From contig JACRMS010000028.1 in the NCBI GenBank assembly GCA_016214845.1, forward strand, positions 16,070 through 80,069: a stretch of DNA of 64,000 bases. Reading direction: 5' to 3'. A model generated the notes under the pieces. It was not told the DNA's origin, searched no databases, and saw only the letters and a list, made by a program, of their open reading frames with translations. Both the position numbers and the translations under genes were made by a program. The stretch is from Nitrospirota bacterium (lineage in GTDB: Bacteria; Nitrospirota; Thermodesulfovibrionia; UBA6902). This document shows positions 1 through 64,000 of the stretch, piece after piece. Each line of letters starts with the position of its first letter. Positions within the stretch are counted from its first letter, which is position 1.

Positions 1-1185
1 CGGTATACCCGTGATGCTCAATGTGGCTATAACGAATACGGCGTAAGTGACTGGCATGTACTTTTTCAGCCCGCCCATCTTCTGCATGTTCTGTTCATTA
101 CCAAGCGCGTGAATGACGCTTCCTGAACCGAGGAAGAGAAGCGCCTTGAAATACGCGTGCGTGTAGAGATGAAATATCCCGGCGGAATAAGCGCCCACGC
201 CGAGGGCCAGGAACATATAGCCTAACTGGCTTACCGTTGAATAAGCGATGACGCGCTTTATGTCATTTTGCACAAGGCCGATAGAGGCCGCGAATATTGA
301 AGTCACACCGCCTACTATCGCCACAGTGTTCATTGCCGTGTGTGAAAGGCTGAAGAGCGGGTTGCAGCGCGCCACTAAAAATACGCCCGCCGTGACCATT
401 GTCGCAGCGTGTATCAACGCGGAGACAGGCGTGGGGCCTTCCATCGCGTCAGGCAGCCAGACGTGAAGCGGCATCTGCGCGGATTTTCCGACAGCGCCGC
501 AGAAAAGCAGGAGGCATATTAATGTTATAAGATCAACGTCGCTGCCGAAGATATTTATTGTCTGCCCCGCAATGCTGCCCGCATCGCTGAAGACCTGTGT
601 GTACTCAAGGCTCCCGTATGTAAGGAAGACGAGTATCACGCCAAGCCCGAACCCGAAGTCTCCGAACCTGTTTACGATGAACGCCTTTTTGCCCGCGTTG
701 GCAGCGGACTTTTTCTCATACCAGAAGCCTATCAGGAAATACGAACACAGTCCGACCGCCTCCCACCCGAAATAAAGGAGCAGGAAATTGTTCGCCATAA
801 CAAGTATGAGCATGGAGAAGACGAACAGGCTCAAGTACGAGAAGAAACGGTAATATCCTTTGTCGCCGTGCATGTAGCCGATGGAATAAATAAAGATCAA
901 AGTGCTGATCGACGTGACGACAATAAGCATTATCGCCGTCAGTTGATCGATGAGAAAGCCGATTGTCACAGTGAAAGTGCCTGATACTATCCAGTTGTAA
1001 ATATTTATATTGATAACATTCCCGGAAGCCACATCCATAAAGGCACTGAGCGCGAGGATAAAGGAAGCCGCAACAGTCGGCACCGCGATCCAGTGCGCCT
1101 TGTCTTTGATGAAGTTTCTGCCAAACAGGATATTGATAATGAACGCGATCAACGGCAGTAACGGTATCAGTATATATTTCAGCAT
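1..1185 (-). CDS. nuoL: NADH-quinone oxidoreductase subunit L, truncated at the window edge (start ATG at 1185, runs off position 1)
   Basis: Reverse-strand translation from 1185 gives MLKYILIPLLPLIAFIINILFGRNF... with antiporter-like TM helices and motifs matching NuoL (LIGFWY, HAYFKALLFLGSGSVIHA). It sits immediately downstream of nuoK in the canonical nuoK-nuoL order. It is absent from the ORF track because it is open at the window edge. Confidence 0.85.
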   Translation of the reverse strand, partial: MLKYILIPLLPLIAFIINILFGRNFIKDKAHWIAVPTVAASFILALSAFMDVASGNVININIYNWIVSGTFTVTIGFLIDQLTAIMLIVVTSISTLIFIYSIGYMHGDKGYYRFFSYLSLFVFSMLILVMANNFLLLYFGWEAVGLCSYFLIGFWYEKKSAANAGKKAFIVNRFGDFGFGLGVILVFLTYGSLEYTQVFSDAGSIAGQTINIFGSDVDLITLICLLLFCGAVGKSAQMPLHVWLPDAMEGPTPVSALIHAATMVTAGVFLVARCNPLFSLSHTAMNTVAIVGGVTSIFAASIGLVQNDIKRVIAYSTVSQLGYMFLALGVGAYSAGIFHLYTHAYFKALLFLGSGSVIHALGNEQNMQKMGGLKKYMPVTYAVFVIATLSITGIP

Positions 1186-1223
1186 ATGTCTCTTTGCCTC
1201 ATTTTAATGTTCATGCTGTTTCA

Positions 1224-1287
1224 TGTCATGTTTCACTTGTTTCAGCATCTCTTTGTTGATAGACCCTGAAACGAGTTCAGGGTGACA
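1224..1287. repeat. Intergenic palindromic element, family A copy 1 (TGTCATG..CTTGTTTC.GCATCTCT..AGACCCTGAAAC.AGTTCAGGGTGACA)
   Basis: Near-identical to the copy at 2805-2866 and, inverted, to the copy at 3896-3956. It has a GTCA...TGAC outer frame around two short hairpins and lies in the nuoK-nuoL gap. Confidence 0.7.
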
Positions 1288-1325
1288 GTCCGCCAGTCTG
1301 TCCTCTTTGTTCTGTGTTCTGTCAT

Positions 1326-1628
1326 TTACCCTTTCATCAAATTGATCTCATCCACCTTGATAGTGGGGTTGTTCCTGTAAAACGCGATCAGTATCGCCAG
1401 CCCGATCGCGGCCTCGGCAGCCGCGACGGTTATGATGAAAAACACGAGTATCTGCCCTCTCATGGACTGAAGATAATGACTGAACGCCACAAGGCTGATG
1501 TTCACGGAATTCAGCATCAGTTCCAGGGACAGAAATATAAGTATCAAATTACGCCTTGAAAGAAAACCGAACACGCCGATGCTGAACATCACCGCGCTAA
1601 GTAATATGTACCAGCTTAACGGGACCAA
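1326..1628 (-). CDS. nuoK: NADH-quinone oxidoreductase subunit K
   Basis: 100-aa protein with three TM helices and a typical NuoK sequence ([27 protein letters not shown]...). It sits in operon position between nuoJ and nuoL. Confidence 0.9.
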
Positions 1629-1650
1629 TTAAAACCTCCTCATAAAAAAG

Positions 1651-1725
1651 GTAGTCAGTAGTCAGTAGCTGGTAGTCAGGGAAAAAACCGGCCTCCCCCT
1701 TAACTACTAACTACTGACTACTATC
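1651..1725. repeat. Heptamer-tandem hairpin (GTAGTCA x4 / TAACTAC-TGACTAC complement) in the nuoJ-nuoK gap
   Basis: gtagtcagtagtcagtagctggtagtcagg...ttaactactaactactgactactatc. The arms are tandem 7-mers and their reverse complements around an A-rich loop. It may act as a terminator or attenuator. Confidence 0.6.
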
Positions 1726-1731
1726 TACATA

Positions 1732-2247
1732 TTATTCCAGTTTCCTCTTTGCCAAAACTACCGCGCCCACTACTGCTATCAATAAGATCAACGACGCTAT
1801 CTCAAAGGGCAGCAAAAATTCAGAGTATAAGACCTTGCCGACGGTCATCATATGGCCGTCCGATCTTACCGCGTCTATACTGTATGGTCCTAACGGCGGG
1901 ACCACGGTAATCTTGCCGACTATCATAATTAAGAACACCACAAGGACTACGCCGATGCCTATTCCAACAGGCCACTGCTTCTGGAACCTCTTCTCCGTCT
2001 CTTCCTTCCGCAAATTAAGCATCATGATGACAAACAGGAACAGGACAAGTATCGCTCCGGCGTATATTATTATCTGTATGGCGGCCAGAAATTCAGCGTT
2101 CAGGAAAAGGTAAAGCGCCGCGATGTGGGCAAAGAGTATAAGCATATACAAAACGCTGTGGACCGGGTTCTTCCTCGTCACCACCATGAGTGACAATCCT
2201 GTCATCATGACCGCAAAATATACAAAGAACAACTGCGGTGTGCTCAT
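1732..2247 (-). CDS. nuoJ: NADH-quinone oxidoreductase subunit J
   Basis: 171-aa polytopic membrane protein in NuoJ position. Its stop overlaps the nuoI start by 4 nt. Confidence 0.85.
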   Translation of the reverse strand: MSTPQLFFVYFAVMMTGLSLMVVTRKNPVHSVLYMLILFAHIAALYLFLNAEFLAAIQIIIYAGAILVLFLFVIMMLNLRKEETEKRFQKQWPVGIGIGVVLVVFLIMIVGKITVVPPLGPYSIDAVRSDGHMMTVGKVLYSEFLLPFEIASLILLIAVVGAVVLAKRKLE

Positions 2248-2810
2248 TGCCGTGTCCTCTCTTCCTCTTTAATTACCTGCTGAGCTCCGAAGTCCACTGC
2301 TTTCGGCCTCCAGAATTTCTCCAGGTACATTTTCCCCTTATCACCTGCCATGTATTTGTCCCAGTTTTCCAAGAGGCGTTCCTTTGTATAATAAAATTCC
2401 TTCCTGGTGTAGCCGGAATATTCAAAGTGGTCGGTAAGCGCGATCGCCCCGAACGGACAGGCCTCCACGCAATACGCGCAGTAAACACATCTCAGTACTT
2501 CTATCTCATATCTGTCCACAACTTTTTTGTGGTTTTCGTCTTCGCTTGTATAAATATGTATGCACTGCGAAGGGCATATTGCAGCGCAGAGGCCGCAGCC
2601 CACGCATTTCTCCTTGCCCGTCTCAGGGTCCTTCACAAGCGCGTGGAGCCCCCTTGAACCGGGGAAAGGCTCCCTCTTCTCCTTTGGATACTGCCTCGTG
2701 ACCGCGGGTGTCACCATATGCTTAAAGGTGAGGGCAAGCCCCTGGAGGATCTCAATGAAAAATACTTTTTTAATGAGTTCGTTGGCTGTCATAATTCTTT
2801 TTATTGTCAT
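2244..2810 (-). CDS. nuoI: NADH-quinone oxidoreductase subunit I (2x[4Fe-4S] ferredoxin-type)
   Basis: Two CxxCxxCxxxCP motifs (CVGCGLCAAICP and CVYCAYCVEACP) and the NuoI-like N-terminus. Confidence 0.9.
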   Translation of the reverse strand: MTIKRIMTANELIKKVFFIEILQGLALTFKHMVTPAVTRQYPKEKREPFPGSRGLHALVKDPETGKEKCVGCGLCAAICPSQCIHIYTSEDENHKKVVDRYEIEVLRCVYCAYCVEACPFGAIALTDHFEYSGYTRKEFYYTKERLLENWDKYMAGDKGKMYLEKFWRPKAVDFGAQQVIKEEERTRQ

Positions 2811-2866
2811 GCCGAACTTGTTTCGGCATCTCTCTTTTAAGACCCTGAAACAAGTTCAGGGTGACA
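2805..2866. repeat. Intergenic palindromic element, family A copy 2
   Basis: tgtcatgccgaacttgtttcggcatctctcttttaagaccctgaaacaagttcagggtgaca, near-identical to the copy at 1224-1287. It lies in the nuoH-nuoI gap. Confidence 0.7.
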
Positions 2867-2889
2867 TCATTAAATTTTGTTGCACCTTC

Positions 2890-3870
2890 CTATTTCCATA
2901 AAATTTTTATCAACCCCGTCACCACTACGTTCGCCAATGCCAGAGGTATAAATAACTTCCACCCGAGGCTCATTAGCTGGTCATATCTGTATCTTGGCAA
3001 GGTAGCCCTTATCCAGAAATAGATAAATATACAGCCGTAGATCTTCAGCAAAAGCCAGACGATCTTCGGGACACCGGCGAATATTCCAGAATCAGGGCCG
3101 TTCCATCCGCCCAAAAAGCAGATGGTGCCCAGCGCCGACATAATGAACATCCCCGCGTATTCAGCCATAAAGAACAGGCCGAAGCGCATCCCGCTGTATT
3201 CCGTGGCATAGCCCGCAACAAGCTCGGTCTCTGCCTCCGGCAGGTCAAAGGGCGCCCTGTTCGTCTCGGCAATTGCCGACATGACGAATATTAAACATGC
3301 AACCGGCTGTGAAAAGATAAACCAGTGCCCGCCGGACTGCGCACTGACTATATCCGAAAGGTTCGCGCTGCTCGACATCATCATGATGCCGACGAGGCTC
3401 AACCCCATAGAAATTTCGTAGCTGATGACCTGCGCCGATGAGCGCAAACCGCCAAGGAACGAATACTTTGAATTGGACGCCCATCCGGCAAGTATGACGC
3501 TGTAGGCGCCGATAGATGAAAGCGCCAGCATATATAAAATTCCGATATTAAGATTGGCAATTGAAAAATTCTTCCATAACGGTATGACCGCAAGCGAAGA
3601 CACTGCGGAAATCACTCCGATGACAGGGGCTATATAGAATATCGGCTTGTCCGCGTTTGCGGGAATGATGTCTTCCTTAAAGAACAGTTTCAGAAAGTCC
3701 GCAATCGGCTGAAGCAGCCCGTGCCAGCCTACCCTCATGGGCCCGAGCCGGGCCTGCATATGGCCGATGACCTTCCTCTCGAAATACACAACATACGCCA
3801 CATGAAGCAAAAGCACATTGACCGCTATAAATGTCTTCAGGAATATCCAGAACATGTCCGTCATTGTCAT
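2890..3870 (-). CDS. nuoH: NADH-quinone oxidoreductase subunit H
   Basis: 326-aa polytopic membrane protein with NuoH/ND1-like motifs (GPMRVGWHGLLQPIADFLKL, ETNRAPFDLPEAE). Confidence 0.9.
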   Translation of the reverse strand: MTMTDMFWIFLKTFIAVNVLLLHVAYVVYFERKVIGHMQARLGPMRVGWHGLLQPIADFLKLFFKEDIIPANADKPIFYIAPVIGVISAVSSLAVIPLWKNFSIANLNIGILYMLALSSIGAYSVILAGWASNSKYSFLGGLRSSAQVISYEISMGLSLVGIMMMSSSANLSDIVSAQSGGHWFIFSQPVACLIFVMSAIAETNRAPFDLPEAETELVAGYATEYSGMRFGLFFMAEYAGMFIMSALGTICFLGGWNGPDSGIFAGVPKIVWLLLKIYGCIFIYFWIRATLPRYRYDQLMSLGWKLFIPLALANVVVTGLIKILWK

Positions 3871-3895
3871 AGTTTTTTACCTAATTTCTGTTTTC

Positions 3896-3956
3896 TGTCA
3901 CCCTGAACCTTGTGCTGAACTTGATTCAGTATTGTTTCAGGGTCTCATGATTAACT
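3896..3956. repeat. Intergenic palindromic element, family A copy 3 (inverted orientation, longer internal loop)
   Basis: tgtcaccctgaacc...gtttcagggtct. Its reverse complement matches agaccctgaaac...gttcagggtgaca of copies 1 and 2. It lies in the nuoG-nuoH gap. Confidence 0.6.
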
Positions 3957-4025
3957 TCTTCTGCATAGATGCTGAAATAAATTCAGCATGACATTTTGCA
4001 TCCATTATAACTTTTAAAAAAACTT

Positions 4026-6590
4026 TTACAATTTTTTTATCTTTACCTCGCAGCCCTCGATGCCGGGGGCCTTTGTTACTTTATCAATATTGCAGGTCAT
4101 TAAACTGAAAACTCCGCCGCCCTGAAAATTGTTGCTGAAATAAACCCTGTTGTCCTTAATTGAGTCATCAATGGAAACGGCCGCCTCCCTGCTTCCTGTC
4201 TGGGTGAAGAACTGCACCCTGTCACCTTCATTCAAACCCAGCCTTTCGGCGCTCTTCGCTCCGACCTTCAGGGCCGGCTCTGGATATATTTTCAGAAGTG
4301 CCGGCGACCTTCTTGAAAGCGTGCCTGAATGATACAGCGGTTTTTCAACCGACAGGTAGAAGTCTTCTTTATATTGATTTGAGGCATAGGACGCCTCAGG
4401 CACTTCACTTGTCTCTCCTCTGAGAGGCTCTCCGAGATAAGGCCATAAAGAGTTTCCCAGGCTTATTTCACGGTATGTCAGATCGCGGTAAAGAGGAGAG
4501 ACCTTTGCCATCTCATCCATGATGTCCTTTGGTTCCAAGTATTCCATTTTGTATCCCATTTTATTAGATACCTCGGAGACGATCCTCCAGTCTTCCATGC
4601 CGTGCGATACCTCCACCGCTTTTTTCTGCAACTGGATCCTGCGTTCGAGGTTTGTGTATGTGCCTGTCTTCTCCGTCCATCCCAGGGCGGGTAAAACCAC
4701 ATCGGCGATCTCCGCGGTCTCGGTAAGAAAGATGTCCTGCACCACAAGGAAATCGAGCGCCTTCAGGGAATCTTTTATAGAAGACCTGCCCGGAAGATTG
4801 AACACGGGATTCTCTCCCATGATATATAAGGCTTTTATTTTCTTGTCCCTCGCGCCTGCGATGATCTCAAAGAGGGTCATGCCGTCATCAGCAGGGACAG
4901 CTCCGTTCCATGCGTCTTCAAATTTTCTCTTGAAGTCATGGATACTGAGCGGCCTTCCGCCGGGGAGCATGTCGGGAACACATCCCGCGTCAATGAGTCC
5001 CTGCTCGTTGGGTTTTTCAGAGAGAAGATACAGCCTCGCCTCAAGTAAATATGTAAGTCCGGCAATGGCGAAAAGCGCCCTGTGCCCGTCTGTGCGCTGC
5101 ATAATATCCATACCCAGGACAATGGATGTGGAAGGGCTGTTCAGAAGTATGTTTTTAAGTTCATCGAAGCCCTGAACGTTTTTATTCCCGGCTGACTTTT
5201 CAGAAAGCATCCTGATCCCTTTGTCTACGGCTGAGATCTCGCCGCGCACACCCTTGGCATGAGAGAGCTCAACTAAGAGGGCGTCAAGCACATCGGCTTC
5301 CTTAAACACATCTGGGACCAATTGAAGGGTCTTGAATCTCTCAAGCCCTTTTGCGTTGCCGAGTACGATAATCTTCGCGCCTCTCCTTGCAGCCTCCCTG
5401 ATGGAAAGGCCGAGTATCGGATTGACAGCGGTAGGATCGCCACCGAGCACTAAGATGGTCTCTGAATTTTTCAGTCCCTCTATGATATTGGCTGTTATGC
5501 CCTGGCCTAACACGTCTTCAAAATATTTCTGCGCTGCCGCGAATCCCGTCCTTGATATCGAATCGATATTGTTTGTGCCGCAAGCCATGCGCATGAATTT
5601 CTGGAACACATAGTTGTCTTCATTTGAGCATCTCGGCGAGGCGATGCCCGCGATGGCAGTACCGCCGTCCGCTTGTTTGATCTTTGTCAGTCTGTCGGCG
5701 ATAAGGGACAATGCCTCGCTCCAGGTGCTTTCCTCAAGCTTGCCGTTCTTTCTGACAAGAGGGGTCTTAAGCCTGTCAGGGCTGTTTATGTATTCGTAGC
5801 CGAACCTGCCCCTTGAGCAGAGAAGGCCCTTGTTTAATCCAAAACCGATTTTGGGTATCACGCGCTTAATGGATTCATCTCTCACCTGCACCACAAGGGA
5901 GCACCCGACGCCGCAGTATGAACAGACCGTCTCCACTTCCCTGTCCACCTGCCACGGCCTGAAGCTGTGAATGTAGAGGCGGCTGAGTATCGCGCCAACG
6001 GGACAGACCGTCAGGCAGTTGCCGCAGTATTCGCAGTTAAATGAGGCCGAAGAAAAAGGCTCCATCCTCGAATGTCCGGCCCTCCCCATAATTGAAATAG
6101 CGGAAGCGCCCTGAACGTCGCTGCACATCCTGACGCATCGTGTGCAGACAACGCACCTCTCCATGTTCCTGGCGAGTATCTGGTCCTTGTGGCTTTCCGG
6201 GACCCTCCGTTTTTCTTCCTTGAACCTGCCCACCGTAGGCCCGTATTTTTTCACGAGGTCCTGCAGCTCGCACTCTCCAGCCTTGTCGCAGTAAGGGCAG
6301 TCCAGCGGATGATTGATGAGCAGAAATTCCAGTATCCCGCGCCTCACCCTGGAGATTGTCTCGGACTCCGTCCTTACGATCATGCCGTCAGCAGCGGTCA
6401 GGGTGCACGCGGTCTGAAGCCTCGGCATCCTCTCAACCTCCACCACGCAAAGCCTGCACCCTCCGAAGGGTTTCACAGCCTCGTGGTAGCAGAGGGTGGG
6501 GATCTTTATCCCCGCCTGCTTCGCCGCTTCAAGCACGGTCACCGGTTTTTCCAGTGTGATCTCTTTGTCGTTTATGGTCAGTGTTATCAT
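4026..6590 (-). CDS. nuoG: NADH-quinone oxidoreductase subunit G (75 kDa). N-terminal 2Fe-2S, 4Fe-4S clusters, then a molybdopterin-oxidoreductase-like domain
   Basis: N-terminus CYHEAVKPFGGCRLCVVEV plus HPLDCPYCDKAGECELQD and CxxCxxC motifs. The NuoG-type SPRCSNEDNYVFQKFMR...NNIDSISRTGF motif has no catalytic Cys/SeCys. Operon position supports the call. Confidence 0.9.
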   Translation of the reverse strand: MITLTINDKEITLEKPVTVLEAAKQAGIKIPTLCYHEAVKPFGGCRLCVVEVERMPRLQTACTLTAADGMIVRTESETISRVRRGILEFLLINHPLDCPYCDKAGECELQDLVKKYGPTVGRFKEEKRRVPESHKDQILARNMERCVVCTRCVRMCSDVQGASAISIMGRAGHSRMEPFSSASFNCEYCGNCLTVCPVGAILSRLYIHSFRPWQVDREVETVCSYCGVGCSLVVQVRDESIKRVIPKIGFGLNKGLLCSRGRFGYEYINSPDRLKTPLVRKNGKLEESTWSEALSLIADRLTKIKQADGGTAIAGIASPRCSNEDNYVFQKFMRMACGTNNIDSISRTGFAAAQKYFEDVLGQGITANIIEGLKNSETILVLGGDPTAVNPILGLSIREAARRGAKIIVLGNAKGLERFKTLQLVPDVFKEADVLDALLVELSHAKGVRGEISAVDKGIRMLSEKSAGNKNVQGFDELKNILLNSPSTSIVLGMDIMQRTDGHRALFAIAGLTYLLEARLYLLSEKPNEQGLIDAGCVPDMLPGGRPLSIHDFKRKFEDAWNGAVPADDGMTLFEIIAGARDKKIKALYIMGENPVFNLPGRSSIKDSLKALDFLVVQDIFLTETAEIADVVLPALGWTEKTGTYTNLERRIQLQKKAVEVSHGMEDWRIVSEVSNKMGYKMEYLEPKDIMDEMAKVSPLYRDLTYREISLGNSLWPYLGEPLRGETSEVPEASYASNQYKEDFYLSVEKPLYHSGTLSRRSPALLKIYPEPALKVGAKSAERLGLNEGDRVQFFTQTGSREAAVSIDDSIKDNRVYFSNNFQGGGVFSLMTCNIDKVTKAPGIEGCEVKIKKL

Positions 6591-6616
6591 AATTAGTTTA
6601 TAAATTCCATTTTGTC

Positions 6617-6692
6617 TGTCATTCCGGCAGTCCTTAAGCCGGAATCTATTTTTTATTCTCTGGATTCCCGCTCAACAGACTGCGGGAATGAC
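6617..6692. repeat. Intergenic palindromic element, family A subtype with attccggc/attcccgc stems (copy 4)
   Basis: tgtcattccggcagtccttaagccggaat...ggattcccgctcaacagactgcgggaatgac. It shares the GTCA...TGAC outer frame and double-hairpin plan with the copy at 22276-22344. It lies in the nuoF-nuoG gap. Confidence 0.65.
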
Positions 6693-6706
6693 GCAAAGAA
6701 TAAATT

Positions 6707-7969
6707 CTAACTGACAAATTCACATTTCCCGTTTTTTATATGTTCCTCAAATTCATTCCTGAAATATTTCAACATGCCTGTAACAACTCCCGCGGCCCCG
6801 TCTCCAAGGGGACAAAAGGTCTTGCCTGACATTATCCATGTGACATCGGTCAGCAGTTCAATGTCCCCTTCCCTTCCCTGCCCGTTCTCTATACGGTGAA
6901 GAATTTTTCTGAGCCATTCTGTTCCTTCCCTGCAAGGGACGCATTTGCCGCATGATTCATGTTCAAAGAATTTCAGCGCCCTGTATGTAACCTTGACCAT
7001 GCACACGGACTCATCAAGGACAATTACCGCGCCTGAGCCAAGCATACTCCCGGCCTTTTGCATCGCGACAAAGTCCATCGCGCAATCTATGTTTGCGGCG
7101 GGCAGCACCGGCGTGGAAATTCCGCCCGGTATCACGGCCTTCAATTTCTTTCCGTTCCTGATTCCCCCGGCGTGTTTGTAAATAATGTCCTTCAGGCTTG
7201 TGCCCATCGGAAGTTCGTATACCCCCGGTTTCTCAACGCAGCCGCTTACACTGTATAACTTTGGCCCCGGGCAGTCTTTGCTTCCTATCTTTGAATAGGC
7301 TTCCCCGCCTATCTCAAGAACGTATGGAAGATTGGAGAGCGTCTCAACATTATTGACGATTGTCGGCATGTTCCACGCGCCGACATTCACCGGAAACGGA
7401 GGCTTGTTCCTCGGCTGTCCTTTCCTGCCCTCGATGGATTCAATCAGCGCGGTCTCTTCTCCGCAGATATACGCGCCTGCCCCCTGGTAAACGCCAAGGT
7501 GGAACCTCTTTCCTTTACCGAGGATGTTGTCGCCTAAATAATTCTTTTCATATGCCTGCTGTATCGCTTTTTTGAGGACGTCTTTCGCGTAAGGGTACTC
7601 GCCCCTGATATATATATATCCGTATTCAGAGCCGAGCGTGTATCCTGAGATCGTCATGCCCTCTATCAGGAGGTGCGGATTTTTTTCGAGTATCGGACGG
7701 TCCTTGAATGTGCCCGGTTCGCCCTCGTCGGCATTGCATAAAAGATATTTCGGGAATTTCGGGTCCGCCATTGCGAAACTCCATTTCATGCCGGTCGGGA
7801 AACCTGCGCCGCCCCTTCCCCTGAGCCCCGCCTTCTTTACTTCTTCGAGTATGTCCTTTGGCTGCATATAAAGGGCCTTGGATAAATTCCTGTATCCGCC
7901 GACCTTGACGTATTCGTCCACGTCGGCTGAGTTGGGGTTTTCAATGTTCTTTAATAAAAATTTTTCCAT
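6707..7969 (-). CDS. nuoF: NADH-quinone oxidoreductase subunit F (51 kDa; NADH/FMN-binding, 4Fe-4S)
   Basis: GRGGAGFPTGMKW FMN/NADH motif and ESCGKCVPCREG cluster N3 motif. Length 420 aa. Confidence 0.9.
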   Translation of the reverse strand: MEKFLLKNIENPNSADVDEYVKVGGYRNLSKALYMQPKDILEEVKKAGLRGRGGAGFPTGMKWSFAMADPKFPKYLLCNADEGEPGTFKDRPILEKNPHLLIEGMTISGYTLGSEYGYIYIRGEYPYAKDVLKKAIQQAYEKNYLGDNILGKGKRFHLGVYQGAGAYICGEETALIESIEGRKGQPRNKPPFPVNVGAWNMPTIVNNVETLSNLPYVLEIGGEAYSKIGSKDCPGPKLYSVSGCVEKPGVYELPMGTSLKDIIYKHAGGIRNGKKLKAVIPGGISTPVLPAANIDCAMDFVAMQKAGSMLGSGAVIVLDESVCMVKVTYRALKFFEHESCGKCVPCREGTEWLRKILHRIENGQGREGDIELLTDVTWIMSGKTFCPLGDGAAGVVTGMLKYFRNEFEEHIKNGKCEFVS

Positions 7970-7974
7970 TGTCC

Positions 7975-8439
7975 CTATTTATATTTCCCTAAGACTTCTT
8001 CTATCCTCTGTTCAGAGAGGTTGTCGTAGAAATCAGTGTCGACAAGCATCGCAGGCGCGGTGCCGCAGGCGCCTATGCATTCCATTATCACAAGTGAAAA
8101 CCTGCCGTCCTGGCTTATGCCGCCCGGCTGGACACCGTATTTATTGCCGATGAAATCCACCAGTTTTTCCGCGCCCAGGACCATGCACGAAATGTTTGTG
8201 CAGAGCTGTATCACGTGGCGTCCCACCGGCTTGTTCTTGAACATCGCGTAAAAGGACGCTGTCCCTCTGACCTCAGCCTCAGGCAGGTTCAGTGCCTTTG
8301 AAACGCACAGCATGGCCTCATGGCTGAGCCATCCGAATTCCCTCTGCGCGATATAAAGCGACGGCAGGAGCGCGCTCCTCCGGTCAGGATATTTCACCCT
8401 TATATCGTTGATCTCTTTTAAAACAGTTTCGTTAAACAT
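7975..8439 (-). CDS. nuoE: NADH-quinone oxidoreductase subunit E (24 kDa; thioredoxin-like 2Fe-2S)
   Basis: CxxxxC...CxxxC ligand pattern (CTNISCM ... CIGACGTAPAM). Length 154 aa, in operon position. Confidence 0.9.
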   Translation of the reverse strand: MFNETVLKEINDIRVKYPDRRSALLPSLYIAQREFGWLSHEAMLCVSKALNLPEAEVRGTASFYAMFKNKPVGRHVIQLCTNISCMVLGAEKLVDFIGNKYGVQPGGISQDGRFSLVIMECIGACGTAPAMLVDTDFYDNLSEQRIEEVLGKYK

Positions 8440-8449
8440 AGTTAAAAAT

Positions 8450-8516
8450 GGGGTTGGGGGTTAGGGATCGGGGATTAGTTTTTTTAACTAACCCCTAATC
8501 CCCAGTCCCTGATCCC
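8450..8516. repeat. G-rich heptamer hairpin, family B copy 1 (GGGGTTG GGGGTTA GGGATCG GGGATTA / complement)
   Basis: ggggttgggggttagggatcggggattag-ttttttt-aactaacccctaatccccagtccctgatccc. It lies in the nuoD-nuoE gap and resembles the copies at 22805-22869 and 59638-59667. Confidence 0.65.
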
Positions 8517-8521
8517 TTCCT

Positions 8522-9739
8522 TTACCTGTCACACTCTCCGAGCACTATATCTATGCTCCCGATATTCGCTATTATGTCCGCGATAAGCTCTCCTTCACAG
8601 AGCTTGGGCAATGCCGAAACATGCACAAAGGAAGGGGACCTTACCCTCATGCGGTATGGTTTACCCGTGCCGTCGCTTACAAAATAAAATCCGAGTTCAC
8701 CCTTCGGGACTTCTGTAGCGACGTAAATCTCTCCCTCAGGCGCTGTCTGCGGCCCTTTTGTTATAAGCACAAAATGGTGAATAAGATGTTCCATGTCTGT
8801 AAGGACCTTGTCCTTCGCAGGCAAAATAAATTTCGGGGCGTCAGCCATGATAGGCCCTTCAGGCAGCATCTCTATGCACTGCCGTATGATCGAATTTGAC
8901 TGGCGGAACTCGTCCATCCTTACCCGGTAACGGTCGTAGATGTCGCCGTTCTTGCCCACGGGCACTTCCCATTTCACCTTGTCATACGCCCCGTAAGGCA
9001 TTACTTTTCTAATATCGTAGGGGACACCGGAACCTCTTAAAGCAGGCCCGCTCAAGCCCCAGTTAATTGCCTCCTCAGCGGAGATAACTCCGACTCCTTT
9101 TGTGCGGCGCAGCCATATGCGGTTTTTGTTAATAAGGGTCTCGTACTGGTCCACCCTCATGGGAAACTCGGCGGTAAATTTATAAAGGTCGTCAAGCCAT
9201 TGGGGATCGACATCGTTCTTCAGCCCGCCGATCCTTGGATAGCTAACCGTGAGCCTCGCGCCGCAAAGCCTTTCAAACAGATCGAGTATCTTTTCTCTTT
9301 CTCTGAAACAGTAGAGGAATACCGTCATCGCGCCGATGTCAAGGGCGTGGGTGGCAAGCCACAGGAGATGGTTTGCGATACGGCTCATCTCGCCCACAAT
9401 AGTCCTTATGAATTTTGTCCTCTCCGTCAGTTCAATGCCGAACAATTTTTCCACCGCCTCGCAGTAACCGATGTTGTTTGACATTGAAGATATGTAATCA
9501 AGGCGGTCGGTGAGCGGCATTATCTGGAGGTAATTTCTGTGCTCCGCGAGTTTCTCAACGCCCCTGTGAAGATACCCGACATACGGAGTGCACTTGACGA
9601 TGGTCTCTCCGTCAAGGTCCAGAACAATCCTCAAAACGCCGTGAGTGGCCGGGTGTTGGGGCCCTAATTGCAGGGTCAGCTCCTTCGTAGCCAGCCGGAC
9701 GCTTTCTGTGTTGTTTAAAACTTCGCTATTGTTTTTCAT
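8522..9739 (-). CDS. nuoD: NADH-quinone oxidoreductase subunit D (49 kDa)
   Basis: 405 aa with conserved NuoD/NiFe-large-subunit-like blocks ([13 protein letters not shown]..., C-terminal VLGECDR). Confidence 0.9.
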
Positions 9740-9811
9740 GGCACAGATTGAGTATCAAATTATAATTTTAAAATTAAGAAACCCGTTTAATTCAGTTTAA
9801 GAAACTGTGTA

Positions 9812-10342
9812 TTACGAAATACTCCACTCTTTGTCATGAGTGTGCAACTCTTTCAGCTCTTCAAATCCCCTGTACTCCACGCCTTCTTTCCCCTTCAAAG
9901 GATAATCTTTCCTGAGAGGGAACCCTTCCCAGTCATCAGGCATCAGTATGCGCCGCAGATCAGGGTGCCCGTTAAAAATAATCCCGAACATGTCGCAGGC
10001 CTCTCTCTCATGCCAGTTGGCGCCGTTCCAGATCGGCACAACGCTGTCAACGGTTGGGTTGTCTTCCGGTATCAGGGCCTTCAGAATGATCCTGTGATTA
10101 TGTTTTATGGAATAAAGGTTGTAAATCACTTCAAAACGAAATTTCTTGTCCGGGTAATCAACGCCGCACAGGTCAGCTAAAAAATTCATACTGACATCAG
10201 GGTCTTCATAAAGGTAGCGGCATATGTCAGTGGTCCTTTCCGACTTTACGCTTACAAAGACCTGGTCCCTGAAGCTCGTGATGTCCACGACATCAAGCGG
10301 GAATTTTTCTCTGATCTTATTTGCTATATCTAATGGTTCCAT
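9812..10342 (-). CDS. nuoC: NADH-quinone oxidoreductase subunit C (30 kDa)
   Basis: 176-aa protein with a NuoC-like core (HPDLRRILMPDDWEGFPLRKDYPL). Confidence 0.85.
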   Translation of the reverse strand: MEPLDIANKIREKFPLDVVDITSFRDQVFVSVKSERTTDICRYLYEDPDVSMNFLADLCGVDYPDKKFRFEVIYNLYSIKHNHRIILKALIPEDNPTVDSVVPIWNGANWHEREACDMFGIIFNGHPDLRRILMPDDWEGFPLRKDYPLKGKEGVEYRGFEELKELHTHDKEWSIS

Positions 10343-10348
10343 TTTATT

Positions 10349-10380
10349 AGCTATAAGCTGATAGCTGTAAGCTATGAGCT
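10349..10380. repeat. Tandem AGCTNTN heptamers (AGCTATA AGCTGAT AGCTGTA AGCTATG) in the nuoB-nuoC gap
   Basis: Read directly from the sequence. A related AGCT-heptamer tract occurs at 60672-60712. Confidence 0.55.
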
Positions 10381-10382
10381 TT

Positions 10383-10901
10383 TCATCTCCACGGGCTCCA
10401 TCTGAAATATTCCTTTTCCATTTTGTCCTGAAGCTTTATTAACCCCTCCATCAGGGCTTCGGGCCTTGGCGGACATCCGGGGATATAAACATCTACCGGC
10501 AGAAAGGCGTCGCATCCCTGAACGACCGAGTAGGTATTGAATATCCCGCCTGAACAAGCGCAGCTGCCCATTGCGATCACGTAGCGGGGCTCAGGCATCT
10601 GGTCGTAAACCCTTCTGACAACAGGGGCCATTTTCTTTGTTACCGTACCTGCGATAATAATAACGTCGGCCTGTCTTGGAGAGGCGCGGAACACTATCCC
10701 GAAACGGTCAAGGTCGTAATGGCTTGCGCCGGTTGCCATCATTTCAATGGCGCAGCAGGCAAGGCCGAAGGTCATGGGCCAGAGAGAGTTTTTCCTTCCC
10801 CAGTTAATGACCTTATCGAGGGAGGTAATGATGGTGTTGCCTCCCGGTATGATCTTTGTGCCTTCTTCGACTTCTATTAAATCCGTTCCCGGTATTATCA
10901 T
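10383..10901 (-). CDS. nuoB: NADH-quinone oxidoreductase subunit B (20 kDa; 4Fe-4S N2)
   Basis: Motifs [18 protein letters not shown] and IPGCPPRPE. Confidence 0.9.
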
Positions 10902-10912
10902 TTAATGGACCT

Positions 10913-10990
10913 TCGTAATTCGTGATGCGTAATGAGTAATGTGTAATGGATATTTTGTTCAAACACTTTACGCATTACGCTTAACGCTTC
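10913..10990. repeat. Imperfect palindrome built from CGTAATG-type heptamers in the nuoA-nuoB gap
   Basis: gtaattcgtgatgcgtaatgagtaatgtgtaatgga ... ttacgcattacgcttaacgcttcacgg. Confidence 0.55.
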
Positions 10991-10998
10991 ACGGTTTT

Positions 10999-11370
10999 TC
11001 ATTCCCACTCGAACGCGCCCTTCTTCCAGACATATATATAGCCGACTAAGAGGATGAACATGAACAGCATCATTTCTACAAAGCCGAATATTCCGAGTTT
11101 ATCATAAGCGACCGCCCACGGATACAGGAAAACCGCTTCAACGTCAAACACGACAAAGAGCATTGCTACGATGTAAAACTTAACGGAAAATTTGTATCGC
11201 GGTTCGCCGACCGGGGGGTTTCCTGATTCATAAGGGAAGAGCTTTTGCGTATATGGCCTCCTGGGCCTGACAAGGATTCCGATTACCAGGGAGCCGAGCC
11301 CGATGAATAACGCAATCAGCACAATGATTACAACCGGGAAATAATCTGATGGAATAAATGTTCCTGGCAT
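10999..11370 (-). CDS. nuoA: NADH-quinone oxidoreductase subunit A
   Basis: 123-aa membrane protein with three TM helices, the first gene of the operon (nuoA to nuoL, all minus strand). Confidence 0.85.
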   Translation of the reverse strand: MPGTFIPSDYFPVVIIVLIALFIGLGSLVIGILVRPRRPYTQKLFPYESGNPPVGEPRYKFSVKFYIVAMLFVVFDVEAVFLYPWAVAYDKLGIFGFVEMMLFMFILLVGYIYVWKKGAFEWE

Positions 11371-11477
11371 AACGCTGTTTTTTATACAAAAAAACAGACA
11401 CCCTTGTCAAATTAATCTTGTTTATCGTTCTATAACGCTTACAGGAAATGGACCGCGCGATACCTGTTAAAGCCGTC

Positions 11478-11540
11478 ATGAGTAATGCGTTATAAGTTGT
11501 TCTTTGCACCCATTACGCGTTACGCATCACGCGTTACGAT
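11478..11540. repeat. GTAATG/CATTAC heptamer palindrome upstream of nuoA, in the divergent promoter region shared with the kinase gene
   Basis: atgagtaatgcgttataag...cccattacgcgttacgcatcacgcgttacg. It uses the same oligo family as the element at 10913-10990. Confidence 0.5.
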
Positions 11541-11624
11541 TTTTAAAGGCGCTTTATAAGAAAATGAAATCCTTTCATTTTGTCCTTTTAAAAATTTCAA
11601 AAGCATCCTATAATACTCCCCATT

Positions 11625-13226
11625 ATGAAGACCATCTTCAATTTCAGAAACCCCGAAAAATCCATTGCGACAAAACTCGTCATTGCAATCGGCCTGCTGA
11701 TCAGCATCGTAAGCTTTATTTTCTGGTATGCCATCCTGAAGAAACAGGAAGTGGACATCAGGTCCATAGCCGTAAAATACGGCGGGTCCTTCGTGAATTT
11801 TACAAAAGAGAGCATTCATCACAGCCTGCTGACATTCCAGCGCGAAGAGACACAGCGGGTGCTTGAAACTCTCGCCACACCTGAGGGCGTCAGGAGAGTA
11901 AGAATCTATAATCATCAAGGCACCATACTCTTCTGCTCGCACAAACAAAGCGTAGGGCAGATCATCGATAAGAACTCTGTCGCTTGCAAGGGCTGCCATG
12001 TTGAACCCGCTAAGTCTCCGGCGCTCCTGCAGACGCCTCAGGTATGGTCTGTTTACAAGGACAAAGGCGCCACTCACCTTAAAATTGTCGGGCCGATACC
12101 GAATGAACCGGGCTGTTCTACTGCAAGTTGTCACGCGCATCCCGAAGGGCAGAAGATCCTCGGATTTGTCGAGGCGGACCTGTCCCTGGCATTTCTTGAC
12201 GAGGCGCTTTTCAAGCAGGGTCTTGCCCTTACAGCCTACGTTGTAATATTCGTTATTGCCGTGTCGGTGTTCCTCGGAATAATTATCTACAAGATCGTTT
12301 CCAAGCCTGTCAGAGACTTAGTCAGCGGCATGGAGGAGGTCGCTGGCGGCAATCTCAATTACTCCGTCTCAATAAAATCCGCGGACGAGATGGGTGTGCT
12401 GGCCCAGACATTTAACTCTATGATCAAAGACCTGAAGGCGGCACGCGACCAGAGTGAGAAATTTACCCAGACACTTGAAGCGGAGGTAGCAAAGAAGACG
12501 GAGGAGATCCAAAAGACCCACACGAACCTCATGCAGACTGAAAAACTCGCCTCTCTCGGCAGGATGGCCGCAGGCGTGGCCCATGAAATCAACAACCCGC
12601 TGACAGGCGTTGTAACTTTTGCATATCTTTTAAAGAAGCGTTTTCCGGCAAACAGCTCTGAGTCGGAAGACCTGAATGTCATCATCGAACAGGCGGAGAG
12701 GTGTTCAAAGATAATAAAAAACCTTCTGACCTTTGCGCGCGCCACGCCCTCTGAAAAAGGGAAGGTCAGCATAAACGACATATTGAGCCGGACCATATTC
12801 ATGGTGCAGAACCAGGAGAAGTTCCATCACATCAAGTTCAATATTAACCTGGAGACTTTCCAGTTTATAATTGTCGGCGACCCGTCGCAATTCCAGCAGA
12901 TATTCCTGAATATGTTCATCAACGCGGCTGACGCCATGAACGGCAGGGGCAATATATTTGTTGCAACCCGCAGGATGACTGAAAACAATAAAGCCTATGT
13001 GGAGATAGAATTTACTGACGAGGGGAGCGGTATAAAAGAAGAGGACATGCCGAAGCTCTTTGAACCGTTCTTTACAACGAAGCCTGTTGGGAAAGGCACG
13101 GGGCTTGGACTTTCCGTCAGCCACGGTATCGTTAAACATTTGGGCGGCTATATCAAGGTGCAAAGCGCCGTTGGCAAAGGTACAAGCTTTTTTGTTAGAC
13201 TACCTTTAGCGGAAGAGGGAAAATGA
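11625..13226 (+). CDS. Sensor histidine kinase (2 TM, periplasmic domain with CxxCH motif, HAMP, HisKA, HATPase_c)
   Basis: TM helices at about aa 18-40 and 205-228. The periplasmic segment contains CKGCH (CxxCH) and CSTASCH. HAMP-like linker, H-box AHEINNPL, and G-boxes GSGIKEED and GKGTGLGLS. Confidence 0.8.
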   Translation: MKTIFNFRNPEKSIATKLVIAIGLLISIVSFIFWYAILKKQEVDIRSIAVKYGGSFVNFTKESIHHSLLTFQREETQRVLETLATPEGVRRVRIYNHQGTILFCSHKQSVGQIIDKNSVACKGCHVEPAKSPALLQTPQVWSVYKDKGATHLKIVGPIPNEPGCSTASCHAHPEGQKILGFVEADLSLAFLDEALFKQGLALTAYVVIFVIAVSVFLGIIIYKIVSKPVRDLVSGMEEVAGGNLNYSVSIKSADEMGVLAQTFNSMIKDLKAARDQSEKFTQTLEAEVAKKTEEIQKTHTNLMQTEKLASLGRMAAGVAHEINNPLTGVVTFAYLLKKRFPANSSESEDLNVIIEQAERCSKIIKNLLTFARATPSEKGKVSINDILSRTIFMVQNQEKFHHIKFNINLETFQFIIVGDPSQFQQIFLNMFINAADAMNGRGNIFVATRRMTENNKAYVEIEFTDEGSGIKEEDMPKLFEPFFTTKPVGKGTGLGLSVSHGIVKHLGGYIKVQSAVGKGTSFFVRLPLAEEGK

Positions 13227-13603
13227 AAAAAATACTGGTAATTGACGACGAAGCGATTGTAAGGACAAGCTGCGAAAGGGCCCTTGGACCGGAAGGCTAT
13301 GAAGTGAAAACAGTGGCCAGCGGCAGGGAGGGAGTTGAGCTCCTCAGGAAAGAGACTTTCGGACTGGTCCTGCTTGACCTGAAGATGCCTGACATGGACG
13401 GCATCGAGGTTTTAAACCTGATCAACACAAACTGGCCGAATACCAAGGTCGTTATGGTCACTGGTTACAGCACCGTCGAGACTGCTGTGCAGGCCCTCAG
13501 ACTTGGCGCGTATAATTTTATTGAAAAACCATTTACCCCCGACACGCTGGTTGCTGCTGTCAAAGAGGTTTTTGAAAATTCAGGGGACATTAAAAAGGAT
13601 TAA
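13223..13603 (+). CDS. Stand-alone receiver-domain response regulator (CheY-like)
   Basis: DDE(11-13), D in LLDLKMPDMDG, T in MVTGY and K in EKPFTP. There is no output domain. Its start overlaps the kinase stop (ATGA), suggesting translational coupling. Confidence 0.8.
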   Translation: MKKILVIDDEAIVRTSCERALGPEGYEVKTVASGREGVELLRKETFGLVLLDLKMPDMDGIEVLNLINTNWPNTKVVMVTGYSTVETAVQALRLGAYNFIEKPFTPDTLVAAVKEVFENSGDIKKD

Positions 13604-13654
13604 TGAGGAAGGCATCTTTTTCATCCTTCCGCCTTCATCCTTAATTGAAAAAAA

Positions 13655-14005
13655 ATGACTCTCAAAGAGATAGCAGAGATCCTTGACGCAACAATTATTT
13701 CAGATTCAGATGATTTAAACGTTCAGATTGTAAACGCATGCAGCGCCGACATGATGAGCGCCGTGCTGTATTACCACACCCCGAATTCCCTGCTCATAAC
13801 CGGCCTTACCCAGCCGCATGTTATCAGGACCGCTGAGATCGCCGGCATAAAGACAATAGTGTTCGTCCTGAACAAAAAGCCTGACGCGTTAACTATCGAG
13901 CTGGCCAGGCAAAAGAAGATCCCGCTCCTCAGCACGCCGTGCTGCATGTACACCGCATCAGGAAGACTGTTCAGCGCGGGCCTGCCGGGCTGTCTGACCA
14001 AATAA
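13655..14005 (+). CDS. Small DRTGG-like domain protein
   Basis: 116-aa protein with the LLITGLTQPHVIRTAEIAGIKTIVFV pattern typical of DRTGG-like domains. These accompany GHKL ATPases in NuoEF-type hydrogenase regulatory loci. Assignment by recall only. Confidence 0.4.
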   Translation: MTLKEIAEILDATIISDSDDLNVQIVNACSADMMSAVLYYHTPNSLLITGLTQPHVIRTAEIAGIKTIVFVLNKKPDALTIELARQKKIPLLSTPCCMYTASGRLFSAGLPGCLTK

Positions 14006-14006
14006 G

Positions 14007-14444
14007 ATGGCTTTAAATATAACTGGAAATATAGACGGTATTTTTCAATTGATCGGCGGGAATTTTTCAACCGCCGGTGAGGCCTCCACCCAGTTGAAAC
14101 ATAAACTCGCTGAGATCGGTGTCGATGAGGAAATTATCAGGCGCGCGACCATAGCGACCTTTGAGGCTGAGATGAACGTGATAATATACGCGGCCGCGGG
14201 CTGGCTTCATTACTACATCACCCCTGAAAGCATAAAAATAAGAATAGAAGACATGGGTCCCGGAATCGAGAACATTGAACTGGCAATGCAGGAAGGCTAT
14301 TCCACGGCGCCTGAATGGGTCAGGGAAATGGGCTGGGGCGCGGGCATGGGGCTGCCGAACATGAAAAAAAATTCCGATACATTCACAGTCGACTCGGTTG
14401 TCGGCGAAGGCACAACAGTGGAGATGGTCATAAATTTTCCTTAA
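14007..14444 (+). CDS. GHKL-type ATPase (anti-sigma-factor/Ser-kinase-like HATPase_c)
   Basis: 145 aa with GPGIENIE and GWGAGMGL G-box-like motifs, the size of an RsbW/SpoIIAB-class protein. It is tightly linked to 13655 (1-nt gap). Confidence 0.55.
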   Translation: MALNITGNIDGIFQLIGGNFSTAGEASTQLKHKLAEIGVDEEIIRRATIATFEAEMNVIIYAAAGWLHYYITPESIKIRIEDMGPGIENIELAMQEGYSTAPEWVREMGWGAGMGLPNMKKNSDTFTVDSVVGEGTTVEMVINFP

Positions 14445-14447
14445 CCT

Positions 14448-14610
14448 TTTAGATAACAGATAACCACAGAGGACACGGAGATAAAAATAAAACAATCCAC
14501 AGATCTCTCAGATTGCACAGAGTTAGAAAAAACTCCTATTGAAAATCTGTGCAATCTGCGAAATCTGTGGACAATAAAATTCCTCTGTGACCTCTGTGGT
14601 TAATAGTTAA
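14448..14610. repeat. Cluster of CACAGAG/ATCTGTG heptamer and 9-mer repeats forming a long hairpin in front of ORF 14624
   Basis: tccacagatctctcagattgcacagag (14490-14516) is the reverse complement of tctgtgcaatctgcgaaatctgtgga (14547-14572). The same triple AATCTGYGN motif recurs at 22373-22400. Flanking ccacagaggacacggag resembles 61722-61740. Confidence 0.55.
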
Positions 14611-14623
14611 AAGGAGAACCGAT

Positions 14624-14956
14624 ATGAAAGTCAAAGACCTTGTTGATCAATTGTCTCTGGATGTCAGATCATTTAATGACGGCCTTGGAAATGACATAAC
14701 CGGGGCATATGTCAGCGACCTGCTTTCCGATGTGATGGGAAACAGCAAAAAGGGGAATGTCTGGATAACCCTTCAGACCCATCTGAATATTGTTGCTGTT
14801 GCAAGCATGAAAGACCTCTCCGCTATTATAATCGTCGGAGGCAGGCAGGCGCAGGAAGAGACCATTAAAAAAGCTGAACAGGAAAAGGTCACAATACTGA
14901 CGACCGCGTTGCCTTCATTCGAGGCGTCAGGCAAAATTTATCAGATTCTTAAATAA
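14624..14956 (+). CDS. Small DRTGG-like or CBS-associated domain protein (hypothetical)
   Basis: 110 aa with a strong SD (aaaggag) 8 nt upstream and an IIIVGGRQAQEE motif. Assignment is tentative. Confidence 0.35.
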   Translation: MKVKDLVDQLSLDVRSFNDGLGNDITGAYVSDLLSDVMGNSKKGNVWITLQTHLNIVAVASMKDLSAIIIVGGRQAQEETIKKAEQEKVTILTTALPSFEASGKIYQILK

Positions 14957-15105
14957 CATTTGCCACGAATCACACGAATAATCACGAAATATCAGGCCGC
15001 AGATTTTCGCTGATATACGCGGATAAGCTTATTTTCTTAAATCATGATAATTGCTTCTGGTCTTATTTTTTATTTTCATTCGTGTTTATTCGTGTGATTC
15101 GTGGC
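14953..15105. terminator. Long imperfect inverted repeat (CACGAAT heptamers) between convergent genes, a probable bidirectional terminator
   Basis: gccacgaatcacacgaataatcacgaa (14954-14980) against ttcgtgtttattcgtgtgattcgtggc (15069-15095, reverse complement about 90% identical). About 85 nt of AT-rich sequence lies between the arms. Confidence 0.5.
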
Positions 15106-15118
15106 TAAAAAGTCTTTT

Positions 15119-16516
15119 TTACAGTGGCAAATTAATTAAAAACCGGCTGCCCTTTCCAAATGCGCTTTCCACTTTAATGTTCCCGCCGTGCGCTTCTACA
15201 ATTATCTTTGATATGCTCAAGCCAAGGCCGGTGCCGTCTTCGCTTCTTGAAGTGTCCGCCCTGTAAAACCGTTCAAATATCTTTTCCAGATCGTCCTGCC
15301 CGATGCCGGGGCCTGTGTCTAAGACTGAGATCACTGCGGTATTGTTATTTCTTGCCGTGGTAATTTCCACTGCTCCGTTTTCCTTATTGTAGTTCACGGC
15401 GTTTTCAATTATGTTCAGAAATACCTCGGTGAGCCTGTCTTTATTTCCCGTTATATTAATGTCATCTTTAAGGACCGTATTTATTGTTACGGATTTCTTT
15501 TCTGTCAGCGGCACTGCCATCTGCGCCGCTTCCCGGATGCATTCATTTAAAGATACGATCTTAAAACCATCCGGAGACAGCATCCCCGAATCAAGGCGCG
15601 CCAGGGAAAGCAGGTCTTTTATAAGCCTGCCCATGTTCTCAGAGACGGTCCTGATCGTACTCAACGCTTCAACGTATTCATCCTTTGTCCTGTCCTTTTG
15701 AAGCAGGACGTCGCAGTGGGTCTTTATCACAGTAACAGGTGTCTTAAGCTCATGGGACGCATCAGCGACAAGACGCCGCTCCGTCTCAAACGCCTTCTGG
15801 AGCCGGTCCAGCATCGCATTGAAAGAATCCGCGAGCACGGACAGCTCATTGGTCACTGCCTCAACGTCTATCCTCTTGCTGAGGGTTTTATGGGTGATGT
15901 TTTCGATATCGGAAGAAAATATTTTTAAAGGATCCAAAGAATGATTTGCCGCCCACAGCCCTGCAAAACTGATTATAAGGATACCCACGGAAGCCGCGAT
16001 CAGCAAAAAACGTTTAAACATATTGATCATCTCAAGGCTGTCAGCGATGCTTTCGGCGGCAAATACGCTGACGGGAATGCCGAGGAAGTCAAGGTCATGC
16101 TGTTTTATCCGCACCGGTTCGTTGTCTGGCCCGACGGATGTATAGACCCTTTCACTGAGCGCTTCATCGTAATATTCAAGTTTGGCTGATGTTAAATTAA
16201 TATCCTCATCGGCAAGTGAAGGTGATGCCGCAAGCAGCCTTCCGTTCATCAGCACCTGGTAGTAATGTCCCGAGCGCGGGATGGAATACGCCCCTGCGAT
16301 GATCTCGGAGAGTTCAAGCTCTATCCTGCCGTCTTCTTCGTGAAGTAAACCCGTAATGACCTGAAGCTGCGAATGGAGCGCCCGGTCAACAGAGGCAAAG
16401 ATGATCCGCTCTACCTCATGATAGAGGAACAGACTGACGGTAATAAGCAGAATGGACGTCAAACTGAGGAACCAGAAGAATAACCTGCCCTTGATGGATT
16501 TGGGGAATATCTTCAC
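15119..16516 (-). CDS. Sensor histidine kinase (2 TM, periplasmic sensor, HAMP, HisKA, HATPase_c)
   Basis: H-box SHELKTP and G-boxes DTGPGIGQDD and GTGLGLSISK. Its stop abuts the start of the upstream regulator 16517-17188 (no intergenic gap). Confidence 0.8.
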   Translation of the reverse strand: MKIFPKSIKGRLFFWFLSLTSILLITVSLFLYHEVERIIFASVDRALHSQLQVITGLLHEEDGRIELELSEIIAGAYSIPRSGHYYQVLMNGRLLAASPSLADEDINLTSAKLEYYDEALSERVYTSVGPDNEPVRIKQHDLDFLGIPVSVFAAESIADSLEMINMFKRFLLIAASVGILIISFAGLWAANHSLDPLKIFSSDIENITHKTLSKRIDVEAVTNELSVLADSFNAMLDRLQKAFETERRLVADASHELKTPVTVIKTHCDVLLQKDRTKDEYVEALSTIRTVSENMGRLIKDLLSLARLDSGMLSPDGFKIVSLNECIREAAQMAVPLTEKKSVTINTVLKDDINITGNKDRLTEVFLNIIENAVNYNKENGAVEITTARNNNTAVISVLDTGPGIGQDDLEKIFERFYRADTSRSEDGTGLGLSISKIIVEAHGGNIKVESAFGKGSRFLINLPL

Positions 16517-17188
16517 TTACTCCTTTTCCAGGACATAGCCTGCGCCTCTTACCGTTCGAATAAGCTGTTTGCCGCGTCCCTTGTCAATCTTGTTTCTCAG
16601 ATAGTTGATATAGACGTCTATCACGTTGCTGTCAAGATCAAACTCCGAATCATAAATATGCTCGGTAAGTTCGGTCCTGCTTATTACCTTGCCGGTGTTG
16701 AGCGCGAGATATTCAAGCAGTTTATATTCGGTTGAAGAAAGTTTGATCTCCCTGTTGCCTCTCTTTACGGTCATGGAGTTCATGTCTATTTCGAGGTCGC
16801 CTATACCGATGGTTGACGAGGGTTTGCTCCTGCTTCTTCTTATAACGGCCTTCAGTCTTGCAAGCAGCTCTGAAAAATCAAACGGCTTTGCAATGTAGTC
16901 GTCCGCCCCGGTATTCAACCCCTTTATCCTGTCATCAACTTCCCCTCTCGCCGTTATCATAAGGACCGGCACGGCTACTTGTTTTGCCCTGATCTTTTTC
17001 AGGACTGTAAGCCCGTCCATTTTGGGAAGCATGATATCAAGAAGGATAGCGTCGTAAGAATATGTCTCTGCCATGAAAAGCCCTTCCTCGCCGTCAAAAC
17101 ATAATTCCACAACAAAGCCGTTTTCTTCAAGGCCCTTCTTCAGTATCCCCGCTAATTTCTTCTCATCTTCTACTATAAGTAAACGCAT
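16517..17188 (-). CDS. OmpR-family response regulator (REC plus winged-helix trans_reg_C)
   Basis: MRLLIVEDE...LLDIMLP receiver and a C-terminal winged helix with a GAGYVL-type end motif. Confidence 0.85.
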   Translation of the reverse strand: MRLLIVEDEKKLAGILKKGLEENGFVVELCFDGEEGLFMAETYSYDAILLDIMLPKMDGLTVLKKIRAKQVAVPVLMITARGEVDDRIKGLNTGADDYIAKPFDFSELLARLKAVIRRSRSKPSSTIGIGDLEIDMNSMTVKRGNREIKLSSTEYKLLEYLALNTGKVISRTELTEHIYDSEFDLDSNVIDVYINYLRNKIDKGRGKQLIRTVRGAGYVLEKE

Positions 17189-17253
17189 AGGATTTGGAAC
17201 AAAGTCTGCACAGGCAGTCAGGCATTTTGCCTGGCTGCCTGTGCAGGATGTTT

Positions 17254-18447
17254 TTAGTCCTCAAGCTCTATCTTGATAGCCGCATTGGTGTCGCTGTTGA
17301 TCTTGACCTCCACGATCCATCCTGTCTGAAGGTCGGTAAAACAGGCTTCGCCCTGACCCATCATGCCCTGTGTGTATTTGCACACTGTGTTATCAGTGAC
17401 AGTGATCGGGGCCGGGGCCGTGTCTAATGTGAAATCGGCTGCGCCTTTAGTAGCAACCTTTCCTTTGAGTTCCCTGTTCTGGTGCGTTTCACCTTCATCG
17501 CTGCCGGAATCAGAACCTTCACAATCCGATGATGATGATTTAGCTTCTATCTTGGTTGCAGTGATTGTAGTTGTTGAAGACAGATCATCGGATGTCTTTA
17601 TTTCGAGACAAGTATTGAGGGTGAGGGCATTCAGGCAGTTCGCCGCGCCGGAATAGTTTATATCATTCACTTCGCAGATCGTGCTGCCCGTGAGGTTAAC
17701 CGTAAAATCCGTGCTCATGTGTTTGACGGTTATACTGTCAGCCCCGACATTAGTCAATGTCCCGTGCAGATCAAATTCCGAAGCCTCTATCTCGCTTTCA
17801 GATGTAATCGGCTGCATCTTTACTTCTGTTATACACCACGAAGATGTATCAGCGGGACTTGTACACGAATACTTTTTTACCTCAAACTCTTTAAGGACAA
17901 AATCAACCACGAGCTTATCTGAGCTCAATGGCTGGACCCTGCCGTTAAACCTTATGAAGCATTTATTGCTGCCATCTGCCGGGCACTGCACTGTATCAGG
18001 CTTGTTTGGCTTTTCATCCATGTCGGAAAAGAAAGCGTTATGAGCAACGCCGCTGTTGTCCGTTATGCTTGCCATGTTCCCGATGATGATCTCAAGCCTG
18101 TTAAATGTCCCCGCAGGGAAGGTGGCAGTTGTTATTAACTGGAGAACACCGTTAAGCTTTGCAAGGTCAACTGAAAGCCCCGTTGCATTTATGTAGAGGT
18201 TCTCCTTGGTTGTACAGTCATTGTCAGAACACAGATTGATCTCATAAACAGTTACCGTTATCGCGGGGAACTGGTCTGCCGGGTCATCCGTTAAAAACAC
18301 CCCGACGCTTTTCGCCCCTGCTGAACTGTTTGAGCCTCCGCCTGAACCTGAGCCGCCTCCGCTGCCTCCGCCGCTACAGTACGCAAGTATCAATGCAACA
18401 CTTATTGCCCCTAACAGCAAAAGCATTTTTTTTCCTTTGGTAATCAT
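17254..18447 (-). CDS. Lipoprotein with Gly/Ser linker (DUF4382-like, hypothetical)
   Basis: Signal peptide and lipobox (LILAYC) followed by (GGGS)n low-complexity linker. Beta-rich and Cys-containing. Domain recall is uncertain. Confidence 0.45.
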   Translation of the reverse strand: MITKGKKMLLLLGAISVALILAYCSGGGSGGGSGSGGGSNSSAGAKSVGVFLTDDPADQFPAITVTVYEINLCSDNDCTTKENLYINATGLSVDLAKLNGVLQLITTATFPAGTFNRLEIIIGNMASITDNSGVAHNAFFSDMDEKPNKPDTVQCPADGSNKCFIRFNGRVQPLSSDKLVVDFVLKEFEVKKYSCTSPADTSSWCITEVKMQPITSESEIEASEFDLHGTLTNVGADSITVKHMSTDFTVNLTGSTICEVNDINYSGAANCLNALTLNTCLEIKTSDDLSSTTTITATKIEAKSSSSDCEGSDSGSDEGETHQNRELKGKVATKGAADFTLDTAPAPITVTDNTVCKYTQGMMGQGEACFTDLQTGWIVEVKINSDTNAAIKIELED

Positions 18448-18528
18448 GTTATTAACCTCCTGAATTTTTTCTGCTCAGCATTGAGCATTTTTTATGTGAT
18501 GCATTTCCCGGCGAACAGAGATCACGCC

Positions 18529-18849
18529 TCACTTCCTGGCCTTTTTGATCTCGATCTTATCCGCGGAAAACCCTTTCCCTTCATGTCCGCCCTTCACCTC
18601 AATATATGCGCCTGTCTCAGCCTTTCCGTGGTCCTCCTCAATCAGGGTATCGGATGTGACCAGTATCTCTCTCCCGTTCACTATCCAGGTCCCTATTAAC
18701 CCCTTTGGGAGTTCCTCTATCGTACCGTAGAGCTTGCTTTCATATCTCTTATGATGTTTATGCTCTTCGTCATCATTGCTGCCGAACACAACCCCCGCAG
18801 TCAAAGCAACTATCAATCCGATAGACAGAACAGCTGATAAGACCTTCAA
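18529..18849 (-). CDS. Small secreted protein (DUF5666-like, hypothetical)
   Basis: 106 aa with a signal peptide and a His/Lys-rich N-region. It is adjacent to the lipoprotein and likely co-regulated by the two-component system. Confidence 0.35.
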   Translation of the reverse strand: MKVLSAVLSIGLIVALTAGVVFGSNDDEEHKHHKRYESKLYGTIEELPKGLIGTWIVNGREILVTSDTLIEEDHGKAETGAYIEVKGGHEGKGFSADKIEIKKARK

Positions 18850-19064
18850 AGCATCACCTCCTGTTTCTTGTTCTTATTCTGAACTGCATTCCTTGTCATA
18901 CCTTTTATAAAAATGATTATATCAAACCAAGATTAAAGGAAGATTAAAATCTTACGTCCCGCAGGGAAACAACTTTCCTAACGCATTGTATTTTAGTTTA
19001 AAACGCAGCTATAGAAAACCATAACGGGGTTTACAGAAAAGTCAAAAAAGAAATATGATACAAA

Positions 19065-19808
19065 ATGCTGAAACCGTTTAAGGCCGACCTCCACATCCAC
19101 ACATGCCTCTCCCCGTGCGCCGACCTTGAAATGAGCCCATCCGCTGTAGTAAGAACGGCGCTTGAAAGAGGCATAGACATCATCGCTATCACCGACCATA
19201 ATTCAGCGGAAAATATAATCGCCGCCCGGAAGGCCGCTGAAAATTCAGGACTGACAGTGCTTGCCGGGATGGAGGTAACATCCTCGGAGGAAGCGCACAT
19301 CCTTGCGCTCTTTGATGATGCTGAAGGAATTATGAAATTACAGGATATCGTGTACGACAATCTGCTGCCGGGAGAGAACGACGAAAAACTCTTCGGCGAG
19401 CAGATAGTTGTAAATGAAAAAGACGAGGTCATGGATTTTAATAAACGCCTGCTCATCGGAGCGACATCATTGCCCGCAAAGACAATCGTTGACACGATAC
19501 ACACTTTAGGCGGCATTGCCATCGCTTCGCACATTGACAGGGACGCCTTCAGCATCGTATCACAGTTAGGCTTCATTCCTGAGGATTTAAATTTTGACGC
19601 GCTTGAGATGTCGCCAAGGACCGACAGGGGGAAAGCTGTGCTTTTATATAATGACTACGCCTCATTTGCTTGGACAACTTCCTCGGATGCACACTGGCTG
19701 AAAGACATCGGAGAAAGAACAACCACCTTCCTCATAAACCGGCCGACACTGGAGGAGATGAGACTGGCCATGAAAAACATTGACGGAAGAAAGGTGGAGT
19801 GGGGGTAA
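19065..19808 (+). CDS. PHP-domain phosphoesterase (HfsC-like putative protein phosphatase)
   Basis: N-terminus LHIHTCLSPCAD and a later ITDHNS metal-binding motif typical of PHP domains. It overlaps the downstream GHKL ATPase by 10 nt. Confidence 0.7.
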   Translation: MLKPFKADLHIHTCLSPCADLEMSPSAVVRTALERGIDIIAITDHNSAENIIAARKAAENSGLTVLAGMEVTSSEEAHILALFDDAEGIMKLQDIVYDNLLPGENDEKLFGEQIVVNEKDEVMDFNKRLLIGATSLPAKTIVDTIHTLGGIAIASHIDRDAFSIVSQLGFIPEDLNFDALEMSPRTDRGKAVLLYNDYASFAWTTSSDAHWLKDIGERTTTFLINRPTLEEMRLAMKNIDGRKVEWG

Positions 19809-20359
19809 TCATGCAAGACCTTTCATTACACATCCTCGACATCGTTGAGAACTCGATAAACGCAAGCGCCACAGAGATCGGGATAAAGATCGTTGAAGAC
19901 ACCAAAGTAAATATTCTCTCCGTTGAAATAAGCGACAACGGCAGGGGCATGGATGAGGAGATGCTGAAAAAGGTCCATGACCCTTTCTTTACCACAAAGT
20001 GCAAGCGGACAGGCCTGGGCATCCCGCTGCTTGCGCAGTCGGCAAAGGAATGTAATGGTGATCTGACTATAAAAACGGGGTCGGGCATAGGCACAACGAT
20101 CAGCGCGCGTTTTCAGTTTGACCATATCGACAGGAAGCCTCTTGGAGATATCTGCAAGACAATGATCGTCCTGATCGCCTCGAATCCTGATGTTGATTTC
20201 ATTTATGAGCACAGGAGAAATGATGAATCTTACGTCCTGAATACCTCTGAAATCAAGAAGGAATTGGATGATGTTCCGATCAATTTACCCGATGTGATAA
20301 AAATTATTAAAGATGATATAAGCGCATGGTTAATTAGTACAAACATTATGATACAATAG
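19799..20359 (+). CDS. GHKL-type ATPase (HfsD-like Ser/Thr-kinase-like HATPase_c)
   Basis: HILDIVENSINA N-box, DNGRGMDEE G1 and GLGIPL/GSGIG G2 motifs. There is no HisKA or H-box. Confidence 0.6.
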   Translation: MGVIMQDLSLHILDIVENSINASATEIGIKIVEDTKVNILSVEISDNGRGMDEEMLKKVHDPFFTTKCKRTGLGIPLLAQSAKECNGDLTIKTGSGIGTTISARFQFDHIDRKPLGDICKTMIVLIASNPDVDFIYEHRRNDESYVLNTSEIKKELDDVPINLPDVIKIIKDDISAWLISTNIMIQ

Positions 20360-20444
20360 GCTCGAACGTACCATTAATTAAATCAGCACATATTATTTTA
20401 CCTATGGAGTCAGGCAAAAAAATATATATGACGAAGGGGGCTGT

Positions 20445-21209
20445 ATGGAAAAAGGCAGAATATTAGTACTCGATGACGATCCTGTTGTGACCCTGAGCTG
20501 CAAGAGAATACTCGGCGCAGAAGGCTACAGCATTTCAACTGTCGAAAAAGGAGAAGACGCCCTCAATAAACTCGCCAAGGAAGATTTCGACCTCCTCATC
20601 TCCGACGTAAGACTGCCTGATATCAGCGGCATGACCGTGCTCAAAGAGGCACGGGTCATCAAGCCGAAGACGGACGTTGTAATAATCACCGGCTATCCCA
20701 CGCTCGAAGACGCAAGGGAATCCACAAGGCTCGGCGCTCATGAGTATATTGAAAAGCCCTTCACGCCTGATTTCATGATCAATGTCGCAAAGAAGATCTT
20801 CGACACAAGGGGCTGGATCCTCAGGCAGGCGTTCATCGACGAGTTCAGGGATTCCGTCACCCCGCTGAGGGACCAGGAAAATCCGGTCATCTTTTATAAG
20901 GAAGGGACCTGGGCAAGGCCCGTCAAGGACGGCATGTGGGAGATCGGCTGCGATCTCAGATACTGGATGTTGGCGGGAAATCTCATGTACGTTGATTTAA
21001 TGAAGGACATAGATAAACTGGAAGCGGGGAGGCCCTTCGCAAGAATTTACTCAAGCGGCGGACAGGGGAGCGAACTGCTTTCTCCGATGAACGGGGAAAT
21101 AACTGAAGTCAATACAAAGGCGAACGATGTAATGGTCGCTCTATTGAAAGACCATTTGTCCGAAGGCTGGCTCCTGTGGCTTGCAAAAGTATTGCCGATA
21201 GGAAGTTAG
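20445..21209 (+). CDS. Receiver domain fused to a GcvH-like (lipoyl-type hybrid-barrel) domain that lacks the lipoyl-Lys
   Basis: REC residues DDD(10-12), D in LISDVRLPD and K in EKPFTPD. The C-terminus aligns to glycine-cleavage H protein (GTWARP..EIGCDLRYWMLAGNLMYVDL...SPMNGEITEVN...EGWLLW). The ESVKA Lys position reads YSSGGQG. Confidence 0.65.
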   Translation: MEKGRILVLDDDPVVTLSCKRILGAEGYSISTVEKGEDALNKLAKEDFDLLISDVRLPDISGMTVLKEARVIKPKTDVVIITGYPTLEDARESTRLGAHEYIEKPFTPDFMINVAKKIFDTRGWILRQAFIDEFRDSVTPLRDQENPVIFYKEGTWARPVKDGMWEIGCDLRYWMLAGNLMYVDLMKDIDKLEAGRPFARIYSSGGQGSELLSPMNGEITEVNTKANDVMVALLKDHLSEGWLLWLAKVLPIGS

Positions 21210-21212
21210 CAA

Positions 21213-21295
21213 CAAGTAACTGAAGTTATGAAGTTGAGAGGGTGTGAAGTTGAGACTTCTTATCTTCTCAATTTCTTAACTTCATAACTTCTATA
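21213..21295. repeat. Heptamer-tandem hairpin (GAAGTTA TGAAGTT GAGAGGG TGTGAAG / complement)
   Basis: caagtaactgaagttatgaagttgagagggtgtgaagttgagac...ctcaatttcttaacttcataacttc, between 20445-21209 and 21329-22201. Confidence 0.55.
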
Positions 21296-21328
21296 ATATT
21301 TCTGTATTCTTGAAAGTTAGGGAGGCTT

Positions 21329-22201
21329 TTGATGGCAGACAATCTGAAAATCCTTGTCGTTGACGATGAGCCTATTGTTATAAAAAGCTGCGTGGCCGTG
21401 CTCAAGGCCGAAGGATATAACATCGAAGGTACGCTGAGCGGAAAAGACGCGATACTCAAGATGGAGCAAAACCCCTACGACCTCGTTTTCACTGACCTGA
21501 AGATGCCTGAAGTTGACGGCATAACCCTTATCAGATGGATCAAGCAAAAAAGACCTGACACGGGGATAGTGATAATCACAGGCTATCCTTCGCAGGACAC
21601 GATCAAAGACGCGCTTGAATTAGGCATTATTGATTACGTTCCGAAACCTTTTACCCCGGCAGTGCTTCTTGACGTGACCCAAAGAGCGGTTGAATGGGTA
21701 AAAGGAAAAGTCCCTGTAACAGAGGAAGTCAAAGAAGAATTCCCGCCTTCCATGATCCAGGAAATAGACAGGGTGATAAAACAGTATAAAAATAAACCCG
21801 GCAGTTCGATACCCGTGCTGCAGCGCTGCCAGCAGATAGTGGGTTATCTCCCTCCTGTTGTGCAGAAACGCATCGCAAGGGGTTTGAATATAACCCCTGC
21901 TGAGATCCACAGCATTGTTACCTTCTATTCCTTTTTCACAATGAAGCCCAGAGGCGACCACAACATCAGGATATGCCTCGGCACTGCGTGTTACGTTAAA
22001 AGGGTTGAAGAAGTCCTGAACAAGATAAAAGAAGATTTGAAACTGGAAGTCGGCGAAGTGACTTCGGACAAAAAATTCTCTCTGGAAACAGTCCGCTGCC
22101 TCGGCGCGTGCGGCCTTGCGCCTGTCATGGTCATTGATGATGAGACCTACGGCGCAATGAGCCCGAAGAAAGTGCCTGAGATCATCGAACAGTATAAATG
22201 A
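21329..22201 (+). CDS. Receiver domain fused to a NuoE/HoxE-like thioredoxin-fold [2Fe-2S] subunit
   Basis: N-terminal REC with DDE(12-14), D in FTDLKMPEVDG and K in VPKPFTPA. The C-terminus has the NuoE ligand pattern CLGTACYVKR...CLGACGLAPVMVIDDETYG. Confidence 0.75.
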   Translation: MMADNLKILVVDDEPIVIKSCVAVLKAEGYNIEGTLSGKDAILKMEQNPYDLVFTDLKMPEVDGITLIRWIKQKRPDTGIVIITGYPSQDTIKDALELGIIDYVPKPFTPAVLLDVTQRAVEWVKGKVPVTEEVKEEFPPSMIQEIDRVIKQYKNKPGSSIPVLQRCQQIVGYLPPVVQKRIARGLNITPAEIHSIVTFYSFFTMKPRGDHNIRICLGTACYVKRVEEVLNKIKEDLKLEVGEVTSDKKFSLETVRCLGACGLAPVMVIDDETYGAMSPKKVPEIIEQYK

Positions 22202-22275
22202 AAAAATATCCGCAGATGACACAGATGAACACAGATTGTTATTTGGATATTGGATAAATGTGAAACACGAATGTA

Positions 22276-22344
22276 TGTCATTCCCGCAAGTGAAGCGCAT
22301 CGGGAATCCTTCTTAAAGAAAGATTCCGGACAAGCCGGAATGAC
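22276..22344. repeat. Intergenic palindromic element, family A subtype (copy 5)
   Basis: tgtcattcccgcaagtgaagcgcatcgggaatcc...gattccggacaagccggaatgac. It has the same frame and stems as the copy at 6617-6692. Confidence 0.65.
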
Positions 22345-22415
22345 TGATACAGTTTGTAAACAATAAATATTTTATCTGTGAAATCTGCGTAATCTGTGGA
22401 CATAAAGGAGTCAAC

Positions 22416-22799
22416 ATGGCGAGATTAACCATTGAGGACCTAAAGAAGATAAAGGAAAAACAGCACGCCACCTTCACTCTCAGGGAAGGCGGATACAGGG
22501 CGAAGGTCACAGTCCACATGGGCACATGCGGGATCGCCGCCGGAGCGAGAGAGATCATGGCGGCCCTGCTTGATGAAATAGCCCAGTCAAAGGCTGAAGA
22601 CATAATTACAACAACCTCAGGCTGCGCTGGGCTTTGCGCGCGCGAGCCGATGATAACCGTTGAGGTGCTGAACAAACCGCCGGTGAAATACGGCGACCTG
22701 ACAGCAGAAAAGCTGAGAGAGATATTTAAAGAGCACGTTCTGGGCGGCAACCCTGTAGAAAAATACGCGCTGGTTGCAGGAAGTGAAACAACGTATTAA
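22416..22799 (+). CDS. Thioredoxin-like [2Fe-2S] ferredoxin subunit (HndB-like)
   Basis: 127 aa with CGIAAG...SGCAGLCAREP Cys pattern. The SD aaaggag lies inside the conserved ATCTGYG leader motif. Confidence 0.6.
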   Translation: MARLTIEDLKKIKEKQHATFTLREGGYRAKVTVHMGTCGIAAGAREIMAALLDEIAQSKAEDIITTTSGCAGLCAREPMITVEVLNKPPVKYGDLTAEKLREIFKEHVLGGNPVEKYALVAGSETTY

Positions 22800-22804
22800 A
22801 AGCA

Positions 22805-22869
22805 GGGCTTAGGGGTCAGGGATTGGGGATTGGTTTTTCACTAACCCCTAAGCCCTAACCCCCAACCCC
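22805..22869. repeat. G-rich heptamer hairpin, family B copy 2
   Basis: gggcttaggggtcagggattggggattgg-ttttt-cactaacccctaagccctaacccccaacccc. It could act as a terminator between 22416 and 22890. Confidence 0.6.
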
Positions 22870-22889
22870 TATTCTCAGAGGAGATTGTA

Positions 22890-24761
22890 ATGGAAAAGTA
22901 TCGTGCAAACTTACTAATGTGTGCGGGAACAGGCTGCGTAGCAAGCGGGACCCCCAAGGTAAAAGCTGCCTTGCAGGAAGAGCTGCAGAAGAGGGGGCTT
23001 GCCGATGAGATAAAGATCGTACTCACCGGGTGTAACGGGTTCTGCGCTGAGGGGCCTGTCATGCTCGTTTATCCTGATGAGATTTTTTACCAGAAGCTCA
23101 CCGTTGAAGATATTCCAAAGCTTGTTGAAGAACATTTTCTTAAAGGGCGTCCTTATGAAAAATTGATGTTCAGGGAGCCGGAGAAAAAGTCGGCGATCCC
23201 CCTGATGAAGGACATACCGTTCTTCAAACACCAGGTGCTGAGGGTCCTGAGAAACAAAGGTTTGATAGACCCTGAAAGCCTTGACGAATACATTGCAAGG
23301 GACGGCTACATGGCTGCCGCAAAGGCCCTCCATGAAATGACGTCAGCGGACATAATAAAGGTCATGAAAGACTCAGGGATCAGGGGGCGCGGCGGCGCGG
23401 GATTTCCAACGGGAATGAAATGGGATTTCGCATCAAAGTCGGTTGCGGACCAGAAATTCATGCTATGTAACGGAGACGAAGGAGACCCCGGCGCGTTCAT
23501 GGACAGGTCGGTCATGGAGGCAGACCCGCATTCGGTAATAGAGGGAATGATGATAGGCGCAAAGGCCATTGGCGCGAGCAAGGGCGTTATTTATGTAAGA
23601 GCTGAATATCCGCTGGCGGTAAAGCGCCTGCAATTGGCAATAGACAAATGCCGCGAGGCGGGACTGTTAGGAGAAAATATTCTCGGCAGCGGCTTTAACT
23701 TCGACCTTGAAATATATCTTGGCGCCGGTGCGTTCGTATGCGGTGAGGAGACCGCGCTCATGCGCTCAATTGAAGGCAAGCGCGGGATGCCGAGACCAAG
23801 ACCGCCCTTCCCTGCCCACAAAGGTTTATGGGACAAGCCTTCGGTCCTGAACAATGTCGAAACCCTCGCCCAGGTAGCGCCGATCATTCTGAACGGGGCT
23901 GATTGGTATAAAACCCTGGGCACTGAAAAAAGCACCGGCACAAAAGTATTCGCCCTCACCGGCGACATCAGGAACGTGGGCCTTGTCGAGGTCCCGATGG
24001 GGATCCCGCTGAGGACCATAATTTATGACATCGGCGGCGGGATGAAGAACAAGAAAAAGAAATTCAAGTCAGTGCAGATGGGAGGGCCTTCAGGAGGCTG
24101 CATCCCTGAAAGCCATATTGATATCCCGGTCACATATGAAGACGTTGTCAAGACCGGCGCCATCATGGGTTCAGGCGGCATGGTCGTCATGGACGAAGAC
24201 ACCTGCATGGTGAGCACTGCAAAATTTTTCCTTGAATTCACCGCTGACGAATCCTGCGGCAAATGTACGCCGTGCAGAGTCGGCACGAGGGTAATGCTTG
24301 ATATGCTCACCGACATCACGGAGGGCAGGGGAAAAGACGGTGACATTGAAACGCTTCAGGACCTGAGCAGGGACATTATTTTAACGTCTCTTTGCGGTCT
24401 CGGGCAGACAGCCCCAAACCCTGTCCTTTCGACGATCAGATATTTTAAAAATGAATATGAATCACACATCATTGACAACTGGTGCAAGACGGGCATATGC
24501 AGGAACCTCTGTTCCTTCCATATATTTGAAGACCTCTGCAAAGGATGCGGCGCATGTTTAAGAGGATGCCCACAGCAGGCGATCGTCGGCGAGAAGAAAC
24601 AGCCCCACCGGATCATCCAGGAGCTCTGCATACAATGCAGGAACTGTTACGACACATGTAAGTTCGGATCAATAAAGATAGGCCCGAAAGGGTGCAAAGA
24701 CATAAAAGCCATGCGCGAGCTTTTGGAGAAGGTTGAGAAAGTTGAGGAGGTCAAGGGATGA
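22890..24761 (+). CDS. NuoF-like NAD(H)-binding flavoprotein subunit with an extra N-terminal 2Fe-2S domain and C-terminal 2x[4Fe-4S] ferredoxin domain (HndC/HydB/FdhB-type)
   Basis: N-terminal CAGTGC...CNGFCAEGP, central GRGGAGFPTGMKW and ESCGKCTPCR, C-terminal CKGCGACLRGCP and CIQCRNCYDTC. 623 aa against the 420-aa true NuoF at 6707-7969. Confidence 0.85.
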   Translation: MEKYRANLLMCAGTGCVASGTPKVKAALQEELQKRGLADEIKIVLTGCNGFCAEGPVMLVYPDEIFYQKLTVEDIPKLVEEHFLKGRPYEKLMFREPEKKSAIPLMKDIPFFKHQVLRVLRNKGLIDPESLDEYIARDGYMAAAKALHEMTSADIIKVMKDSGIRGRGGAGFPTGMKWDFASKSVADQKFMLCNGDEGDPGAFMDRSVMEADPHSVIEGMMIGAKAIGASKGVIYVRAEYPLAVKRLQLAIDKCREAGLLGENILGSGFNFDLEIYLGAGAFVCGEETALMRSIEGKRGMPRPRPPFPAHKGLWDKPSVLNNVETLAQVAPIILNGADWYKTLGTEKSTGTKVFALTGDIRNVGLVEVPMGIPLRTIIYDIGGGMKNKKKKFKSVQMGGPSGGCIPESHIDIPVTYEDVVKTGAIMGSGGMVVMDEDTCMVSTAKFFLEFTADESCGKCTPCRVGTRVMLDMLTDITEGRGKDGDIETLQDLSRDIILTSLCGLGQTAPNPVLSTIRYFKNEYESHIIDNWCKTGICRNLCSFHIFEDLCKGCGACLRGCPQQAIVGEKKQPHRIIQELCIQCRNCYDTCKFGSIKIGPKGCKDIKAMRELLEKVEKVEEVKG

Positions 24762-27223
24762 TTAATCTGACCATTAACGGTAAAAAAATTACTGCTGAAG
24801 ACGGAGCGACAATACTGCAGGCCGCGCTGAAAAACAATATTCATATACCCAACCTCTGCTACGACAAAAGGCTCAGGCCCTACGGCGGATGCAGGCTGTG
24901 CATAGTTGAGGTCGAGGGACAGGCGAGGCTCTTTGCGGCCTGTTCGTCCCCTGCTGAAAACGGCATGGTCGTCACCACGGACACGCCCAAACTCAGGAAG
25001 CTGCGCCAGACGGTCATCGAGCTGCTTTTAGTCCACCATCCGCTCGATTGTCCTGAATGCGACAAGGCGGGTGAATGCCAGCTGCAGGACCTTGCTTATG
25101 AATGCGGCAAGCCCGAAGCGCGTTTTTTAAGACACAGGAAAGAGGCCACGGCAGACGTCAGGGGGCCGTTGATCGAGTTGACCTCAAGAAGATGCATACT
25201 CTGCGGAAAGTGCGTGAGGATATGCGCTGAACACCAGGGAAGAGGCGCGCTCGGTTTGATCGGAAGAGGTTTTCCCACAGTCGTTCAGCCCGCCTTCGGT
25301 GAGATACTTGAATGCGATTACTGCGGGCAGTGCCTCGACATCTGTCCCACGGGGGCGATACTGAGCAAGCCTTATAAATTCACTTCGCGCTCGTGGTTCC
25401 TTGAAGAGAAGGACACCATCTGCCCGTTCTGCGGCGTCGGCTGCACCCTCACCATCGGCATCAGGGAAGGAAAGATACTGAGGTCCAGGGGAGAGGAAGG
25501 CAAAGGCGTCAATGACGGAAACCTCTGCGGAAGGGGCAGGTTCGGCATTGATTATATCTACAACGAAAAGCGCCTGAAAAAACCGTTAATTAAAAAGGGC
25601 GACGAACTGGTCCCTGTCTCATGGGAAGAGGCCTTGTCCTATATTTCAAACAAACTGAACGCTGTGATAAAAAATCACGGAGCGGCTTCAATAGGAGCCA
25701 TCGGCTCTCCGAGATGCACCAACGAAGATAATTATGTCCTGCAAAAATTCATGAGGAAGGTAATCGGAACAAACAATATTGATTCCTCCGCCGCATTCGG
25801 CTACAACAAAGTGCAGAAGGCATGGGAAATGTCCTTCGGCGGGAAAAACCATCCCATAGACCTGAGATATCCTCTGGGCAAAGAGGCCATCCTTATAATC
25901 GAATCAAACATCAGCGTCACACACCCGGTGTACGGGCTTAACATCCTCCAGGCAAAAAGAGAAGGCGCTAAACTCATTGTCGCTGACTCAAGAGAGACAA
26001 AGCTGACAAAACACAGCACGCAGTGGCTCAGTATCAAGGACGGCACAGGCGTCGCCTTTTTAAACGGATTAATGAAAGTCATCATCGACAGGGAACTTTA
26101 TGATAAAGACGCCGCGTCAAAGATATCAGGTTTCTCGTCTCTAAAATCAGCCTTGGCAAATTACACCCTTAAAAACGTCTCAGATATTACAGGCATCCCG
26201 GAAGATGAAATCATCTCTGCCGCAGAAACATTTGCAAAGGCAAAGAGCAGGATGGTCTCACTTACTGTCAGCGCGTCTGAAAACACAAAAGGCATGGACA
26301 CAGTGCTTGCCGCCGCGAACCTCGTCAATCTTTTAGGTGACAGCCCTGAGGCCCTGCAAATTCCCGCGAACTACTCAAACAGCTACGGTCTCTACCAGAT
26401 GGGCGTAAGGCCCTTCCAGCAGCCGCTGAACATGGGCGTCTTCGAGATGCTTTACAGTGAAGAGAGCTCGCTCAAGTCGCTGTATATCATGGGAGAAGAC
26501 CCGGCAGTCACATTCCCCGACAGCGCAAAGATAATAAAGAGATTGAAGTCCCTTGATTTCCTCGTGGTGCAGGATATCTTCCTCACTGAAACCGCAAAGC
26601 TTGCAAACGTGGTGCTGCCCGCGTCAAGCTGGGCCGAAAAAGACGGGACCTTCATGAATGCAGAAGGCGTCCTGCAAAAAGTTTACAAACTGACAGACCC
26701 CGCAGGCGAATCATATCCGGACTGGATGATACTGAAAAATCTCGCCCTGACCATGGGCAAAGACGCGGGAGTCAAAAACCTGCAGGGTATCCAGGAGGAA
26801 ATAAAATCTCTTATCTCAGCCCACGACCCGGCAGGGGAGAAAAAGACGTTCAACCCTGTAGAGTATAAACCTGGAGAGGACCCGAATCCTGATTATCCGC
26901 TGAAGCTTGTGATAAGGGATGTCCTTCAGCACTCAGGCAGCATGTCCACAAGCTCCAAATCACTCGACCTCGTTATCTCCGAGGCATTGCTTGAAATAAA
27001 TGAGGAAGACGCAAAGAGGCACGGCATACTCGATAACAGTCATGTGAAGCTGGTCTCAAAACGCGGGTCCGTGTACCTGAAGGCCCAATATTCAGATGAA
27101 ATTCCAGAAGGCACGGTCTTTGTGCCCACGCACTTCCCTTACGCAAAGATAAACGCTCTCACTCAGGCCTCCTCAAACGGCGAGCCGCCGATCATTGCGG
27201 TGAATGTCGAGGCTACGAAGTAG
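24758..27223 (+). CDS. NuoG-like 2Fe-2S/4Fe-4S subunit with a non-catalytic molybdopterin-oxidoreductase-like domain (paralog of nuoG)
   Basis: N-terminus CYDKRLRPYGGCRLCIVEV, HPLDCPECDKAGECQLQD and CxxCxxC. The motif SPRCTNEDNYVLQKFMRKVIGTNNIDSSAAFGY has no Cys/SeCys-His pair at the formate dehydrogenase active-site position. Confidence 0.8.
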   Translation: MINLTINGKKITAEDGATILQAALKNNIHIPNLCYDKRLRPYGGCRLCIVEVEGQARLFAACSSPAENGMVVTTDTPKLRKLRQTVIELLLVHHPLDCPECDKAGECQLQDLAYECGKPEARFLRHRKEATADVRGPLIELTSRRCILCGKCVRICAEHQGRGALGLIGRGFPTVVQPAFGEILECDYCGQCLDICPTGAILSKPYKFTSRSWFLEEKDTICPFCGVGCTLTIGIREGKILRSRGEEGKGVNDGNLCGRGRFGIDYIYNEKRLKKPLIKKGDELVPVSWEEALSYISNKLNAVIKNHGAASIGAIGSPRCTNEDNYVLQKFMRKVIGTNNIDSSAAFGYNKVQKAWEMSFGGKNHPIDLRYPLGKEAILIIESNISVTHPVYGLNILQAKREGAKLIVADSRETKLTKHSTQWLSIKDGTGVAFLNGLMKVIIDRELYDKDAASKISGFSSLKSALANYTLKNVSDITGIPEDEIISAAETFAKAKSRMVSLTVSASENTKGMDTVLAAANLVNLLGDSPEALQIPANYSNSYGLYQMGVRPFQQPLNMGVFEMLYSEESSLKSLYIMGEDPAVTFPDSAKIIKRLKSLDFLVVQDIFLTETAKLANVVLPASSWAEKDGTFMNAEGVLQKVYKLTDPAGESYPDWMILKNLALTMGKDAGVKNLQGIQEEIKSLISAHDPAGEKKTFNPVEYKPGEDPNPDYPLKLVIRDVLQHSGSMSTSSKSLDLVISEALLEINEEDAKRHGILDNSHVKLVSKRGSVYLKAQYSDEIPEGTVFVPTHFPYAKINALTQASSNGEPPIIAVNVEATK

Positions 27224-27287
27224 AGACTGCCGGACATCTTTCCAATGGTTGCAGAGGGCAAGGGCAGAGAGCATAGAGTTGAAAGCT

Positions 27288-27650
27288 CTACTCATCCCTG
27301 TGAACAGTTTCAGGTGAGAATGCAGGGCGACATACTGCGATATATTCCGCTCCTTCACTGCCTGGGGTGCTGTACTGCACCCATTCTCCACGGTGAACGA
27401 TTACAGCCTCACCCGCATTTACATCTATGATTTTGTCTTTTGTTGTGACCCGAAGCATACCTCTGAGTACGAGTGTATATTCATCAAACTCAGGCTGCTG
27501 GCCGGGCTCGATCCAGCCGCCTGGGCTTTTCATCCTGGCGATGCTCAGGTCTTCTGTTCTGGAATTCACCCTTCCGAGATACTCTTCTATGATCTTCGGC
27601 TTGTTTCCCGCGGCAGTGATGACGGATGGTTTCCTGATCAATGTCGGCAT
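27288..27650 (-). CDS. Cupin-domain protein (hypothetical)
   Basis: 120 aa with a beta-rich cupin-like core (GEAVIVHRGEWVQYSTPGSEGAEYIAVC). Confidence 0.45.
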   Translation of the reverse strand: MPTLIRKPSVITAAGNKPKIIEEYLGRVNSRTEDLSIARMKSPGGWIEPGQQPEFDEYTLVLRGMLRVTTKDKIIDVNAGEAVIVHRGEWVQYSTPGSEGAEYIAVCRPAFSPETVHRDE

Positions 27651-27665
27651 CTGAAAATCCCTATG

Positions 27666-29807
27666 CTATTTGAGCTCAAAGTTTTCTATTGAAAGTATTC
27701 CGTTAGTGATATTCATGTTCCCGCTCAAAGCCGTGCTGCCGGTATTTGATGAATAATCGCAATTAAAACCGCCGACTAATATTACCGATTTATTAAGATT
27801 TAAGTTCGGGCTTTCCGTCAAGCTCACCGCCCTGCTCTGGACAGTCTCTCCGTCAGCGGCGGCATCATAAGCAGCCTGGAGGGTTGAATAATACGCGGGG
27901 ATTATACGAAGTATCCTCACGGGCTGGTTTGGACAGGTCAGAGAATTTAAGGCGTTAAATGCATTCAACCTCCCGCCGGTCAGGACCTTGCCGGACAGAG
28001 ATGTTTTAACATCAACATTATTCAGGACGGCATTCTTTATATCAATACCCGTAAGAGCAGGATTGAATGCCTTTATCAGTCCAGCAACACCCGATACATG
28101 AGGCGAGGCCATTGATGTCCCCTGGTAACTTGAATAACCATAGCCGCTGATACTGATCGATCTCCTGTCAAGTGTTACGTCATCAATATAAACCCCGTCG
28201 TTGTGATTGATAGGATCGGCAGACAATCCAAAGCCGAAATAAAAACTGCCGGACATGTCTGCCGCCGAAGTCAATCCGGTAGTCGAATCCGAAATAAAAC
28301 TCCCGCTGGTGGTCCCGGTCCTGTAATCCACCCAGCCCCAGTTAATTCCATCCAGGGAATAATTGATGTCCAGATAATCAAAATTATTCTCAAGCACGCC
28401 CTTCCATTTAAATGAAAGCGTGTACAGGTTATCTTTTACTGATGCTATCGGGGTCATATAGCCGGCCCATGAACTTGTATTGCCACGATAGTTTTTGCCC
28501 GGACTGTCTTCAAGACTGTTAGTGCCGCCATAGCCTGTCCCGGTTGTTATTGCCCAGGTGGAATTCGTGCCTCCCCTGCTCCATCCAAGACGAGGAAGAT
28601 TTCCGGACGTGCTATTAAAATTCTGGCTGAAGATCGTTAGAGGAGCGCCGTAGCTGAAAACAGGCACTGTGCTGTAAATGTTTACCCCGGGCGCTGCCAG
28701 GTCAACGGTGGAGGCCCCGTAATTTGAAAAATATGCAAGCGCGTCGTTGTGGTCGGTTGCCGCCACGGATATTATATTGGGGCTTGTGTAGCTTGCAGGA
28801 TAAAAAAGGGTTGCATCATTATTTGTGCCGCTGTTTCCTGCTGCGCACACAACGACCGCGGGGGATGCGTCAATGGCGTCTTTCAACGCCTGGCTGTAAC
28901 CCGTGCCGCCCCAGCTGTTGTTTATTACGTGGGCGCCTTTTGCATTTGCGTAAAGAATTGCAGAGACAGCATCCGCTGTAGTGCCGCTGCCGCCAACGCC
29001 AAGAAATCTCAGAGGCATAATCTTCGCATGCCACATGACGCCTGTTATTCCCAGGGCGTTATTTCCGGCTGCCGCTATTGTGCCCGCCACATGAGTGCCG
29101 TGAGCAGCGTAATCAGCAGGGTCATTGTCGTCGCCGATAAAATCCCATCCCCGGCAATCATCTATATAGCCATTGCCGTCGTTATCAATTCCATCGACGC
29201 AGCTTGTCTCCCCGGTGTTGGTCCAGATATTTGCGCTTAGATCAGGATGGTTATACGCAACGCCGGAGTCAACCACAGCTATCACAACACTGTTTGAACC
29301 CGTGGTAATGTCCCACGCCTCCGGGGCATCGATATCCGCATCTGAAGTCCCGCCCGTCTGCCCCGTATTATCAAGCCCCCACAGGTTGGTGAAATAAACA
29401 TCATCGGGCATAACATCAGCGTGAACAATATAGTTCGGTTCAGCATATTCTATTTGCGGCTCAAGAAGATAATCTCTTAGCGCCTGCCTCAAAGAAACAT
29501 TGCCAGGCGTCTTAACAAGCTGGAGCCCTCTTAAACCCCCGAATTCTTTTTTTATCATCACGCCGGTCCTTGAATGGACAAGGGAAGAGGCCTGCTTCAA
29601 TACCAGGTTATCGGCGGCAACTTCGCCTTTAAACTTAATAATCATTTCCCCTTTAACATGTTCGGGGGACAAGAGGCGGTCAACTGCGGCATCAACATCA
29701 GCGGCATTGATATTTGCAGCCTCCGCTTTATTAAGCAAAAGAAAACAGGAATATATCAGGAAAGTGAAAATAAGTATAATAGGAGCGAGCTTTATTGCTT
29801 TTGTCAT
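27666..29807 (-). CDS. Secreted subtilisin-like serine protease (peptidase S8) with a long C-terminal extension
   Basis: Signal peptide, then catalytic-triad motifs VAVVDSGVAYNHPDL (Asp), HGTHVAGTIAA (His) and GTSMASPHVSGVAGL (Ser). About 300 aa follow the Ser motif. Confidence 0.8.
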   Translation of the reverse strand: MTKAIKLAPIILIFTFLIYSCFLLLNKAEAANINAADVDAAVDRLLSPEHVKGEMIIKFKGEVAADNLVLKQASSLVHSRTGVMIKKEFGGLRGLQLVKTPGNVSLRQALRDYLLEPQIEYAEPNYIVHADVMPDDVYFTNLWGLDNTGQTGGTSDADIDAPEAWDITTGSNSVVIAVVDSGVAYNHPDLSANIWTNTGETSCVDGIDNDGNGYIDDCRGWDFIGDDNDPADYAAHGTHVAGTIAAAGNNALGITGVMWHAKIMPLRFLGVGGSGTTADAVSAILYANAKGAHVINNSWGGTGYSQALKDAIDASPAVVVCAAGNSGTNNDATLFYPASYTSPNIISVAATDHNDALAYFSNYGASTVDLAAPGVNIYSTVPVFSYGAPLTIFSQNFNSTSGNLPRLGWSRGGTNSTWAITTGTGYGGTNSLEDSPGKNYRGNTSSWAGYMTPIASVKDNLYTLSFKWKGVLENNFDYLDINYSLDGINWGWVDYRTGTTSGSFISDSTTGLTSAADMSGSFYFGFGLSADPINHNDGVYIDDVTLDRRSISISGYGYSSYQGTSMASPHVSGVAGLIKAFNPALTGIDIKNAVLNNVDVKTSLSGKVLTGGRLNAFNALNSLTCPNQPVRILRIIPAYYSTLQAAYDAAADGETVQSRAVSLTESPNLNLNKSVILVGGFNCDYSSNTGSTALSGNMNITNGILSIENFELK

Positions 29808-29875
29808 CGTGACTTTCCCGGCTCTATTGATGAATGAAACAAGAAATTGCGATAGTTTTATTATAAACCTTTCTT

Positions 29876-30301
29876 TTGAAAATCAACATGAAAAAATACG
29901 AACCTATTGATATCTCAGGAGACGCAGGCCTCAGGATATGGGGCGATGGGCTGCCTGAGCTTTTTGCGAATGCCGCGGAAGGGATGTTTAATCTCATTAC
30001 AGATGTCTTAAATGTAACAGGACCGGAAGAAAGGGAAGTTGCCGTCCGCGCTGAAAGTATTGAAGATTTGCTCATCAAATGGCTCAACGAGCTTGTCTTC
30101 CTCTTTGATACATTCGGCCTTGTTGGAAAGTCATTTGATATAAGGATTGAAAACACCTCGCTGAAGGCAAAGATCTCAGGCGGGATCTTTAATCCTCAGG
30201 CCAATGAAAGCAGGCTGCTTATCAAGGCCGCCACATATCACAACCTGTCGGTAAGAAAGATCAATTCAAAGTGGGAGGCTGTGGTAATATTTGATATATA
30301 G
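29876..30301 (+). CDS. Archease (RtcB activator)
   Basis: 141 aa with blocks SLKAKISGGIFNPQ and KAATYHNLSVRK and a C-terminal VVIFDI matching the archease fold. It lies directly upstream of rtcB. Confidence 0.7.
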   Translation: MKINMKKYEPIDISGDAGLRIWGDGLPELFANAAEGMFNLITDVLNVTGPEEREVAVRAESIEDLLIKWLNELVFLFDTFGLVGKSFDIRIENTSLKAKISGGIFNPQANESRLLIKAATYHNLSVRKINSKWEAVVIFDI

Positions 30302-30328
30302 TCAAAGAGAAATGAAGGAAGTGAGATC

Positions 30329-31774
30329 ATGACCATTGAGGGATTACATAGAATTGACGCCACGAGGCTTGAGGTGCCGAAGGGCTACAAGGCCGGAATG
30401 AGGACGAACGGAATTATTTATATTGATGAGGTCCTTGAGAAAGAACTTGAGAAAGAGGCCATTGAGCAGGTCGCAAACGTTTCCACACTCCCGGGGATTG
30501 TCGGTTCATCGCTCGCAATGCCTGATATTCATACAGGGTACGGTTTTACCATAGGAGGCGTTGCCGCGTTCGATCTGAAAGAGGGGATCATTTCTCCGGG
30601 TGGAGTTGGTTATGACATCAATTGCGGGGTCAGGCTTTTGAGGACCAATCTTGCCAGAGAAGAGGTCGCTCCGAAGATCAAAGAGCTTATCGAGGGCTTT
30701 TACAGGGACATCCCGACAGGCGTAGGGTCGAAAGGGAAACTGCGTTTGAATTCCGAAGAACACAGAAAGGTCCTTCTGCAAGGAGCGCGCTGGGTAGTGG
30801 AGCAGGGTTTCGGAGAAAAGGAAGACCTCATTCACGCGGAGTCTGGGGGATGCATCGACGGGGCGGACCCCGGCCTGATCAGCGACAAGGCTTATGAGCG
30901 CGGCAGGTCGCAGCTCGGAACTCTCGGCTCAGGCAACCACTTTACGGAGATCCAGTACGTTGACGAGATTTACGATGAGAAGATCGCCAATGCCCTCGGT
31001 TTGTTTAAGACCCAGATCACAGTTATGATCCATACAGGCTCGCGCGGTTTCGGCCACCAGGTGTGCACGGACTTTCTTGAAGTAATGCAGAGGTCGGCGG
31101 CAAAATACAAGATTGAGCTGCCGGACAGGGAGCTTGCCTGCGCGCCCTTTGACAGCCCTGAGGCAAGGGACTACTTAGCGTCAATGAGGGCTGCCGCGAA
31201 TTTCGCATGGGCCAACAGGCAGTTCATTATGTACTGGGTGAAGGAGTCCTTCATGAATGTCTTTGGCACAGGGCCGAAAATGATCGGCATGAGCCTGATA
31301 TATGATGTTGCGCACAACATTGCAAAGGTGGAGGAGCACATTGTCAACGGGCAAAAGAGAAAACTTGTGATACACCGCAAAGGCGCAACAAGGGCCTTCC
31401 CTCCGGGGCATCCTGAACTTCCCGATGCATACAAACATATCGGCCAGCCTGTTATAATACCGGGCGATATGGGCAGGGCGTCTTATGTCCTCATAGGGAC
31501 TGAAAGAGGAATGGCGGAAGCCTTCGGCTCCACATGCCACGGCGCAGGCAGGCTGATGTCAAGGCATCAGGCGATAAGAAGGGCGAAAGGGCGCTCTATC
31601 CGCAGAGAGATGGAAGACATGGGCATAGTCGTAAGGTCTGCCGGGAGGGAGACGCTTGCGGAGGAAATGCCGGAGGCTTACAAGAACGTTTCAAATGTTG
31701 TGGACGTAGTGCATAACGCTGGACTTTCAAAAAAGGTCGCGAGGCTCAGGCCGCTCGGTGTGATAAAGGGATAA
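30329..31774 (+). CDS. rtcB: RNA-splicing ligase RtcB
   Basis: 481 aa with RtcB metal and active-site blocks (GYDINCGVRL, GSGNHF, YDVAHNIAKVEEH, STCHGAGR). Confidence 0.85.
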   Translation: MTIEGLHRIDATRLEVPKGYKAGMRTNGIIYIDEVLEKELEKEAIEQVANVSTLPGIVGSSLAMPDIHTGYGFTIGGVAAFDLKEGIISPGGVGYDINCGVRLLRTNLAREEVAPKIKELIEGFYRDIPTGVGSKGKLRLNSEEHRKVLLQGARWVVEQGFGEKEDLIHAESGGCIDGADPGLISDKAYERGRSQLGTLGSGNHFTEIQYVDEIYDEKIANALGLFKTQITVMIHTGSRGFGHQVCTDFLEVMQRSAAKYKIELPDRELACAPFDSPEARDYLASMRAAANFAWANRQFIMYWVKESFMNVFGTGPKMIGMSLIYDVAHNIAKVEEHIVNGQKRKLVIHRKGATRAFPPGHPELPDAYKHIGQPVIIPGDMGRASYVLIGTERGMAEAFGSTCHGAGRLMSRHQAIRRAKGRSIRREMEDMGIVVRSAGRETLAEEMPEAYKNVSNVVDVVHNAGLSKKVARLRPLGVIKG

Positions 31775-31779
31775 AGTTA

Positions 31780-32664
31780 ATGAAAAAATTGAAACTCAGG
31801 ATCGGCAGGATCCCGTACGCAAACCTTTTCCCGATATTCTACTATCTCGAAAAGCAATGCAATCATTCAGCGTACAGATTTGTCAAAGGCGTTCCTTCAA
31901 AGGTGAATAAAATGCTGCGCGAGGGCAAACTCGACATCAGCCCTTCATCTTCCATTGAATACCTGCGGAACAAGAACAAATACCTTATCGTGCCCTACTC
32001 TTCCATAAGCTCCTCCGGGCCCATCAAAAGCATCCTCCTGTTTTCGAAATACCCGTTAAATGAACTAGGCGGTAAGGCCATTGCGCTGTCATCAGCGTCT
32101 GAAACATCCACCGCGCTCTTGAAAATAATCCTGAAAGAATTCCTCTCGCTAAAATGCAAATTCAAACCCACGGACCACCGCAGCGTCAAAAATATCCTGT
32201 CGACTTTTTCCGCTGTCCTTCACATAGGCGACACGGCGATGCAGGAAGCGAAGAAGACAGAAAACAGAAGACAGAAGACAGAAGACAGAAAAAAGAAAAC
32301 AAATAATAGTCTGGCATCTGAGGTCTGTCTTCTGGGTTCTGAGCCGCTTTTCATCTACGACCTTGGAGAGCTGTGGTTTAAATACACGGGACTTCCATTT
32401 GTGTTTGCCCTGTGGGTTGTAACGAAAGATGCTGTTGAGGAGAAAAAAGAGCTTATCAAAAAACTCTCCTCGGAATTAAGGAACGCAAAAAAGTACGCAG
32501 GTAAAAAATTCCCGCTGATAGCAAAAGACGCCCCTCAAAATAAATGGCTGACGGAAAAAGAACTTATTGACTACTGGAAGACCATCTCCTATGACTTCAC
32601 TGAAAAACACCTTGAGGGCCTGCGGCTGTTCGAGAAGTACGCATTGAAATTATCCGGCAAGTAA
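31780..32664 (+). CDS. MqnA/MqnD-family protein (futalosine-pathway menaquinone biosynthesis, chorismate dehydratase-like) with a low-complexity insertion
   Basis: N-terminus LRIGRIPYANLFPIFYYL...GKLDISPSSSIEYL is typical of the VitK2_biosynth family. It contains the insertion KKTENRRQKTEDRKKKTNNS, encoded by a heptamer repeat. Confidence 0.55.
   Translation: MKKLKLRIGRIPYANLFPIFYYLEKQCNHSAYRFVKGVPSKVNKMLREGKLDISPSSSIEYLRNKNKYLIVPYSSISSSGPIKSILLFSKYPLNELGGKAIALSSASETSTALLKIILKEFLSLKCKFKPTDHRSVKNILSTFSAVLHIGDTAMQEAKKTENRRQKTEDRKKKTNNSLASEVCLLGSEPLFIYDLGELWFKYTGLPFVFALWVVTKDAVEEKKELIKKLSSELRNAKKYAGKKFPLIAKDAPQNKWLTEKELIDYWKTISYDFTEKHLEGLRLFEKYALKLSGK
32258..32292. repeat. (CAGAARA)5 tandem heptamer microsatellite inside the MqnA-like ORF, in frame together with flanking copies
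   Basis: cagaaaa cagaaga cagaaga cagaaga cagaaaa, with c at 32258, 32265, 32272, 32279 and 32286. Confidence 0.8.
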
Positions 32665-32808
32665 CCCAGTTAAACATTCTCCCTCCTATTCTTTACAAAC
32701 TTAGGGAACTCACTTGAAATGCCGATAAGAGCTTAGGTTTGTCCTTAGGGCTGACTAAGGGTGAGCATATTTACTTGATGAAATATCTCGTAAAAAAATG
32801 AGAGAAAG

Positions 32809-35601
32809 ATGAAGTTAGCTCATAAATTGACTATTGGGTTCCTGGCGGTCGCCTTGCTGATATGGACTACCGGTTATTTGATCATTGATATCAGCAGAAA
32901 GACACTGGAAGAGCTTTTCGTTGATAACGCCGAATCCCTGTCTAAAGAGATCCTCTCAGCCCTTGAAAAAGAAATTTATAACAAGGTCGAGGTATTCCGC
33001 GAATATTCCAGGGACATATTTGTTCCCCGGACGTTGATAAAATCAAACCGCGAGTTTGAGAAGCTCGGAAACATTCAACAATTCCTCGAACAAAAAAATG
33101 CGGAGTGGAAAAACACTCCTGAAAATGCTGAAACTCCGTTTATGCGCAGTCTCACAGAAAACGATCTATCGGAGGAATTAAAAGAGAAAACGGAATACTA
33201 CAGGGAGAGATACGGCCACAATATCTTCAGCGAAGTATTTTTTACGAATAAATACGGGGCTGTTGTCGCCATGACCAATAGAACAGAGGACTACAGGCAG
33301 GATGATGAAGAATGGTGGCAGGCCGCAAAGAAGAACGGGCTATATGTTGAAGACGTTAAATATGATAAAAGCGCTAATGATTATTGCATAAGTGTCGGCT
33401 TGAGGATTGACGATGAAGACGGCAATTTCCTCGGAGCAATGAAATTCCTGCTGAGCGCCAAACAGATCACAGCCACATTAAATAATTTAAAAACCTATAT
33501 ACAAAATGAGCAGGACAGGCATAATGTGAAAGTCAGGCTTATCACTCATGACAAGAAATTAATTTACTCCTCAGAAAAAGGCGACAGGCTTTTTCAGGAT
33601 TTTTTTCATTCCTTTAAACCGGGCCTGTTTCAGGAAATACAAAAGACCAGGGCCTTAAGCGCCGAACACGACGGGAGACTGTCCGTGTATATTCAGGCAC
33701 AGGACTACAAAGACATTAAAGGCCTGGGATGGATATTAATTACGGACTATGACGCGGAGGAAGTATTTGCTCCTGTCATCGAATTGCGGAACAAGATCTC
33801 ATTTATCTCCCTGAGCATCACACTGTTTGCAGTTGTCCTGGGCGTTTTCATGTCCTCACGCATTACAAAATCAATCCTGAAGCTGCGGGACACCGCGATC
33901 AAATTCGGCAAGGGCGAACAGGATGTGAAAATTGACATTAACTCTCACGACGAGATCGGCGAGCTGGCGGACGCCTTCAACCAGATGAGGGAGGACCTGA
34001 AGATGACGGCAATGGTGCGGGACAAACTGACTGAAGACCTGCAGGAAGGCGAGGAGAGGCTGCGCTCGGTAATAGAAACTGCCAACGACGCCATCGCGTC
34101 TTTTGACAGCGAAGGCAGGGTCATTTTCTGGAATGCGACCGCTGAAAGGATTTTCGGGTACACCACCGATGAGGCCGTGGGCAGGCATATCACAGGCTTC
34201 ATGTCAAAGCAGTTCCACGACTTCTGTCAAAAAGAACTGGCCCCGGCAGTTGTATTGGAAAACGAGGACATTATCGGCAAGACAGTCGAGATTACCGGTC
34301 AAAAAAAAGACGGCCGGGAATTCCCCGCCGAACTCTCCATTGCGATATGGAGGAAGAAAGGGGAAACTTTTTTTACCGCAATATTCAGGGACATAACAGA
34401 CCGCAAGCATTCGGAAGAATTAATCGGGCTTCAGCTTAACCGCCTCAATGTGCTGCATTCAATTGAGAAAGCGGTCAACTCCAGTATCGACCTGCATTCA
34501 ACTCTCGACATCCTTACAGACCAGATCACAACGCAATTAGGCATTGACGCCGTTTCGGTTTTACTGCTGAACAAACACACTCAATCGCTTGACCATGTCA
34601 TCAACAAAGGTTTCCGCTCAAGCGCGCTTAAACACACACATCTCAGACTGGGAGAGGGCAATGCGGGCCGGGCCGCTGTTGAACAGCGCATCATCGGCAT
34701 CGCAAATCTCGTGCAGGAACCCGACGGCTTTGTGCGGTCAAGGTTGTTTCCCGATGAGAAATTTGTCTCATATTTCGCCGTCCCTCTTATTGCCAAGGGC
34801 GATGTAAAAGGCGTATTGGAGTTGTTTTACCGCAGCCAGTTCGATGCCAATCCTGATTGGCTGGATTTTCTCGACACCATTGCCGACCAGGCTGCCATCG
34901 CCATTGACCATGCCTCGCTGTTCAATGACCTCCAGCATTCACGCAATGAACTTATACTCGCTTATGACAGCACCATTGTGGGATGGTCCACCGCGCTTGA
35001 TATGAGGGACAAAGAGACAGAAGGTCATTCACTCAGAGTGACCGATCTGACCACTCGCATAGCTATGGAAATAGGGATAAGCGGAGACGAGCTCGTGCAT
35101 ATCAGAAGGGGAGCCCTCCTGCATGATATCGGGAAGATGGGAATTCCCGACAACATCCTTCTTAAGCCCGGTAAATTAACGGATGAGGAATGGGTAATAA
35201 TGAAACGCCATCCTCTTTACGCCTATGACATGCTTAGCGGAACAGACTACTTAAGACCGGCCCTCGACATCCCATTATATCATCATGAGAAATGGGACGG
35301 ATCGGGATACCCCAAGGGCCTGGAAGGCAAGGCCATCCCCCTTGCGGCAAGGATATTCGCGGTAGTTGATGTGTGGGACGCGTTAACGTCAAACCGTCCT
35401 TACCGGCCTGCGTGGGCCAAAGAGAAAACCCTCGCATACATCCGCTCACAGGCAGGCACACACTTTGACCCTGAAGTAGTGGAAGTCTTTATGAAAATGG
35501 CGTACAATAATTACCCGCAGGAAGAACCGCAGCTTGGGCCGCATGACGGCTTGCTGCCTCCGGCAAGCACAAAGCCTTCTTTATCGCCTTCAACAATATA
35601 A
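32809..35601 (+). CDS. Multidomain membrane sensor ending in an HD-GYP (c-di-GMP phosphodiesterase-type) domain
   Basis: N-terminal TM, a ~300-aa periplasmic region, second TM, HAMP, a PAS-like and a GAF-like region. The C-terminus carries HDIGKMGIPD...HHEKWDGSGYPKGL (HD plus GYP motifs). Confidence 0.75.
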   Translation: MKLAHKLTIGFLAVALLIWTTGYLIIDISRKTLEELFVDNAESLSKEILSALEKEIYNKVEVFREYSRDIFVPRTLIKSNREFEKLGNIQQFLEQKNAEWKNTPENAETPFMRSLTENDLSEELKEKTEYYRERYGHNIFSEVFFTNKYGAVVAMTNRTEDYRQDDEEWWQAAKKNGLYVEDVKYDKSANDYCISVGLRIDDEDGNFLGAMKFLLSAKQITATLNNLKTYIQNEQDRHNVKVRLITHDKKLIYSSEKGDRLFQDFFHSFKPGLFQEIQKTRALSAEHDGRLSVYIQAQDYKDIKGLGWILITDYDAEEVFAPVIELRNKISFISLSITLFAVVLGVFMSSRITKSILKLRDTAIKFGKGEQDVKIDINSHDEIGELADAFNQMREDLKMTAMVRDKLTEDLQEGEERLRSVIETANDAIASFDSEGRVIFWNATAERIFGYTTDEAVGRHITGFMSKQFHDFCQKELAPAVVLENEDIIGKTVEITGQKKDGREFPAELSIAIWRKKGETFFTAIFRDITDRKHSEELIGLQLNRLNVLHSIEKAVNSSIDLHSTLDILTDQITTQLGIDAVSVLLLNKHTQSLDHVINKGFRSSALKHTHLRLGEGNAGRAAVEQRIIGIANLVQEPDGFVRSRLFPDEKFVSYFAVPLIAKGDVKGVLELFYRSQFDANPDWLDFLDTIADQAAIAIDHASLFNDLQHSRNELILAYDSTIVGWSTALDMRDKETEGHSLRVTDLTTRIAMEIGISGDELVHIRRGALLHDIGKMGIPDNILLKPGKLTDEEWVIMKRHPLYAYDMLSGTDYLRPALDIPLYHHEKWDGSGYPKGLEGKAIPLAARIFAVVDVWDALTSNRPYRPAWAKEKTLAYIRSQAGTHFDPEVVEVFMKMAYNNYPQEEPQLGPHDGLLPPASTKPSLSPSTI

Positions 35602-35834
35602 TCGAATTTCATACCCTCAAGTTTTTCATATGTCTCGGCATCCATAAAAATCTTGAGGCCGTTCTGCTCCACAACCTTATCGCCGCTTTCAGGCGCCTCG
35701 ACAATATCAATCCCGTATGAGGGGCCGCAGCAGCTGCTGCCTGCCATAAAAAACTTGAGTCCCCAGGTAGCCTTTCCTTCTGTAATCAGAATCTCCTTTG
35801 CCTTCTCTGCGGCTGCATCTGTAATTGTAACCAT
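35511..35834 (-). CDS. A-type Fe-S cluster carrier (IscA/ErpA/HesB family)
   Basis: 107 aa with the three conserved Cys (SSCCGPS...CGPSCGSSCG C-terminus). It overlaps the 3' end of the convergent ORF 32809-35601 by 91 nt. Confidence 0.7.
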   Translation of the reverse strand: MVTITDAAAEKAKEILITEGKATWGLKFFMAGSSCCGPSYGIDIVEAPESGDKVVEQNGLKIFMDAETYEKLEGMKFDYIVEGDKEGFVLAGGSKPSCGPSCGSSCG

Positions 35835-35950
35835 TTAAAAAAATCCTCCTTATTTCCTGCCCCTCAAAAAACGGACATTCTTGAGACGCTGTTTCATTTC
35901 TTTTTAGAGTAAAGGAAATGCACCTGAAAAATCAAACTGCCTGAATCACC

Positions 35951-35980
35951 AGTAGGGGCGAACGGCCGTTCGCCCCTACT
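35951..35980. promoter_or_regulatory. Perfect 30-nt palindrome AGTAGGGGCGAACGGCCGTTCGCCCCTACT in the erpA-like/dus divergent intergenic region
   Basis: Self-complementary over its full length. A variant (agtaggggcgtattgccatacgcccctact) occurs at 53023-53052 just upstream of the cgs-like gene. Confidence 0.4.
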
Positions 35981-36099
35981 GCAAAATCGTTGTCACATTC
36001 CGGGCAGCATTGCCGAACCGCCGGTTTTCCTGTTAACATGTCAAATCGCAAAATTACTTAATTCATAGCTCCGAGGCAAGAGAAAAAGAGATAGGAAAT

Positions 36100-37110
36100 G
36101 TGTCGATAAAAGCTGAAACGAACGTGCAAACACAGCCGCAAGCGATACAGATCCGCGATCTGCTTATCGGTCCGCCGCTTCTCCTTGCGCCGATGGCAGG
36201 CCTTACCCACAGCGCCATCCGGCGGATAATGATCGGCTTCGGCGGGGTCGGCCTTTTGTCGACCGAAATGCTCTCGGTTAAAAGCGTACCCGTGGAAAAT
36301 CCCCGCATCTCTCCGTATCTGATCAGGACCGAAAGGGAAAGCCCGCTTTCCTATCAGCTCCTGACTTCCAATCACCAGGAGATAGGCCGGGCCATTGATG
36401 CCCTTCACAAATTAAAGGCTGACGCTGTTGATTTAAACATGGGCTGCCCATCTACAGCGGTCGGCAAGTTCGGCGCTGGCGTAATTCTGATGGAGCGGCC
36501 GGATGAGGCCCGCCGAATAGTGGCCGAGGCCAGAAAACGCACCGCCTTGCCCCTGAGTGTGAAGATCCGTCTGGGCAGAGAGGCCGACAGCGGGAAATTA
36601 AAGACGTTCTGCTCTATGCTCGAAGGTGAGGGCATTGATATGCTTACGGTGCATGCCCGGTTCAAGCATGAACCCTTTGCAAGAAATCCGCGGTGGGAGT
36701 ATATAGCCGAAATAAAAGACTACATTAAGATACCCGTTATCGCCAATGGAGGAATTTTCTCGGTAGAGGATGCGGAAAAATGTCTGAGGGTATCACGAGC
36801 CGACGGATTGATGCTCGGACAGGGGGCGGTGATAAGGCCCTGGCTCTTCTCGGAAATTGCCGGGGCTGTATACGGCGTCGATATCCCGAAGCCGATTGTT
36901 TCGTTGCCCGATATTTACACGGCCTTTATCGAAGCCTTGAACGCCGATTATCGCCCGATATACCGCCTGGGCAGGCTGAAGGCATTTACCCACTACTTCG
37001 CCAGGAATTATAAATTCGGACACTCTCTGGCTTGCAAAGTCCAGTCAAGCAGCAGTATGGATGAAGCAAGGGAACGGGCCGGGACGTTCTTTGCGAACAG
37101 CAAAGAGTAG
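36100..37110 (+). CDS. dus: tRNA-dihydrouridine synthase (Dus family)
   Basis: LLAPMAGLTHSAIRRI and DLNMGCP active-site blocks in a TIM-barrel flavoenzyme. Confidence 0.8.
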   Translation: MSIKAETNVQTQPQAIQIRDLLIGPPLLLAPMAGLTHSAIRRIMIGFGGVGLLSTEMLSVKSVPVENPRISPYLIRTERESPLSYQLLTSNHQEIGRAIDALHKLKADAVDLNMGCPSTAVGKFGAGVILMERPDEARRIVAEARKRTALPLSVKIRLGREADSGKLKTFCSMLEGEGIDMLTVHARFKHEPFARNPRWEYIAEIKDYIKIPVIANGGIFSVEDAEKCLRVSRADGLMLGQGAVIRPWLFSEIAGAVYGVDIPKPIVSLPDIYTAFIEALNADYRPIYRLGRLKAFTHYFARNYKFGHSLACKVQSSSSMDEARERAGTFFANSKE

Positions 37111-37138
37111 ACCTGACACCACCCAAACCTTGGGTGGG

Positions 37139-37369
37139 TTACTCACTGATCTCATCCTTGTGCCTCAGATATAAGGCTTCGACTTTATTCCTGGCCCAGG
37201 GGGTCCTTCTCAAGAAGTGCAGACTGGATTTGATGCTCGGATCATTATTGAAACATCTGATGCGGATAAGTCTTCCCATTTTCTCCCAGCCAAGAAGTTC
37301 TACCAGCCGGGTCAGCATCATTTCTAAAGTGATGCCGTGAAGAGGATCGTTGGATTGTTGCTTAGTCAT
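37139..37369 (-). CDS. DUF2132/VF530-family small protein
   Basis: 76 aa. [19 protein letters not shown]...[32 protein letters not shown] matches the conserved VF530 pattern. Confidence 0.55.
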
Positions 37370-37636
37370 GTTTCAGCCCTAATAGATCATTTCAGTTTTC
37401 AATAACGTTTCTAAAAGTATACACTTAGCAGCTCTAAAATCTCGACGCGCATATGCCCAAGGGGAGATATAGGGCATCGATCGTAGACACCCCTCTGTGA
37501 AACGCTAAAATTAAAGACCTGAACCTCCAATACCTCGTATGTTATAATCAACCGTTATTACGGGGACTCAGGCTGTAGTTTTTTCTAAAAAGCCATTTGA
37601 ACATTCAAGCGTTTAATATCTTTTTATGAATGGGGC

Positions 37637-38029
37637 ATGCAAATGAAAAAAGCTGATGTTTCAAAAACGGGCTCGGTAGATGCAGTTTACTCAGGCATAA
37701 AGAAAATACTCGAAGAAGCACGCAGCACGGCATATCGGGCTGTAAACATTGCCATGGTTCAGGCGTACTGGAATATCGGCCGGGTAGTTGTAGAGGAAGA
37801 GCAGAAGGGGAAAACAAAGGCAGACTACGGGGAATACCTTATCAAGGAACTCGCGAAACGCCTGACAGTTGAGTTCGGAAAAGGCTTCACTGAGACTAAT
37901 CTGCGTTATATGAGGCTTTTTTATCTTTTGTTTAAAATTGCTAACGCAGAGAGTTCATTATTTCCGCTGAAAGGAATTCATCACGCAGTGCGTGATGAAT
38001 TGCCCGTTGTCAGGCCGGATCTGTCCTGA
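37637..38029 (+). pseudogene. N-terminal fragment of a DUF1016 (YhcG-like PD-(D/E)xK nuclease-related) gene; the C-terminal domain is missing
   Basis: EEARSTAYRAVNIAMVQAYWNIGRVVVEEEQKG..ADYGEYLIKELAKRL...GFTETNLRYMRLFYLLF matches the DUF1016 N-region. The ORF stops after 130 aa and about 1 kb with no coding capacity follows. Confidence 0.5.
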
Positions 38030-39021
38030 CCCATTATCGGCTATTATTGAAGGTGGAGAACGAGAATGCCCGTAATTTTTATCTGAATGAAGCTATCGTA
38101 TTAATAATAATGGGGCTCTGCCCCAAACCCCGGTTCATTTTCTTGCGCGGCCAAGAAAACGGAACCAAAAGAAGGCCGCCCGGTGATTGTTTTTTCACGG
38201 TATGCTTCATACCTGCCCGCTAAATTAAAAAAACTCGCTTCGCTCAAACAGTTTTTAATTCTTAACGCGTTCAGCCATGAACCATCCCTAAAACAATCGA
38301 AGGGGGATAAAGAAAAAAACAACTGCTCTGAAAAGAATGAGACGATAGTTAAGTACAGCGTGCTTAATGAAAACAAACAGATGTTCGCCTCCGGTACAAA
38401 CTTTACCTGCCGACAGAAGAGGAACTGGCGAAAGAGTTACGGCATGAGATTGAGTTGATAAGGGGGGAGAAGAAATTAATGTGATTTTATTAACCGAGTT
38501 ATTCACTTGAGTTGTTAAACTGTTCAAGCGGTTGAAACTTTTTCAGGAATGTATTTGATGCTATTTTTTATGATTCTGAAAATCGTATACCTGACTCCCG
38601 CCTTGCTACCGGCAGTACAATTTCAAGGGCAGCCCCCTTGTCTTTCTTTAAAATTGTCCTCGTTATAAACCTCTACACTACAAAGGCATATGGACTAGGC
38701 TTACATATTGAGATATTGAATTCAATTTTTAAGCCTGGCCCTGTTCTTCCCCCGTTGTAACCTCCTATAACCTCGTAGCCTACTAATATCGGGTATGCTT
38801 TTGCGTAGTGATCTACCTATCTACCAATGTCGCATATGTTTCGTAACTTTTTCAGGGTTACTTCCGATATTTTGTTCTTCCGAACTTCCGCGCTTCTATG
38901 CTATTGTACTGTTGTCAGGTTGTATATCGAAGAGCTGTCGTATTTCACGAGGGACAAATTGGGATAACGGCGTCAGATAGGTGCTTAAGGTATGTTAATG
39001 ATATAAGGGGGGTGGTTATCA

Positions 39022-42000
39022 GTGGTCGACGAATATATTCTATCTTGGCTTCATATATCTGATATTCATTTTGGTCACGGTTTTGCATCCGATAAATGGG
39101 ATCAAAAACTTGTCCTGAATAAATTGCTCGAAGATGTAGCCAATGCAAAAACGCGACAAATTCCAAAACCAGACTTTATTTTCGTCACCGGAGATATTGC
39201 AAATACTGGTCACGAATATGATGAGGCAACGGAATGGCTCATCCAGTTAGCTAATTCTATAGCGCTAGATGAAAATCACATATTTGTAATTCCCGGTAAT
39301 CATGATATTCAGAGAAACGTGGCAGGCTATGATCGTAATTTGCAAAGGTTGCTACATAATTTACGGTCTGGTGAAGAAAAAATAGACGACACATTTGCTC
39401 ATGATGAAGATAAATTTTTGTTGACTCAACGTCTCAGCAATTATTTGTCTTTTGCTCGTTCGTTTGCTCCTTTTCGATACATTCATAACCACGATGATTT
39501 GTTCTGGCATTATAGAATTACGCATAAATCGAATCTAATGATTTCATTGCTCGGATTAAATACAGCTTTGCTTGCCGAAGATCAATATGATAAAGGCAAG
39601 TTGCAACTTGGGCTTAAGCAATTAGAGGGTTTTTTGTTAGCTGATAAATCGGCTATGAATGAATTAAAAGTTGTGCTCAGTCATCATCCTTTTGATTGGT
39701 TATCGGATTATGAGACTGCGAGTCGATGGGTAAGAAATAATGCTCATATCCATCTTTATGGGCATATACACGGGACAGAATTTGAGAGTTTACGAGCTGG
39801 GAGCGGTAGCGAGTATATAAAGATTATATCCGGAGCAACTCATTCCCATTCTGACGAACCAGTTAGCCATGGTTATAACATAGCAGCCTTAGTTCATAAT
39901 CAGAAGGACAGCGAATATGGAGTTAGAGTTTGGCCTAGGTTATGGGTTGATCCTGCTAAAGAGTTTCGCGTTGATGTCAACAATGTGCCAGATGGATTGC
40001 ATTACGCTCAGCATAATTTGAAAGTTAGTTTTAACTCTGGTAGCCTATCTGCTGACACCTCATCGGACGAAAGCCCAATCCCCGTTATAATTAAGGTAGC
40101 CTCGTTTGGAAGTACACGATTATGGTCAAATTGTGATTCACCTCCGATTACTCCCTCGTGGGTTGGAAGACACGCTGAATTAGAATTGTTAAGTGATCCC
40201 TCAATTAAAGTATTGGCGATTACAGGCATTGGTGGACAGGGTAAATCTGCCTTGGCTGCTCGTTACATTGAACACAACGTGAATACTGAACAATTTTGGG
40301 ATTGGCGTGACTGTCGTGAGCAAGGCGATACATTACAAACGCATCTTATCAGGATTATTGAAAGAATAAGCAAGGGTCGAATTGCTTGCTCTGCCTTTAT
40401 TGATGAAGGAATTGTAGCTGTTATAGAGTTCTTTTTTGAAATATTAGATGACAAGAAGGGGTTTTTTGTTTTTGATAATATTGACCACTACATTGATGTG
40501 TCAGCTAATAAACCGGTGGAAGGAATAAAACTTTTAATAGATAATGCACTAAGGAAGAGGCATAATTCACAATTTATCTTCACTTGTCGTCCCACTGTTG
40601 CATATGACAATCATCCGGCATTTGTCCAAATTTCTTTGTTTGGCCTTTCAGAGCCTGAAACCCTTGAGTTATTCAAGTTGAGCGGAGTAGATGTTAAAAA
40701 GGGAAATACTCAACAAGGCATTGTCGAAGCTCAAAATCTCACTCAAGGGCATCCGTTGTGGTTAAATCTGATTGCAAAACAAGTTGCTAAGAATCAAAGA
40801 AATCTTGATGACATTTTAACGGACATGAGGCAGGGCAAGGACTTGGATCTTCCATCCGTCATGTTAAATGCAATATGGAAAACTCTAAATGATAAACAGC
40901 GCAAAATTCTTAGATATATGGCGGAAGCTGTTAGACCGGAAACAGAGGAACGTTTAGAAGAGTATATCTGTAATGAATTGAATTGGAATCAATTTAGCAA
41001 AGCGCTTCGAGTTTTGAAAGCCCTAAATCTAATAGTTATCAAGACAGCGCCAAACACTAAAAAAACCTTGGAATTGCATCCTTTAATTCGAAGTTTCATC
41101 AGAACAGAGTTTCCGATTAAAGAGCGTGAAAAATTTATTAATAAGATAGCATCTTTTTTTGATTTGCTAATTTCAAAAATGAGGGGAAGTATAGACAAGG
41201 GAGCCTCCTTTTCAATCTTAGAGCACTGGATATTTCGTGCAGAGCTGGCATTAAATGCTAATAATTACAAGATCGCTTTAAATATCCTCAATGAGGTTAA
41301 AAATGCTTTGCGAGCAACAGGGCATCCTGAAGAATTTGTTCGAGTAGCTAACCTTCTTTTTAAAGAACTCCTTTTTGCTGATGCTATTTTGAATGAATAT
41401 GCTCATTTTGACGATGTATTCAGTTCCTTTATTGATGTGCTATCTCACCTTGGGCAATACGAGCGCGCAGACACATTTTTAAGAAGGTATGAGGATGCGA
41501 TTGAGGGTAAAAGTGCGAGGTACGTTAATTTGTGTAATCTTCGTTGCTACATGTATTGGTGTAAAGGGGCTTATGAACCGGCAGTTGAATGGGGCAACCG
41601 AGGAGTTGAACTCAAGAAAAAGGCCAATATTGATACGCGATTTGAGTGTGAGCATAATCTCGCCTTGGCACAAAGAGATTCTGGAGATATAGCGTCAGCA
41701 TTAATCTTTTTTTTGAAAGGCCATGCTTTAGAAGAGGTGCTTGATCGAGAAAAAGTCGATGAAGACAGAGGTGGTCATTTTTATGGGAATATTGGACGTT
41801 GCCTCTGGTTTCAAGATAATATTGACGGAGCCTTAATATGCTACCAAAAAGCGATAGACTTGTTGGAGAAAGACGATCATGAGCCCAATATAATTGTTAA
41901 TAGAGGATGGGGAAATTTTTGGATTGGAGAAGCGTTAGAGAAAAAAGAAGATTTTCATGCGGCATATTGCTTTTATAAAAAAGCATTTAATTTATGGAAA

Positions 42001-42129
42001 TCTATTTTTCCAATAAAAGCTGCGACGGCGAATAGTAAAATCATAACAATTGCCAAAGATAATCCTGACTTTAATAATATTAATGATTACCAACTTGAGG
42101 CAGTCTGTAGTAGATGGTCGTGCAAGTGA
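39022..42129 (+). CDS. Calcineurin-like metallophosphoesterase fused to a STAND NTPase (NB-ARC-type P-loop) and C-terminal TPR-like helical repeats; candidate Avs-like defence protein
   Basis: The phosphoesterase motifs are LHISDIHFG (DxH), FVTGDIANTG (GD), VIPGNHD (GNHD/E) and LSHHP/GHIHG. Walker A is ITGIGGQGKSALAARY, Walker B-like is FFVFDNIDH, and a TTR-like FIFTCRP and GLPL-like QGHPLWL follow. The C-terminal ~400 aa are alpha-helical and TPR-like. GC is about 38%. Confidence 0.7.
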   Translation: MVDEYILSWLHISDIHFGHGFASDKWDQKLVLNKLLEDVANAKTRQIPKPDFIFVTGDIANTGHEYDEATEWLIQLANSIALDENHIFVIPGNHDIQRNVAGYDRNLQRLLHNLRSGEEKIDDTFAHDEDKFLLTQRLSNYLSFARSFAPFRYIHNHDDLFWHYRITHKSNLMISLLGLNTALLAEDQYDKGKLQLGLKQLEGFLLADKSAMNELKVVLSHHPFDWLSDYETASRWVRNNAHIHLYGHIHGTEFESLRAGSGSEYIKIISGATHSHSDEPVSHGYNIAALVHNQKDSEYGVRVWPRLWVDPAKEFRVDVNNVPDGLHYAQHNLKVSFNSGSLSADTSSDESPIPVIIKVASFGSTRLWSNCDSPPITPSWVGRHAELELLSDPSIKVLAITGIGGQGKSALAARYIEHNVNTEQFWDWRDCREQGDTLQTHLIRIIERISKGRIACSAFIDEGIVAVIEFFFEILDDKKGFFVFDNIDHYIDVSANKPVEGIKLLIDNALRKRHNSQFIFTCRPTVAYDNHPAFVQISLFGLSEPETLELFKLSGVDVKKGNTQQGIVEAQNLTQGHPLWLNLIAKQVAKNQRNLDDILTDMRQGKDLDLPSVMLNAIWKTLNDKQRKILRYMAEAVRPETEERLEEYICNELNWNQFSKALRVLKALNLIVIKTAPNTKKTLELHPLIRSFIRTEFPIKEREKFINKIASFFDLLISKMRGSIDKGASFSILEHWIFRAELALNANNYKIALNILNEVKNALRATGHPEEFVRVANLLFKELLFADAILNEYAHFDDVFSSFIDVLSHLGQYERADTFLRRYEDAIEGKSARYVNLCNLRCYMYWCKGAYEPAVEWGNRGVELKKKANIDTRFECEHNLALAQRDSGDIASALIFFLKGHALEEVLDREKVDEDRGGHFYGNIGRCLWFQDNIDGALICYQKAIDLLEKDDHEPNIIVNRGWGNFWIGEALEKKEDFHAAYCFYKKAFNLWKSIFPIKAATANSKIITIAKDNPDFNNINDYQLEAVCSRWSCK

Positions 42130-42270
42130 AGACGAATTAGTAGTAAATTCTTGGTGCCATGAACACGCAGGACAAGCGGTGTCAAAGACTTGAACGGGGG
42201 TGGGGGTCACAAAACTTTTTACAGGTGACGGCATTTACCTCTAATCTCAGCAGAGCGCATCGTTCAACGC

Positions 42271-42468
42271 CTACTTCCTTTTCCCCAGAACATCAATCAT
42301 CAGGGGGATTGTACTGACTGCTCCAATAATCAGGAGCGTCCACCCTATCTTCTTTCTCTGATCATCTTTGAGCCTGTCTGCCAATAACAGACCTGCGCCT
42401 GCTCCTAGCATTGCGCGTGTGCCGGCTATGAGGGCGATTTCCGGTAAAGTCAAATCCGATTTCTTCAT
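42271..42468 (-). CDS. Small membrane protein (hypothetical)
   Basis: 65 aa with two predicted TM segments (GxGxG-rich). No recognisable family. Confidence 0.3.
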   Translation of the reverse strand: MKKSDLTLPEIALIAGTRAMLGAGAGLLLADRLKDDQRKKIGWTLLIIGAVSTIPLMIDVLGKRK

Positions 42469-42548
42469 AGGTCCTCCTTCGATAACTTAAAGTTTATCTT
42501 CTGACATTTCCTGTTTTAATGTGTTACTGACTTCCGTTTTTTCTGAGG

Positions 42549-42650
42549 GTATCCTCACCTCTACCGCATGTTCCTGCCGATCATCAACAAGCGGAATAGC
42601 ATTATCCGACTGCTCAACTCCATTGATGGTCACACTCGTTTCTCCGCTGC
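42549..42650. repeat. Degenerate direct-repeat copy (~82% identical) of the last ~100 bp (3' coding end) of the cgs-like gene at 44376-44477
   Basis: gtatcctcacctctaccgcatgttcctgccgatcatcaacaagcggaatagcattatccgactgctcaac... aligns to 44376-44477 with 18 mismatches in 102 nt. The copy carries stop codons in the corresponding frame. Confidence 0.65.
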
Positions 42651-42715
42651 TTTAAATAATCTTTCTTTGATCTGACGAAAGACTGTAGGATTCTGACGTA
42701 AATCTGACGAATAAA

Positions 42716-44233
42716 CTATTCCTTAAGAACATAGTGGGTTGCCCTCCCGGCCCCCTTCTGTCTGATAAGTTCTAACGCCATGAGTCTCTTGAAGTCTCTA
42801 TTTGCCGTATCTCTTGTAATCCCAAAGGTCTTTGTACATTCCTCGCTGTTTATCCTTGCGTGACCGAGGATGTACTTGAGGATGTCTCTTTGTCTCGTTG
42901 TTAACTGGTTTAGTTTATCGGCGGGGACTTCAAAAACAACATTCAGCTTGCCAGGGTTAACCTTAAGAATATCCTCTGGCCCATGGAATGTGACTGTGAA
43001 ATAACCTGCGTCATAATCAAACATCGGAGGCTTAAGGCCGTAGTTAACCATCATATCGTGCATCCTTTTGAATCCGCCGCCCCTTTCTTCCATGAGTTTC
43101 ACGTCAAACAGGGCTCTGGCTATTATTGGATTCCGGGATACAGGGCGGTACTTAAATGATTTCACCATTTCAAGAGTCAATGGTTGAGGGAGTAGACCAG
43201 GGCTTGCTATCACTATCCTGTTACTAAAAATCTGGATCATCACTGTTGCGCCTGATATTCCATAATCCCTGTGAGCGAGGGCATTTATAACGGCCTCCCG
43301 CAATGCCTCAATAGGATACTCAGAAATCTGCACACGTGAAAAACCCTCAATTCTTGCGGCGGTCTTCATGTTCTTGAGGAAGAATGCCTCAGCATCTTTG
43401 ACCATATTAAAAATAGTGCCTTCCATCTCTTTTTGATCTATTGTGTTTGCCGGTCCAATGCCCTGAAAGGCATCTGCCTTTATCTTACTTTGAGGTAGAT
43501 AGTATTCAGGATGCTTGCCGAATAGAAGCAATCCGGCAACGGTTGGAACTAACAGTTTCTTACTGGGCAAATAATGAAGCATGTTCCTCTTTCTGAGGTG
43601 TTCTGTAATTTCGGCTTTACTTTTTAGTTGGAAGCCAGCCGTCTTAAAAAAGAATTCAGCATCTTTCAAGTAAATGTCATCCAGCAATGCATTCATTATG
43701 GGTTTTTTATCAATATTGAGTGAAGTCTTATCAATATCTGAAATACTTTTTCCAACCGGAAGGTCGACTCCGTGCTCTTTCTTGAGATAATGAACCAGTC
43801 CTTTGCGAATCCAATCCTTCAGCTCTCTGTAATTCTCAAATCTCTTGTAACTATATCCTTTATGTCCCTTGAATTCTTTCAATAACTTTTTGAGATTATC
43901 ATCCCTTTCAGTGTCTGTTTTTCCTTTGAGGAAAACGAGAATATATTTCCCGTCGGCCATTGCCTTTCTATATTCTCTTTCCGTCGGTGAAAGGCCGTCT
44001 TCATCGAGTGTGCCATATTCATTTCCGAATAGGCCGATGTACACATCGCACTCTTTCAGTTTTTCAAGATATGCCGCTCTTGAGGGTACCGCCATAGGAG
44101 GAAACCCTTCCCACATCTCGACATCAAAATAACGGCTGAGAAACTCATTCTCCATAATCGCCTCTTCAACGGCAAGGCGTTCATTCATGAGTTCTTTTAG
44201 GACAGAGCTGATGAATATCTTGATTTTCTTCAT
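42716..44233 (-). CDS. DUF4062 N-terminal domain fused to AlbA_2 (Schlafen-like divergent AAA_4), HATPase_c_4 and C-terminal wHTH
   Basis: N-terminus MKKIKIFISSVLKELMNERLAVEEA...CDVYIGLFGNEYG (DUF4062 pattern). The middle has LLFGKHPEYYLP (AlbA_2). It continues EAVINALAHRDY...IASPGLLP...RNPIIA (HATPase_c_4). The C-terminus is a DNA-binding HTH. Confidence 0.7.
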   Translation of the reverse strand: MKKIKIFISSVLKELMNERLAVEEAIMENEFLSRYFDVEMWEGFPPMAVPSRAAYLEKLKECDVYIGLFGNEYGTLDEDGLSPTEREYRKAMADGKYILVFLKGKTDTERDDNLKKLLKEFKGHKGYSYKRFENYRELKDWIRKGLVHYLKKEHGVDLPVGKSISDIDKTSLNIDKKPIMNALLDDIYLKDAEFFFKTAGFQLKSKAEITEHLRKRNMLHYLPSKKLLVPTVAGLLLFGKHPEYYLPQSKIKADAFQGIGPANTIDQKEMEGTIFNMVKDAEAFFLKNMKTAARIEGFSRVQISEYPIEALREAVINALAHRDYGISGATVMIQIFSNRIVIASPGLLPQPLTLEMVKSFKYRPVSRNPIIARALFDVKLMEERGGGFKRMHDMMVNYGLKPPMFDYDAGYFTVTFHGPEDILKVNPGKLNVVFEVPADKLNQLTTRQRDILKYILGHARINSEECTKTFGITRDTANRDFKRLMALELIRQKGAGRATHYVLKE

Positions 44234-44358
44234 GTTATCGTTTGTAAAATGTAACAGATTTCAGCAGGAGTTTACAATTACAATAAATCTAAAACTCAGG
44301 GGGCTATGGTGTTGCGGTACCTGCGTAGTTCTGGGCCGTAGAGCAGCCGCATCAAAAG

Positions 44359-47300
44359 TTATCCTTCTGCAACATGTATCCTCACCTCAACCATATGTTC
44401 CTGTTGGTCATCAACAAGCGGAATAGAATTATCAGGCTGCTCAACGCCATCGACCGTCACACCCGATCCCACGCTGCCATTGTGGGTTTGCAACACGGTG
44501 ATATGGTAGAGAGTCTCCCTGTACCGGTAGTGCACTTTGAACGACTCCCATTCAGCAGGAATGCATGGCGCAAAACGCAGTTTGTCCACTTCAAGCTTCA
44601 ACCCTAAAAGTGATTCCATGATAAGCCGGTACAGCCAGCCGGCCGAACCCGTATACCACGTCCATCCACCGCGGCCTGTGTGCGGTGAGACGGCATATAC
44701 ATCGGCTGCGACAACGTACGGTTCTACTTTGTAAATCTCTACCTCTTCCCGTGATCTCGAATGCCCCACCGGGTTGATCATTGTCAGCAGTTCCCACGCC
44801 CGGCGGCTGTCGCCTGACTTTGCGAACGCCATTGCCGCCCAGATCGCGGCATGAGTGTACTGCCCGCCATTTTCCCTGACCCCGGGGACATACCCTTTTA
44901 TATAGCCCGGATTCAAATCCGATTTATCAAACGGCGGGTCCAGAAGCTGTATCAGTCTATGCTCACGCCGGACAAGGCGTTTATCCAACGCCTCCATTGC
45001 CATGGCTGAGCGTTTGGCATCACCGGCTCCTGAGAGAACAGACCAGCTTTGCGCGATGGAATCGATCTGGCACTCGGAATTACCCGCTGAACCAAGCGGC
45101 GAGCCGTCATCGAAGAAAGCGCGGAGGTACCACTCACCGTCCCAGCCGTTCTGTTCGATATTACTGCGCAGATGGGCCGCTTCCTTCAAGCAGAGTTCGG
45201 CAACGGGCAGGTCTTCACGCAGGCGTGCGATCTCAGTGAACTGCATGAGCACTTTATAAAGAAAGAACCCCAGCCAAATGCTTTCGCCTTTGCCGTGTTC
45301 GCCCACCATGTTCATGCCGTCGTTCCAGTCGCCCGATCCGATGAGCGGCAGGCCGCGTTCACCAAAATTAAGGCCCTTCATGATCGCCTGCACACAATGA
45401 TCGTACAAACTTGCAGTTTGTTCAGACCGGATGGGAAGATCATAATACGAGTCCTCATCGGCGTTAACCTGGCGGCCCTCGATGAAGTGGATGAGTTCAT
45501 CCAGTACCCCGGTGTCTCCTGTGCTCATAACGTAGCGGGATGCAGCCAGCGGCAGCCAGAGGAAATCGTCTGAACAGCGGGTGCGCACGCCCCTTCCAGA
45601 TGGAGGATGCCACCAATGCTGGACATCACCTTCCTTGAACTGATGGGCCGCGCAAAGGAGCAGATGCTGACGCAGGAGGCCCGGTTCCGCGTGGATGAGC
45701 GACATCATGTCCTGTAACTGGTCGCGGAAACCGAAGGCGCCCCCTGACTGATAGTATCCGCTGCGCGCCCAAATGCGGCATGCAAGAGTCTGGTATAAGA
45801 GCCATCCATTGGTCAGGATATTGACTGACTGGTCGGGCGTTTCCACCTGCACTGCGCCAAGTGTGTGGTTCCAGTACTGCCACACTGCGTCAAGAGCGCC
45901 GCGCGCGGCAGCAGGACCCCGGAAACGAAACACCAGGTTAGCGGCGTCATCGGTATCTCGTCCTAACCCGAGCCTGAAGATGATCTCGCGCTCTTGTCCT
46001 TCAGCCAGATCGAACGGGACTTGAATGGCCGCACAGGGATCAAGTGCAGCGCCTACCTTGCCGGAAAGCCTCATCCTGGTCATAGCCGCAGGATTCCTAA
46101 GAGTGCCGTTACGTCCAAGGAATTCGGTCCGGTCGCTGCTTACAGTTCGGGTAAAATCATCTACGTCGAAGAATGCAACCCTGCCGGGGAATTCCATATT
46201 GTAAGGGTTTCGGGCGAAGAGTGCGCCGCTATTAGAATTGATCTCTGTGATGACATGCATTGCTGTTTTGGGGCGCAGATCTCCCAGCACCCATTCCACA
46301 TATCCTGTAGCGGAAAGCCGCCGGGGCCGGCCTGACTCGTTTCGCACCTTGATCACCGTGAACTTGACCGATGCGTCAATGGCCGAGTAAACCCAAACCT
46401 CCGAGTGTATACCGCGCTCTGTGTGCTCAAATACACTGTAGCCGAATCCGTGCCGTGTGACATAGGGCGTTGTCCCGCGGCAGGGCAGCGGAGCTGGAGA
46501 CCAGTAATGTCCGCGCTCTTCGTCACGGAGATAGAAGGCTTCACCGCTCGTGTCGCCCACCGGATCATTGCACCATGGAGTAAGGCGGAACTCATGTGCA
46601 TTCTCACCCCATGTGTAGGAAAGTCCGCTCTCTGAGATGACCGTTCCGAAGTGCGGATTCGCAAGCATATTCACCCATGGCGCAGGTGTCACCTGACCGG
46701 GAGTTGTCGTGATGATGTACTCGCGCCCGTCAGGCGTGAATCCGCCCAGCCCGTTGAAGAACGACAGGTCTTTGCGGGGCATAGCTGCGGCAGCCGGAGG
46801 TTCGGAGCGGTGGGTCCGTGTCGGAGTTAGGAGAGGCATTGTTATTTCCGCGGGACCGCGGCGGTTGATCTGGTCCGTTAATGACCCGCGGCTGTCGGTG
46901 ATGATGGCGCGCGCAACTGTTTGAAACAGTATCCGGTCCTCGTTGGATATCTGGTCCGCGGGCCTGACAAAAATGCCTCCGGGCTTATCTGTCACATTGG
47001 CTTCGATGCCCGCGGCAATGAGGCCCATGATCTGGTCGTTCAGCAGCTGCCGGTAACCGGCGTGGTCTTCGTTCCAGATCACCAGATCAACTACAAGTCC
47101 TTTTAAACGCCAGTAGGCATGTGCCTGCACGAGTTGGCGCACCAGGTTGATATTGGCAATATTTTCGATCTGCAGCAGTACGATCGGCAGATCGCCTGAG
47201 ATGGCGTATCCCCAGAGGCCGGATTGTCCCCGATGGTTCTTGATGAGGATGCTCGCGTCGGCCCGCAGGGAGGAATTGGCATAGATTATCGATCCGGCAA

Positions 47301-50300
47301 GACGCTCGTAGAGTTGCGCGTCGGCCTCCGAGGCATTGAATTGCCGCAGAAGCACCTGGCCATGTGTCCATGCAAGATCAAAGACGCGGTCCGCGAGGCG
47401 ACGATCATGGTATTTCTGCACAAGGCTTAAAGCTGAATCGCGGGATCCGCCTATGCCGGAGACAATGTCTATTGTGACCGATTCTTCCGGTTCCAGCGTT
47501 ATCCGATACCGGATAGAGACGATCGGATCGAGCACTGAGCCCTCACTGCCCGAGAGAGCACCGGTAAAAAAACCTCCCGCGCCGATCATCGCCTGCGGGC
47601 TGGCGACCGTGTTACCGCGGCCGATGAACTGCATGCGGTCCGTCTCGTAGGAGACTTCTCCTATCTCCGCGCCATGAACGGCCATCAGGTGAAACATCCA
47701 TGGTACGTGCTCTCCCTCAGAGCGTGGACGGCGTGTGCAAAGGATCGCACGCTGCATGCTTATGATCTCTGTCTGAACAAAGAGATTGCTGAATGCCGGA
47801 TGCAGTGCGTCAGCGGCTGGCGGCGCAAGGACCACTTCGGCGTAACTCGTAACATCAAGCGCCCTGCGCGTCCGCGCCCGGTTGGTAATGCGGACCCTGC
47901 GCAGTTCAATATCATCCTCAGGTGAAACAGCGATCTCGGTATGTGTGTCATAGTCGTGGTCCCTGCAGCGGAACTCCGCTTTAGACTCTGAGAAGATCGC
48001 TTCGTAAATGTCCGATTTATTGTCCGGCCGTTTCAGCGCAGGCTGATACGCGGTGGACCAGAACTCTCCGCTCGCAACGTCCCGGAGGTAACAGAACGTC
48101 CCCCAGTTGTCGCGGGTACTGTCTTCGCGCCAGCGTGTAACTGCGAGGTCCTTCCAGCGGCTGTAGCCGCCCCCGGCGTTCGTGATCATTACGTGGTATC
48201 TGCCGTTGGAGAGCAGCTGCACTTCCGGGTTTGAGGTATCAGGAGTGTTAAAAACGCGCACGGGCATTTCCGGCCCGATAAAGGCCGCCTGTATTTCGGA
48301 GAGCTCGGAAGTGTGCGAATAGAAAGCCGTGGCCTTCGGCACCCGCTCCTGAAGCAGCAGCATGGTTGCCTGGAACACCGGGTCCGCCTCGAAACGCTTC
48401 TGCATCGGACGGTCAAGCAGCAGATAGGCCAGAGATAGGAGGCTCATTCCCTGGTGATGCGCCATGAAAGACCGGACCAGCGTGTTTGAATGCCCGCGTC
48501 GTTGGCGTGAAGAAGTGTAGTCGATCGCTTCATAGAAGCCGTACCTCCCTTCAAAACCATCAGCGGCGAGACGCTGCAGGTTCAAGCACGCCTCCTCGGG
48601 CGCGATCATCAGCGCGAGAGTCGAGGCATATGGTGCAATGACGAGGTCCTCGGCGAGTCCGCGTTTCAACCCCAGGCCGGGCACGCCAAACGCGCGATAC
48701 TGGTAGTTGAGATGAACGTCGATCATATTGTAGCTGGATTCCGATATGCCCCACGGAACGCCGCGCTGACTTCCATACTCGATCTGCCTGTTTACCGCGG
48801 CCTTATAGGTCTGGTCCAGCAGCGTGTGTTCGTACGTCGGCATCACCAGAAGCGGCATAAGGTACTCGAACATCGAACCGCTCCACGAAAGGAGGATCGG
48901 CTCTCCGCTCGTAGTGGTGAGCAGGCGTCCAAGGGCGAACCAGTTTTCCTGCGGCAGTTGTCCTTGCGCGATCGCTACGAAACTGCACAATCTCGCTTCC
49001 GAGGCCAGCAGATCATAATAACTTGAATCTCTCCTGCGCTCATCAACGTTGTACCCGATGGTCAGCAGATGACGCGTTTCATCATACAGGAAATCATATT
49101 CCATGCGGGAGAGTTCGCCGCACTGCATTGCAAGCCGTTCAATGGACTGAATTCTTGATTTGGCGCGTTCGCTTGCCTCTGCGTCACGATTTGCCAGTTC
49201 GCGCAGCGTCGGTATCTCATCGATACCTTGAACTGTCGTCGGTACAAGGAACGTCAGCTCATCAAGAGCATTCCGGCATTGATCTGCAAAGGCGCGTGCC
49301 CACCAGTTCATTTCGCTGTCTGGAGAGTTGTCGATGCTGCCGATCAGCTCTTCGGCGGACAATGCCAGCCGCTCAAGGGATGACCGCGCTGCCATAAGCG
49401 ATGCAGACGGAAAATTATACAGGGATTCCATATCCTTCTGAAGTTGTGCGAGCCTGGACGGAACAGCTTTTGCTGTAACGTCCGCGAGAATTCTCAGTGT
49501 GTCGTTGAGTCCGTCAAATAATTTTTCTCCCAATATCTTTTGATCGGGAAGTGTGAGCAGTCCTGTCCGTAATGTCAGAAGGTGAGCGGCGAGGTTCCCG
49601 CTGTCTACCGTTGAAATGTAGGTGGGCGGCAGCGGTTTCAGAGACTGAGTGTCATACCAGTTGTAGAAGTGTCCCCGGTGACGTTCCATGCCTTTCATGG
49701 TGCGCAGCGCATTGTCAGTGCGCTCTATGAGTTGTCCGGCTGAAATGTAACCGAAGTCATACGCGGACAAATTCGCGAGCAATGCGAGTCCCATGTTGGT
49801 CGGCGATGTACGATGAGCGACTGAAGCAATGCGATACTCCTGATAGTTATCGGGAGGCAGCCAGTTATCTTCCGGGCCTACGAAGGTCTCGAAGAACGCC
49901 CATGTCTTTCTGGAAAGCTTCCGGAGAAAGATCGTCTGGTCCTCTGTCAGCCTTGCCCGGCTGCGGGCGAGCGGCTGGCTGATCCACCACGCGGTAACAG
50001 GGGAGGAAAACCAGAGACATAATACAGGCACGGCCACTGGTAGAGCGGCCGGATTCGAAAGCGCCAGATAGATCACCGCTGCAAAGGCAACAAGCGGAGC
50101 GGACCACATCGTCCGGCAGAATGCAGCGATATCTCCCGCATTGCTATCATTGCGGTCCCGGCCGCTGTGCGGATTCCACTCCAAAAGCCGTTTGCGCGTG
50201 ATCAGCATTCTCCCGGTTGAACGAACGATCGCATCCAGCGTGAAGAATGCCTCGTAGGGGAGACACACGAGAGTAAATGCGGCCTGAGCAAAGCGCCAGC

Positions 50301-53001
50301 CGGCGGAGCGCACTGCGGCAGTGAGGTGCTGGACCAGAAGTACATCGTCCGGCTTCTGAAGAAGGTCCATGATGGAGGTGATCAAAGAAGGCATCAGTAT
50401 GATGCCGAGTGCCGACAACGTCCAGAACCATGCAGATGGAAGAACAGTCCAGCCCAGCAGCAACAGAAGTGTTAATGCTGAGGGCTCGAGACTGCGCCGG
50501 AGGTTGTCGAATATCTTCCATCGGGAAAGCAGCGAGAGAGGGTTCTTCTGAAAGTTGGTCCTGAGGCCGGGAACTCCCGGCAGCAGCCAGCGAACGATCT
50601 GCCAATCCCCGCGGATCCAGCGGTGACGGCGGCTTACGTCTTCGCTGTAGCAGGAAGGATATTCCTCATATAACTGCACATCGCTCAACAGCCCTGCCCG
50701 CGCATAGCAACCTTCGATCAGATCGTGACTGAGCATAAGGTTCTCAGGGAGACGTCCGCCCAGCGCCTGCTCGAATGAGGCCACGTCATAGATCCCCTTG
50801 CCGATAAATGAGCCTTCCTGGAAGAGGTCCTGGTAAATATCAGATACGACGCGTGTATACGGATCAATGCCCGGATCACTACCGTACATTCTCGCATACC
50901 TGGATAAGTTCGTGCCGGGCAGGCTCACTGCCACGCGCGGCTGAATTATGCTGTACCCGGCAACGGCCCGCTGCCTGCCTTCGTCGTATTGAGGACGATT
51001 CAGCGGGTGGGCCATTGCTCCCACAAGTTCCCACGCTGAATCGCGCGGCAGCAGTGTATCAGTGTCAAGGGTGATCATATATTTCACATCAGACAGGACC
51101 GCAGTATCACCGACTATGAGCGAAAAGCGTTCTTTTGAGACACCCTGTGCTCCGGCATGCAGAAAGGAATTTAATTCCGCGATCTTCCCCCGCTTGCGCT
51201 CGTAACCCATCCAGACCCGCTCCCGGGGATTCCATCGGCGGGGACGATGAAAGAGGAAGAACGTATCGCTTTTTGCATTCCAGTATTTTTTATTGAGCTC
51301 TTCGGTCCTCTTCCGGGCAAGCTGCAGCAGCGGCCCGTCCTCCGGCAGGGTTTCTTCGTCAGCGTCACGGAAATCAGTTAACAGGCAGAAGTGCAGGTTT
51401 TCGTCCCGGTTTGCCAGGAACCTGACCTCAAGCGCCTCGACCAGGGCCTCGATGTTCTTGGCGCTTGTGAGCAGGGTGGGGACTACTGCCAGTGTGCGCA
51501 ATTCCGGGGGGATACCTTTGGAGAAGTCCATTCGCGGCAGAGGATGCGGTGTCAATATCAACGTGGCGATCCAGTTCACCAGCGCAACCGCTAACTGGCT
51601 CGAGCACAGCAAAGCGAGGATACCGGTCAGCGCAAGCAGCCAGTCATGCAGCCCATCGGCATACGCCTTTGCCAGTAAGCTCCCGGTGAAGATCAATGTG
51701 ATCAGAGTGATAGAGCCAAGATATAGGAACAAAGGAAAACGCGAGATAGATTTTCGAAGGGTCTTAAAGACAGATAAGCGCATTTCTGCCCTCTGCTCAA
51801 GCTGTATCAGTCCCTTGTCTATAAGGTAAAAACCGACGTGCGACGTCCGGTCGCCACTGCCTTTCCCGGCCGCGGCCTCGTGCGCCAATTGAATCGCTTT
51901 ACGTGCCACCTCGCTCTCGGACAACCGGCTGTCCTTCGCGATCTTCTCTACAACGTGGCGGTAACGGTCACGAGTAAAAAAATCCATCCTGCCGTAACCA
52001 CCGGCCGGGTCTTCACGAAGTATCCGGTCAACAACGCTCATCGTCTCGACAAACTCGCGCCAGTCCATCGCACCCAGAAAACGGAGGCTGCCGATGCTGT
52101 TGCTTATGGAGACCTGGTCGGCGGCCTGCTGCTGGTTCTCCGACTGCACCAGCTGCTCAACCGTCTGGCCGTATTCGGAGAGCCGCTGCTCGATCCAGGT
52201 AAGCGGTAATGCGAGGGCAGGCCCCTGTCCCTTCAGCCGCCGCGTAAGTTCCGCGACGAACGAACTCACCATCGGCAGGTCTGAGCGCGCCATATCCGCA
52301 ATCACCAGGATCAGGCTCTTCGGGTCTTTCTCCGCGGTCTCCGTCATCCGGTCCGCCCAATGATCAGCGTTGTTCCGGTCGATCCTGTCAGCGGCGATCC
52401 GGGTTGCAACGCGCCGGAGATTCTCGATCAGCGCCAGACGCAGCATGATGGGTATCGCCCACAATTCACCTAACTTCAGGATAGAGACTGTCTGGTAAGC
52501 GTTCACGAAACTGCTGAGGCTCTCCGGATCTACCCGTCCATCGCCATGTGAGATCGTCTCCAGCGCAATGTCATACACGCGCGGAAGACCGGACGACGGA
52601 CCATTAAGCAGCCGGGGCAGTTCCCGGCTGTAGCCCTTCGGCAAATGCCTCCTGGCCGTGCGGATCTGCTCTTCGATCAGATAGAAGTTGTCGAGCAGCC
52701 ATTCACCTGCCGGTGTGATCCTTCGACCGGCCTTTACCGCTTCTGTAAGCAGATTGCGTACATTAAGCAGGACGCTTTCATTCTCATCCAGCCGTGTCAG
52801 GAGATGCTCCGGTGCATGGTCCGTGCTCAACTTATGAGAGCCCGCGAGAAACTTGCCATGCTGCTCCATCTGATCGCTGCTGAACAGTTCCGCGCGAAGC
52901 GGCGGCTCAGTGTCAGGACACTTTTGTGTACGGCTGTTTCCCTGCAGCCTGGCCCGTAAACTGGACAGGTTTTCAAGAACGCTTTTGCTGCTTAGCTTCA
53001 A
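44359..53001 (-). CDS. cgs: Cyclic beta-1,2-glucan synthase-like giant protein (membrane GT84 glycosyltransferase plus GH94 phosphorylase-like domains)
   Basis: About 2900 aa with TM clusters near aa 440-500 and 830-1000. A GT84-like block (ITLDTDTLLPRDSAWELVGAMAHPLNRPQYD...RAVAGYSIIQPRV) is followed by GH94/glycoamylase-like alpha-alpha-barrel regions. The ORF track extends to an ATG at 53070, but a TTG at 53001 is preceded by a perfect SD (AAGGAG at 53012-53017) and lies downstream of the 53023-53052 palindrome. GC is about 60% against about 50% for flanking genes. Confidence 0.75.
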   Translation of the reverse strand: MKLSSKSVLENLSSLRARLQGNSRTQKCPDTEPPLRAELFSSDQMEQHGKFLAGSHKLSTDHAPEHLLTRLDENESVLLNVRNLLTEAVKAGRRITPAGEWLLDNFYLIEEQIRTARRHLPKGYSRELPRLLNGPSSGLPRVYDIALETISHGDGRVDPESLSSFVNAYQTVSILKLGELWAIPIMLRLALIENLRRVATRIAADRIDRNNADHWADRMTETAEKDPKSLILVIADMARSDLPMVSSFVAELTRRLKGQGPALALPLTWIEQRLSEYGQTVEQLVQSENQQQAADQVSISNSIGSLRFLGAMDWREFVETMSVVDRILREDPAGGYGRMDFFTRDRYRHVVEKIAKDSRLSESEVARKAIQLAHEAAAGKGSGDRTSHVGFYLIDKGLIQLEQRAEMRLSVFKTLRKSISRFPLFLYLGSITLITLIFTGSLLAKAYADGLHDWLLALTGILALLCSSQLAVALVNWIATLILTPHPLPRMDFSKGIPPELRTLAVVPTLLTSAKNIEALVEALEVRFLANRDENLHFCLLTDFRDADEETLPEDGPLLQLARKRTEELNKKYWNAKSDTFFLFHRPRRWNPRERVWMGYERKRGKIAELNSFLHAGAQGVSKERFSLIVGDTAVLSDVKYMITLDTDTLLPRDSAWELVGAMAHPLNRPQYDEGRQRAVAGYSIIQPRVAVSLPGTNLSRYARMYGSDPGIDPYTRVVSDIYQDLFQEGSFIGKGIYDVASFEQALGGRLPENLMLSHDLIEGCYARAGLLSDVQLYEEYPSCYSEDVSRRHRWIRGDWQIVRWLLPGVPGLRTNFQKNPLSLLSRWKIFDNLRRSLEPSALTLLLLLGWTVLPSAWFWTLSALGIILMPSLITSIMDLLQKPDDVLLVQHLTAAVRSAGWRFAQAAFTLVCLPYEAFFTLDAIVRSTGRMLITRKRLLEWNPHSGRDRNDSNAGDIAAFCRTMWSAPLVAFAAVIYLALSNPAALPVAVPVLCLWFSSPVTAWWISQPLARSRARLTEDQTIFLRKLSRKTWAFFETFVGPEDNWLPPDNYQEYRIASVAHRTSPTNMGLALLANLSAYDFGYISAGQLIERTDNALRTMKGMERHRGHFYNWYDTQSLKPLPPTYISTVDSGNLAAHLLTLRTGLLTLPDQKILGEKLFDGLNDTLRILADVTAKAVPSRLAQLQKDMESLYNFPSASLMAARSSLERLALSAEELIGSIDNSPDSEMNWWARAFADQCRNALDELTFLVPTTVQGIDEIPTLRELANRDAEASERAKSRIQSIERLAMQCGELSRMEYDFLYDETRHLLTIGYNVDERRRDSSYYDLLASEARLCSFVAIAQGQLPQENWFALGRLLTTTSGEPILLSWSGSMFEYLMPLLVMPTYEHTLLDQTYKAAVNRQIEYGSQRGVPWGISESSYNMIDVHLNYQYRAFGVPGLGLKRGLAEDLVIAPYASTLALMIAPEEACLNLQRLAADGFEGRYGFYEAIDYTSSRQRRGHSNTLVRSFMAHHQGMSLLSLAYLLLDRPMQKRFEADPVFQATMLLLQERVPKATAFYSHTSELSEIQAAFIGPEMPVRVFNTPDTSNPEVQLLSNGRYHVMITNAGGGYSRWKDLAVTRWREDSTRDNWGTFCYLRDVASGEFWSTAYQPALKRPDNKSDIYEAIFSESKAEFRCRDHDYDTHTEIAVSPEDDIELRRVRITNRARTRRALDVTSYAEVVLAPPAADALHPAFSNLFVQTEIISMQRAILCTRRPRSEGEHVPWMFHLMAVHGAEIGEVSYETDRMQFIGRGNTVASPQAMIGAGGFFTGALSGSEGSVLDPIVSIRYRITLEPEESVTIDIVSGIGGSRDSALSLVQKYHDRRLADRVFDLAWTHGQVLLRQFNASEADAQLYERLAGSIIYANSSLRADASILIKNHRGQSGLWGYAISGDLPIVLLQIENIANINLVRQLVQAHAYWRLKGLVVDLVIWNEDHAGYRQLLNDQIMGLIAAGIEANVTDKPGGIFVRPADQISNEDRILFQTVARAIITDSRGSLTDQINRRGPAEITMPLLTPTRTHRSEPPAAAAMPRKDLSFFNGLGGFTPDGREYIITTTPGQVTPAPWVNMLANPHFGTVISESGLSYTWGENAHEFRLTPWCNDPVGDTSGEAFYLRDEERGHYWSPAPLPCRGTTPYVTRHGFGYSVFEHTERGIHSEVWVYSAIDASVKFTVIKVRNESGRPRRLSATGYVEWVLGDLRPKTAMHVITEINSNSGALFARNPYNMEFPGRVAFFDVDDFTRTVSSDRTEFLGRNGTLRNPAAMTRMRLSGKVGAALDPCAAIQVPFDLAEGQEREIIFRLGLGRDTDDAANLVFRFRGPAAARGALDAVWQYWNHTLGAVQVETPDQSVNILTNGWLLYQTLACRIWARSGYYQSGGAFGFRDQLQDMMSLIHAEPGLLRQHLLLCAAHQFKEGDVQHWWHPPSGRGVRTRCSDDFLWLPLAASRYVMSTGDTGVLDELIHFIEGRQVNADEDSYYDLPIRSEQTASLYDHCVQAIMKGLNFGERGLPLIGSGDWNDGMNMVGEHGKGESIWLGFFLYKVLMQFTEIARLREDLPVAELCLKEAAHLRSNIEQNGWDGEWYLRAFFDDGSPLGSAGNSECQIDSIAQSWSVLSGAGDAKRSAMAMEALDKRLVRREHRLIQLLDPPFDKSDLNPGYIKGYVPGVRENGGQYTHAAIWAAMAFAKSGDSRRAWELLTMINPVGHSRSREEVEIYKVEPYVVAADVYAVSPHTGRGGWTWYTGSAGWLYRLIMESLLGLKLEVDKLRFAPCIPAEWESFKVHYRYRETLYHITVLQTHNGSVGSGVTVDGVEQPDNSIPLVDDQQEHMVEVRIHVAEG

Positions 53002-53022
53002 GTTTAAGGTCTCCTTATGAGA

Positions 53023-53052
53023 AGTAGGGGCGTATTGCCATACGCCCCTACT
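53023..53052. promoter_or_regulatory. AGTAGGGGCG...CGCCCCTACT palindrome (variant of 35951-35980) immediately upstream of the cgs-like start
   Basis: agtaggggcgtattgccatacgcccctact. It lies in the 5' leader if the start is TTG 53001, or in codons 7-16 if the start is ATG 53070. Confidence 0.4.
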
Positions 53053-53371
53053 CATTAAATGGAATAGCAATCAGGGTGGTGTTTGACTGTTCCTCCATGG
53101 TGGCCGGTGTTATGTTGTAGTGTTATCATTATAGCAGAATAGCAGATTGCTATCTTGAAAGCTGCGGTCCGAAGGGGCGAACAGCCCGTCCGGCGCTGGT
53201 AGTGGGTCAGTTTGAAATTTGAGGGGAAATTAAAAAGTTATTTACATTCTTCAAGATATTTAAAATAGTCAGAACGACTCATTTTTGCTGTATGCATCAA
53301 GTTAATAATAATATCTTCATCCCGGCGCTGCCCTCTTTGAAATTTCTCGCAATAGAGTTTAATCTATCCTG

Positions 53372-53704
53372 ATGGCAAAACCTGAATTTGAACAGTTCGG
53401 AATAACGAAAGAACAGTTTGATTCCATTTACGCAAAAAAAGAAAAAATTCGGAATTACACTTTCGGGATTAGTTCAGCAGCCGGCATCCTTGCGGGATGT
53501 ATGTACGGCATATACCTGTCGTATGGTGTTTATGAAACTATATTGTTTATTCTCTTCTTCGGCTGCTTCCTCGGCAGTATCTTCGGAGGGGTCTTCACCA
53601 TGATCGTAATTGCGCTGTATGTCTTTCTCCTCTATATCTTCTCCCCGGCCTACAGAAGATGCAGACAATATCTCGCCGCAAAATCCAAAGCGAGGCCAGC
53701 TTAA
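53372..53704 (+). CDS. Small membrane protein (hypothetical)
   Basis: 110 aa with two or three TM helices after a soluble N-terminus. No recognisable family. Confidence 0.3.
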   Translation: MAKPEFEQFGITKEQFDSIYAKKEKIRNYTFGISSAAGILAGCMYGIYLSYGVYETILFILFFGCFLGSIFGGVFTMIVIALYVFLLYIFSPAYRRCRQYLAAKSKARPA

Positions 53705-53860
53705 CATCAGACAATTGCAAGGTTAGCCCCTCTATCTTTTTTTCTTCTTGAAAAGTAAACGGTTACATAGTTATGATATTGCATAACCTAATTTAAACTT
53801 TTTAATCAGAGGGGACTGTTGAATTCAATACTTGCCATGCATATTTTTAATATTAATTAA

Positions 53861-53914
53861 AGTTCCCAAATAGTGAACTTTTAACTTGACATGATAATGG
53901 GAACTTTATTATAT
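53861..53914 (+). promoter_or_regulatory. Putative sigma70-type promoter (TTGACA-17-TTATAT) with two AAGTTCCC-type operator half-sites upstream of higB
   Basis: TTGACA at 53886-53891, then 17 nt, then ttatat at 53909-53914. Inverted repeat agttcccaaatagtgaact at 53861-53879 and gggaacttt at 53898-53906 overlap the -35 to -10 spacer. This is the expected layout for HigA autorepression. Confidence 0.35.
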
Positions 53915-53958
53915 TATTTACATGGAAGGTAGATTTCACAAGTTAATAAGGAAACTGA

Positions 53959-54243
53959 ATGACGTTAGTAGGCCGGGAAAAACTATACCAGTTCATTACC
54001 AAGCATCCAGATACTCGTAGTTTGATAGAGAATTGGATAGCAGATGTTCAAAACGCTAACTGGCAAAACACACAGGATGTCAAGGATCGATATTCAAGCG
54101 CCAGTTTCTTGGCTGATAGAATAGTGATCTTTAATGTAAGAGGTAATAGTTATAGGCTTGAGGTCCAAATTGCTTATAAAACCAAAAAGGTCATTGTGAA
54201 ATGGGCAGGGACACATGCTGAGTATTCAAAAAGATTTAAGTAG
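53959..54243 (+). CDS. higB: HigB-family (YgjN-like) RelE/ParE-superfamily toxin
   Basis: IFNVRGNSYRLEVQIAYKTKKVIVKWAGTHAEYS aligns to E. coli HigB VFNVGGNELRVVAMVFFESQKCYIREVMTHKEYD. Length 94 aa. Confidence 0.75.
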   Translation: MTLVGREKLYQFITKHPDTRSLIENWIADVQNANWQNTQDVKDRYSSASFLADRIVIFNVRGNSYRLEVQIAYKTKKVIVKWAGTHAEYSKRFK

Positions 54244-54258
54244 CTCTAACCAGGACAA

Positions 54259-55464
54259 ATGAAAATGGAACCGAAAATTATTAAAACAGAAATAAATTAC
54301 AAACAAACGCTCGCCGAAGTCGAACGCTTAATCGCGCTCGATCCTGAACCAGGAACTCCGGAAGCGGACCGTTTGGATTTATTTTCATTGCTTGTAGAAA
54401 ATTATGAAAAAGAACATTTCCTCTTCAATTTACCAAGCCCTATAGATGCAATCAACTTTAGAATTGAAGAGCAGGGATTGAAACAAAAAGACTTGATTCC
54501 ATATATTGGCAGCAAAAGCAAGGTTTCTGAAGTATTATCCGGGAAACGGCCTCTGACTATTCAAATGATTAGAGAGCTTCATAAAGGTTTAGACATACCC
54601 GCTGAAGTTTTACTGCAAGATATCCATAAGCCAAAAACAAACAAGTCGTTTGAAAAAGATTGGAATAAATTTCCAGTTAAAGAAATGGTTAAGCGTGGCT
54701 GGATTACCACAAAATATCGTGATTTGGATGCTCATGCAGAAGAGTTAATGAAGCAGTTTTTCGCTCCTCTGGGGGGTGAAATTCCGAGCGTTGCAATTTG
54801 CCGGCGTACAATACACAAAAGGGCTAAGCAAGAGACAGATATGAATGCTCTTTTAGTATGGACCGCCCGCGTAATGATCAGGGCACATGAAGAATGTTGC
54901 CCGTCAGAATTTTTTCCTGGGACTGTGACAAAAGATTTCTTGAGAGAGGTTGCTCGGTTAAGTTGTTTTGATAAAGGCCCATTATTAGCCAAAGAATTTT
55001 TAGAGAAACATGGCATAGCCCTCATTATCGAGCCACATTTACCCAAGACATTACTTGATGGTGGTTCAATGCTAACAGATGCTGGCGGGCCAGTAATAGG
55101 GCTTACTATCCGACATGATCGGATCGATAATTTCTGGTATACACTTGTTCATGAGTTATTGCATGTGGCTAAACACCTGAAGAATGCGGAGGAAATATTT
55201 ATTGATGATCTTTATTCCGAATCCGGGGAAGATCCTAAAGAAAAGGAAGCAGATAGATTAACAAAAGAAACATTCATTCCACGCTCAATATGGATTAGGA
55301 GCGATGCTTATCTTAAAAGAAGTCCTGGCGCGATCATACAACTTGCAAAAGAATTGCGAATTCACCCTGCGATCGTTGCAGGCAGAATTCGTTGGGATAC
55401 AGGGAATTATACGCTTTTCAATCAATTAATTGGACAAGGTGAAGTCAAGAAATTATTCATATAA
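54259..55464 (+). CDS. higA: HigA-type HTH antitoxin fused to an ImmA/IrrE-family (COG2856) zinc metallopeptidase domain
   Basis: N-terminal IGSKSKVSEVLSGKRPLTIQMIRELHKGLDIPAEVLL matches E. coli HigA (IGSKSMVSRVLSGKRKLTLEHAKKLATRFGISPALF). The C-terminal 280 aa carry HEXXH (VHELLHVAKH) and a downstream EADRLTKE, typical of ImmA/IrrE peptidases. Confidence 0.7.
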   Translation: MKMEPKIIKTEINYKQTLAEVERLIALDPEPGTPEADRLDLFSLLVENYEKEHFLFNLPSPIDAINFRIEEQGLKQKDLIPYIGSKSKVSEVLSGKRPLTIQMIRELHKGLDIPAEVLLQDIHKPKTNKSFEKDWNKFPVKEMVKRGWITTKYRDLDAHAEELMKQFFAPLGGEIPSVAICRRTIHKRAKQETDMNALLVWTARVMIRAHEECCPSEFFPGTVTKDFLREVARLSCFDKGPLLAKEFLEKHGIALIIEPHLPKTLLDGGSMLTDAGGPVIGLTIRHDRIDNFWYTLVHELLHVAKHLKNAEEIFIDDLYSESGEDPKEKEADRLTKETFIPRSIWIRSDAYLKRSPGAIIQLAKELRIHPAIVAGRIRWDTGNYTLFNQLIGQGEVKKLFI

Positions 55465-55490
55465 GGATTTAAGAATTTTGGTGAATTAAA

Positions 55491-55853
55491 ATGTTTGACT
55501 ATAATCATTATGTTCCAATACTAAAAGCAAAAGATGGTGAATTCGGTGCGTTATTAGAACTTCCGGAAGAAATCAAGAGCAGAATAACTCCATTAATTGA
55601 TATCTTTAATTCTGAATCCGAAATTTCATTAGAAAAGCGTCTGATTAAAATTGCACATAAAATAGAAACTTCATGGGGAAATACTCGCCCTATTTTTATA
55701 GACCCATTCGGGATTAACTTGAAAGAACGAGTTTTGGGAGGCAAACATCCTTTAACCTTTATTTTTGACCTCTTGAGAAAGCTTAATATCAAGGCTATTC
55801 CATTAACGGGATTTGAGAGAGATGAGGCTCTTATACCTAAAGACTGGCTCTAA
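55491..55853 (+). CDS. Hypothetical protein in the AT-rich islet with higBA
   Basis: 120-aa ORF with a plausible RBS and no recognisable family. Confidence 0.3.
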   Translation: MFDYNHYVPILKAKDGEFGALLELPEEIKSRITPLIDIFNSESEISLEKRLIKIAHKIETSWGNTRPIFIDPFGINLKERVLGGKHPLTFIFDLLRKLNIKAIPLTGFERDEALIPKDWL

Positions 55854-55968
55854 GCTATTGCTGACATCCTCCTCAAAAACCTACTAATACATATCTTGAA
55901 CAACAAGGAGTCTTGCATCTTGAATTCTAAAAAAGATCAAACATATGGAAGCGTGAAAGAGCCATGCT

Positions 55969-56826
55969 TTATATCTTTTCAAGCTCCTGGTTCCTGATCC
56001 ACCCGCTCTTGCCGTCGAATCTCTCTACTTTGCTCCAGTCGTGTTTTGATTCGAGGATGAAGATCTTCATGCCTTCATAGAGGGTGAAATGTGTGGTGGC
56101 GTTATCCAGCGGTTCAAATTTTGCCTCCGCGTTTTTTGAAACGACAATCGCCTCGCTGTCAAGCACCATCACCCTGCTGTACAAAGAGAACGTGCTTAAC
56201 AGAAAAATTACCGATAGAACGCCAAGCATTATCAGCAAATATCTTTTGACAGCAGGGAAGAAAATGATCGCGATAAAGATCGCCAAGATCAAAACGTACA
56301 CAGCGGATACGAATATGGTCAACCCGTTTATTGTTAGACCGCTGAATATGCCCGATATCTTTTCTGTCATTGACGCGGAGGACTGCTGCCCGGTATTTTC
56401 CGTTCTCGACAGGGCGTAATTATAATTTGATCTCAGGTCGCTGTCGTCCGGCATAAGTCTCTTTGCCCTTTCATAATTTAAGATGGCCCTGCCCGTCTCA
56501 CCTTTTTTGAAATAACTGTTTCCGAGATTGAAATATAGATTTCCGCTTTCAACCCCCTGAGCAAGCAGTCTGGAGTACTCCCTTATAGCCTCATCATATT
56601 TGCCGCTCTCATAAAGCTGGTTGCCGTTTTTAAAGATGGATGACGGGTCGTTATCCGCGAAAGCACCTGAGACAAGAGACGCTATGAAAGCAAGCAGAGC
56701 AAGGAAAATTATTACCCGCAAAGTCCCCCTCTCCCTGACCCTCTCCCGAAAGAGGCGAGGGAATTTAACTTCCACGCTTTTGAACTTTTGCTCTTTAGCT
56801 CTTTTGTGCTTCTGCACTTCTCTCAC
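55969..56826 (-). CDS. batE: BatE-like TPR membrane protein with C-terminal SH3-like domain
   Basis: TM, TPR repeats (NLGNSYFKKGETGRA...), a second TM and a C-terminal beta-rich tail. It is the last gene of the Bat operon. Confidence 0.6.
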   Translation of the reverse strand: MREVQKHKRAKEQKFKSVEVKFPRLFRERVRERGTLRVIIFLALLAFIASLVSGAFADNDPSSIFKNGNQLYESGKYDEAIREYSRLLAQGVESGNLYFNLGNSYFKKGETGRAILNYERAKRLMPDDSDLRSNYNYALSRTENTGQQSSASMTEKISGIFSGLTINGLTIFVSAVYVLILAIFIAIIFFPAVKRYLLIMLGVLSVIFLLSTFSLYSRVMVLDSEAIVVSKNAEAKFEPLDNATTHFTLYEGMKIFILESKHDWSKVERFDGKSGWIRNQELEKI

Positions 56827-58697
56827 TCCTTATGCCTTTCGAGGTAATCAATCACTTCTCTCAAGTCCTTCAGTGTCTCATCCATTTTCATTGCGCCGAG
56901 TTCGGCAGGGGCATACCGCGCCATGTCGCATGACGCGAATATGTTTTTCATTTTACTTAAAAGGCCTGAGTCTATATTTTTCTCCTTCAGCGCGTTCTCA
57001 ACAACATCCGCTGTTATGCCTCCGGCAGGGATGTGGAAACGGTTGCCGAGATATTCCCTTATAGTCCTGAACACGGAATCATAAAATTCCTGCGGCATTT
57101 TTCTGCTGAGGAAATCCTCCGCCTCCTGGATTCCCTTCTTCGCCTTTTTGGGAGCGGACAGCCGCCGCGCGTAACCGATGTCTGTGCTGAGCTTCGCCTT
57201 GCGCTTTTGTAAGATCCACGCGGACACAAGCGCCAGAAGCGGCACGATCTGAAGGAGAAGGAAGAACGGATTTTTATAAAGGTAGCCGCCTTTCTTTTTC
57301 AATTCACCGGGAGCTTCTTTTATGTAAATAATGTCCCTGCCGAACACCTCTTTTCTCACCAGTCCTCCACCTGTCTGAGGCGCTTCCATGATCGTTGAAT
57401 TTTCCCGCTCTGCTTTTATGACCTGCAGCGGAATGGCGTTTTTTGCAAGTGTCTGGTATTGGCCCTTGTCCGGGTTGAAGAAACTGAACGAAGCTTCAGG
57501 AAGATTCCTTACAGTATCGGTTATTGGTATCAATACCTGCTCGAATATTTTCTTGTCCCCTTCCTGTTTGACCTGCGGCTCATAGGTTTTGAATCCCTCC
57601 TGCTGCTTCATGACGGGGCCGGTCACAGTATTGAAATTGCCTTTACCGGAGACGATCATCTTCACGGTGACCGGGTCTCCAACCTTTACCGCTGATGGAG
57701 AGGCTTCCATGTTGAATTTAAAATCCCCGACCGCGCCCTTAAAATTATCAGGCCTGTTCCTGTCAGGAAAAGGGAGCACGTTGATCGTCAGCTCGTTGGA
57801 CTTAAGCTCAATAGGGGTCACTTCATAGCCTCCGAAAAAATCATCATCAAAAAAATTATCAAATTGAGACGAAGGCGCCCTCCTGTTCTTTTTTGAGAGG
57901 AGATTGGCCTTGATCTTCGCCGGGCCCAGCCTGAAATCCCCTGCCTTCGTGGCGAATATCTGCGTCTTGAATTCAACGACATCAAAGTTTACCCCGCCCC
58001 TTGTTTCCTGATACTGGACCGGTTTTTCAAACTCGCTTGCTGAGAGGTGCTCATGTTTTAATTCAGGATACTGGACGTCCCGCAAGCCGACCCTGTTGAT
58101 ATAAAGTTTTATGCTCAGGGGGACCATTTCGTTTAAATATACCTTCGTCTTTTCAGCCTGCATTTTTACTGTCACCCTGTACTGCAGATTTATCTCCGGC
58201 CTTCTCTGTTCACGCGATGTCGCGGGCCCGCCCCCCTTAGACGCGCTGTCTGAAACTTCAAGCGTAAGCGCGGCGGAAGTATAGGTCTCGCCTTTATGCT
58301 GGACAGTGATCGGAGGTATCTGAAATTTTCCGGTCTTTAAAGGGACAAGCACGTAGATGTGTGTGATCGAAGAAGTCATCCTGGTATTCACTATCGACAT
58401 CATTGTGGAAGGGCCGGCATAACGCGACTGTATGCCGTCGATATTCGGAAGCTCAGGCGCGGGTATGTCTGTCGTGCCTTCAAACCGGAGATTAAGCTGA
58501 ACGTTCTCCCCCATATAAATGGCATTACGGTCCAACAACGCCTCAAAGGTGATGTCTTTGGCAAAGGCAGCGCCCGGCAGCAAGAATAACCCTGCCGTCA
58601 GATAAAAAATAATTGCCATAACGCACACTTTTTTCGATACCTCGACGTGCTTTTTGTCAAAGCAGGCGTGCATTTCTTTGTTCAAAGTCATATGCAT
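56823..58697 (-). CDS. batD: BatD-like membrane protein
   Basis: 624 aa with a signal peptide, large beta-rich extracytoplasmic domains, a TM near aa 470 and a cytoplasmic tail, as in BatD of Bacteroides-type aerotolerance operons. Its stop overlaps the batE start. Confidence 0.65.
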   Translation of the reverse strand: MHMTLNKEMHACFDKKHVEVSKKVCVMAIIFYLTAGLFLLPGAAFAKDITFEALLDRNAIYMGENVQLNLRFEGTTDIPAPELPNIDGIQSRYAGPSTMMSIVNTRMTSSITHIYVLVPLKTGKFQIPPITVQHKGETYTSAALTLEVSDSASKGGGPATSREQRRPEINLQYRVTVKMQAEKTKVYLNEMVPLSIKLYINRVGLRDVQYPELKHEHLSASEFEKPVQYQETRGGVNFDVVEFKTQIFATKAGDFRLGPAKIKANLLSKKNRRAPSSQFDNFFDDDFFGGYEVTPIELKSNELTINVLPFPDRNRPDNFKGAVGDFKFNMEASPSAVKVGDPVTVKMIVSGKGNFNTVTGPVMKQQEGFKTYEPQVKQEGDKKIFEQVLIPITDTVRNLPEASFSFFNPDKGQYQTLAKNAIPLQVIKAERENSTIMEAPQTGGGLVRKEVFGRDIIYIKEAPGELKKKGGYLYKNPFFLLLQIVPLLALVSAWILQKRKAKLSTDIGYARRLSAPKKAKKGIQEAEDFLSRKMPQEFYDSVFRTIREYLGNRFHIPAGGITADVVENALKEKNIDSGLLSKMKNIFASCDMARYAPAELGAMKMDETLKDLREVIDYLERHKE

Positions 58698-58784
58698 AAT
58701 TTAATTAAAATCCTATCGGGTGAAACAAATTTATTAGCAATGTCTGCATTTCTGCGGATGCAGCGTCTCTTTCACGGCCTCCCA

Positions 58785-59627
58785 TTACCAATCCTTCTGC
58801 ACCTCTTCTGAATGCCCTCTTCTCTCGCGGTTAAAAACATCTCCAGACTCTTCCTCGCCATAGGCGTCAAGCAGCATCCTTGCCTCCTCCGGTGACATCT
58901 CCTGTGTCTTCTGTCCGGCTTTGTCGTGGGCCTTGGCTTCTTTACCTTTTTCTGCCGCAGACTTTTTGTCCTTGTCGTCGGTTGTCCCTGTCTGTTCGTT
59001 CCCGGACTTTTGCTGCTGCTTGTCCCCCTGCTTATCCTTGTCTGACTTTGCCTCCGGTCCCTTGCCTTCCTTATCTTTCTTGTCCTGCCCTTTGTTCTGC
59101 TGCTGTTGAGGCTGGTTTTTCATTTTTTCCTGTAGGGCCTTTATTTTCTTTTCCACAAGCTCACGGTTATATTCTGCGTCCTTATCGCTCTTATCCATTT
59201 CCAATGCCCGCTTGTAATAGTCAAGAGACTCCTGATATAAATTGATCGCTCCATTGGCATCGGAGTTTTCCATGAGGCTGCCGAGTTTGTACTTGCTGTT
59301 GGCCATATTATACAATGCGCCTTCCTCAATTTTTTTATCTCCGGCGCTCATTGCCTTTGTAAATGCTTCAACAGCCTCTTGATACCTGCCCTTTTTATAA
59401 AGCGCTGTGCCGAGGTCGAAATTTACAATGTCCGAGTCAGGCGCTTCCGCCTTTGCCTCATTGTATTTTTCCATCGCCCCGTCGTATCTATCCTGATGAT
59501 ATAATTTATTCCCCTCCCTGACCGCCTTCGCAGGAGAGGCAAAGACAGGAGAAGTGAAGATTAAACAGAGTAATATGAACAAAAGAAATTTTCTCATAAT
59601 TTTTTTGTTGTCGCGATCTTTAGTCAT
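58785..59627 (-). CDS. batC: BatC-like TPR protein with Lys/Gln/Asp-rich low-complexity tail
   Basis: Signal peptide, three or four TPRs, then KDKEGKGPEAKSDKDKQGDKQQQ low-complexity region. Confidence 0.6.
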   Translation of the reverse strand: MTKDRDNKKIMRKFLLFILLCLIFTSPVFASPAKAVREGNKLYHQDRYDGAMEKYNEAKAEAPDSDIVNFDLGTALYKKGRYQEAVEAFTKAMSAGDKKIEEGALYNMANSKYKLGSLMENSDANGAINLYQESLDYYKRALEMDKSDKDAEYNRELVEKKIKALQEKMKNQPQQQQNKGQDKKDKEGKGPEAKSDKDKQGDKQQQKSGNEQTGTTDDKDKKSAAEKGKEAKAHDKAGQKTQEMSPEEARMLLDAYGEEESGDVFNRERRGHSEEVQKDW

Positions 59628-60667
59628 GCTTTCTTAGCCAATCCCTGATCCCTAACCCCTGATCCCTTATTCTTTCTCCTCTCCCTGATAAACGGTTCGA
59701 TACAGAGCAGCAGTAGCGCCAGCGCAAGAGGAATCTGAAATTTCTCATTATACCTTTTTACCATTTTGTTCTCGATGTCCCTTCTCTCCATCTTCGACAG
59801 TTTCTCATCATAGATCAGGTCCAGGCCGAATTCGGTGTTCGTCGCCCTGATATAACTGCCGCCTGTTGTTAATGCGATCTTCTGTAAGGTGTCCTCATCC
59901 AGGCGTGACTTGACCACATTCCCGCTGCTGTCTTTTAAAAATTCCCTGTGGCCGGCCTCATCGGTAACGGGGATAAGTTCGCCTTCTCTTGTGCCTATTC
60001 CGATGGTGAAAATTTTAATGCCGTCTTCCTTTGCCTTTTCAGCCCATTTGACAGCGTCACCCTCAAGGTCTTCTCCGTCGGAGATGATCACCAGCGTCTT
60101 ATATTTTTTCTTGCCGCCCTCGTAACTATCAAGCGCCACCCTGATCGCGTTTGAAATTGATGTGCCGCCTTTTGGTATTGTGTAGACGTTGATGTCGTCG
60201 AGAGAGAGCATGAACCCGGTGTAATCCGAGGTCAGCGGGCATTGTAAAAACGCGTTCCCCGCAAAGGCGATAAGCCCAAGCCTGTCGCCCTGCAGTTTCT
60301 TTATCAGGTCCTTGACAGCAAGCTTTGAACGCTCCAGCCTGTTTGGCTTTACGTCTTCGGCCAACATGCTCTTTGAGGTGTCAAGCGCGATCAATATATC
60401 AAGCCCGCTTCTCTTTACCTCTTTCCATTCAAAACCCCACTGCGGCCTCATGAGTGAAATTATAATTAAAAAAATTGAAATCATTATGAAAGCCGCCTTA
60501 AGCCTCTGCGTCCGCTTGTTCAGAGAAGAAGTCAGTTCATCAAGGAGTTCCTTCTGCGCAAACCTCTCCATGTCCCTCTTTCTCTTTCTGTACGCCCAGA
60601 GATAAAAAATGACGAGGCCCGCCAAAAGCCACAGGAAATGCATCGCATGTAAGTTACCGAATTTCAT
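59624..60667 (-). CDS. batB: BatB-like von Willebrand factor A (vWA) domain protein
   Basis: Two N-terminal TM helices and a vWA MIDAS motif (DTSKSM ... the ISDGED block). Its 3' end contains a one-arm G-rich heptamer tract (59638-59667) encoding GSGVRDQGLA. Confidence 0.75.
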   Translation of the reverse strand: MKFGNLHAMHFLWLLAGLVIFYLWAYRKRKRDMERFAQKELLDELTSSLNKRTQRLKAAFIMISIFLIIISLMRPQWGFEWKEVKRSGLDILIALDTSKSMLAEDVKPNRLERSKLAVKDLIKKLQGDRLGLIAFAGNAFLQCPLTSDYTGFMLSLDDINVYTIPKGGTSISNAIRVALDSYEGGKKKYKTLVIISDGEDLEGDAVKWAEKAKEDGIKIFTIGIGTREGELIPVTDEAGHREFLKDSSGNVVKSRLDEDTLQKIALTTGGSYIRATNTEFGLDLIYDEKLSKMERRDIENKMVKRYNEKFQIPLALALLLLCIEPFIRERRKNKGSGVRDQGLAKKA

Positions 60668-60711
60668 ATTCTATACAGCTGTAAGCTATTAGCTGAAAGC
60701 AATCAGCTAAT

Positions 60712-61773
60712 TTACGGTATCCTCCTTAGCACAGTATTATTCAAGACAACCTCAAGGAGCAGCAGGGCCAGGCCGGGAATCAGGAAGAGGTAAAACAGCT
60801 CTTCATATTCGGCATAGCCTTTCTCCTCGATACGCGATTTTTCCAGCTTGTCGATCTCTCCGTAAATATTTCTCAATGAGCCGGTGTCCGTGGCCCTGAA
60901 ATATTTCGCGCGGGTCTTCTCAGCGATACTTTTTAAAAGCTCCTCATCAATCTCTATCTTTACGTTCCTGTAGACCTTATTGCCGAACATGTCTTTCGCG
61001 GGGAAAGGCACAAGCCCTTTTGTGCCCGCGCCGATGGTATAGACTTTTATATTCAGGGCTCCCGCAGCCTCTGCCGCGGTAAGAGGGGAAATCTTTCCGG
61101 CATTGTTTATCCCGTCGGTCAGCAGGATGACGATCTTGCTTTTGGCCTTTGTGTCCTTCAACCTGTTCAGCGCGGAGCTGATGCCTGAGCCGATCGCGGT
61201 GCCGTCCTCGATTACGCCGACCTCTATCCTGTCCAAGTTCTGAAGCAGCCATCCGTGATCAAGCGTAAGCGGCGCCGCTGTATAAGCCCTTCCGGCAAAT
61301 GCCACTATGCCGATCCTGTCGTCAGGACGGTTTTTGATAAACTCTCTCACTACGTCCTTGACCACATCAACCCTGCTCGCGCGCCTGACCCCGAGTTCAA
61401 AATCCTCAGCAAGCATAGTGGTTGATACGTCGATCACCAGAACAATGTCTATTCCTTCTCTCTCGATCTTTGATTCCTGCGATATCAACTGGGGCCTTGC
61501 CAACGCGAAGATTATCAGAAAAAGCGCGGCGGTCCTCAGGATGAAAATGTTGCTGTGCAATTTTATTTTAAAAGTCGCCCGCAGGTTTTTTACAAGTTCT
61601 CCAGTTGAAAATTGTAATGCGGGCTGCGGCTGTCTTCTCCTGATGAAAAAAATGAGAGCGGCAGCAACCGGCAGTAATATCAAAACCCACGGATTCTGAA
61701 AGTGCATAAGCTCCTTATTTTTTAACCACAGAGAACACGGGGAAAAATAGAAGATGAGAAGTTGGGAAATCAA
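60712..61773 (-). CDS. batA: BatA-like vWA domain protein
   Basis: N-terminal TM, vWA domain with MIDAS motif (DVSTTM, LTDGINN) and a C-terminal TM. Confidence 0.75.
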   Translation of the reverse strand: MISQLLIFYFSPCSLWLKNKELMHFQNPWVLILLPVAAALIFFIRRRQPQPALQFSTGELVKNLRATFKIKLHSNIFILRTAALFLIIFALARPQLISQESKIEREGIDIVLVIDVSTTMLAEDFELGVRRASRVDVVKDVVREFIKNRPDDRIGIVAFAGRAYTAAPLTLDHGWLLQNLDRIEVGVIEDGTAIGSGISSALNRLKDTKAKSKIVILLTDGINNAGKISPLTAAEAAGALNIKVYTIGAGTKGLVPFPAKDMFGNKVYRNVKIEIDEELLKSIAEKTRAKYFRATDTGSLRNIYGEIDKLEKSRIEEKGYAEYEELFYLFLIPGLALLLLEVVLNNTVLRRIP

Positions 61774-61827
61774 GAAGATGCGGAAGGACAGTTTTGCTTT
61801 TTCTCAGCTTCATATCTTCTTGTCCTC

Positions 61828-62376
61828 TCAACTTCTTTTAATCTCTGTGCCCTCTGTGGTTGATTTCAGGATTTCCTTTGTCTCGTCAACAAACCTCTTT
61901 GCTGAATCGTAACTGGCCTCAGCCTCTTTTTCTCCAGGCAGATATTTCGCGAACTTCACCATATCGCAGCGCGAGAGAAAATCTTTCAGGAGGCCCTGCT
62001 GTCCGGTTGTTAAAGTCTTTGAATCTTTCAACGTGATCAGAAACTCTTCGGTAGTCATCTCCGGCGCGCGGAGATGAAAACGGTCCTCCACGTAATATCT
62101 AACAATGTTTGAAAGCTCAAAATAAAATTCCCGCACCCTGCCGCTCTTTAAATAATTCTTATTCATAAGTTCTTTCAGCGCCTCATAGGCTGTCTCATGC
62201 GCTGGTTTCAGCGGTATGACCGTTTCTTTCACTTTTCTTTTTTTCTTCCTGAAAAATTTAAAGAGGAGGACCGCGATGATTATGATCGCGAGTATGGCGA
62301 GAAGAATATAAAGATATTCCCAGCCCGGAAAACTCAGAGGCCCTTTGATGTCACGGATGTCTCCTTCGCCGTTCAT
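61828..62376 (-). CDS. DUF4381-like small membrane protein of Bat operons
   Basis: One TM (YLYILLAILAIIIIAVLLF) followed by a KKKRK stop-transfer. It sits between the DUF58 gene and batA, as in canonical Bat operons. Confidence 0.5.
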   Translation of the reverse strand: MNGEGDIRDIKGPLSFPGWEYLYILLAILAIIIIAVLLFKFFRKKKRKVKETVIPLKPAHETAYEALKELMNKNYLKSGRVREFYFELSNIVRYYVEDRFHLRAPEMTTEEFLITLKDSKTLTTGQQGLLKDFLSRCDMVKFAKYLPGEKEAEASYDSAKRFVDETKEILKSTTEGTEIKRS

Positions 62377-62382
62377 GCCTGA

Positions 62383-63258
62383 TTAAATCCTCCGCTCCCT
62401 CATCCTGAAAAATCTGTAAAGCTCCCTGTCATAAGGGACGTCCGTGCGGATGTCTATGTGGTCAACGTTTATCGAGCGCAGGAGTTTCCGCCTTTCCTCA
62501 AACATCTTGACCGCGTTTGCGTGATACTCATTTCTCAATGCGAAACTTGATGTATCAAGCAGGCTACTCTCACCCGTCTCAGCGTCCTCAAGGCGCACAA
62601 TGCCTATGTCCGGCAAGTCAATTTCCCTTGGGTCTGTAACTGAGATGGCAACAACATCATGCCGTTTATTGGCGGTAGACAAAGACATTTTGTAATCCTT
62701 CGCGTAAAAATCCGAGATCACAAAAGTGATCGTGCGGCGTGTTATGACCCTGTTAAGATACTCCAGCGCAGCGGTAATATTTGTGCCCTTTTCCTCCGGC
62801 TCATAATACAGCGCCTCCCTGATTATCCTGAGCACATGGCTCAGCCCTTTCCTTGGAGGCACGAATTTCTCTATCTTATCGGTGAAGATAATAAGCCCGA
62901 CCTTATCGTTATTTTTAACTGCGGAAATTGCTAACAGGGAACACAATTCAGCGGACAGATGCCTCTTGAGTTTCTTGACCGTTCCGAAAAACGAGGACCC
63001 CGACATGTCCAGGAGAAGCATGATGGTCAGCTCTCTCTCTTCCATAAATTTCTTTATGAAAGGATGCCCCATTCGCGCGGTCACATTCCAGTCAATCGAG
63101 CGGATGTCATCGCCGGGCTGGTATTCCCTGACCTCCTCGAACTCCATGCCCCTGCCTTTGAACACACTATGGTACTGCCCGGCAAATACGTCCGTGACCA
63201 TCCGTGAAGTGGTTATCTGTATCCTGCGTATTTTTTTGAGTATTTCCTTAGGGATCAT
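62383..63258 (-). CDS. DUF58-domain protein (MoxR-partner, vWA-like)
   Basis: 291 aa with FKGRGMEFEEVREYQPGDDIRSIDW, the hallmark DUF58 N-terminal motif. Confidence 0.75.
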   Translation of the reverse strand: MIPKEILKKIRRIQITTSRMVTDVFAGQYHSVFKGRGMEFEEVREYQPGDDIRSIDWNVTARMGHPFIKKFMEERELTIMLLLDMSGSSFFGTVKKLKRHLSAELCSLLAISAVKNNDKVGLIIFTDKIEKFVPPRKGLSHVLRIIREALYYEPEEKGTNITAALEYLNRVITRRTITFVISDFYAKDYKMSLSTANKRHDVVAISVTDPREIDLPDIGIVRLEDAETGESSLLDTSSFALRNEYHANAVKMFEERRKLLRSINVDHIDIRTDVPYDRELYRFFRMRERRI

Positions 63259-63271
63259 TTATATATCAAGG

Positions 63272-63342
63272 ATCAAAGGTACAAAGGCACAGAGGCACAA
63301 AGTGTATTAATAGTCTTTGTGCCTTTGCTCCTTTGTGCCTGA
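63272..63342. repeat. Heptamer-tandem hairpin (CAAAGGT ACAAAGG CACAGAG GCACAAA / complement) between moxR and the DUF58 gene
   Basis: tcaaaggtacaaaggcacagaggcacaaag-tgtattaatagt-ctttgtgcctttgctcctttgtgcctga. Confidence 0.55.
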
Positions 63343-63346
63343 TTCG

Positions 63347-64000
63347 TTACGGCACCTCTATTTCCTCAAATATCTTTTTGATAATATCATCGGACGTCTT
63401 CTCTTCGGCCTCGGCTTCGTAGCTGACGATGACCCTGTGCCTCAGGACATCAGGGCCGATGGATTTGACATCCTGCGGCGTGACGTATCCCCTGCCCTGG
63501 ATAAACGCGTAAGCCTTTGACGCGATGTTCAGATATATGCTGGCGCGCGGTGAAGCCCCGTACTGGATCAAGCCGTCGAGTTCATTCAGCCTGTATTTTT
63601 TCGGCTCCCTCGTGGCAAACACAATATCGAGAATATATTTTTCGATTTTCTCGTCCATGTAAATGTCATTCACGACGTTCCGCGCCCGCTGAATGTCCTC
63701 GGGTCCGACCACCGCGTTCACCGCGATGTTCTTGTTGGTAAACGCCATGCGCTTCATTATCCTGTGTTCCTCTTCAATAGTGGGATACGTGACGTTTATC
63801 TTGAGCATGAACCTGTCAACCTGCGCCTCAGGCAGGGGGTAAGTGCCTTCCTGCTCAATGGGGTTCTGCGTGGCAAGCACCATAAACGGCTCATCAAGAG
63901 GGAATGTATCTCCCCCTATGGTGACCTGCCGCTCCTGCATCGCCTCAAGAAGCGCGCTCTGGACTTTCGCGGGCGCCCTGTTGATCTCATCGGCAAGAAT
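63347..64000 (-). CDS. moxR: MoxR-family AAA+ ATPase (C-terminal part; N-terminus beyond the window end)
   Basis: The reading frame stays open to position 64000. The visible part has the sensor-2 and C-terminal MoxR blocks ([31 protein letters not shown]). Confidence 0.8.

Follow-up and report, generated by a model that had tools for sequence, protein, structure and literature searches.

Imperfect heptamer-repeat hairpins between genes of a Thermodesulfovibrionia genome and their likely affinity to STRR-type elements

What are the stem-loops that lie in many short intergenic gaps of a 64,000-nt stretch of DNA (the window) from an uncultured Thermodesulfovibrionia (Nitrospirota), and whose two arms are both imperfect 7-9-base tandem repeats? 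The initial annotation took them for a repeat class not yet described, but heptanucleotide repeats have already been published (PMC2670836, PMC4692102, PMC4679880). The nearest described class is the STRR repeat of heterocystous cyanobacteria, whose 7-bp units form hairpins between hupS and hupL, with higher transcript stability or translational coupling as proposed roles (PMC2670836). GGGAATC and GGGGAYT repeats, some as inverted pairs, occur in Xanthomonas and Nostoc, and heptameric repeats are generally over-represented across bacteria, for which polymerase slippage has been put forward (PMC4692102); TAACTGA repeats occur in Beggiatoaceae, Cyanobacteria and Bacteroidetes (PMC4679880). No description of such heptamer repeats in Nitrospirota was found in the literature. 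The window hairpins belong to a poorly understood, already described kind of repeat, and we give a probability of about 60% to their being STRR-type elements that function as intercistronic mRNA structures and originated by slippage and copying.

The repeat architecture is non-random, common to many gaps and has 7 as its main period, as found by Tandem Repeats Finder (TRF), an inverted-repeat scan and a lag scan. Across the 6.2 kb of intergenic sequence the lag scan, requiring at least 14 matches in an 18-position window, detected 10 period-7 arrays versus 0.07 in dinucleotide shuffles and 2 in 57.8 kb of coding DNA, and no arrays in the window at lags 4-6, so that period-7 content is clearly higher in intergenic than in shuffled or coding sequence. 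TRF placed period-7 arrays at 1651/1701, 10345, 10925, 11513, 22819/22841, 32252 and 59641, and the inverted-repeat scan returned arm pairs of 77-93% complementarity at 1646/1698, 8457/8495, 10914/10963, 14496/14543, 14454/14583, 14959/15079, 21222/21258, 22804/22838, 32258/32310, 61757/61814 and 63277/63309. The elements lie in short spacers separating genes of native operons, and an array comprises three to six imperfect 7-nt units, sometimes of 8-9 nt. Most arrays have a reverse-complement partner, although unpaired ones also occur; the commonest order is a purine- and G-rich array, a loop and the complementary array, so that whichever strand is transcribed, the RNA folds into a long stem with single mismatches in it. 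The loop had been described as short, which holds for some hairpins, but spacer length varies between 0 and about 130 nt, and other hairpins are enclosed in three of the elements (14448-14612, 22205-22400 and 61720-61865).

The claim that nearly every intergenic gap carries such an element was too strong. Under a strict rule for gaps of at least 25 nt, about 11-12 of 38 contain arrays of 7-9-nt units (15-16 of 38 by eye); they are present in 11 of the 28 gaps of the native part and in 1 of the 10 gaps of the low-GC island (35.6-44.4 and 53-56 kb of the window). Nor does each gap use a different heptamer: units are various, but GGGRTYA recurs at 8446, 22803 and 59641, AGCTNNN at 10343 and 60668, CGTAATG at 10905 and 11478, and CACAGAN at at least five window sites. 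Several sites listed as 7-nt repeats have other periods: TRF assigns 9-10 to the CACAGAK and CACGAAT sites and 8 to GAAGTTR (21255) and CAAAGGN (63274). TRF and the sequence itself reveal no tandem periodicity in the supposed ACCCTGA-type arrays at 1224, 2805 and 3896; these sites consist of REP-like palindrome doublets (GTCAYSCYGAAC..GTTYCRG), and further doublets lie at 6609-6705 and 22280-22350.

Among the nuo genes (minus strand), the nuoJ-nuoK gap holds a GTAGTCA/TGACTAC heptamer hairpin with an inner GC stem at 1646-1733 (TRF 1651-1679 and 1701-1728; -43.4 kcal/mol, z -6.4), whose 36-nt arms are 78% complementary (I1) and which is followed by U6 and then the nuoK Shine-Dalgarno sequence. 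Directly after the nuoK stop, the nuoK-nuoL gap has an unpaired purine-rich CAGAACA array at 1297-1322 (lag scan; TRF period 7, 1304-1322). A GGGRTYA/TRAYCCC heptamer hairpin occupies the nuoD-nuoE gap (8446-8521; I19; -35.7 kcal/mol, z -3.6), and five AGCTNNN units fill the nuoB-nuoC gap (10343-10382; TRF 10345-10380; -11.2 kcal/mol, z -2.8), their palindromic AGCT core making the array self-complementary. The nuoA-nuoB gap carries a CGTRAWG/CATTACG heptamer hairpin (10905-10998; TRF 10925; I7; -26.7 kcal/mol, z -5.1), and a second CGTAATG-family hairpin stands in the divergent gap upstream of nuoA (11478-11545; TRF 11511-11538, periods 7 and 14; -21.1 kcal/mol, z -2.7).

Elsewhere on the plus strand, CACAGAN-family nested hairpins at 14448-14612 (I5, I9; TRF period 9; -66.2 kcal/mol, z -12) have an inner hairpin with 29-nt arms within outer arms AACCACAGAGGACACGGAG/CTCTGTGACCTCTGTGGTT. 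A GAAGTTR/YAACTTC hairpin of period 7-8 lies between two response-regulator fusion genes (21212-21296; TRF 21255-21292, period 8; I3, I8; -35.8 kcal/mol, z -6.5), CACAGAT/ATCTGTG arms surround a REP-like doublet (GTCATTCCCGC...CCGGAATGAC) at 22205-22400 (TRF 22213, 22374), and a second GGGRTTR/YAACCCC heptamer hairpin separates a small NuoE-like gene from a NuoF-like gene (22803-22872; TRF 22819, 22841; I25; -35.2 kcal/mol, z -3.1). Between convergent genes, and assigned to neither strand, CACGAAT-type arms of 30 nt, 93% complementary and 90 nt apart, span 14959-15108 (I2; TRF 9-10; -53.5 kcal/mol, z -7.8). On the minus strand, a near-perfect 19-bp hairpin of weakly periodic CAGGCAG-like units stands between a response-regulator gene and a DUF4382 gene (17205-17247; I21; -35.1 kcal/mol, z -7.7); its membership of the class is uncertain, and the strict lag rule does not call this site. 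The bat genes, also on the minus strand, have an unpaired purine-rich 8-mer array (AGCAAAAG) at the batD/batE junction (56776-56811; TRF 56777-56806, period 8), an unpaired array of four GGGRTYA units at the batB/batC junction (59641-59667; TRF period 7) that is translated as the final residues of BatB, and a second AGCTNNN array filling the batA-batB gap (60668-60711; TRF 60676-60708, period 14; -14.3 kcal/mol, z -2.7). Two more minus-strand elements are nested hairpins with outer CACAGAG arms around an AGAAGWT-type hairpin (61720-61865; I15; -52.5 kcal/mol, z -5.6), which run into the nominal 5' end of ORF 60712-61773 and whose outer-arm termini match those at 14460, and a CAAAGGNA/TNCCTTTG hairpin of period 8 between a moxR-like gene and a DUF58 gene (63262-63345; TRF 63274-63302; I4, I10; -31.3 kcal/mol, z -5.5).

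The period-7 signal that the initial annotation had reported inside a coding region at 32258 is real. It belongs to an array of seven AGAAGAC units with a partial complement on the plus strand (32245-32345; TRF 32252-32301, score 72; I6, I12, I16; -32.5 kcal/mol, z -6.2), an in-frame insertion of about 33 amino acids in mqnA, whose PF02621 domain covers residues 6-288 (Pfam). Alignment and orthologue DNA indicate that the insertion site is hypervariable, with other arrays at the equivalent codon position. The start of (AGAAGAC)n within the native codons GAA GCG AAG AAG, together with the differing arrays of the orthologues, makes some in-situ array growth plausible.

The arms pair stably as RNA, with folds of -11.2 to -66.2 kcal/mol and, relative to 200 shuffles, z of -2.7 to -12, the sole exception being a weak fold at 13604-13654 (z -1.1). 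Sense and antisense folds are alike in stability (mean -20.4 versus -19.7 kcal/mol; Wilcoxon p=0.15), and selection at the RNA rather than the DNA level is therefore not indicated. Measured from the base of the stem, the preceding stop codon is a median of 5 nt away and the following start codon a median of 11 nt.

Comparison with the sister genome L081, which is 93.4% identical in nucleotides to the window in the nuo genes, shows elements that are either far better conserved than neutral sites or exchanged as whole-gap cassettes. Three shared element-bearing gaps (the nuoA-nuoB and nuoB-nuoC heptamer hairpins and the REP-like nuoF-nuoG doublet) differ at 2 of 253 nt (0.8%), versus 17.8% at four-fold sites (P=5e-19), which argues for constraint on the shared hairpins; the hairpin-free nuoC-nuoD gap is about 80% identical. 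The AGCTNNN array has 0 differences in 40 nt, the nuoA-nuoB hairpin is unchanged, both differences of its 97-nt gap falling outside the stem, and identity extends throughout the shared hairpins, loops and mismatches included. This exceeds what a purely structural role needs and could reflect protein binding, concerted evolution or recent transfer. Five nuo gaps are wholly exchanged for another family between coding flanks of 96-100% identity, for instance the nuoD-nuoE gap, where L081 has an AGCTGNN hairpin instead. Arrays shared with L081 show no copy-number difference of plus or minus 7 nt, and ongoing slippage is therefore not demonstrated. The in-situ slipped-strand origin first suggested keeps the local-codon start of the mqnA array in its favor, whereas heptamer recurrence within the genome and wholesale gap exchange speak against it; slow growth in situ accounts for these two observations less well than a mobile or copied element does.

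A rather unlikely alternative is that each hairpin is a small, non-autonomous mobile element, similar to MITEs, REPINs or cyanobacterial small dispersed repeats, with incidentally periodic arms; a trans-acting enzyme would copy such elements into gene boundaries and the loops of existing hairpins, and their families would displace one another at identical sites. The gap exchanges, the nesting at 14448, 22205 and 61720, the mqnA insertion and the near absence of arrays from the low-GC island are consistent with this, as is the repetition of one family at several gaps of a genome: among the relatives, GTTGTTA occupies four nuo gaps of L004, one pair of unit variants appearing in every gap, and L005 has GGGTTCAA at five. 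Heptamers are shared by 16% between sites within a genome versus 7.8% between genomes (permutation p<=0.0005), and the 8-mer GGGTTCAA family has a centre (AGTGA..TCACTTGA) conserved in five species. However, the consensus heptamers of 169 arrays fall into 103 distinct sequences, making a single recognition sequence implausible; by-eye inspection recognised no conserved termini or target-site duplications, and Pfam found no transposase or RAYT in 50 of the 52 called window ORFs, the other two being nuoL, which the window edge truncates, and ORF 22313-22750, an overlapping frame that was rejected. Why a mobile element should consist of 7-nt units is also not obvious, and neither the unpaired arrays nor the apparent seeding of the mqnA array by local codons fits such an element well.

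Another reading, which we regard as very unlikely, is that the arrays are phased sites for a nucleic-acid-binding protein at about 7 nt per monomer, the hairpin form being secondary; cold-shock-domain, S1-like or CsrA-like proteins would be candidates, as for TAACTGA repeats, or alternatively a nucleoid or regulatory DNA-binding protein. Precedents are the proposal of one CspB protein per heptamer (PMC4679880) and the heptamer-binding factor postulated in Nostoc (10.1101/2022.06.06.494920), and the identity of shared hairpins even in their loops, together with the purine-rich sense strand of unpaired arrays in 54 of 69 nuo gaps, agrees with such binding. More than 100 different heptamers nevertheless speak against one sequence-specific binder, mismatch placement along the unit is indistinguishable from random (p=0.36) with no conserved core evident, most arrays would be double-stranded inside a hairpin, and heptamers known from other phyla are not enriched beyond composition-matched controls. 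Rho-independent termination or attenuation that tunes read-through between operon genes, as initially suggested for every nuo gap, is a highly improbable role for the hairpins. All are stable stem-loops directly past stop codons and a few are followed by a sense-strand U-run (nuoJ-nuoK, U6; nuoD-nuoE, U5), but among the 73 periodic nuo-gap hairpins collected from 80 related genomes and the window, only 5% are followed by a U-tract (at least 5 U within 8 nt past the stem, sense strand), a consensus terminator scan flagged no nuo hairpin on the minus (sense) strand, the mismatched stems of 25-40 nt with loops of up to about 130 nt are unlike canonical terminators, one hairpin lies within the mqnA coding sequence, and others stand between subunits of a single obligate complex.

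For the preferred reading as STRR-type intercistronic structures, arrays may arise by sequence-independent replication slippage or duplication that prefers 7-nt steps, the second arm would then follow by inverted duplication or template switching, and the element could spread by copying among loci of one genome. In polycistronic transcripts such as those of nuo, the NuoEFG-like operon and bat, the structures may impede 3'-5' decay or serve as sites of processing, and could in this way determine how stable one transcript segment is relative to another; by bringing a stop codon near the next start codon they could favor translational coupling. By analogy, these putative roles match those suggested for STRR hairpins and demonstrated for REP and other intergenic stem-loops; intergenic stem-loops are reported to set subunit stoichiometry through selective RNA processing and stabilisation (PMC4423207).

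Similar elements occur throughout Thermodesulfovibrionia and in other phyla. In 80 related loci (1.32 Mb), 151 arrays were counted at lag 7, versus 41 at lag 6, 50 at lag 8 and 38 at lag 9, and periodicity marks 106 of 280 nuo gaps, the period being 7 in 76 of them and 8 in 21; 13 relatives have a like architecture in orthologous nuo gaps with differing heptamers. Contigs with NuoK at no more than 75% identity, whose 90%-identity NuoK clusters bear the names Verrucomicrobiia, Kapabacteria and Blastocatellia, contain 9.3 period-7 arrays per 100 kb and carry textbook hairpins, for example (GACGATT)n..(AATCGTC)n in L109.

For the heptamer hairpins, in which a second arm of imperfect tandem 7-9-nt units is complementary to the first, the feature is genuine and statistically strong; the initial annotation rightly spotted it but over-generalized its extent. 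Tandem Repeats Finder placed arrays of period 7 at 1651/1701, 10345, 10925, 11513, 22819/22841, 32252 and 59641, and arrays of period 8 to 10 at 14543, 14964, 15078, 21255, 22213, 22374, 56777 and 63274, all imperfect with unit matches of 72-93%, and an inverted-repeat search gave arm complementarities of 77-93%. A lag scan of the 6.2 kb of non-coding DNA detected 10 period-7 arrays, as compared with 0.07 in dinucleotide shuffles and two in the 57.8 kb of coding DNA; among the other periods, lags 4-6 yielded none, lag 8 three and lag 9 two. When folded as sense-strand RNA, 14 of the 15 candidate hairpins reached -11.2 to -66.2 kcal/mol (z -2.7 to -12), the sole unconvincing fold being that of 13604-13654. 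Given this clear intergenic excess and the good folding energies, neither background periodicity nor poorly pairing arms can account for the arrays, and those at most of the listed sites are real. At roughly half of these sites the period is 8-10 and not 7, and the feature, proposed for nearly every intergenic gap, was identified in 11 of 38 gaps by a strict rule and in ~16 by eye. Beyond the nuo operon (nuoA to nuoL, minus strand, 11370 down to 1), it occurs in the NuoE/F/G-like cluster (20.4-27.2 kb) and the bat/moxR cluster (56-64 kb). The loops had been described as short; some are long or hold other hairpins. Loops seem very often to be runs of 5-7 A or T (TTAAAAAAAC, GGTTTTTCAC, CAGTTTTTTAGC), as at 8478-8486, 22833-22840 and 1680-1690 in the window and in the nuoD-E gaps of the related loci L001, L002 and L081.

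On the sense strand, a median of 5 nt separates the upstream stop codon from the base of the stem, and a median of 11 nt separates the far end of the stem from the next start codon; the gene spacer is essentially filled by the element. Purines predominate in the 5' arm of 41 of 45 heptamer hairpins, with G exceeding C in 37 of 43 and the same bias on both strands, and the sense strand of unpaired arrays is purine-rich in 54 of 69 gaps. As non-periodic perfect hairpins show a weaker bias of the same sign (28 versus 12), such chirality is not a special property of heptamer hairpins, but a general trend that is accentuated in them. A conserved core with variable positions within the heptamer found no support in the placement of mismatches over the unit columns, which cannot be told from random (p = 0.36). 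In 106 periodic nuo gaps, the sense and antisense strands fold equally stably (0.7 kcal/mol apart, p = 0.15), which gives no support to selection on the mRNA strand through G.U pairs. Gene callers can be misled by the arrays, since ORFs continue through a stop-free arm (59641, 61773), and the arrays can also be mistaken for terminators, small-RNA or CRISPR-like features. Since ORFs run into the arrays at 59624-59667 and 61720-61773, annotation of the gene ends has probably been distorted: the GGGRTYA array encodes the final ~12 residues of the BatB-like protein, and the nominal TTG start of the ORF at 60712-61773 lies inside a nested hairpin.

The proposal that the hairpins serve as terminators or attenuators found no support in either a U-tract test or a consensus terminator scan. 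Rho-independent terminators carry a U-rich tract within 0-2 nt of the stem-loop; at least 5 U in the 8 nt past the stem were seen in 5% of 73 periodic nuo-gap hairpins on the sense strand, where the consensus scan did not flag the heptamer hairpins. The exceptions with a U-tract, nuoJ-K (U6) and nuoD-E (U5), could be leak-terminating. Rfam covariance models at gathering score gave no match over the whole window on both strands. It is plausible that the hairpins act as intercistronic mRNA structures that affect segmental stability, processing or translational coupling, as suggested by their position, stability and conservation, and by analogy with REPs and with selective RNA processing and stabilization (PMC4423207). 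Transcript stability and translational coupling have also been proposed as functions of the cyanobacterial STRR repeats (PMC2670836), and reporter-gene evidence from Nostoc indicates that heptamer repeats influence the expression of recF and recO (10.1101/2022.06.06.494920).

Although initially regarded as an undescribed class, the elements match the published descriptive definition of STRR-type heptanucleotide repeats and are a known but poorly understood kind of repeat, in a new phylum. In cyanobacteria, heptamer repeats have been known for 35 years, and their over-representation across bacteria has been pointed out; a literature search found no report of them for Nitrospirota. Like the STRRs of Anabaena, Nostoc and Calothrix, the window elements consist of imperfect 7-bp units in head-to-tail tandem (a minority of arrays having period 8-10), are intergenic, and form several dispersed, almost exclusively non-coding families per genome, with at least eight unit families in the window. 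Inverted array pairs able to form hairpins within operons, evident here from the inverted repeats and folds, are also known from cyanobacterial STRRs, for instance between hupS and hupL (PMC2670836). The window elements differ from STRRs in several respects: most of them take the hairpin form, the arrays have few (3-6) and degenerate units, the classical STRR1-3 heptamers show no enrichment, and the host is an uncultured member of Nitrospirota (Thermodesulfovibrionia) rather than a cyanobacterium. NuoD of the window is 89-90% identical to that of groundwater and subsurface MAGs of Nitrospirota/Thermodesulfovibrionia, and two Logan contigs (runs SRR12113395 and SRR12113396) match the window at 100%. 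As NuoD places the host outside the heterocyst-forming cyanobacteria, the elements are better termed STRR-like than strict STRRs.

Other published heptamers include GGGAATC in Xanthomonas and GGGGAYT in Nostoc (PMC4692102), and TAACTGA in Beggiatoaceae, Cyanobacteria and Bacteroidetes (PMC4679880). Similarly to the window elements, these repeats have 7-nt units, are intergenic, near start or stop codons, and differ in length and sequence at a given gene pair between closely related genomes (PMC4692102, PMC4679880), and some in Xanthomonas form convergent inverted pairs (PMC4692102); the GGGRTYA family of the window resembles the G-rich type of GGGAATC and GGGGAYT. However, one dominant heptamer per genome was described in those studies, mostly as direct repeats (inverted in 1 of 170 in Beggiatoa), whereas many heptamers coexist in the window and inverted pairs dominate. 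As most units are not rich in G, G-quadruplex formation cannot explain the arrays in general.

In E. coli, REPs stabilize the upstream mRNA as stem-loops of the transcript. REP, BIME and REPIN elements, like the heptamer hairpins, are intercistronic in operons, form stem-loops on transcripts and occur as species-specific families at conserved positions; REPs also share inverted doublets and occasional intragenic copies (PMC3733652). REPs, however, all derive from a single conserved palindrome of 20-40 bp tagged with GTAG or CGTC, and they are associated with RAYT transposases. The heptamer hairpins are internally periodic; having no sequence in common, they are not REPs or REPINs. A Pfam scan of 50 of the 52 window ORFs (all except nuoL, cut off at the window edge, and a rejected overlapping ORF at 22313-22750) detected no Y1_Tnp or other transposase domain, and no RAYT-like gene was recognized in the window. 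True GTAG REPs and other REP-like doublets coexist in the window as a separate class. The GTAGGGGCG hairpins at 35950-35981 and 53012-53063 (CAGTAGGGGCG...CGCCCCTACTG) combine a conserved palindrome with the GTAG tag, and the GTAGGGGCG hairpin is also present in the nuo gaps of five related loci (L001, L003, L005, L006 and L008). The REP-like doublets consist of two short inverted hairpins (GTCAYSCYGAAC..GTTYCRG or GTCATTCCCGC..GCGGGAATGAC) and lie at 1224-1290, 2805-2866, 3896-3992, 6609-6705 and 22280-22350; the first three of these had been taken for ACCCTGA-type heptamer arrays, but are without tandem periodicity. Similar elements are present in many related MAGs.

The heptamer arrays are not peculiar to the genome or phylum of the window, as they were identified both in relatives and in distant lineages. 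In 80 related loci (1.32 Mb), arrays at lag 7 numbered 151, compared with 41 at lag 6, 50 at lag 8 and 38 at lag 9, and 106 of 280 nuo-operon gaps of 35-200 nt were periodic (period 7 in 76 and period 8 in 21). Comparison of orthologous gaps revealed the same architecture built from different units, those of nuoD-E being GGGRTTA, CAGCTGT, GTTGTTA, ATTTCAA, CAGTTGK and GGTNATA; some genomes have gaps that are compact and empty. A metagenome scan with a NuoK query retrieved three close relatives and mostly distant lineages, whose NuoKs fall into 90%-identity clusters named Verrucomicrobiia, Candidatus Kapabacteria and Blastocatellia. In these distant contigs, period-7 arrays occur at 9.3 per 100 kb, alongside clear hairpins such as (GACGATT)n..(AATCGTC)n in contig L109, in agreement with the reported over-representation of heptameric repeats in many bacteria (PMC4692102). 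A heptamer vocabulary common to phyla found no support, as STRR1-3, GGGGATT, GGGAATC, TAACTGA and TTTTGAA showed no enrichment over shuffled-heptamer controls (lowest p 0.08).

The sister genome L081 (GCA_016213945.1), found through its identical NuoK, differs from the window by 6.6% of nucleotides in the nuo genes and by 17.8% at four-fold sites. Three gaps are nearly identical between the two, nuoA-B and nuoB-C with heptamer hairpins and nuoF-G with a REP-like doublet, with two differences in 253 nt, both outside stems (binomial P = 5e-19 versus the four-fold rate); nuoC-D, a gap with no hairpin, is only ~80% identical. The REP-like copy at 6591-6706 is 100% identical in L081, with flanks of 92-94%. 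The D-E, G-H, H-I, J-K and K-L gaps contain entirely different elements, although the 50-nt coding windows next to them retain 96-100% identity. Some hairpins are ~20-fold better conserved than neutral sites, and others have been exchanged completely between genomes of 94% identity. As the L081 states at D-E (AGCTGNN) and J-K (ATTCAAG) are common to more distant genomes, the states of the window are derived. These comparisons argue for real constraint on established hairpins, and for elements turning over through replacement, not through gradual drift or frequent slippage of units. To our knowledge, STRRs have not been reported to show such a division into conserved and wholesale-replaced gaps between sister genomes.

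Some copying between loci is also argued for by the sequence comparisons. Among relatives, 169 arrays reduce to 103 distinct consensus units, and a heptamer (at most 1 mismatch) is common to 16% of site pairs within genomes versus 7.8% between genomes (p <= 0.0005). An 8-mer family, (GGGTTCAA)n with the conserved centre AGTGA-loop-TCACTTGAACCC, was identified in at least six species, in different gaps in each (nuo gaps of L005, L007, L012, L015, L019 and L020), and behaves like a dispersed family rather than independent local expansions. MITEs would show terminal inverted repeats and target-site duplications, with sharp boundaries between filled and empty sites; between the window and L081, whole gaps differ with intact flanks, and no duplication was recognizable by eye. 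A classical transposon with one recognition sequence does not fit the conservation and replacement of gaps and the 103 units. The arrays also differ from contingency-locus SSRs, being imperfect and, where shared with L081, identical in unit number despite the four-fold divergence. Homologous replacement from a divergent donor, which would account for the cassette swaps, was rejected in view of coding flanks that remain 96-100% identical as far as the gaps themselves.

For the array inside a coding region, (AGAAGAC)x7 and a partial complement form an in-frame insertion of ~33 aa in mqnA (32245-32345), which encodes chorismate dehydratase (residues 6-288 align to PF02621). Orthologues within the class carry 0 to ~40 extra residues at exactly that position, between IGDTAMxEAKK and LYIYDLGELW (alignment A1), and the underlying DNA is (CACAGAA)x12 in L085, GAGTCAG/CTCAAAA in L086 and GAGTCAR in L087. 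The window array starts within the native codons GAA GCG AAG AAG, which suggests that it was seeded locally. A comparable case is the STRR that Vioque reportedly found in 1997 inside a functional gene, that of RNase P RNA. Rickettsia palindromic elements are likewise hairpin-forming repeats placed in frame in protein genes and tolerated as extra surface segments; however, they are 100-150-bp copies of a few conserved families, with no tandem heptamers.

The elements may have arisen through growth in steps of 7 nt, inverted duplication and copying between loci. The only published idea on the 7-nt preference links it to the footprint of the replicative polymerase (PMC4692102). A bolder scenario, which seems rather improbable, is that a dedicated, sequence-independent 7-nt-stepping process operates in several phyla and builds arrays at gene boundaries, the G- and purine-rich arm first and the complementary array second, with whole cassettes being swapped and the products kept by strong purifying selection. 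If so, the hairpins would form a class of functional intercistronic element that has yet to be described, and not the neutral debris of slippage, and the machinery or binding partner might be discoverable by phylogenetic profiling against array density. With dozens of genomes filling the same nuo gaps with different heptamer hairpins, a dense and comparable data set is available in which selection on the elements, the speed of their turnover, and slippage versus copying as their origin become testable; the dichotomy of conserved and replaced gaps and the cross-phylum reach deserve follow-up.

Within the window, the distribution of arrays is uneven, with 1 of the 10 gaps of a low-GC island (35.6-44.4 and 53-56 kb) occupied versus 11 of the 28 gaps elsewhere. 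The island lies on either side of a gene for a 2,903-aa cyclic beta-1,2-glucan synthase-like protein (44359-53070, minus strand) with GH94 supersandwich, catalytic and glucoamylase-like domains, whose GC content of 54-57% is far higher than that of the adjoining DNA. The two segments (35602-44358 and 53071-55968; GC 38-43%) have large gaps and defence- or mobile-looking genes, including DUF1016 nuclease-like, 1,035-aa Metallophos+TPR, DUF4062+HATPase_c_4, HigB toxin and Beta_protein genes. That they are nearly free of heptamer arrays suggests that acquired DNA lacks such arrays. Upstream of the NuoE/F/G-like cluster are two unusual fusions, of a response-regulator receiver with a GcvH-like domain (20445-21209) and of a receiver with a NuoE-type 2Fe-2S thioredoxin-like domain (21329-22201). 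In the nuo operon, nuoE and nuoF are 5 nt apart in the window, and an extra gene of ~96 aa (coiled-coil or apolipoprotein-like) lies between them in L081 (3459-3749) and in the related locus L004.

Follow-up and report, generated by a model that had tools for sequence, protein, structure and literature searches.

Introduction

A Nitrospirota bacterium carries, in the 64,000-nucleotide stretch of DNA analysed here (the window), genes for two DRTGG proteins, two GHKL ATPases and a PHP phosphoesterase, which an earlier note described as a hydrogenase-type regulatory set with no hydrogenase present—what, then, do these genes serve? The absence holds for the window, because tblastn gave no match to an H-domain or a [NiFe] large subunit anywhere in its 64 kb. 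The flagged genes are the halves of one conserved accessory cassette, which many phyla encode together with the NuoE/NuoF core of Bfu enzymes. The best explanation overall is that the accessory cassette of Bfu complexes would be a signalling layer with an exchangeable input, a reading to which we give a probability of roughly 0.55; we infer its regulatory role from domain homology and gene context.

Genes of the cassette

The five cassette genes lie on the plus strand, and the profile check that the earlier note had proposed (PHP, HATPase_c, DRTGG) bears out its assignments within 13655-20359 gene by gene (Pfam). DRTGG protein a (13655-14005, 116 aa; PF07085, 5e-8) has AF_1212 (2ioj, E 0.014) as its sole solved relative; in an alignment of 65 sequences, the window copy among them, that copy deviates at three otherwise conserved positions (L33M, D36A, Q55H). 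DRTGG protein b (14624-14956, 110 aa) matches PF07085 (2.8e-5) and Hpr_kinase_N (6e-4), and was aligned in a set of 77 sequences that includes the window copy; its PF07085 score of 24.3 bits is slightly under the gathering score of 25.2, and its orthologues in three related loci (L005, L006, L008) carry the domain. The serine of the DRTGG 'D-L-x-S-D' motif is a weak phospho-site candidate, because the motif is partly common to non-signalling DRTGG domains such as AF_1212.

Between the DRTGG genes lies a small SpoIIAB-like GHKL protein (14007-14444, 145 aa; HATPase_c_2, 6e-8), whose N, G1 and G2 boxes are kept in a 60-sequence alignment that includes the window copy. Its top NCBIfam match is the anti-sigma F factor SpoIIAB (TIGR01925, 1e-14), at 54 bits far under the equivalog cut-off of 135, and its PDB match is 1til (9e-4). 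The likeness to SpoIIAB/RsbW partner switching lies in a small stand-alone GHKL protein with these boxes, small alpha/beta proteins on its flanks and a phosphoesterase; in contrast to those systems, the flanking proteins are DRTGG rather than STAS, the phosphoesterase is PHP rather than PP2C, and the surroundings of the cassette contain neither a STAS protein nor a PP2C phosphatase nor a sigma factor.

The PHP metal-dependent phosphoesterase (19065-19808, 247 aa; PF02811, 4e-12) belongs to a family of 505 clusters at 50% identity (E<1e-30). All metal ligands (His/Asp/Glu) are kept across 43 and 77 homologues in two comparisons; the invariant residues are H10, H12, D44, H45, E70, H156, D208, H210 and C18, and there is a C14-x3-C18 pair. 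The protein had been taken for a protein phosphatase, a role that its nearest solved structures do not favour—these are nucleases and nucleotidases (EndoQ, RNase AM-like proteins, TM0559), matched weakly and at the level of the domain.

The last cassette gene (19811-20359; HATPase_c, 7.6e-17) encodes a two-domain GHKL ATPase of 182 aa, the start being the ATG at 19811, on which gene callers and 120 homologues agree, and not 19799 (186 aa). An AlphaFold2 model (pLDDT 85.8) predicts a Bergerat fold and a small alpha/beta C-terminal domain without a DHp domain, and Foldseek matches it over its full length to MutL/PMS2 and Topo VI-B; as modelled, the protein looks closer to a MutL-type ATPase than to a kinase. 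The kinase label it had been given is unproven, since there is no DHp/His domain and the resemblance is to MutL and Topo VI-B. In 4 of 150 family representatives PHP and HATPase_c are fused in one protein, and the alignments show that the PHP protein and the two GHKL proteins keep their catalytic motifs.

Insertions that split the cassette

In relatives the cassette is contiguous, in the order DRTGG-GHKL-DRTGG-PHP-GHKL, and in L005, L008, L089 and L090 it is contiguous with the rest of its cluster as well, the genes overlapping or nearly abutting. The span 13655-20359 of the window is not a single gene set: it is interrupted by an unrelated block on the minus strand (15119-18849; Pfam), comprising a histidine kinase (15119-16516), an OmpR-type regulator (16517-17188), a DUF4382 protein (17254-18447) and a DUF5666 protein (18529-18849). 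In L005, L006, L008, L089 and L090, DRTGG b and PHP have no such block between them; the same-population contigs L001-L003 do carry it. A second interruption is a REP/MITE-like hairpin spacer of 179 nt, to which no strand is assigned (14445-14623; MFE -71.3 kcal/mol, z-score -11.4), and whose terminal inverted repeats recur at 61724-61861; the equivalent spacer in L008 measures 24 nt. The hairpin fills the slot taken in other phyla by a group D HydS, a putative sensory [FeFe]-hydrogenase.

The sensor kinase and the Bfu enzyme module

The cassette is part of a cluster of 12 plus-strand genes: kinase, REC, the five cassette genes, REC-GcvH-like, REC-NuoE, small 2Fe-2S protein, BfuB and NuoG-like BfuA. 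The first encodes a sensor histidine kinase (11625-13226) in which an outside domain of about 155 aa between two transmembrane segments is followed by HAMP, HisKA and HATPase_c (Pfam); hydropathy and motif searches place CKGCH and CSTASCH motifs in the outside domain, and both Cys-His motifs are kept in 8/8 Nitrospirota orthologues. Its stop codon overlaps the start of a stand-alone REC gene (13223-13603; Response_reg, 1.9e-33) in which, by inspection, the DD, Asp, Thr and Lys residues are all in place.

Downstream of the cassette, a REC domain is fused to a GcvH-like domain (20445-21209; Response_reg 1e-25, GCV_H 1.5e-9) that has Gly at the position of the lipoyl lysine when aligned to E. coli GcvH, and another to NuoE/HydC, that is, BfuC (21332-22201; 2Fe-2S_thioredx 1.8e-50, Response_reg 7e-29). 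Both fused REC domains retain the DD/D/T/K residues, and the phospho-acceptor pocket of the REC-NuoE protein is intact. The REC-NuoE fusion is common to 120/120 top homologues at 74-100% identity, and the top solved match of BfuC is NiFe-HydC (7t2r_C), over nearly its full length. There follow a thioredoxin-like [2Fe-2S] protein of 127 aa (22416-22799; PF01257, 2.9e-5), whose gene between NuoE and NuoF is kept in most surveyed loci and which we take to be HydD-like, its position being as in hyd operons, and a BfuB/HydB-type NuoF (22890-24761) with an N-terminal 2Fe-2S domain, an FMN/NADH core and a C-terminal 2x[4Fe-4S] domain (Pfam). BfuB matches NiFe-HydB (7t2r_B, 823 bits) and HydB (7q4v_B, 798 bits) over its full length and is 44% identical to the canonical NuoF of the window.

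The last gene encodes BfuA, a NuoG-like protein of 821 aa with a molybdopterin fold (24758-27223; Pfam), which falls under the cut-offs of both the Fdh-alpha and the NuoG NCBIfam models. Its top solved matches are of the FdsA type (9wxb_B, 6tg9_A), from the NAD-dependent formate dehydrogenase FdsABG, with the same domain order; unlike FdsA, it has no Cys/Sec-His catalytic pair, Gly-Tyr standing where 6tg9 has Cys386-His387. In this it resembles the canonical NuoG of the window (34% identity), which likewise is without the pair.

The earlier note rightly named this NuoEFG-like module as the redox partner in the neighbourhood and placed the REC proteins in the same cluster. The module belongs to the Bfu family of HydABC-type electron-bifurcating enzymes, sharing with it the full-length HydB match, BfuC and the N-terminal Fe-S domains of BfuA; Schut et al. 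proposed a 'Nuo-Bfu' and named Nitrospirae among its clades, with no mention of a REC-BfuC fusion (2022, PMC9304861). A complete nuoA-N operon diverges from the cluster in most relatives, and the adjacent nuo operon retains its own canonical NuoE, NuoF and NuoG; the Bfu set, in contrast to 'Nuo-Bfu', is thus a paralogue that comes on top of this operon, with divergent transcription, and not a replacement.

Distribution of the cassette in related loci

The related loci in our survey number 82 and come from more than 12 phyla. The GHKL ATPase adjoins PHP in 80 of the 82, the small GHKL is present in 71 and two DRTGG genes in 61; NuoE occurs in 58 loci and a Bfu-type NuoF in 56. In about 58/82 the cassette lies beside or within a Bfu/HydABC-type NuoE/NuoF operon, and this comparison of neighbourhoods upholds the claim that the flagged genes accompany NuoEF-type operons. 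The claim that they are specific to hydrogenases does not stand: the Bfu cores that it accompanies have third modules of at least five kinds—group A HydA (2 loci), [NiFe] large subunits (11), NuoF-GltD fusions (25), HdrA-like fusions, and selenocysteine formate dehydrogenases ending ...HCARL-TGA—and at times the cassette stands alone beside housekeeping genes, the nearest 10 kb being free of Bfu genes.

Three kinds of putative input recur. A group D HydS of about 440 aa (2x[4Fe-4S], Fe_hyd_lg_C and a C-terminal FeS domain) sits between the small GHKL and DRTGG b in 27/82 loci; a CBS pair occurs in 14, its fusion to the GHKL being confirmed by Pfam in 5/5 loci tested; and a haem-motif kinase occurs in 7. 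HydS and CBS are nearly exclusive, overlapping in 1 locus (Fisher one-sided p=0.02), and the haem-motif kinase overlaps with neither; 35 of the 82 loci have no recognisable input module. Within the cassette itself, L029 has a DRTGG-GHKL fusion.

The closest known counterparts are the group D (M2e) HydS loci of the TamHydS type in HydABC/Bfu operons, which have the same families in the same order and adjoin NuoE/HydC, the small 2Fe-2S protein and HydB-type NuoF. The window differs from them in that its Nitrospirota lineage lacks HydS from the cassette; in having a kinase with haem-c-type motifs and a REC gene upstream; in its REC fusions to NuoE and the GcvH-like domain; and in a BfuA that is a NuoG paralogue rather than a hydrogenase.

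Alternative explanations

The cassette proteins could instead be assembly, cofactor-insertion or transient structural factors of Bfu complexes, for example an ATP-dependent chaperone (the GHKL ATPases) with a phosphoesterase to process a flavin or nucleotide cofactor. The interleaving of the cassette between bfuC and bfuB in L015, L029, L052, L056 and L075, which implies co-expression, would suit such factors, as would the likeness of the 182-aa protein to MutL/Hsp90-class ATPases and the frequency of nucleotide phosphoester hydrolysis among PHP enzymes. We consider this unlikely, however: the genes are fused to or paired with classic sensors (CBS pairs, sensory hydrogenase, REC, histidine kinases), cassettes exist without Bfu genes, and functional HydABC and NiFe-HydABCSL were purified and solved without cassette proteins, judging by molecule names. 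For the solved complexes matched here, depositors name only subunits A, B and C, to which S and L are to be added for NiFe-Hyd, and a stable association of cassette and enzyme is for this reason unlikely.

Another doubtful reading has the PHP/GHKL-ATPase pair acting on a nucleic acid or nucleotide messenger with no protein phosphorylation—an ATP-gated RNase or phosphodiesterase controlling the operon mRNA or a signalling nucleotide, for which DRTGG and CBS would be receptors. The nearest solved PHP relatives are EndoQ, a 5'-3' exoribonuclease and enzymes of the TrpH type, 3',5'-bisphosphate nucleotidase and RNase RNM are among the NCBIfam matches, the 182-aa ATPase bears its closest likeness to GHL ATPases that handle DNA, and DRTGG, in the literature, is mostly known beside adenylate/Ap4A-binding CBS domains, as in the CBS fusions of the survey. 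The PHP matches are nevertheless all weak and confined to the domain, the Zn-finger/DNA-binding part of EndoQ is missing from the 247-aa protein (the match spans residues 1-246), no defence-system or nuclease family is matched above threshold, and the SpoIIAB-like protein points to signalling at the level of proteins.

The earlier note had proposed an HfsC/HfsD-like pair and a possible partner-switching or Ser/Thr-phosphorylation circuit acting on the REC proteins or NuoEF; such a circuit would be a leftover of a hydrogenase regulon. The domains are real, the small GHKL is SpoIIAB-like, REC and NuoEF share a cluster, and the sensory hydrogenase co-occurs with the cassette in 27 loci; we find the circuit improbable all the same. 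HfsC is a serine-phosphatase homologue and HfsD a ferredoxin-linked [FeFe]-hydrogenase rather than a GHKL kinase (PMC11837493). The group C HfsABCD/HydS loci of Thermoanaerobacterium and Ruminococcus share with the window the general idea of signalling genes beside hydrogen-metabolism genes, but their PAS domain on HfsB/HydS, Ser-phosphatase HfsC and hydrogenase HfsD have no counterpart in it, and the sensor that belongs with the cassette is the PAS-less group D type. The 182-aa GHKL comes without any phospho-acceptor domain, and PP2C, STAS and sigma factor are missing. In most loci the cassette accompanies non-hydrogenase Bfu enzymes, and it is therefore not a remnant of a hydrogenase regulon. 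What survives of that interpretation is the Bfu accessory set, the missing hydrogenase, the NuoEFG-like partner and the REC proteins; HfsC/HfsD, the PAS sensor and hydrogenase specificity do not.

That the genes are a decaying relic, non-functional after HydS loss, the two-component block and the hairpin, is very improbable. The cluster is indeed split, by 3.7 kb inserted on the opposite strand and by the palindrome of 179 nt, and DRTGG a has its three departures, but no ORF is broken and the catalytic residues are retained, most loci (55/82) are of the HydS-less form, identity across many Nitrospirota populations is 67-94% for PHP and 74-100% for REC-NuoE, and a sigma-70-like promoter match, weak evidence in itself, lies immediately upstream of PHP (19030-19059).

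Proposed role of the cassette

As a signalling layer, the cassette would tune the Bfu complex, probably post-translationally. The two DRTGG proteins may be the target of, or a hold on, the small GHKL, and the PHP/GHKL-ATPase pair may gate this step or undo it; in the lineage studied here, the signal could reach the enzyme directly, by phosphorylation of the REC domain on NuoE. The Bfu module here is without a catalytic third site, so its electrons would have to pass to a partner whose genes lie elsewhere, the neighbouring complex I being one possibility. The input to this layer would be exchangeable across the family—HydS for H2, the CBS pair on the small GHKL for adenylates, and, in this Nitrospirota lineage, a redox-sensing kinase.

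Cluster Layout and Local Insertions

Names carried by identical and near-identical proteins place the window in a Nitrospirota (Thermodesulfovibrionia-like) metagenome-assembled genome. The window carries a cassette of five plus-strand genes in two halves. The first half encodes DRTGG-a (13655-14005; Pfam DRTGG, 5e-8), a small GHKL protein of 145 aa (14007-14444; HATPase_c_2, 6e-8), and DRTGG-b (14624-14956), whose DRTGG match of 2.8e-5 lies slightly below the gathering score; DRTGG-b orthologues in relatives carry PF07085. The second half encodes a PHP protein of 247 aa (19065-19808; PHP, 4e-12) and a GHKL ATPase (HATPase_c, 7.6e-17), first called at 19799-20359; gene callers and 120 homologues place its start at ATG 19811, giving 182 aa. 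The earlier note had treated 13655-20359 as one gene set, and its domain names (DRTGG, GHKL, PHP) were each upheld by Pfam profile search; the span, though, holds more than this set, as an opposite-strand block in its middle (15119-18849, minus strand), comprising an OmpR-type two-component system with DUF4382 and DUF5666 proteins (Pfam), is foreign to the cassette.

The cluster is headed by a HAMP-HisKA-HATPase kinase (11625-13226, plus strand) that diverges from nuoA, the nuo operon (1732-11370, minus strand) encoding canonical NuoE (154 aa), NuoF (420 aa), and NuoG (854 aa). A stand-alone receiver (13223-13603, plus strand) lies between the kinase and the first cassette half. Past the insert, the plus-strand order is PHP, GHKL ATPase, REC-GcvH-like, REC-NuoE, a 127-aa 2Fe-2S protein, a 623-aa NuoF, and an 821-aa NuoG-like protein. 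The PHP gene lies directly 3' of DRTGG-b in five other Nitrospirota loci—L005 and L006, which are truncated contigs, L008, L089 (complete genome CP070632.1), and L090—and in the last three all twelve plus-strand genes form one cluster; the first seven overlap or almost abut in L008.

Both the two-component block and the cupin and subtilase (fervidolysin-like) genes that separate the NuoG-like gene from rtcB (27288-29807, minus strand) recur in the same-population contigs L001-L003. Other Nitrospirota relatives lack the block, and we regard both as insertions specific to the window's population; the cupin and subtilase genes are the second local insertion. L008 does not have them at this position, where L090 carries an archease gene alone.

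The spacer that separates the small GHKL gene from DRTGG-b is 179 nt in the window (14445-14623) versus 24 nt in L008, and the window's version folds into a long, almost perfect hairpin (-71.3 kcal/mol, z -11.4). The inverted repeats at its ends, about 20 nt each (AACCACAGAGGWCAC), recur in an intergenic region at 61724-61861 around a different core of about 100 nt; the spacer therefore looks like a REP/MITE-like element. Promoter and terminator scans scarcely exceeded shuffle expectation and were given no weight.

At least six further Nitrospirota loci (L008, L009, L020, L025, L089, and L090) show the same divergent arrangement of nuo operon and Bfu cluster. In L005 and L007 the cluster instead diverges from the sat-aprBA-qmo genes of sulfate reduction. 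L007 also has NfnAB-like genes (DHODB_Fe-S_bind and a GltD-like protein; 12368-14642 of that locus) between REC-GcvH-like and REC-NuoE, as well as a second HydB-type NuoF downstream of the NuoG-like gene; the cluster thus recruits additional modules in some lineages. Elsewhere in the window we observed a 2903-aa ORF (44359-53070, minus strand) where G+C rises locally to 0.54-0.57, against about 0.48 elsewhere, and a large dCache-HAMP-PAS-GAF-HD(HD_5) signalling protein (32809-35601, plus strand) unrelated to the cassette.

The Neighboring Bfu-Type Enzyme

Downstream of the cassette, REC-NuoE is followed on the plus strand by the 127-aa 2Fe-2S protein, the 623-aa NuoF, which has an additional 2Fe-2S domain at its N terminus and a 2x[4Fe-4S] domain at its C terminus, and the 821-aa NuoG-like BfuA with N-terminal 2Fe-2S/4Fe-4S domains (all by Pfam). 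Over its full length the 623-aa NuoF matches the BfuB subunits of solved bifurcating complexes (823 bits to NiFe-HydB, 7t2r_B; 798 bits to HydB, 7q4v_B), and the NuoE part finds its best match in the HydC subunits of such complexes (7t2r_C). The NuoE/NuoF/NuoG-like set has the subunit architecture of Bfu enzymes, the HydABC-type NADH/ferredoxin flavoprotein family.

The 821-aa subunit scores below the cut-off for both Fdh-alpha and NuoG (NCBIfam). A role as a formate dehydrogenase of the FdsA/FdhA kind was rejected, as Gly-Tyr replaces the Cys/Sec-His pair (C386-H387 of FdsA, 6tg9_A)—unlike the true Sec-formate dehydrogenases of other loci, which end ...HCARL-TGA. Six more Nitrospirota orthologues (L007, L008, L010, L022, L027, and L048) carry the same substitution, and the window's own NuoG, 34% identical to the 821-aa subunit, likewise lacks the Cys-His pair. 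The set is thus a Bfu-type core in which the A subunit is a connector for electron transfer and has no catalytic site; neither the window nor L008, L089, or L090 encodes a third-substrate catalytic module in cis. Nitrospirae have been listed among the clades predicted to have a 'Nuo-Bfu', with BfuABC in place of NuoEFG (Schut et al., PMC9304861); in the window, by contrast, both sets stand side by side in divergent orientation.

Hydrogenase Absence and the Group D Connection

The absence of a hydrogenase, as the earlier note had reported, was borne out across the 64-kb window: tblastn found neither an H-domain nor a [NiFe] large subunit, Pfam searches of all large ORFs gave no Fe_hyd_lg_C-like sequence, and no hydrogenase remnant was found in the 179-nt spacer or the rest of the window. 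That note's interpretation held in part. It had likened the PHP and GHKL pair to HfsC/HfsD, an analogy we dropped on the basis of PMC5707799 and PMC11837493: the latter describes HfsC as a Ser-phosphatase homologue and HfsD as a hydrogenase linked to ferredoxin. The window has neither, its phosphoesterase being of the PHP type, and it also lacks the PAS-containing [FeFe]-hydrogenase (HfsB/HydS) of Hfs-type, or group C HydS, loci.

The same note's other comparison, with accessory genes interleaved in NuoEF-type hydrogenase operons, proved right. In 27 loci other than the window, an ORF of about 440 aa lies between the small GHKL and DRTGG-b genes and encodes 2x[4Fe-4S], Fe_hyd_lg_C, and a C-terminal PF04060 FeS domain (Pfam). 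By its domains this is the PAS-less architecture of group D (M2e) enzymes—putative sensory [FeFe]-hydrogenases such as TamHydS, for which interaction partners and signalling route were still unidentified in 2026 (PMC13104023). The gene order DRTGG, small GHKL, DRTGG, PHP, GHKL ATPase is that of the group D HydS-associated cassette, and the adjacent NuoE/HydC, small 2Fe-2S protein, and HydB-type NuoF are shared as well; the embedded hydrogenase is not, being absent from the window and from all REC-NuoE-bearing Nitrospirota relatives. In the window, the REP/MITE-like hairpin occupies the slot held by HydS in other phyla. Our literature search brought up nothing relevant to hydrogenase operons with DRTGG, PHP, or histidine-kinase genes.

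Distribution of the Cassette

A scan of species-representative genomes gave 80 loci; the counts here are taken over 82 loci, with the window left out, and annotation used profiles made from the window proteins together with motif checks. The scanned loci come from Nitrospirota, Syntrophales, Desulfobacterales, Acidobacteriota, Ignavibacteria, Cloacimonadota, Aminicenantes, Clostridia, Planctomycetota, Spirochaetota, Bipolaricaulota, and others, and the PHP protein family comprises 505 clusters at 50% identity (E<1e-30). A GHKL ATPase follows PHP in 80/82 loci; the small GHKL is present in 71 and two DRTGG genes in 61, while 58 loci have NuoE and 56 have a Bfu-type NuoF, with the cassette interleaved between the NuoE and NuoF genes in several loci. 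A minority of cassettes adjoin housekeeping genes with no Bfu genes within reach.

The third-substrate genes vary: group A HydA in two loci, a [NiFe] large subunit in 11, and NuoF-GltD fusions in 25. HdrA-like fusions also occur, as do selenocysteine formate dehydrogenases with a first ORF terminating in ...GTNNVDHCARL at a TGA; in Nitrospirota the place is taken by the NuoG-like protein of about 820 aa. The cassette is conserved and linked to Bfu cores whichever third substrate is present; it is widespread but has so far been noted merely in passing, and the window cluster is a hydrogenase-less, receiver-wired variant of it.

Putative Input Modules and Receivers

The genes that could feed signals into the cassette also differ among loci. 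Long forms of the small GHKL (about 310 aa) occur in 14 loci, with an N-terminal CBS pair confirmed by Pfam in 5/5 tested, and a single locus has a DRTGG-GHKL fusion; PHP-HATPase_c fusions occur in 4/150 family representatives. HydS (27/82 loci) and the CBS form (14/82) overlap in one locus (Fisher one-sided p=0.02). In Nitrospirota loci with neither HydS nor the CBS form, the upstream gene encodes a kinase with c-type haem-binding-like motifs: in the window's kinase (11625-13226), two transmembrane segments flank an extracytoplasmic domain of about 155 aa containing CKGCH (residue 121) and CSTASCH (residue 164), that is, CxxCH and Cx4CH motifs. Both motifs are kept in 8/8 Nitrospirota orthologues upstream of the cassette, the window's own included, which suggests a c-type haem sensor. 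We infer from gene context that a signalling core with swappable sensors would give such a near-exclusive pattern of inputs.

The kinase has HisKA and HATPase_c domains, and Pfam finds three REC domains with an Asp pocket; going by domains and residues, kinase and receivers would fit a two-component system. The acidic pair, phospho-acceptor Asp, Thr, and Lys can be read in the sequences of the stand-alone REC, REC-GcvH-like (20445-21209, plus strand), and REC-NuoE/HydC (21332-22201, plus strand). The REC-GcvH-like protein is conserved in Nitrospirota relatives, its GcvH-like domain having Gly at the lipoyl-lysine position, and the REC-NuoE fusion is present in all 120 best database matches (74-100% identity, Nitrospirota); we found no paper describing this fusion in the literature searched. 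Alongside a haem-motif kinase, the Nitrospirota form of the cluster has three receivers, of which two are joined to a redox or adaptor domain, and a Bfu module that is catalytically 'headless'.

Cassette Proteins and Possible Mechanism

The nearest NCBIfam to the small GHKL is the anti-sigma F factor SpoIIAB (TIGR01925, 54.5 bits, 1e-14, against a cut-off of 135), and SpoIIAB structures are the sole solved relatives found by sequence (PDB 1til, 9e-4); its N, G1, and G2 ATP-binding boxes are conserved (alignment n=60). Among the cluster proteins scanned by Pfam there is no STAS antagonist, PP2C phosphatase, or target sigma factor. Compared with SpoIIAB/RsbW partner-switching, the STAS and PP2C places are taken here by DRTGG and PHP proteins. 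Both DRTGG paralogues share the motif D-L-[LM]-S-D-V, whose serine is a weak phospho-site candidate because the motif is partly present in the non-signalling DRTGG protein AF_1212.

The AlphaFold2 model of the 182-aa protein (pLDDT 85.8) has a Bergerat fold and a small alpha/beta domain. Its full-length fold matches are the N-terminal domains of MutL/PMS2 and Topo VI-B; matches to histidine kinases are limited to the CA (ATP-binding) domain of about 100 residues, and Pfam finds no HisKA match that would indicate a DHp domain. We considered and rejected the conserved segment 'F...HIDRxPLGD' as a permuted H-box/DHp: in the model it is a loop before the alpha/beta domain, with no helical hairpin. 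The protein is best called a GHKL ATPase and is at most a candidate kinase.

Taken together, the cassette may be a signalling layer that adjusts Bfu activity to the redox or energy state. In this scheme the small GHKL would work upon, or together with, the two DRTGG proteins, PHP and the GHKL ATPase would jointly reset the state, and in Nitrospirota phosphorylation of REC-NuoE would carry the signal to the enzyme. In its fullest form this reading makes the five genes a phylum-spanning modular Bfu switch with plug-in sensors (HydS for H2, CBS for adenylates, a periplasmic haem-c kinase for redox), wired in Nitrospirota via receivers fused to BfuC/NuoE, with phosphorylation choosing whether a ferredoxin-coupled Bfu-type N-module or canonical NuoEFG supplies the neighbouring complex I; we give it a probability of roughly one in five. 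Less probably, the cassette proteins would be assembly factors of Bfu-type complexes. For PHP, a further and likewise less probable alternative is an activity directed at nucleotides or RNA. All its metal ligands are conserved, with a Cys-x3-Cys pair beside the HxH motif, and the solved structures closest to it are EndoQ, an RNase AM-type exoribonuclease, and TM0559 rather than PHP-type protein tyrosine phosphatases. An anti-phage defence system (PHP plus ATPase; Ppl, PDC-M49) was rejected, as PADLOC matches are weak (15-22 bits) and confined to the N-terminal PHP domain. Least likely is a decaying relic, given the intact catalytic residues and strong conservation.

Implications for Bfu Enzymes and Sensory Hydrogenases

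Electron-bifurcating enzymes of the Bfu/HydABC type set the balance of NADH, ferredoxin, H2, and formate in anaerobes, and to our knowledge their regulation is essentially unknown. Across the window and the 82 loci, the genes around HydS constitute a cassette that stands on its own and is retained where there is no hydrogenase; it tracks the Bfu core regardless of third substrate, and the sensor module appears to be swapped. The two DRTGG proteins, the SpoIIAB-like GHKL, the PHP phosphoesterase, and the GHL ATPase are concrete candidates for the signalling partners of group D hydrogenases—if the modular-switch reading is true, the partners of these 'sensory' enzymes would be identified. In Nitrospirota, a receiver on a respiratory-type flavoprotein subunit would amount to direct phospho-control of an energy-conserving redox enzyme.

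Follow-up and report, generated by a model that had tools for sequence, protein, structure and literature searches.

Described systems and their relation to the locus

Several described systems resemble parts of the locus analyzed here. GcvH is the H protein of glycine cleavage (PF01597; E. coli structures 3a7a/3a8i, bovine structure 3klr), and H-protein structures shelter the lipoamide arm in a surface cleft. GcvH-L of Streptococcus and Staphylococcus (5a35) is a divergent H-protein fold found outside glycine cleavage, which retains the modifiable lysine and has no receiver (REC) domain. LbpA, a GcvH-like protein tied to Hdr-type complexes, is the substrate carrier of sHdr sulfur oxidation and requires its lipoylated lysine (PMC6067878); linkage to shdr genes and to dedicated lipoate ligases also characterizes it. 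In eukaryotes, Simiate/Abitram (FAM206A) shows that a fold derived from the H protein can serve as an interaction protein without enzymatic activity (PMC3859600). Among response regulators, CheY and the adaptor RssB pair a canonical receiver with an effector that does not bind DNA, and act post-translationally on a protein target. Finally, in BfuABC/HydABC, BfuB possesses extra iron-sulfur domains beside FMN and an N3-type cluster, BfuC is a 2Fe-2S subunit, and the operons include HATPase ('HisK'-like) accessory genes outside the holoenzyme (PMC9304861). That paper makes no mention of REC or GcvH-like components.

We analyzed a 64,000-nt stretch of DNA (hereafter the window) that encodes a response regulator, REC-GcvH, whose C-terminal domain is alike to GcvH over ~95 residues, shares its barrel-sandwich hybrid fold and keeps its N-terminal (Y/F)xK(E)xxW and C-terminal GW motifs. 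However, REC-GcvH carries Gly in place of the lipoyl-lysine, lacks the C-terminal helix, places the domain behind a receiver, is unlinked to gcvT/gcvP and presents additional invariant Trp residues as well as a highly conserved Cys. The comparison with LbpA shows related differences: REC-GcvH has no such lysine but has a REC, and it neighbors a NuoEFG/Bfu-type module in a window cluster devoid of hdr genes. Simiate/Abitram, which we liken to REC-GcvH by description, is restricted to eukaryotes and is not a signaling output domain. RssB was recovered as a weak full-length Foldseek match, but a GcvH-like output with a presumed flavin/iron-sulfur target was found described for no response regulator in the literature searched. 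The neighboring NuoF-like protein resembles BfuB in its extra domains, 2Fe-2S at the N terminus and 2x[4Fe-4S] at the C terminus, whereas the BfuA-like subunit is here FdsA-like and without the catalytic Cys-His. We found no paper on the REC + GcvH-like architecture in the literature searched, and databases label such proteins only as 'response regulator' or 'CheY-like / H protein'.

A response regulator gene without a DNA-binding domain

The gene and the elements of its N-terminal half are located as follows.

20445..21209 (+): response regulator gene, REC + lysine-less GcvH-like domain, 254 aa (NCBI MBI5056823.1)
20445..20789 (+): receiver domain, aa 1-115 (Pfam, conservation, AF2 model, Foldseek)
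20472-20477 (+): codons of the acidic pocket D10/D11 of the receiver domain
20604-20606 (+): codon of the phospho-acceptor D54 of the receiver domain
20688-20690 (+): codon of receiver T82
20754-20756 (+): codon of receiver K104 (K104-P105)
20766..20855 (+): long helix, aa 108-137, from REC alpha-5 into the linker (AF2 model, conservation)

The open reading frame is genuine: a Shine-Dalgarno sequence (AGGGGG) lies ~7 nt 5' of the ATG, and the same start is shared by 79 full-length orthologs of 253-259 aa. The database name of the protein is 'response regulator' alone. It is built from a canonical receiver domain that a long linker helix joins to a GcvH-like domain at the C terminus. Pfam profile searches revealed no DNA-binding or enzymatic domain, and a role as a transcription factor was dropped because no DNA-binding domain was found.

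The receiver domain matches Response_reg (PF00072) over residues 6-113 (E 1e-25; 90.4 bits relative to a cut-off of 30.2). Its phosphorylation quintet is complete: no variation was seen at D10, D11, T82 or K104 across 46-80 homologs, in which D54 is >90% conserved. From this intact quintet, the REC is predicted to be catalytically competent. The AF2 model presents the (beta-alpha)5 fold with a pLDDT of ~95 or higher over residues 11-110, and Foldseek aligned REC structures to the receiver domain with a TM of ~0.9 and an rmsd of ~1 A. The linker sequence that follows alpha-5, RGWILRxAFIDEFR, is conserved. This second AF2 model (alignment A7) reached a pLDDT of 91 and a pTM of 0.65, which leaves the inter-domain geometry uncertain in a model that contains no partner. 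REC matches dominated the Foldseek search of the full-length A7 model against the PDB, with no two-domain match.

An H-protein-like domain that lacks the lipoyl-lysine

20856..21197 (+): GcvH-like barrel-sandwich domain, aa 138-251 (Pfam, phmmer, Foldseek, AF2, conservation)

The C-terminal domain matches GCV_H (PF01597) over residues 150-245 (profile positions 3-97 of 122; E 1.5e-9), with a score of 38.2-40.2 bits relative to the gathering cut-off of 22.2. When the C-terminal 139 aa were searched alone, GCV_H was the sole Pfam match even at E<=10, and the biotinyl/lipoyl attachment domain PF00364 was not matched at this threshold. A phmmer search of PDB sequences matched 13 H-proteins, among which E. 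coli GcvH scored best (E 9e-6), with an alignment spanning YSKEHEW/FYKEGTW to GGWIF/EGWLL. In Foldseek searches against the PDB, ranks 1-22 were all H-proteins (E 3e-7 to 1.4e-5; TM 0.61-0.69 by target length; GcvH-L at rank 22, TM 0.69), based on a first AF2 model built from a shallow and fragment-rich alignment (A3) with a mean pLDDT of 60 and a poor REC. The second model reached a pLDDT of 79-96 per 10-residue block over residues 141-230. An earlier note on this DNA had proposed a GcvH/biotinyl-type fold for this region, and the proposal holds because profile and structure searches both recover the H-protein fold. An RnfC_N/NqrA hybrid-barrel likeness was unsupported by the profile searches.

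The same note had described an alignment to GcvH along the full length of the domain, down to a terminal GWL. The alignment does extend to EGWLL, but the match stops at profile position 97 and the C-terminal helix of GcvH (profile positions ~98-122, the last ~25) is absent; the protein ends 9 residues past GWLLWLAKV.

As also read by the earlier note, the lipoyl-lysine site (ESVKA in GcvH) corresponds to YSSGGQG, with the Lys aligned to Gly206 (21060-21062). Because the lipoyl-lysine is absent, the canonical site of the domain is predicted not to accept lipoate. Of 80 orthologs, 79 carry Gly at position 206 and one carries Ser. We considered, and rejected on the conservation of the hairpin across orthologs, that REC-GcvH might still carry a lipoyl or biotinyl group on a non-canonical lysine. 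Indeed, the position following the canonical site (207) is Lys in only 7/80 orthologs, as well as in P0001/P0009, but it is Gln in 59/80, and the hairpin contains no conserved Lys among the 80 orthologs. No lipoate- or biotin-ligase gene was found in the conserved cluster. Such a carrier is extremely improbable. The genes gcvT, gcvP and lpd were not found in the conserved cluster or among the window ORFs scanned. Within the domain, conservation is lowest in the hairpin that contacts partner enzymes in GcvH, where positions 203-210 vary except for G206.

The rest of the domain is well conserved, with a mean top-residue frequency of 0.75 relative to 0.85 for the REC. It possesses a Trp-rich core (W156, W165, W174, W242 and W245), and C169, R172, Y173, W174, W165 and W242 are invariant or near-invariant across 46-80 homologs; Cys169 (20949-20951) is itself conserved in >90% of them. 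Such residues would be expected if the domain were a small-ligand or redox sensor, in which Cys169 and a Trp-rich pocket replace the cleft that naturally houses the lipoamide arm of GcvH and respond to a second signal or to cysteine modification. We regard this reading as improbable: there is a single conserved cysteine with no recognizable cofactor motif, the equivalent of Cys169 is Leu or Val in the most distant homologs (P0036, P0044, P0045), and no ligand-binding family was matched in the Pfam search. The domain appears to be a clean case of a prosthetic-group carrier fold that has lost its group and been reused for signaling.

Sensor kinase and paralogous receivers

The REC-GcvH family was found only in Thermodesulfovibrionia, in at least 101 species genomes, with 59-96% identity and a constant length; it is under strong purifying conservation. 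Upstream of the gene, the window contains the following elements.

11625..13226 (+): candidate cognate sensor kinase, HAMP-HisKA-HATPase (Pfam, synteny, motifs)
13223..13603 (+): stand-alone REC (REC1), 126 aa (same REC subfamily; translationally coupled to the kinase)
13655..14956 (+): DRTGG / HATPase_c_2 / DRTGG accessory proteins (conserved cluster)
19065..20359 (+): PHP-domain protein and HisKA-less HATPase protein, directly upstream of REC-GcvH (Pfam, synteny)

A single HisKA kinase is conserved upstream of REC-GcvH in 34/47 loci with enough flank. In the window, the kinase presents an extracytoplasmic domain between two transmembrane segments with two heme c motifs, CKGCH (from 11985) and CSTASCH (from 12114); its cytoplasmic domain covers residues ~230-533. 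This conserved sensor kinase is the likely input to REC-GcvH, as judged from its motifs and position. Other possible inputs in the cluster are the two HisKA-less HATPase proteins, the PHP protein and the DRTGG proteins.

Within the window, the RECs at 13223 and 21329 are mutual best REC matches (112 and 87 bits), relative to 53 bits for the OmpR-type REC (16517..17188). The earlier note had called these three RECs close paralogs sharing an (E/P)KPFTP(D/A) motif. The motif was confirmed across orthologs, together with an 'SC' motif in alpha-1, and alignment and bit scores place the three in one subfamily, but the identities among REC1, REC-GcvH and REC-NuoE (44% and 36%) indicate that 'close' was overstated. 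It is plausible, as the earlier note suggested, that one kinase feeds the three outputs.

Several RECs per kinase are typical of sinks and branched pathways, and additional RECs are present in Sulfobium-type loci and in the distant class described below. REC-GcvH might then be mainly a phosphate sink, or a dimerization scaffold, with a possible coiled coil in its long alpha-5 linker helix and a GcvH-like domain that would serve self-association without a specific target. There is little probability of either, since the sink role already fits the stand-alone REC1, while the GcvH-like domain comes close to the REC in its degree of conservation and is kept in independent lineages and fusions.

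A conserved linkage to a Bfu-type iron-sulfur flavoprotein module

Downstream of REC-GcvH, the window encodes the subunits of a putative redox complex.

21332..22201 (+): REC fused to a NuoE/HoxE-type 2Fe-2S subunit (REC-NuoE; Pfam, synteny; ATG 21332 after GGGAGG)
22416..22799 (+): small thioredoxin-like 2Fe-2S ferredoxin (Pfam, synteny)
22890..24761 (+): NuoF/HydB (Bfu-B type) subunit (Pfam; Bfu criteria of PMC9304861)
24758..27223 (+): NuoG/FdsA-like molybdopterin-fold subunit (Pfam, FdsA alignment)

The REC-NuoE fusion was found downstream of REC-GcvH in 59/59 informative loci, adjoining it in 50/59 and following an inserted NfnAB-like pair in 9/59. The order is then REC-NuoE, 2Fe-2S ferredoxin, HydB/Bfu-type NuoF and FdsA/NuoG-like subunit, with the NuoG-like gene present in 38/39 loci. 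The NuoF-like protein contains an N-terminal 2Fe-2S_thioredx domain (6-81), Complex1_51K (FMN/NADH), NADH_4Fe-4S and two Fer4 domains (545-591). It therefore displays the extra iron-sulfur domains of BfuB, and the NuoE-like subunit displays the 2Fe-2S domain of BfuC. In the product of 24758..27223, the 'ARVCHS' of FdsA aligns to 'AAFGYN', such that the catalytic Cys-His (VCH) reads FGY, and the protein stays under cut-off with both NCBIfam models, Fdh-alpha and NuoG. An NAD-dependent formate dehydrogenase (FdsA-type) was excluded, as the catalytic Cys-His at the Mo site is absent. By its predicted domains, the neighboring complex belongs to the Bfu/HydB type and includes an FdsA-like subunit that is catalytically degenerate. 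The earlier note had spoken of NuoEFG-like subunits, but this is not an ordinary Nuo N-module.

Other partners of the GcvH-like domain were considered. It could target the co-clustered, partner-switching-like HATPase_c_2, HATPase, PHP and DRTGG proteins, or act as a phosphorylation-controlled decoy for the partners of H-proteins (P-, T- and L-proteins, lipoate ligases). A HATPase gene lies immediately 5' of REC-GcvH in window-type loci, and Bfu operons are known to include HisK-like genes that do not belong to the holoenzyme (PMC9304861); moreover, surfaces recognized by H-protein enzymes could persist because the domain keeps the overall H-protein sequence and fold. However, Sulfobium-type loci place the DRTGG/HATPase/PHP set downstream of NuoG, away from REC-GcvH, whereas the linkage to REC-NuoE is never broken. 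In addition, gcvT, gcvP and lipoate-ligase genes were not found in the window ORFs scanned, and the fusion partner in the distant class, HdrC, is a subunit of a redox complex. Overall, we consider these targets unlikely.

A distant class fused to HdrC

In other metagenomic lineages, we identified a distant class of proteins in which a REC and a lysine-less GcvH-like domain are fused directly to HdrC. The genes that follow encode HdrB, an HdrA/NuoE fusion, a ferredoxin and NuoF. The metagenome scan for this class used a narrower alignment (A5), and a homolog search with the distant-class alignment A4 yielded only ordinary stand-alone GcvH proteins. The contigs of P0049, P0069 and P0061 are too short for their gene neighborhoods to be read. 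One candidate multi-GcvH protein, P0054 (2154 aa, '9 stretches'), was set aside as a spurious repeat or phage-tail-like protein.

The Lys column of this class is Gly in 20/35 sequences and Lys in only 3/35. Like LbpA, these proteins are associated with Hdr-type genes, being fused to HdrC and next to HdrB, but they differ from it in that the lysine is mostly absent. Their RECs and those of the window class form one subfamily (80-130 bits mutually, relative to 50-65 bits to an OmpR-type REC). RECs also recur in pairs, either as free and enzyme-tethered paralogs or as tandem REC-GcvH pairs. Since a REC is fused to NuoE in the window class and a REC-GcvH-like module is fused to HdrC in the distant class, these RECs are physically part of such complexes.

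Proposed function of REC-GcvH

Because the linkage to Bfu-type genes is invariable, a REC is fused to NuoE and a REC-GcvH-like module is fused to HdrC, we propose that the effector of REC-GcvH is a GcvH-derived, non-catalytic protein-protein interaction domain that would regulate the adjacent complex post-translationally, rather than acting on DNA. We assign this reading a probability of roughly 0.45. Under this proposal, REC-GcvH probably controls the NADH-linked iron-sulfur flavoprotein complex by direct protein contact. The earlier suggestion of an interaction module with a NuoEFG-like target, as far as genomic context can inform it, is strengthened indirectly by the strict synteny (59/59) and by the HdrC fusions of a different subfamily elsewhere.

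The mechanism could operate as follows. The membrane kinase (11625..13226) would sense the extracytoplasmic redox state, probably through c-type heme, and would phosphorylate D54 of REC-GcvH along with the paralogous RECs at 13223 and in REC-NuoE (21332). Phosphorylation would alter the alpha4-beta5-alpha5 face of the REC and the long alpha5/linker helix, and this change might either pair the REC of REC-GcvH with that of REC-NuoE or free the GcvH-like barrel. The freed barrel could dock on the neighboring flavin-iron-sulfur complex (Bfu-type NuoE/Fd/NuoF/NuoG-like), and docking would switch the assembly or the electron flow of the complex post-translationally.

A broader interpretation, which we hold as doubtful, is that REC + lysine-less GcvH-like modules and RECs on NuoE or HdrC represent a recurrent, undescribed two-component output that gates, post-translationally and through phosphorylation, flavin-based electron-bifurcating or NADH-linked iron-sulfur complexes in anaerobes, with a periplasmic heme c kinase as the trigger in Thermodesulfovibrionia. 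If so, two-component systems would control electron flow directly rather than transcription. Response regulators are classed by their output domain, and a GcvH-derived output was not described in the literature searched. Should the function proposed for REC-GcvH be correct, electron-bifurcating or NADH-dependent redox enzymes would be direct targets of control by phosphorylation; the post-translational regulation of these enzymes is poorly understood despite their central role in anaerobic energy metabolism. With one kinase, three RECs and one complex, the cluster offers concrete components for testing.

Finally, a promoter-like site was identified at 19030-19059, ahead of the PHP gene. No terminator-like site was detected on the + strand in the intergenic gaps of 19065-22500, as expected of an operon reaching from the PHP gene to REC-NuoE, and the single + strand match (21353-21370) is located within the coding sequence of REC-NuoE.

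Domain architecture of REC-GcvH

REC-GcvH is a phosphorylatable receiver followed by a long helix and an H-protein fold that is not lipoylatable at the canonical site. Its gene has a good ribosome-binding site (AGGGGG, ~7 nt 5' of the ATG).

Features of the window
20445..21209, + strand: REC-GcvH, 254 aa
21332..22201, + strand: REC-NuoE, a NuoE/HoxE-type 2Fe-2S subunit with an N-terminal receiver
24758..27223: NuoG-like protein, 821 aa
11625..13226: sensor kinase HK; haem-type motifs CKGCH (CxxCH) from 11985 and CSTASCH (Cx4CH) from 12114
13223..13603: stand-alone REC
15119..18849: block encoding an OmpR-type kinase and regulator (- strand), a probable lipoprotein of 397 aa rich in Gly/Ser, and a small ORF of 106 aa
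4026..9739, - strand: conventional nuo operon; NuoD 8522..9739, NuoF 6707..7969 (420 aa), NuoG 4026..6590 (854 aa)

Pfam assigned residues 6-113 to a receiver domain (E 1e-25) and residues 150-245 to GCV_H (profile positions 3-97 of 122; E 1.5e-9; 38 bits, cut-off 22.2 bits). The C-terminal 139 residues alone matched no other Pfam family, even at E<=10. Using phmmer against PDB sequences, we found that REC-GcvH matched 13 H-proteins, with E. coli GcvH at the top (E 9e-6). This alignment starts at YSKEHEW/FYKEGTW, ends at GGWIF/EGWLL and places Gly206 of YSSGGQG opposite the lipoate-carrying Lys64 of ESVKA; the helix at the C-terminus of GcvH (profile positions 98-122) has no counterpart. A first AlphaFold model presented a reasonable C-terminal domain and a poor REC, and its search against the PDB returned H-proteins at ranks 1-22 (E 3e-7 to 1.4e-5; TM 0.61-0.69), GcvH-L 5a35 among them. 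In a second model, based on a better alignment (mean pLDDT 91.4), a long helix (108-137) joins a (beta-alpha)5 receiver to a beta-barrel domain (138-251). The two-domain combination was not found among solved structures. The earlier note had described a receiver fused to a GcvH-like C-terminal domain whose lipoyl-lysine position reads YSSGGQG, and these profile, alignment and model results confirm that description: H-proteins were recovered for the C-terminal region by profile and structure searches alike.

The output domain is a member of the H-protein superfamily by sequence and fold. However, three features that define functional GcvH are missing, namely the lipoyl-lysine, the C-terminal helix and linkage to gcv genes, and the domain should therefore be classed as neither GcvH nor LbpA. 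Its likeness to LbpA is limited to that of GcvH-like proteins accompanying Hdr-type complexes (PMC6067878), and with Simiate/FAM206A it shares being a non-enzymatic descendant of H-protein (PMC3859600). The protein is recorded as a 'response regulator' (MBI5056823.1) and named 'CheY-like chemotaxis protein / glycine cleavage system H lipoate-binding protein' by JGI; full-text literature searches found no paper describing the receiver-GcvH architecture. Response regulators are an already known kind of protein, and what is new here is the output domain.

Conservation across Thermodesulfovibrionia

A scan in which each species was represented by one genome detected relatives of REC-GcvH in at least 101 genomes. 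The best 80 present 59-96% identity and are nearly all labelled Nitrospirota/Thermodesulfovibrionia, including Candidatus Sulfobium; the window shares 96% identity with a groundwater Nitrospirae MAG. When 1.84 billion representatives were searched exhaustively with a profile, only 57 matched at E<=1e-3, which indicates that the family is narrow. We extracted 79 full-length orthologs, every one 253-259 aa long.

REC-GcvH is under strong purifying selection. The mean top-residue frequency is nearly equal in the GcvH-like domain (0.75) and the REC (0.85). The REC phosphorylation residues D10, D11, D54, T82 and K104 are invariant or >90% conserved, as are the blocks NPVIFYKEGTWARP, WEIGCDxRYW and LSEGWLLWLA and the linker RGWILRxAFIDEF. 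We consider two other roles improbable: that of a phosphate sink or dimerisation scaffold, and that of a sensor of a ligand or of thiol state in which Cys169 and the Trp cluster are central. Across the 80 sequences, the lysine position is occupied by Gly in 79 and Ser in one, the following position is mostly Gln (59; Lys 7, His 4), and the hairpin contains no conserved lysine; that REC-GcvH retains a residual lipoyl carrier function is hardly credible. Variability within the domain is highest in the hairpin flanks (positions 203-210), which fits a fold that was kept while the prosthetic-group site was abandoned.

Gene neighbourhood and the Bfu-type complex

The genes of a REC-tagged Bfu-type complex invariably accompany the REC-GcvH gene. 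Gene order, mapped by tblastn in 83 loci, is fixed in two types. The window type reads HK, REC, DRTGG, HATPase_c_2, DRTGG, PHP, HATPase, REC-GcvH, REC-NuoE, 2Fe-2S Fd, NuoF-like and NuoG-like; Sulfobium-type loci carry the DRTGG/HATPase/PHP set 3' of the NuoG-like gene. Among the 59 loci with enough flank, none is without REC-NuoE: it lies immediately 3' of REC-GcvH in 50 and follows a 2.9 kb insert encoding NfnA- and NfnB/GltD-like proteins in nine. The NuoG-like gene was found in 38/39 loci and an upstream HisKA kinase in 34/47. The accessory HATPase/PHP/DRTGG proteins are themselves candidate targets, and REC-GcvH could also be a decoy towards partner enzymes of H-protein; a different protein target of either kind seems rather doubtful.

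In the window, the cluster is interrupted by a block of ~3.7 kb (15119..18849) that looks like an insertion; the cluster is contiguous in L001, L014, L026 and other related loci. No + strand terminator-like site was found in the intergenic gaps from the PHP gene to REC-NuoE, and a promoter-like site lies 5' of the PHP gene.

The NuoF-like protein has two additions by Pfam, a 2Fe-2S domain at the N-terminus and a 2x[4Fe-4S] domain at the C-terminus, which set BfuB/HydB of electron-bifurcating complexes apart from non-bifurcating homologs (PMC9304861). The NuoG-like protein is nearest to the NAD-dependent formate dehydrogenase FdsA (9wxb, 6tg9), reads FGY at the catalytic Cys-His of FdsA (VCH) and falls under the NCBIfam cut-offs for Fdh-alpha and NuoG alike. 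The complex is thus a Bfu-type NAD(H)/iron-sulfur module with a degenerate FdsA-like subunit. A conventional nuo operon runs divergently from the regulatory cluster, here and in many related loci, and the putatively regulated NuoEFG-like genes are thus a second set of paralogs, of HydB type, next to those of complex I.

The REC-NuoE fusion recurs in at least 120 protein clusters (>=74% identity), named 'response regulator' or 'NAD(P)H-dependent oxidoreductase subunit E' by NCBI. A phosphorylatable subunit of a redox enzyme is unusual in itself. Our literature search found no paper on REC control of electron-bifurcating/NuoE-type complexes, and the Bfu family paper (PMC9304861) mentions neither receiver nor glycine-cleavage domains.

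Some genomes co-encode the Bfu-type complex with NfnAB-like proteins. About ten related genomes carry a pair of NfnA-like (277 aa) and NfnB/GltD-like (482 aa) genes between REC-GcvH and REC-NuoE, and in some of these loci (L021, L045, L046, L060) the NuoG-like gene is also followed by a second NuoF-like gene.

Features of the compared loci
L021, 10480..12763: NfnA-like and NfnB/GltD-like pair; also L030, L045-L048, L051, L059, L060, L075
L084, 2608..8043: REC-GcvH-like-HdrC triple fusion; also L089-L100; metagenomic lineages, up to five stand-alone RECs upstream

Receiver domains and sensor kinase

The window contains only four RECs. Relative to the stand-alone REC, the REC of REC-GcvH scores 112 bits, REC-NuoE 87 and the OmpR-type REC 53; identities to the REC of REC-GcvH are 44%, 36% and 27% for the stand-alone, REC-NuoE and OmpR-type RECs. 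Family consensus over 62-81 orthologs bears out the (E/P)KPFTP(D/A) motif that had been noticed in the three cluster RECs, and reveals a common alpha-1 pattern, V..SC.R.L..EGY. The alpha-1 region of a REC usually sets kinase specificity. With the distant class added (REC + GcvH-like proteins of other metagenomic lineages), these RECs score 80-130 bits among themselves versus 50-65 to OmpR. By these scores, they form one REC subfamily; the earlier suggestion of close paralogs does not hold at 44% and 36% identity.

In HK, two TM segments flank an extracytoplasmic domain of ~160 aa in which Pfam recognised no domain. Its CKGCH and CSTASCH motifs, kept in 37-38/38 orthologs, suggest a periplasmic c-type haem redox sensor.

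A distant class of REC + GcvH-like proteins

The weaker matches of the profile search were also REC + GcvH-like proteins. Their recurrent context begins with a kinase and several RECs, in some cases includes a free REC-GcvH-like protein, and continues with a REC-GcvH-like-HdrC fusion (P0064: Response_reg + GCV_H + Fer4 dicluster by Pfam), labelled just 'heterodisulfide reductase subunit C' by JGI. The fusion is followed by HdrB (CCG), an HdrA-fragment/NuoE fusion, 2Fe-2S Fd and NuoF, and sometimes accompanied by GltD-like, DRTGG and HATPase_c_2 genes. In L104-L111, a kinase precedes two tandem REC-GcvH-like genes, and no redox-complex genes were recognised there among the queries used. The lysine column of 35 distant-class domains reads Gly in 20, Arg in five and Lys in only three, whose loop length is altered. 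This column and the recurrent contexts indicate that the pairing of REC with a lysine-less H-protein fold is no isolated case. It recurs in linkage, including covalent linkage, with redox complexes of the NuoEF/Hdr type.

Proposed function

Our preferred reading, to which we give a probability of about 0.45, is that REC-GcvH is a phosphorylation-switched regulatory subunit or adaptor of the Bfu-type complex. The haem-motif kinase would supply the signal, and REC-GcvH would act on the complex after translation by REC:REC pairing with REC-NuoE, by docking of its barrel, or both. Its mode of action would then resemble that of the protein-binding response regulators CheY and RssB.

Elsewhere in the window, a 2903-aa ORF (44359..53070, - strand) with GH94 supersandwich, GH94 catalytic and glucoamylase-like domains resembles cyclic beta-1,2-glucan synthase. 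GC-content is 54-57% in this region, versus 38-43% in the flanking 38-44 kb and 54-56 kb segments, a contrast that suggests a mosaic of DNA gained by horizontal transfer. An operon of the BatA/BatD/VWA/TPR 'aerotolerance' type lies at 56823..63258 (- strand).
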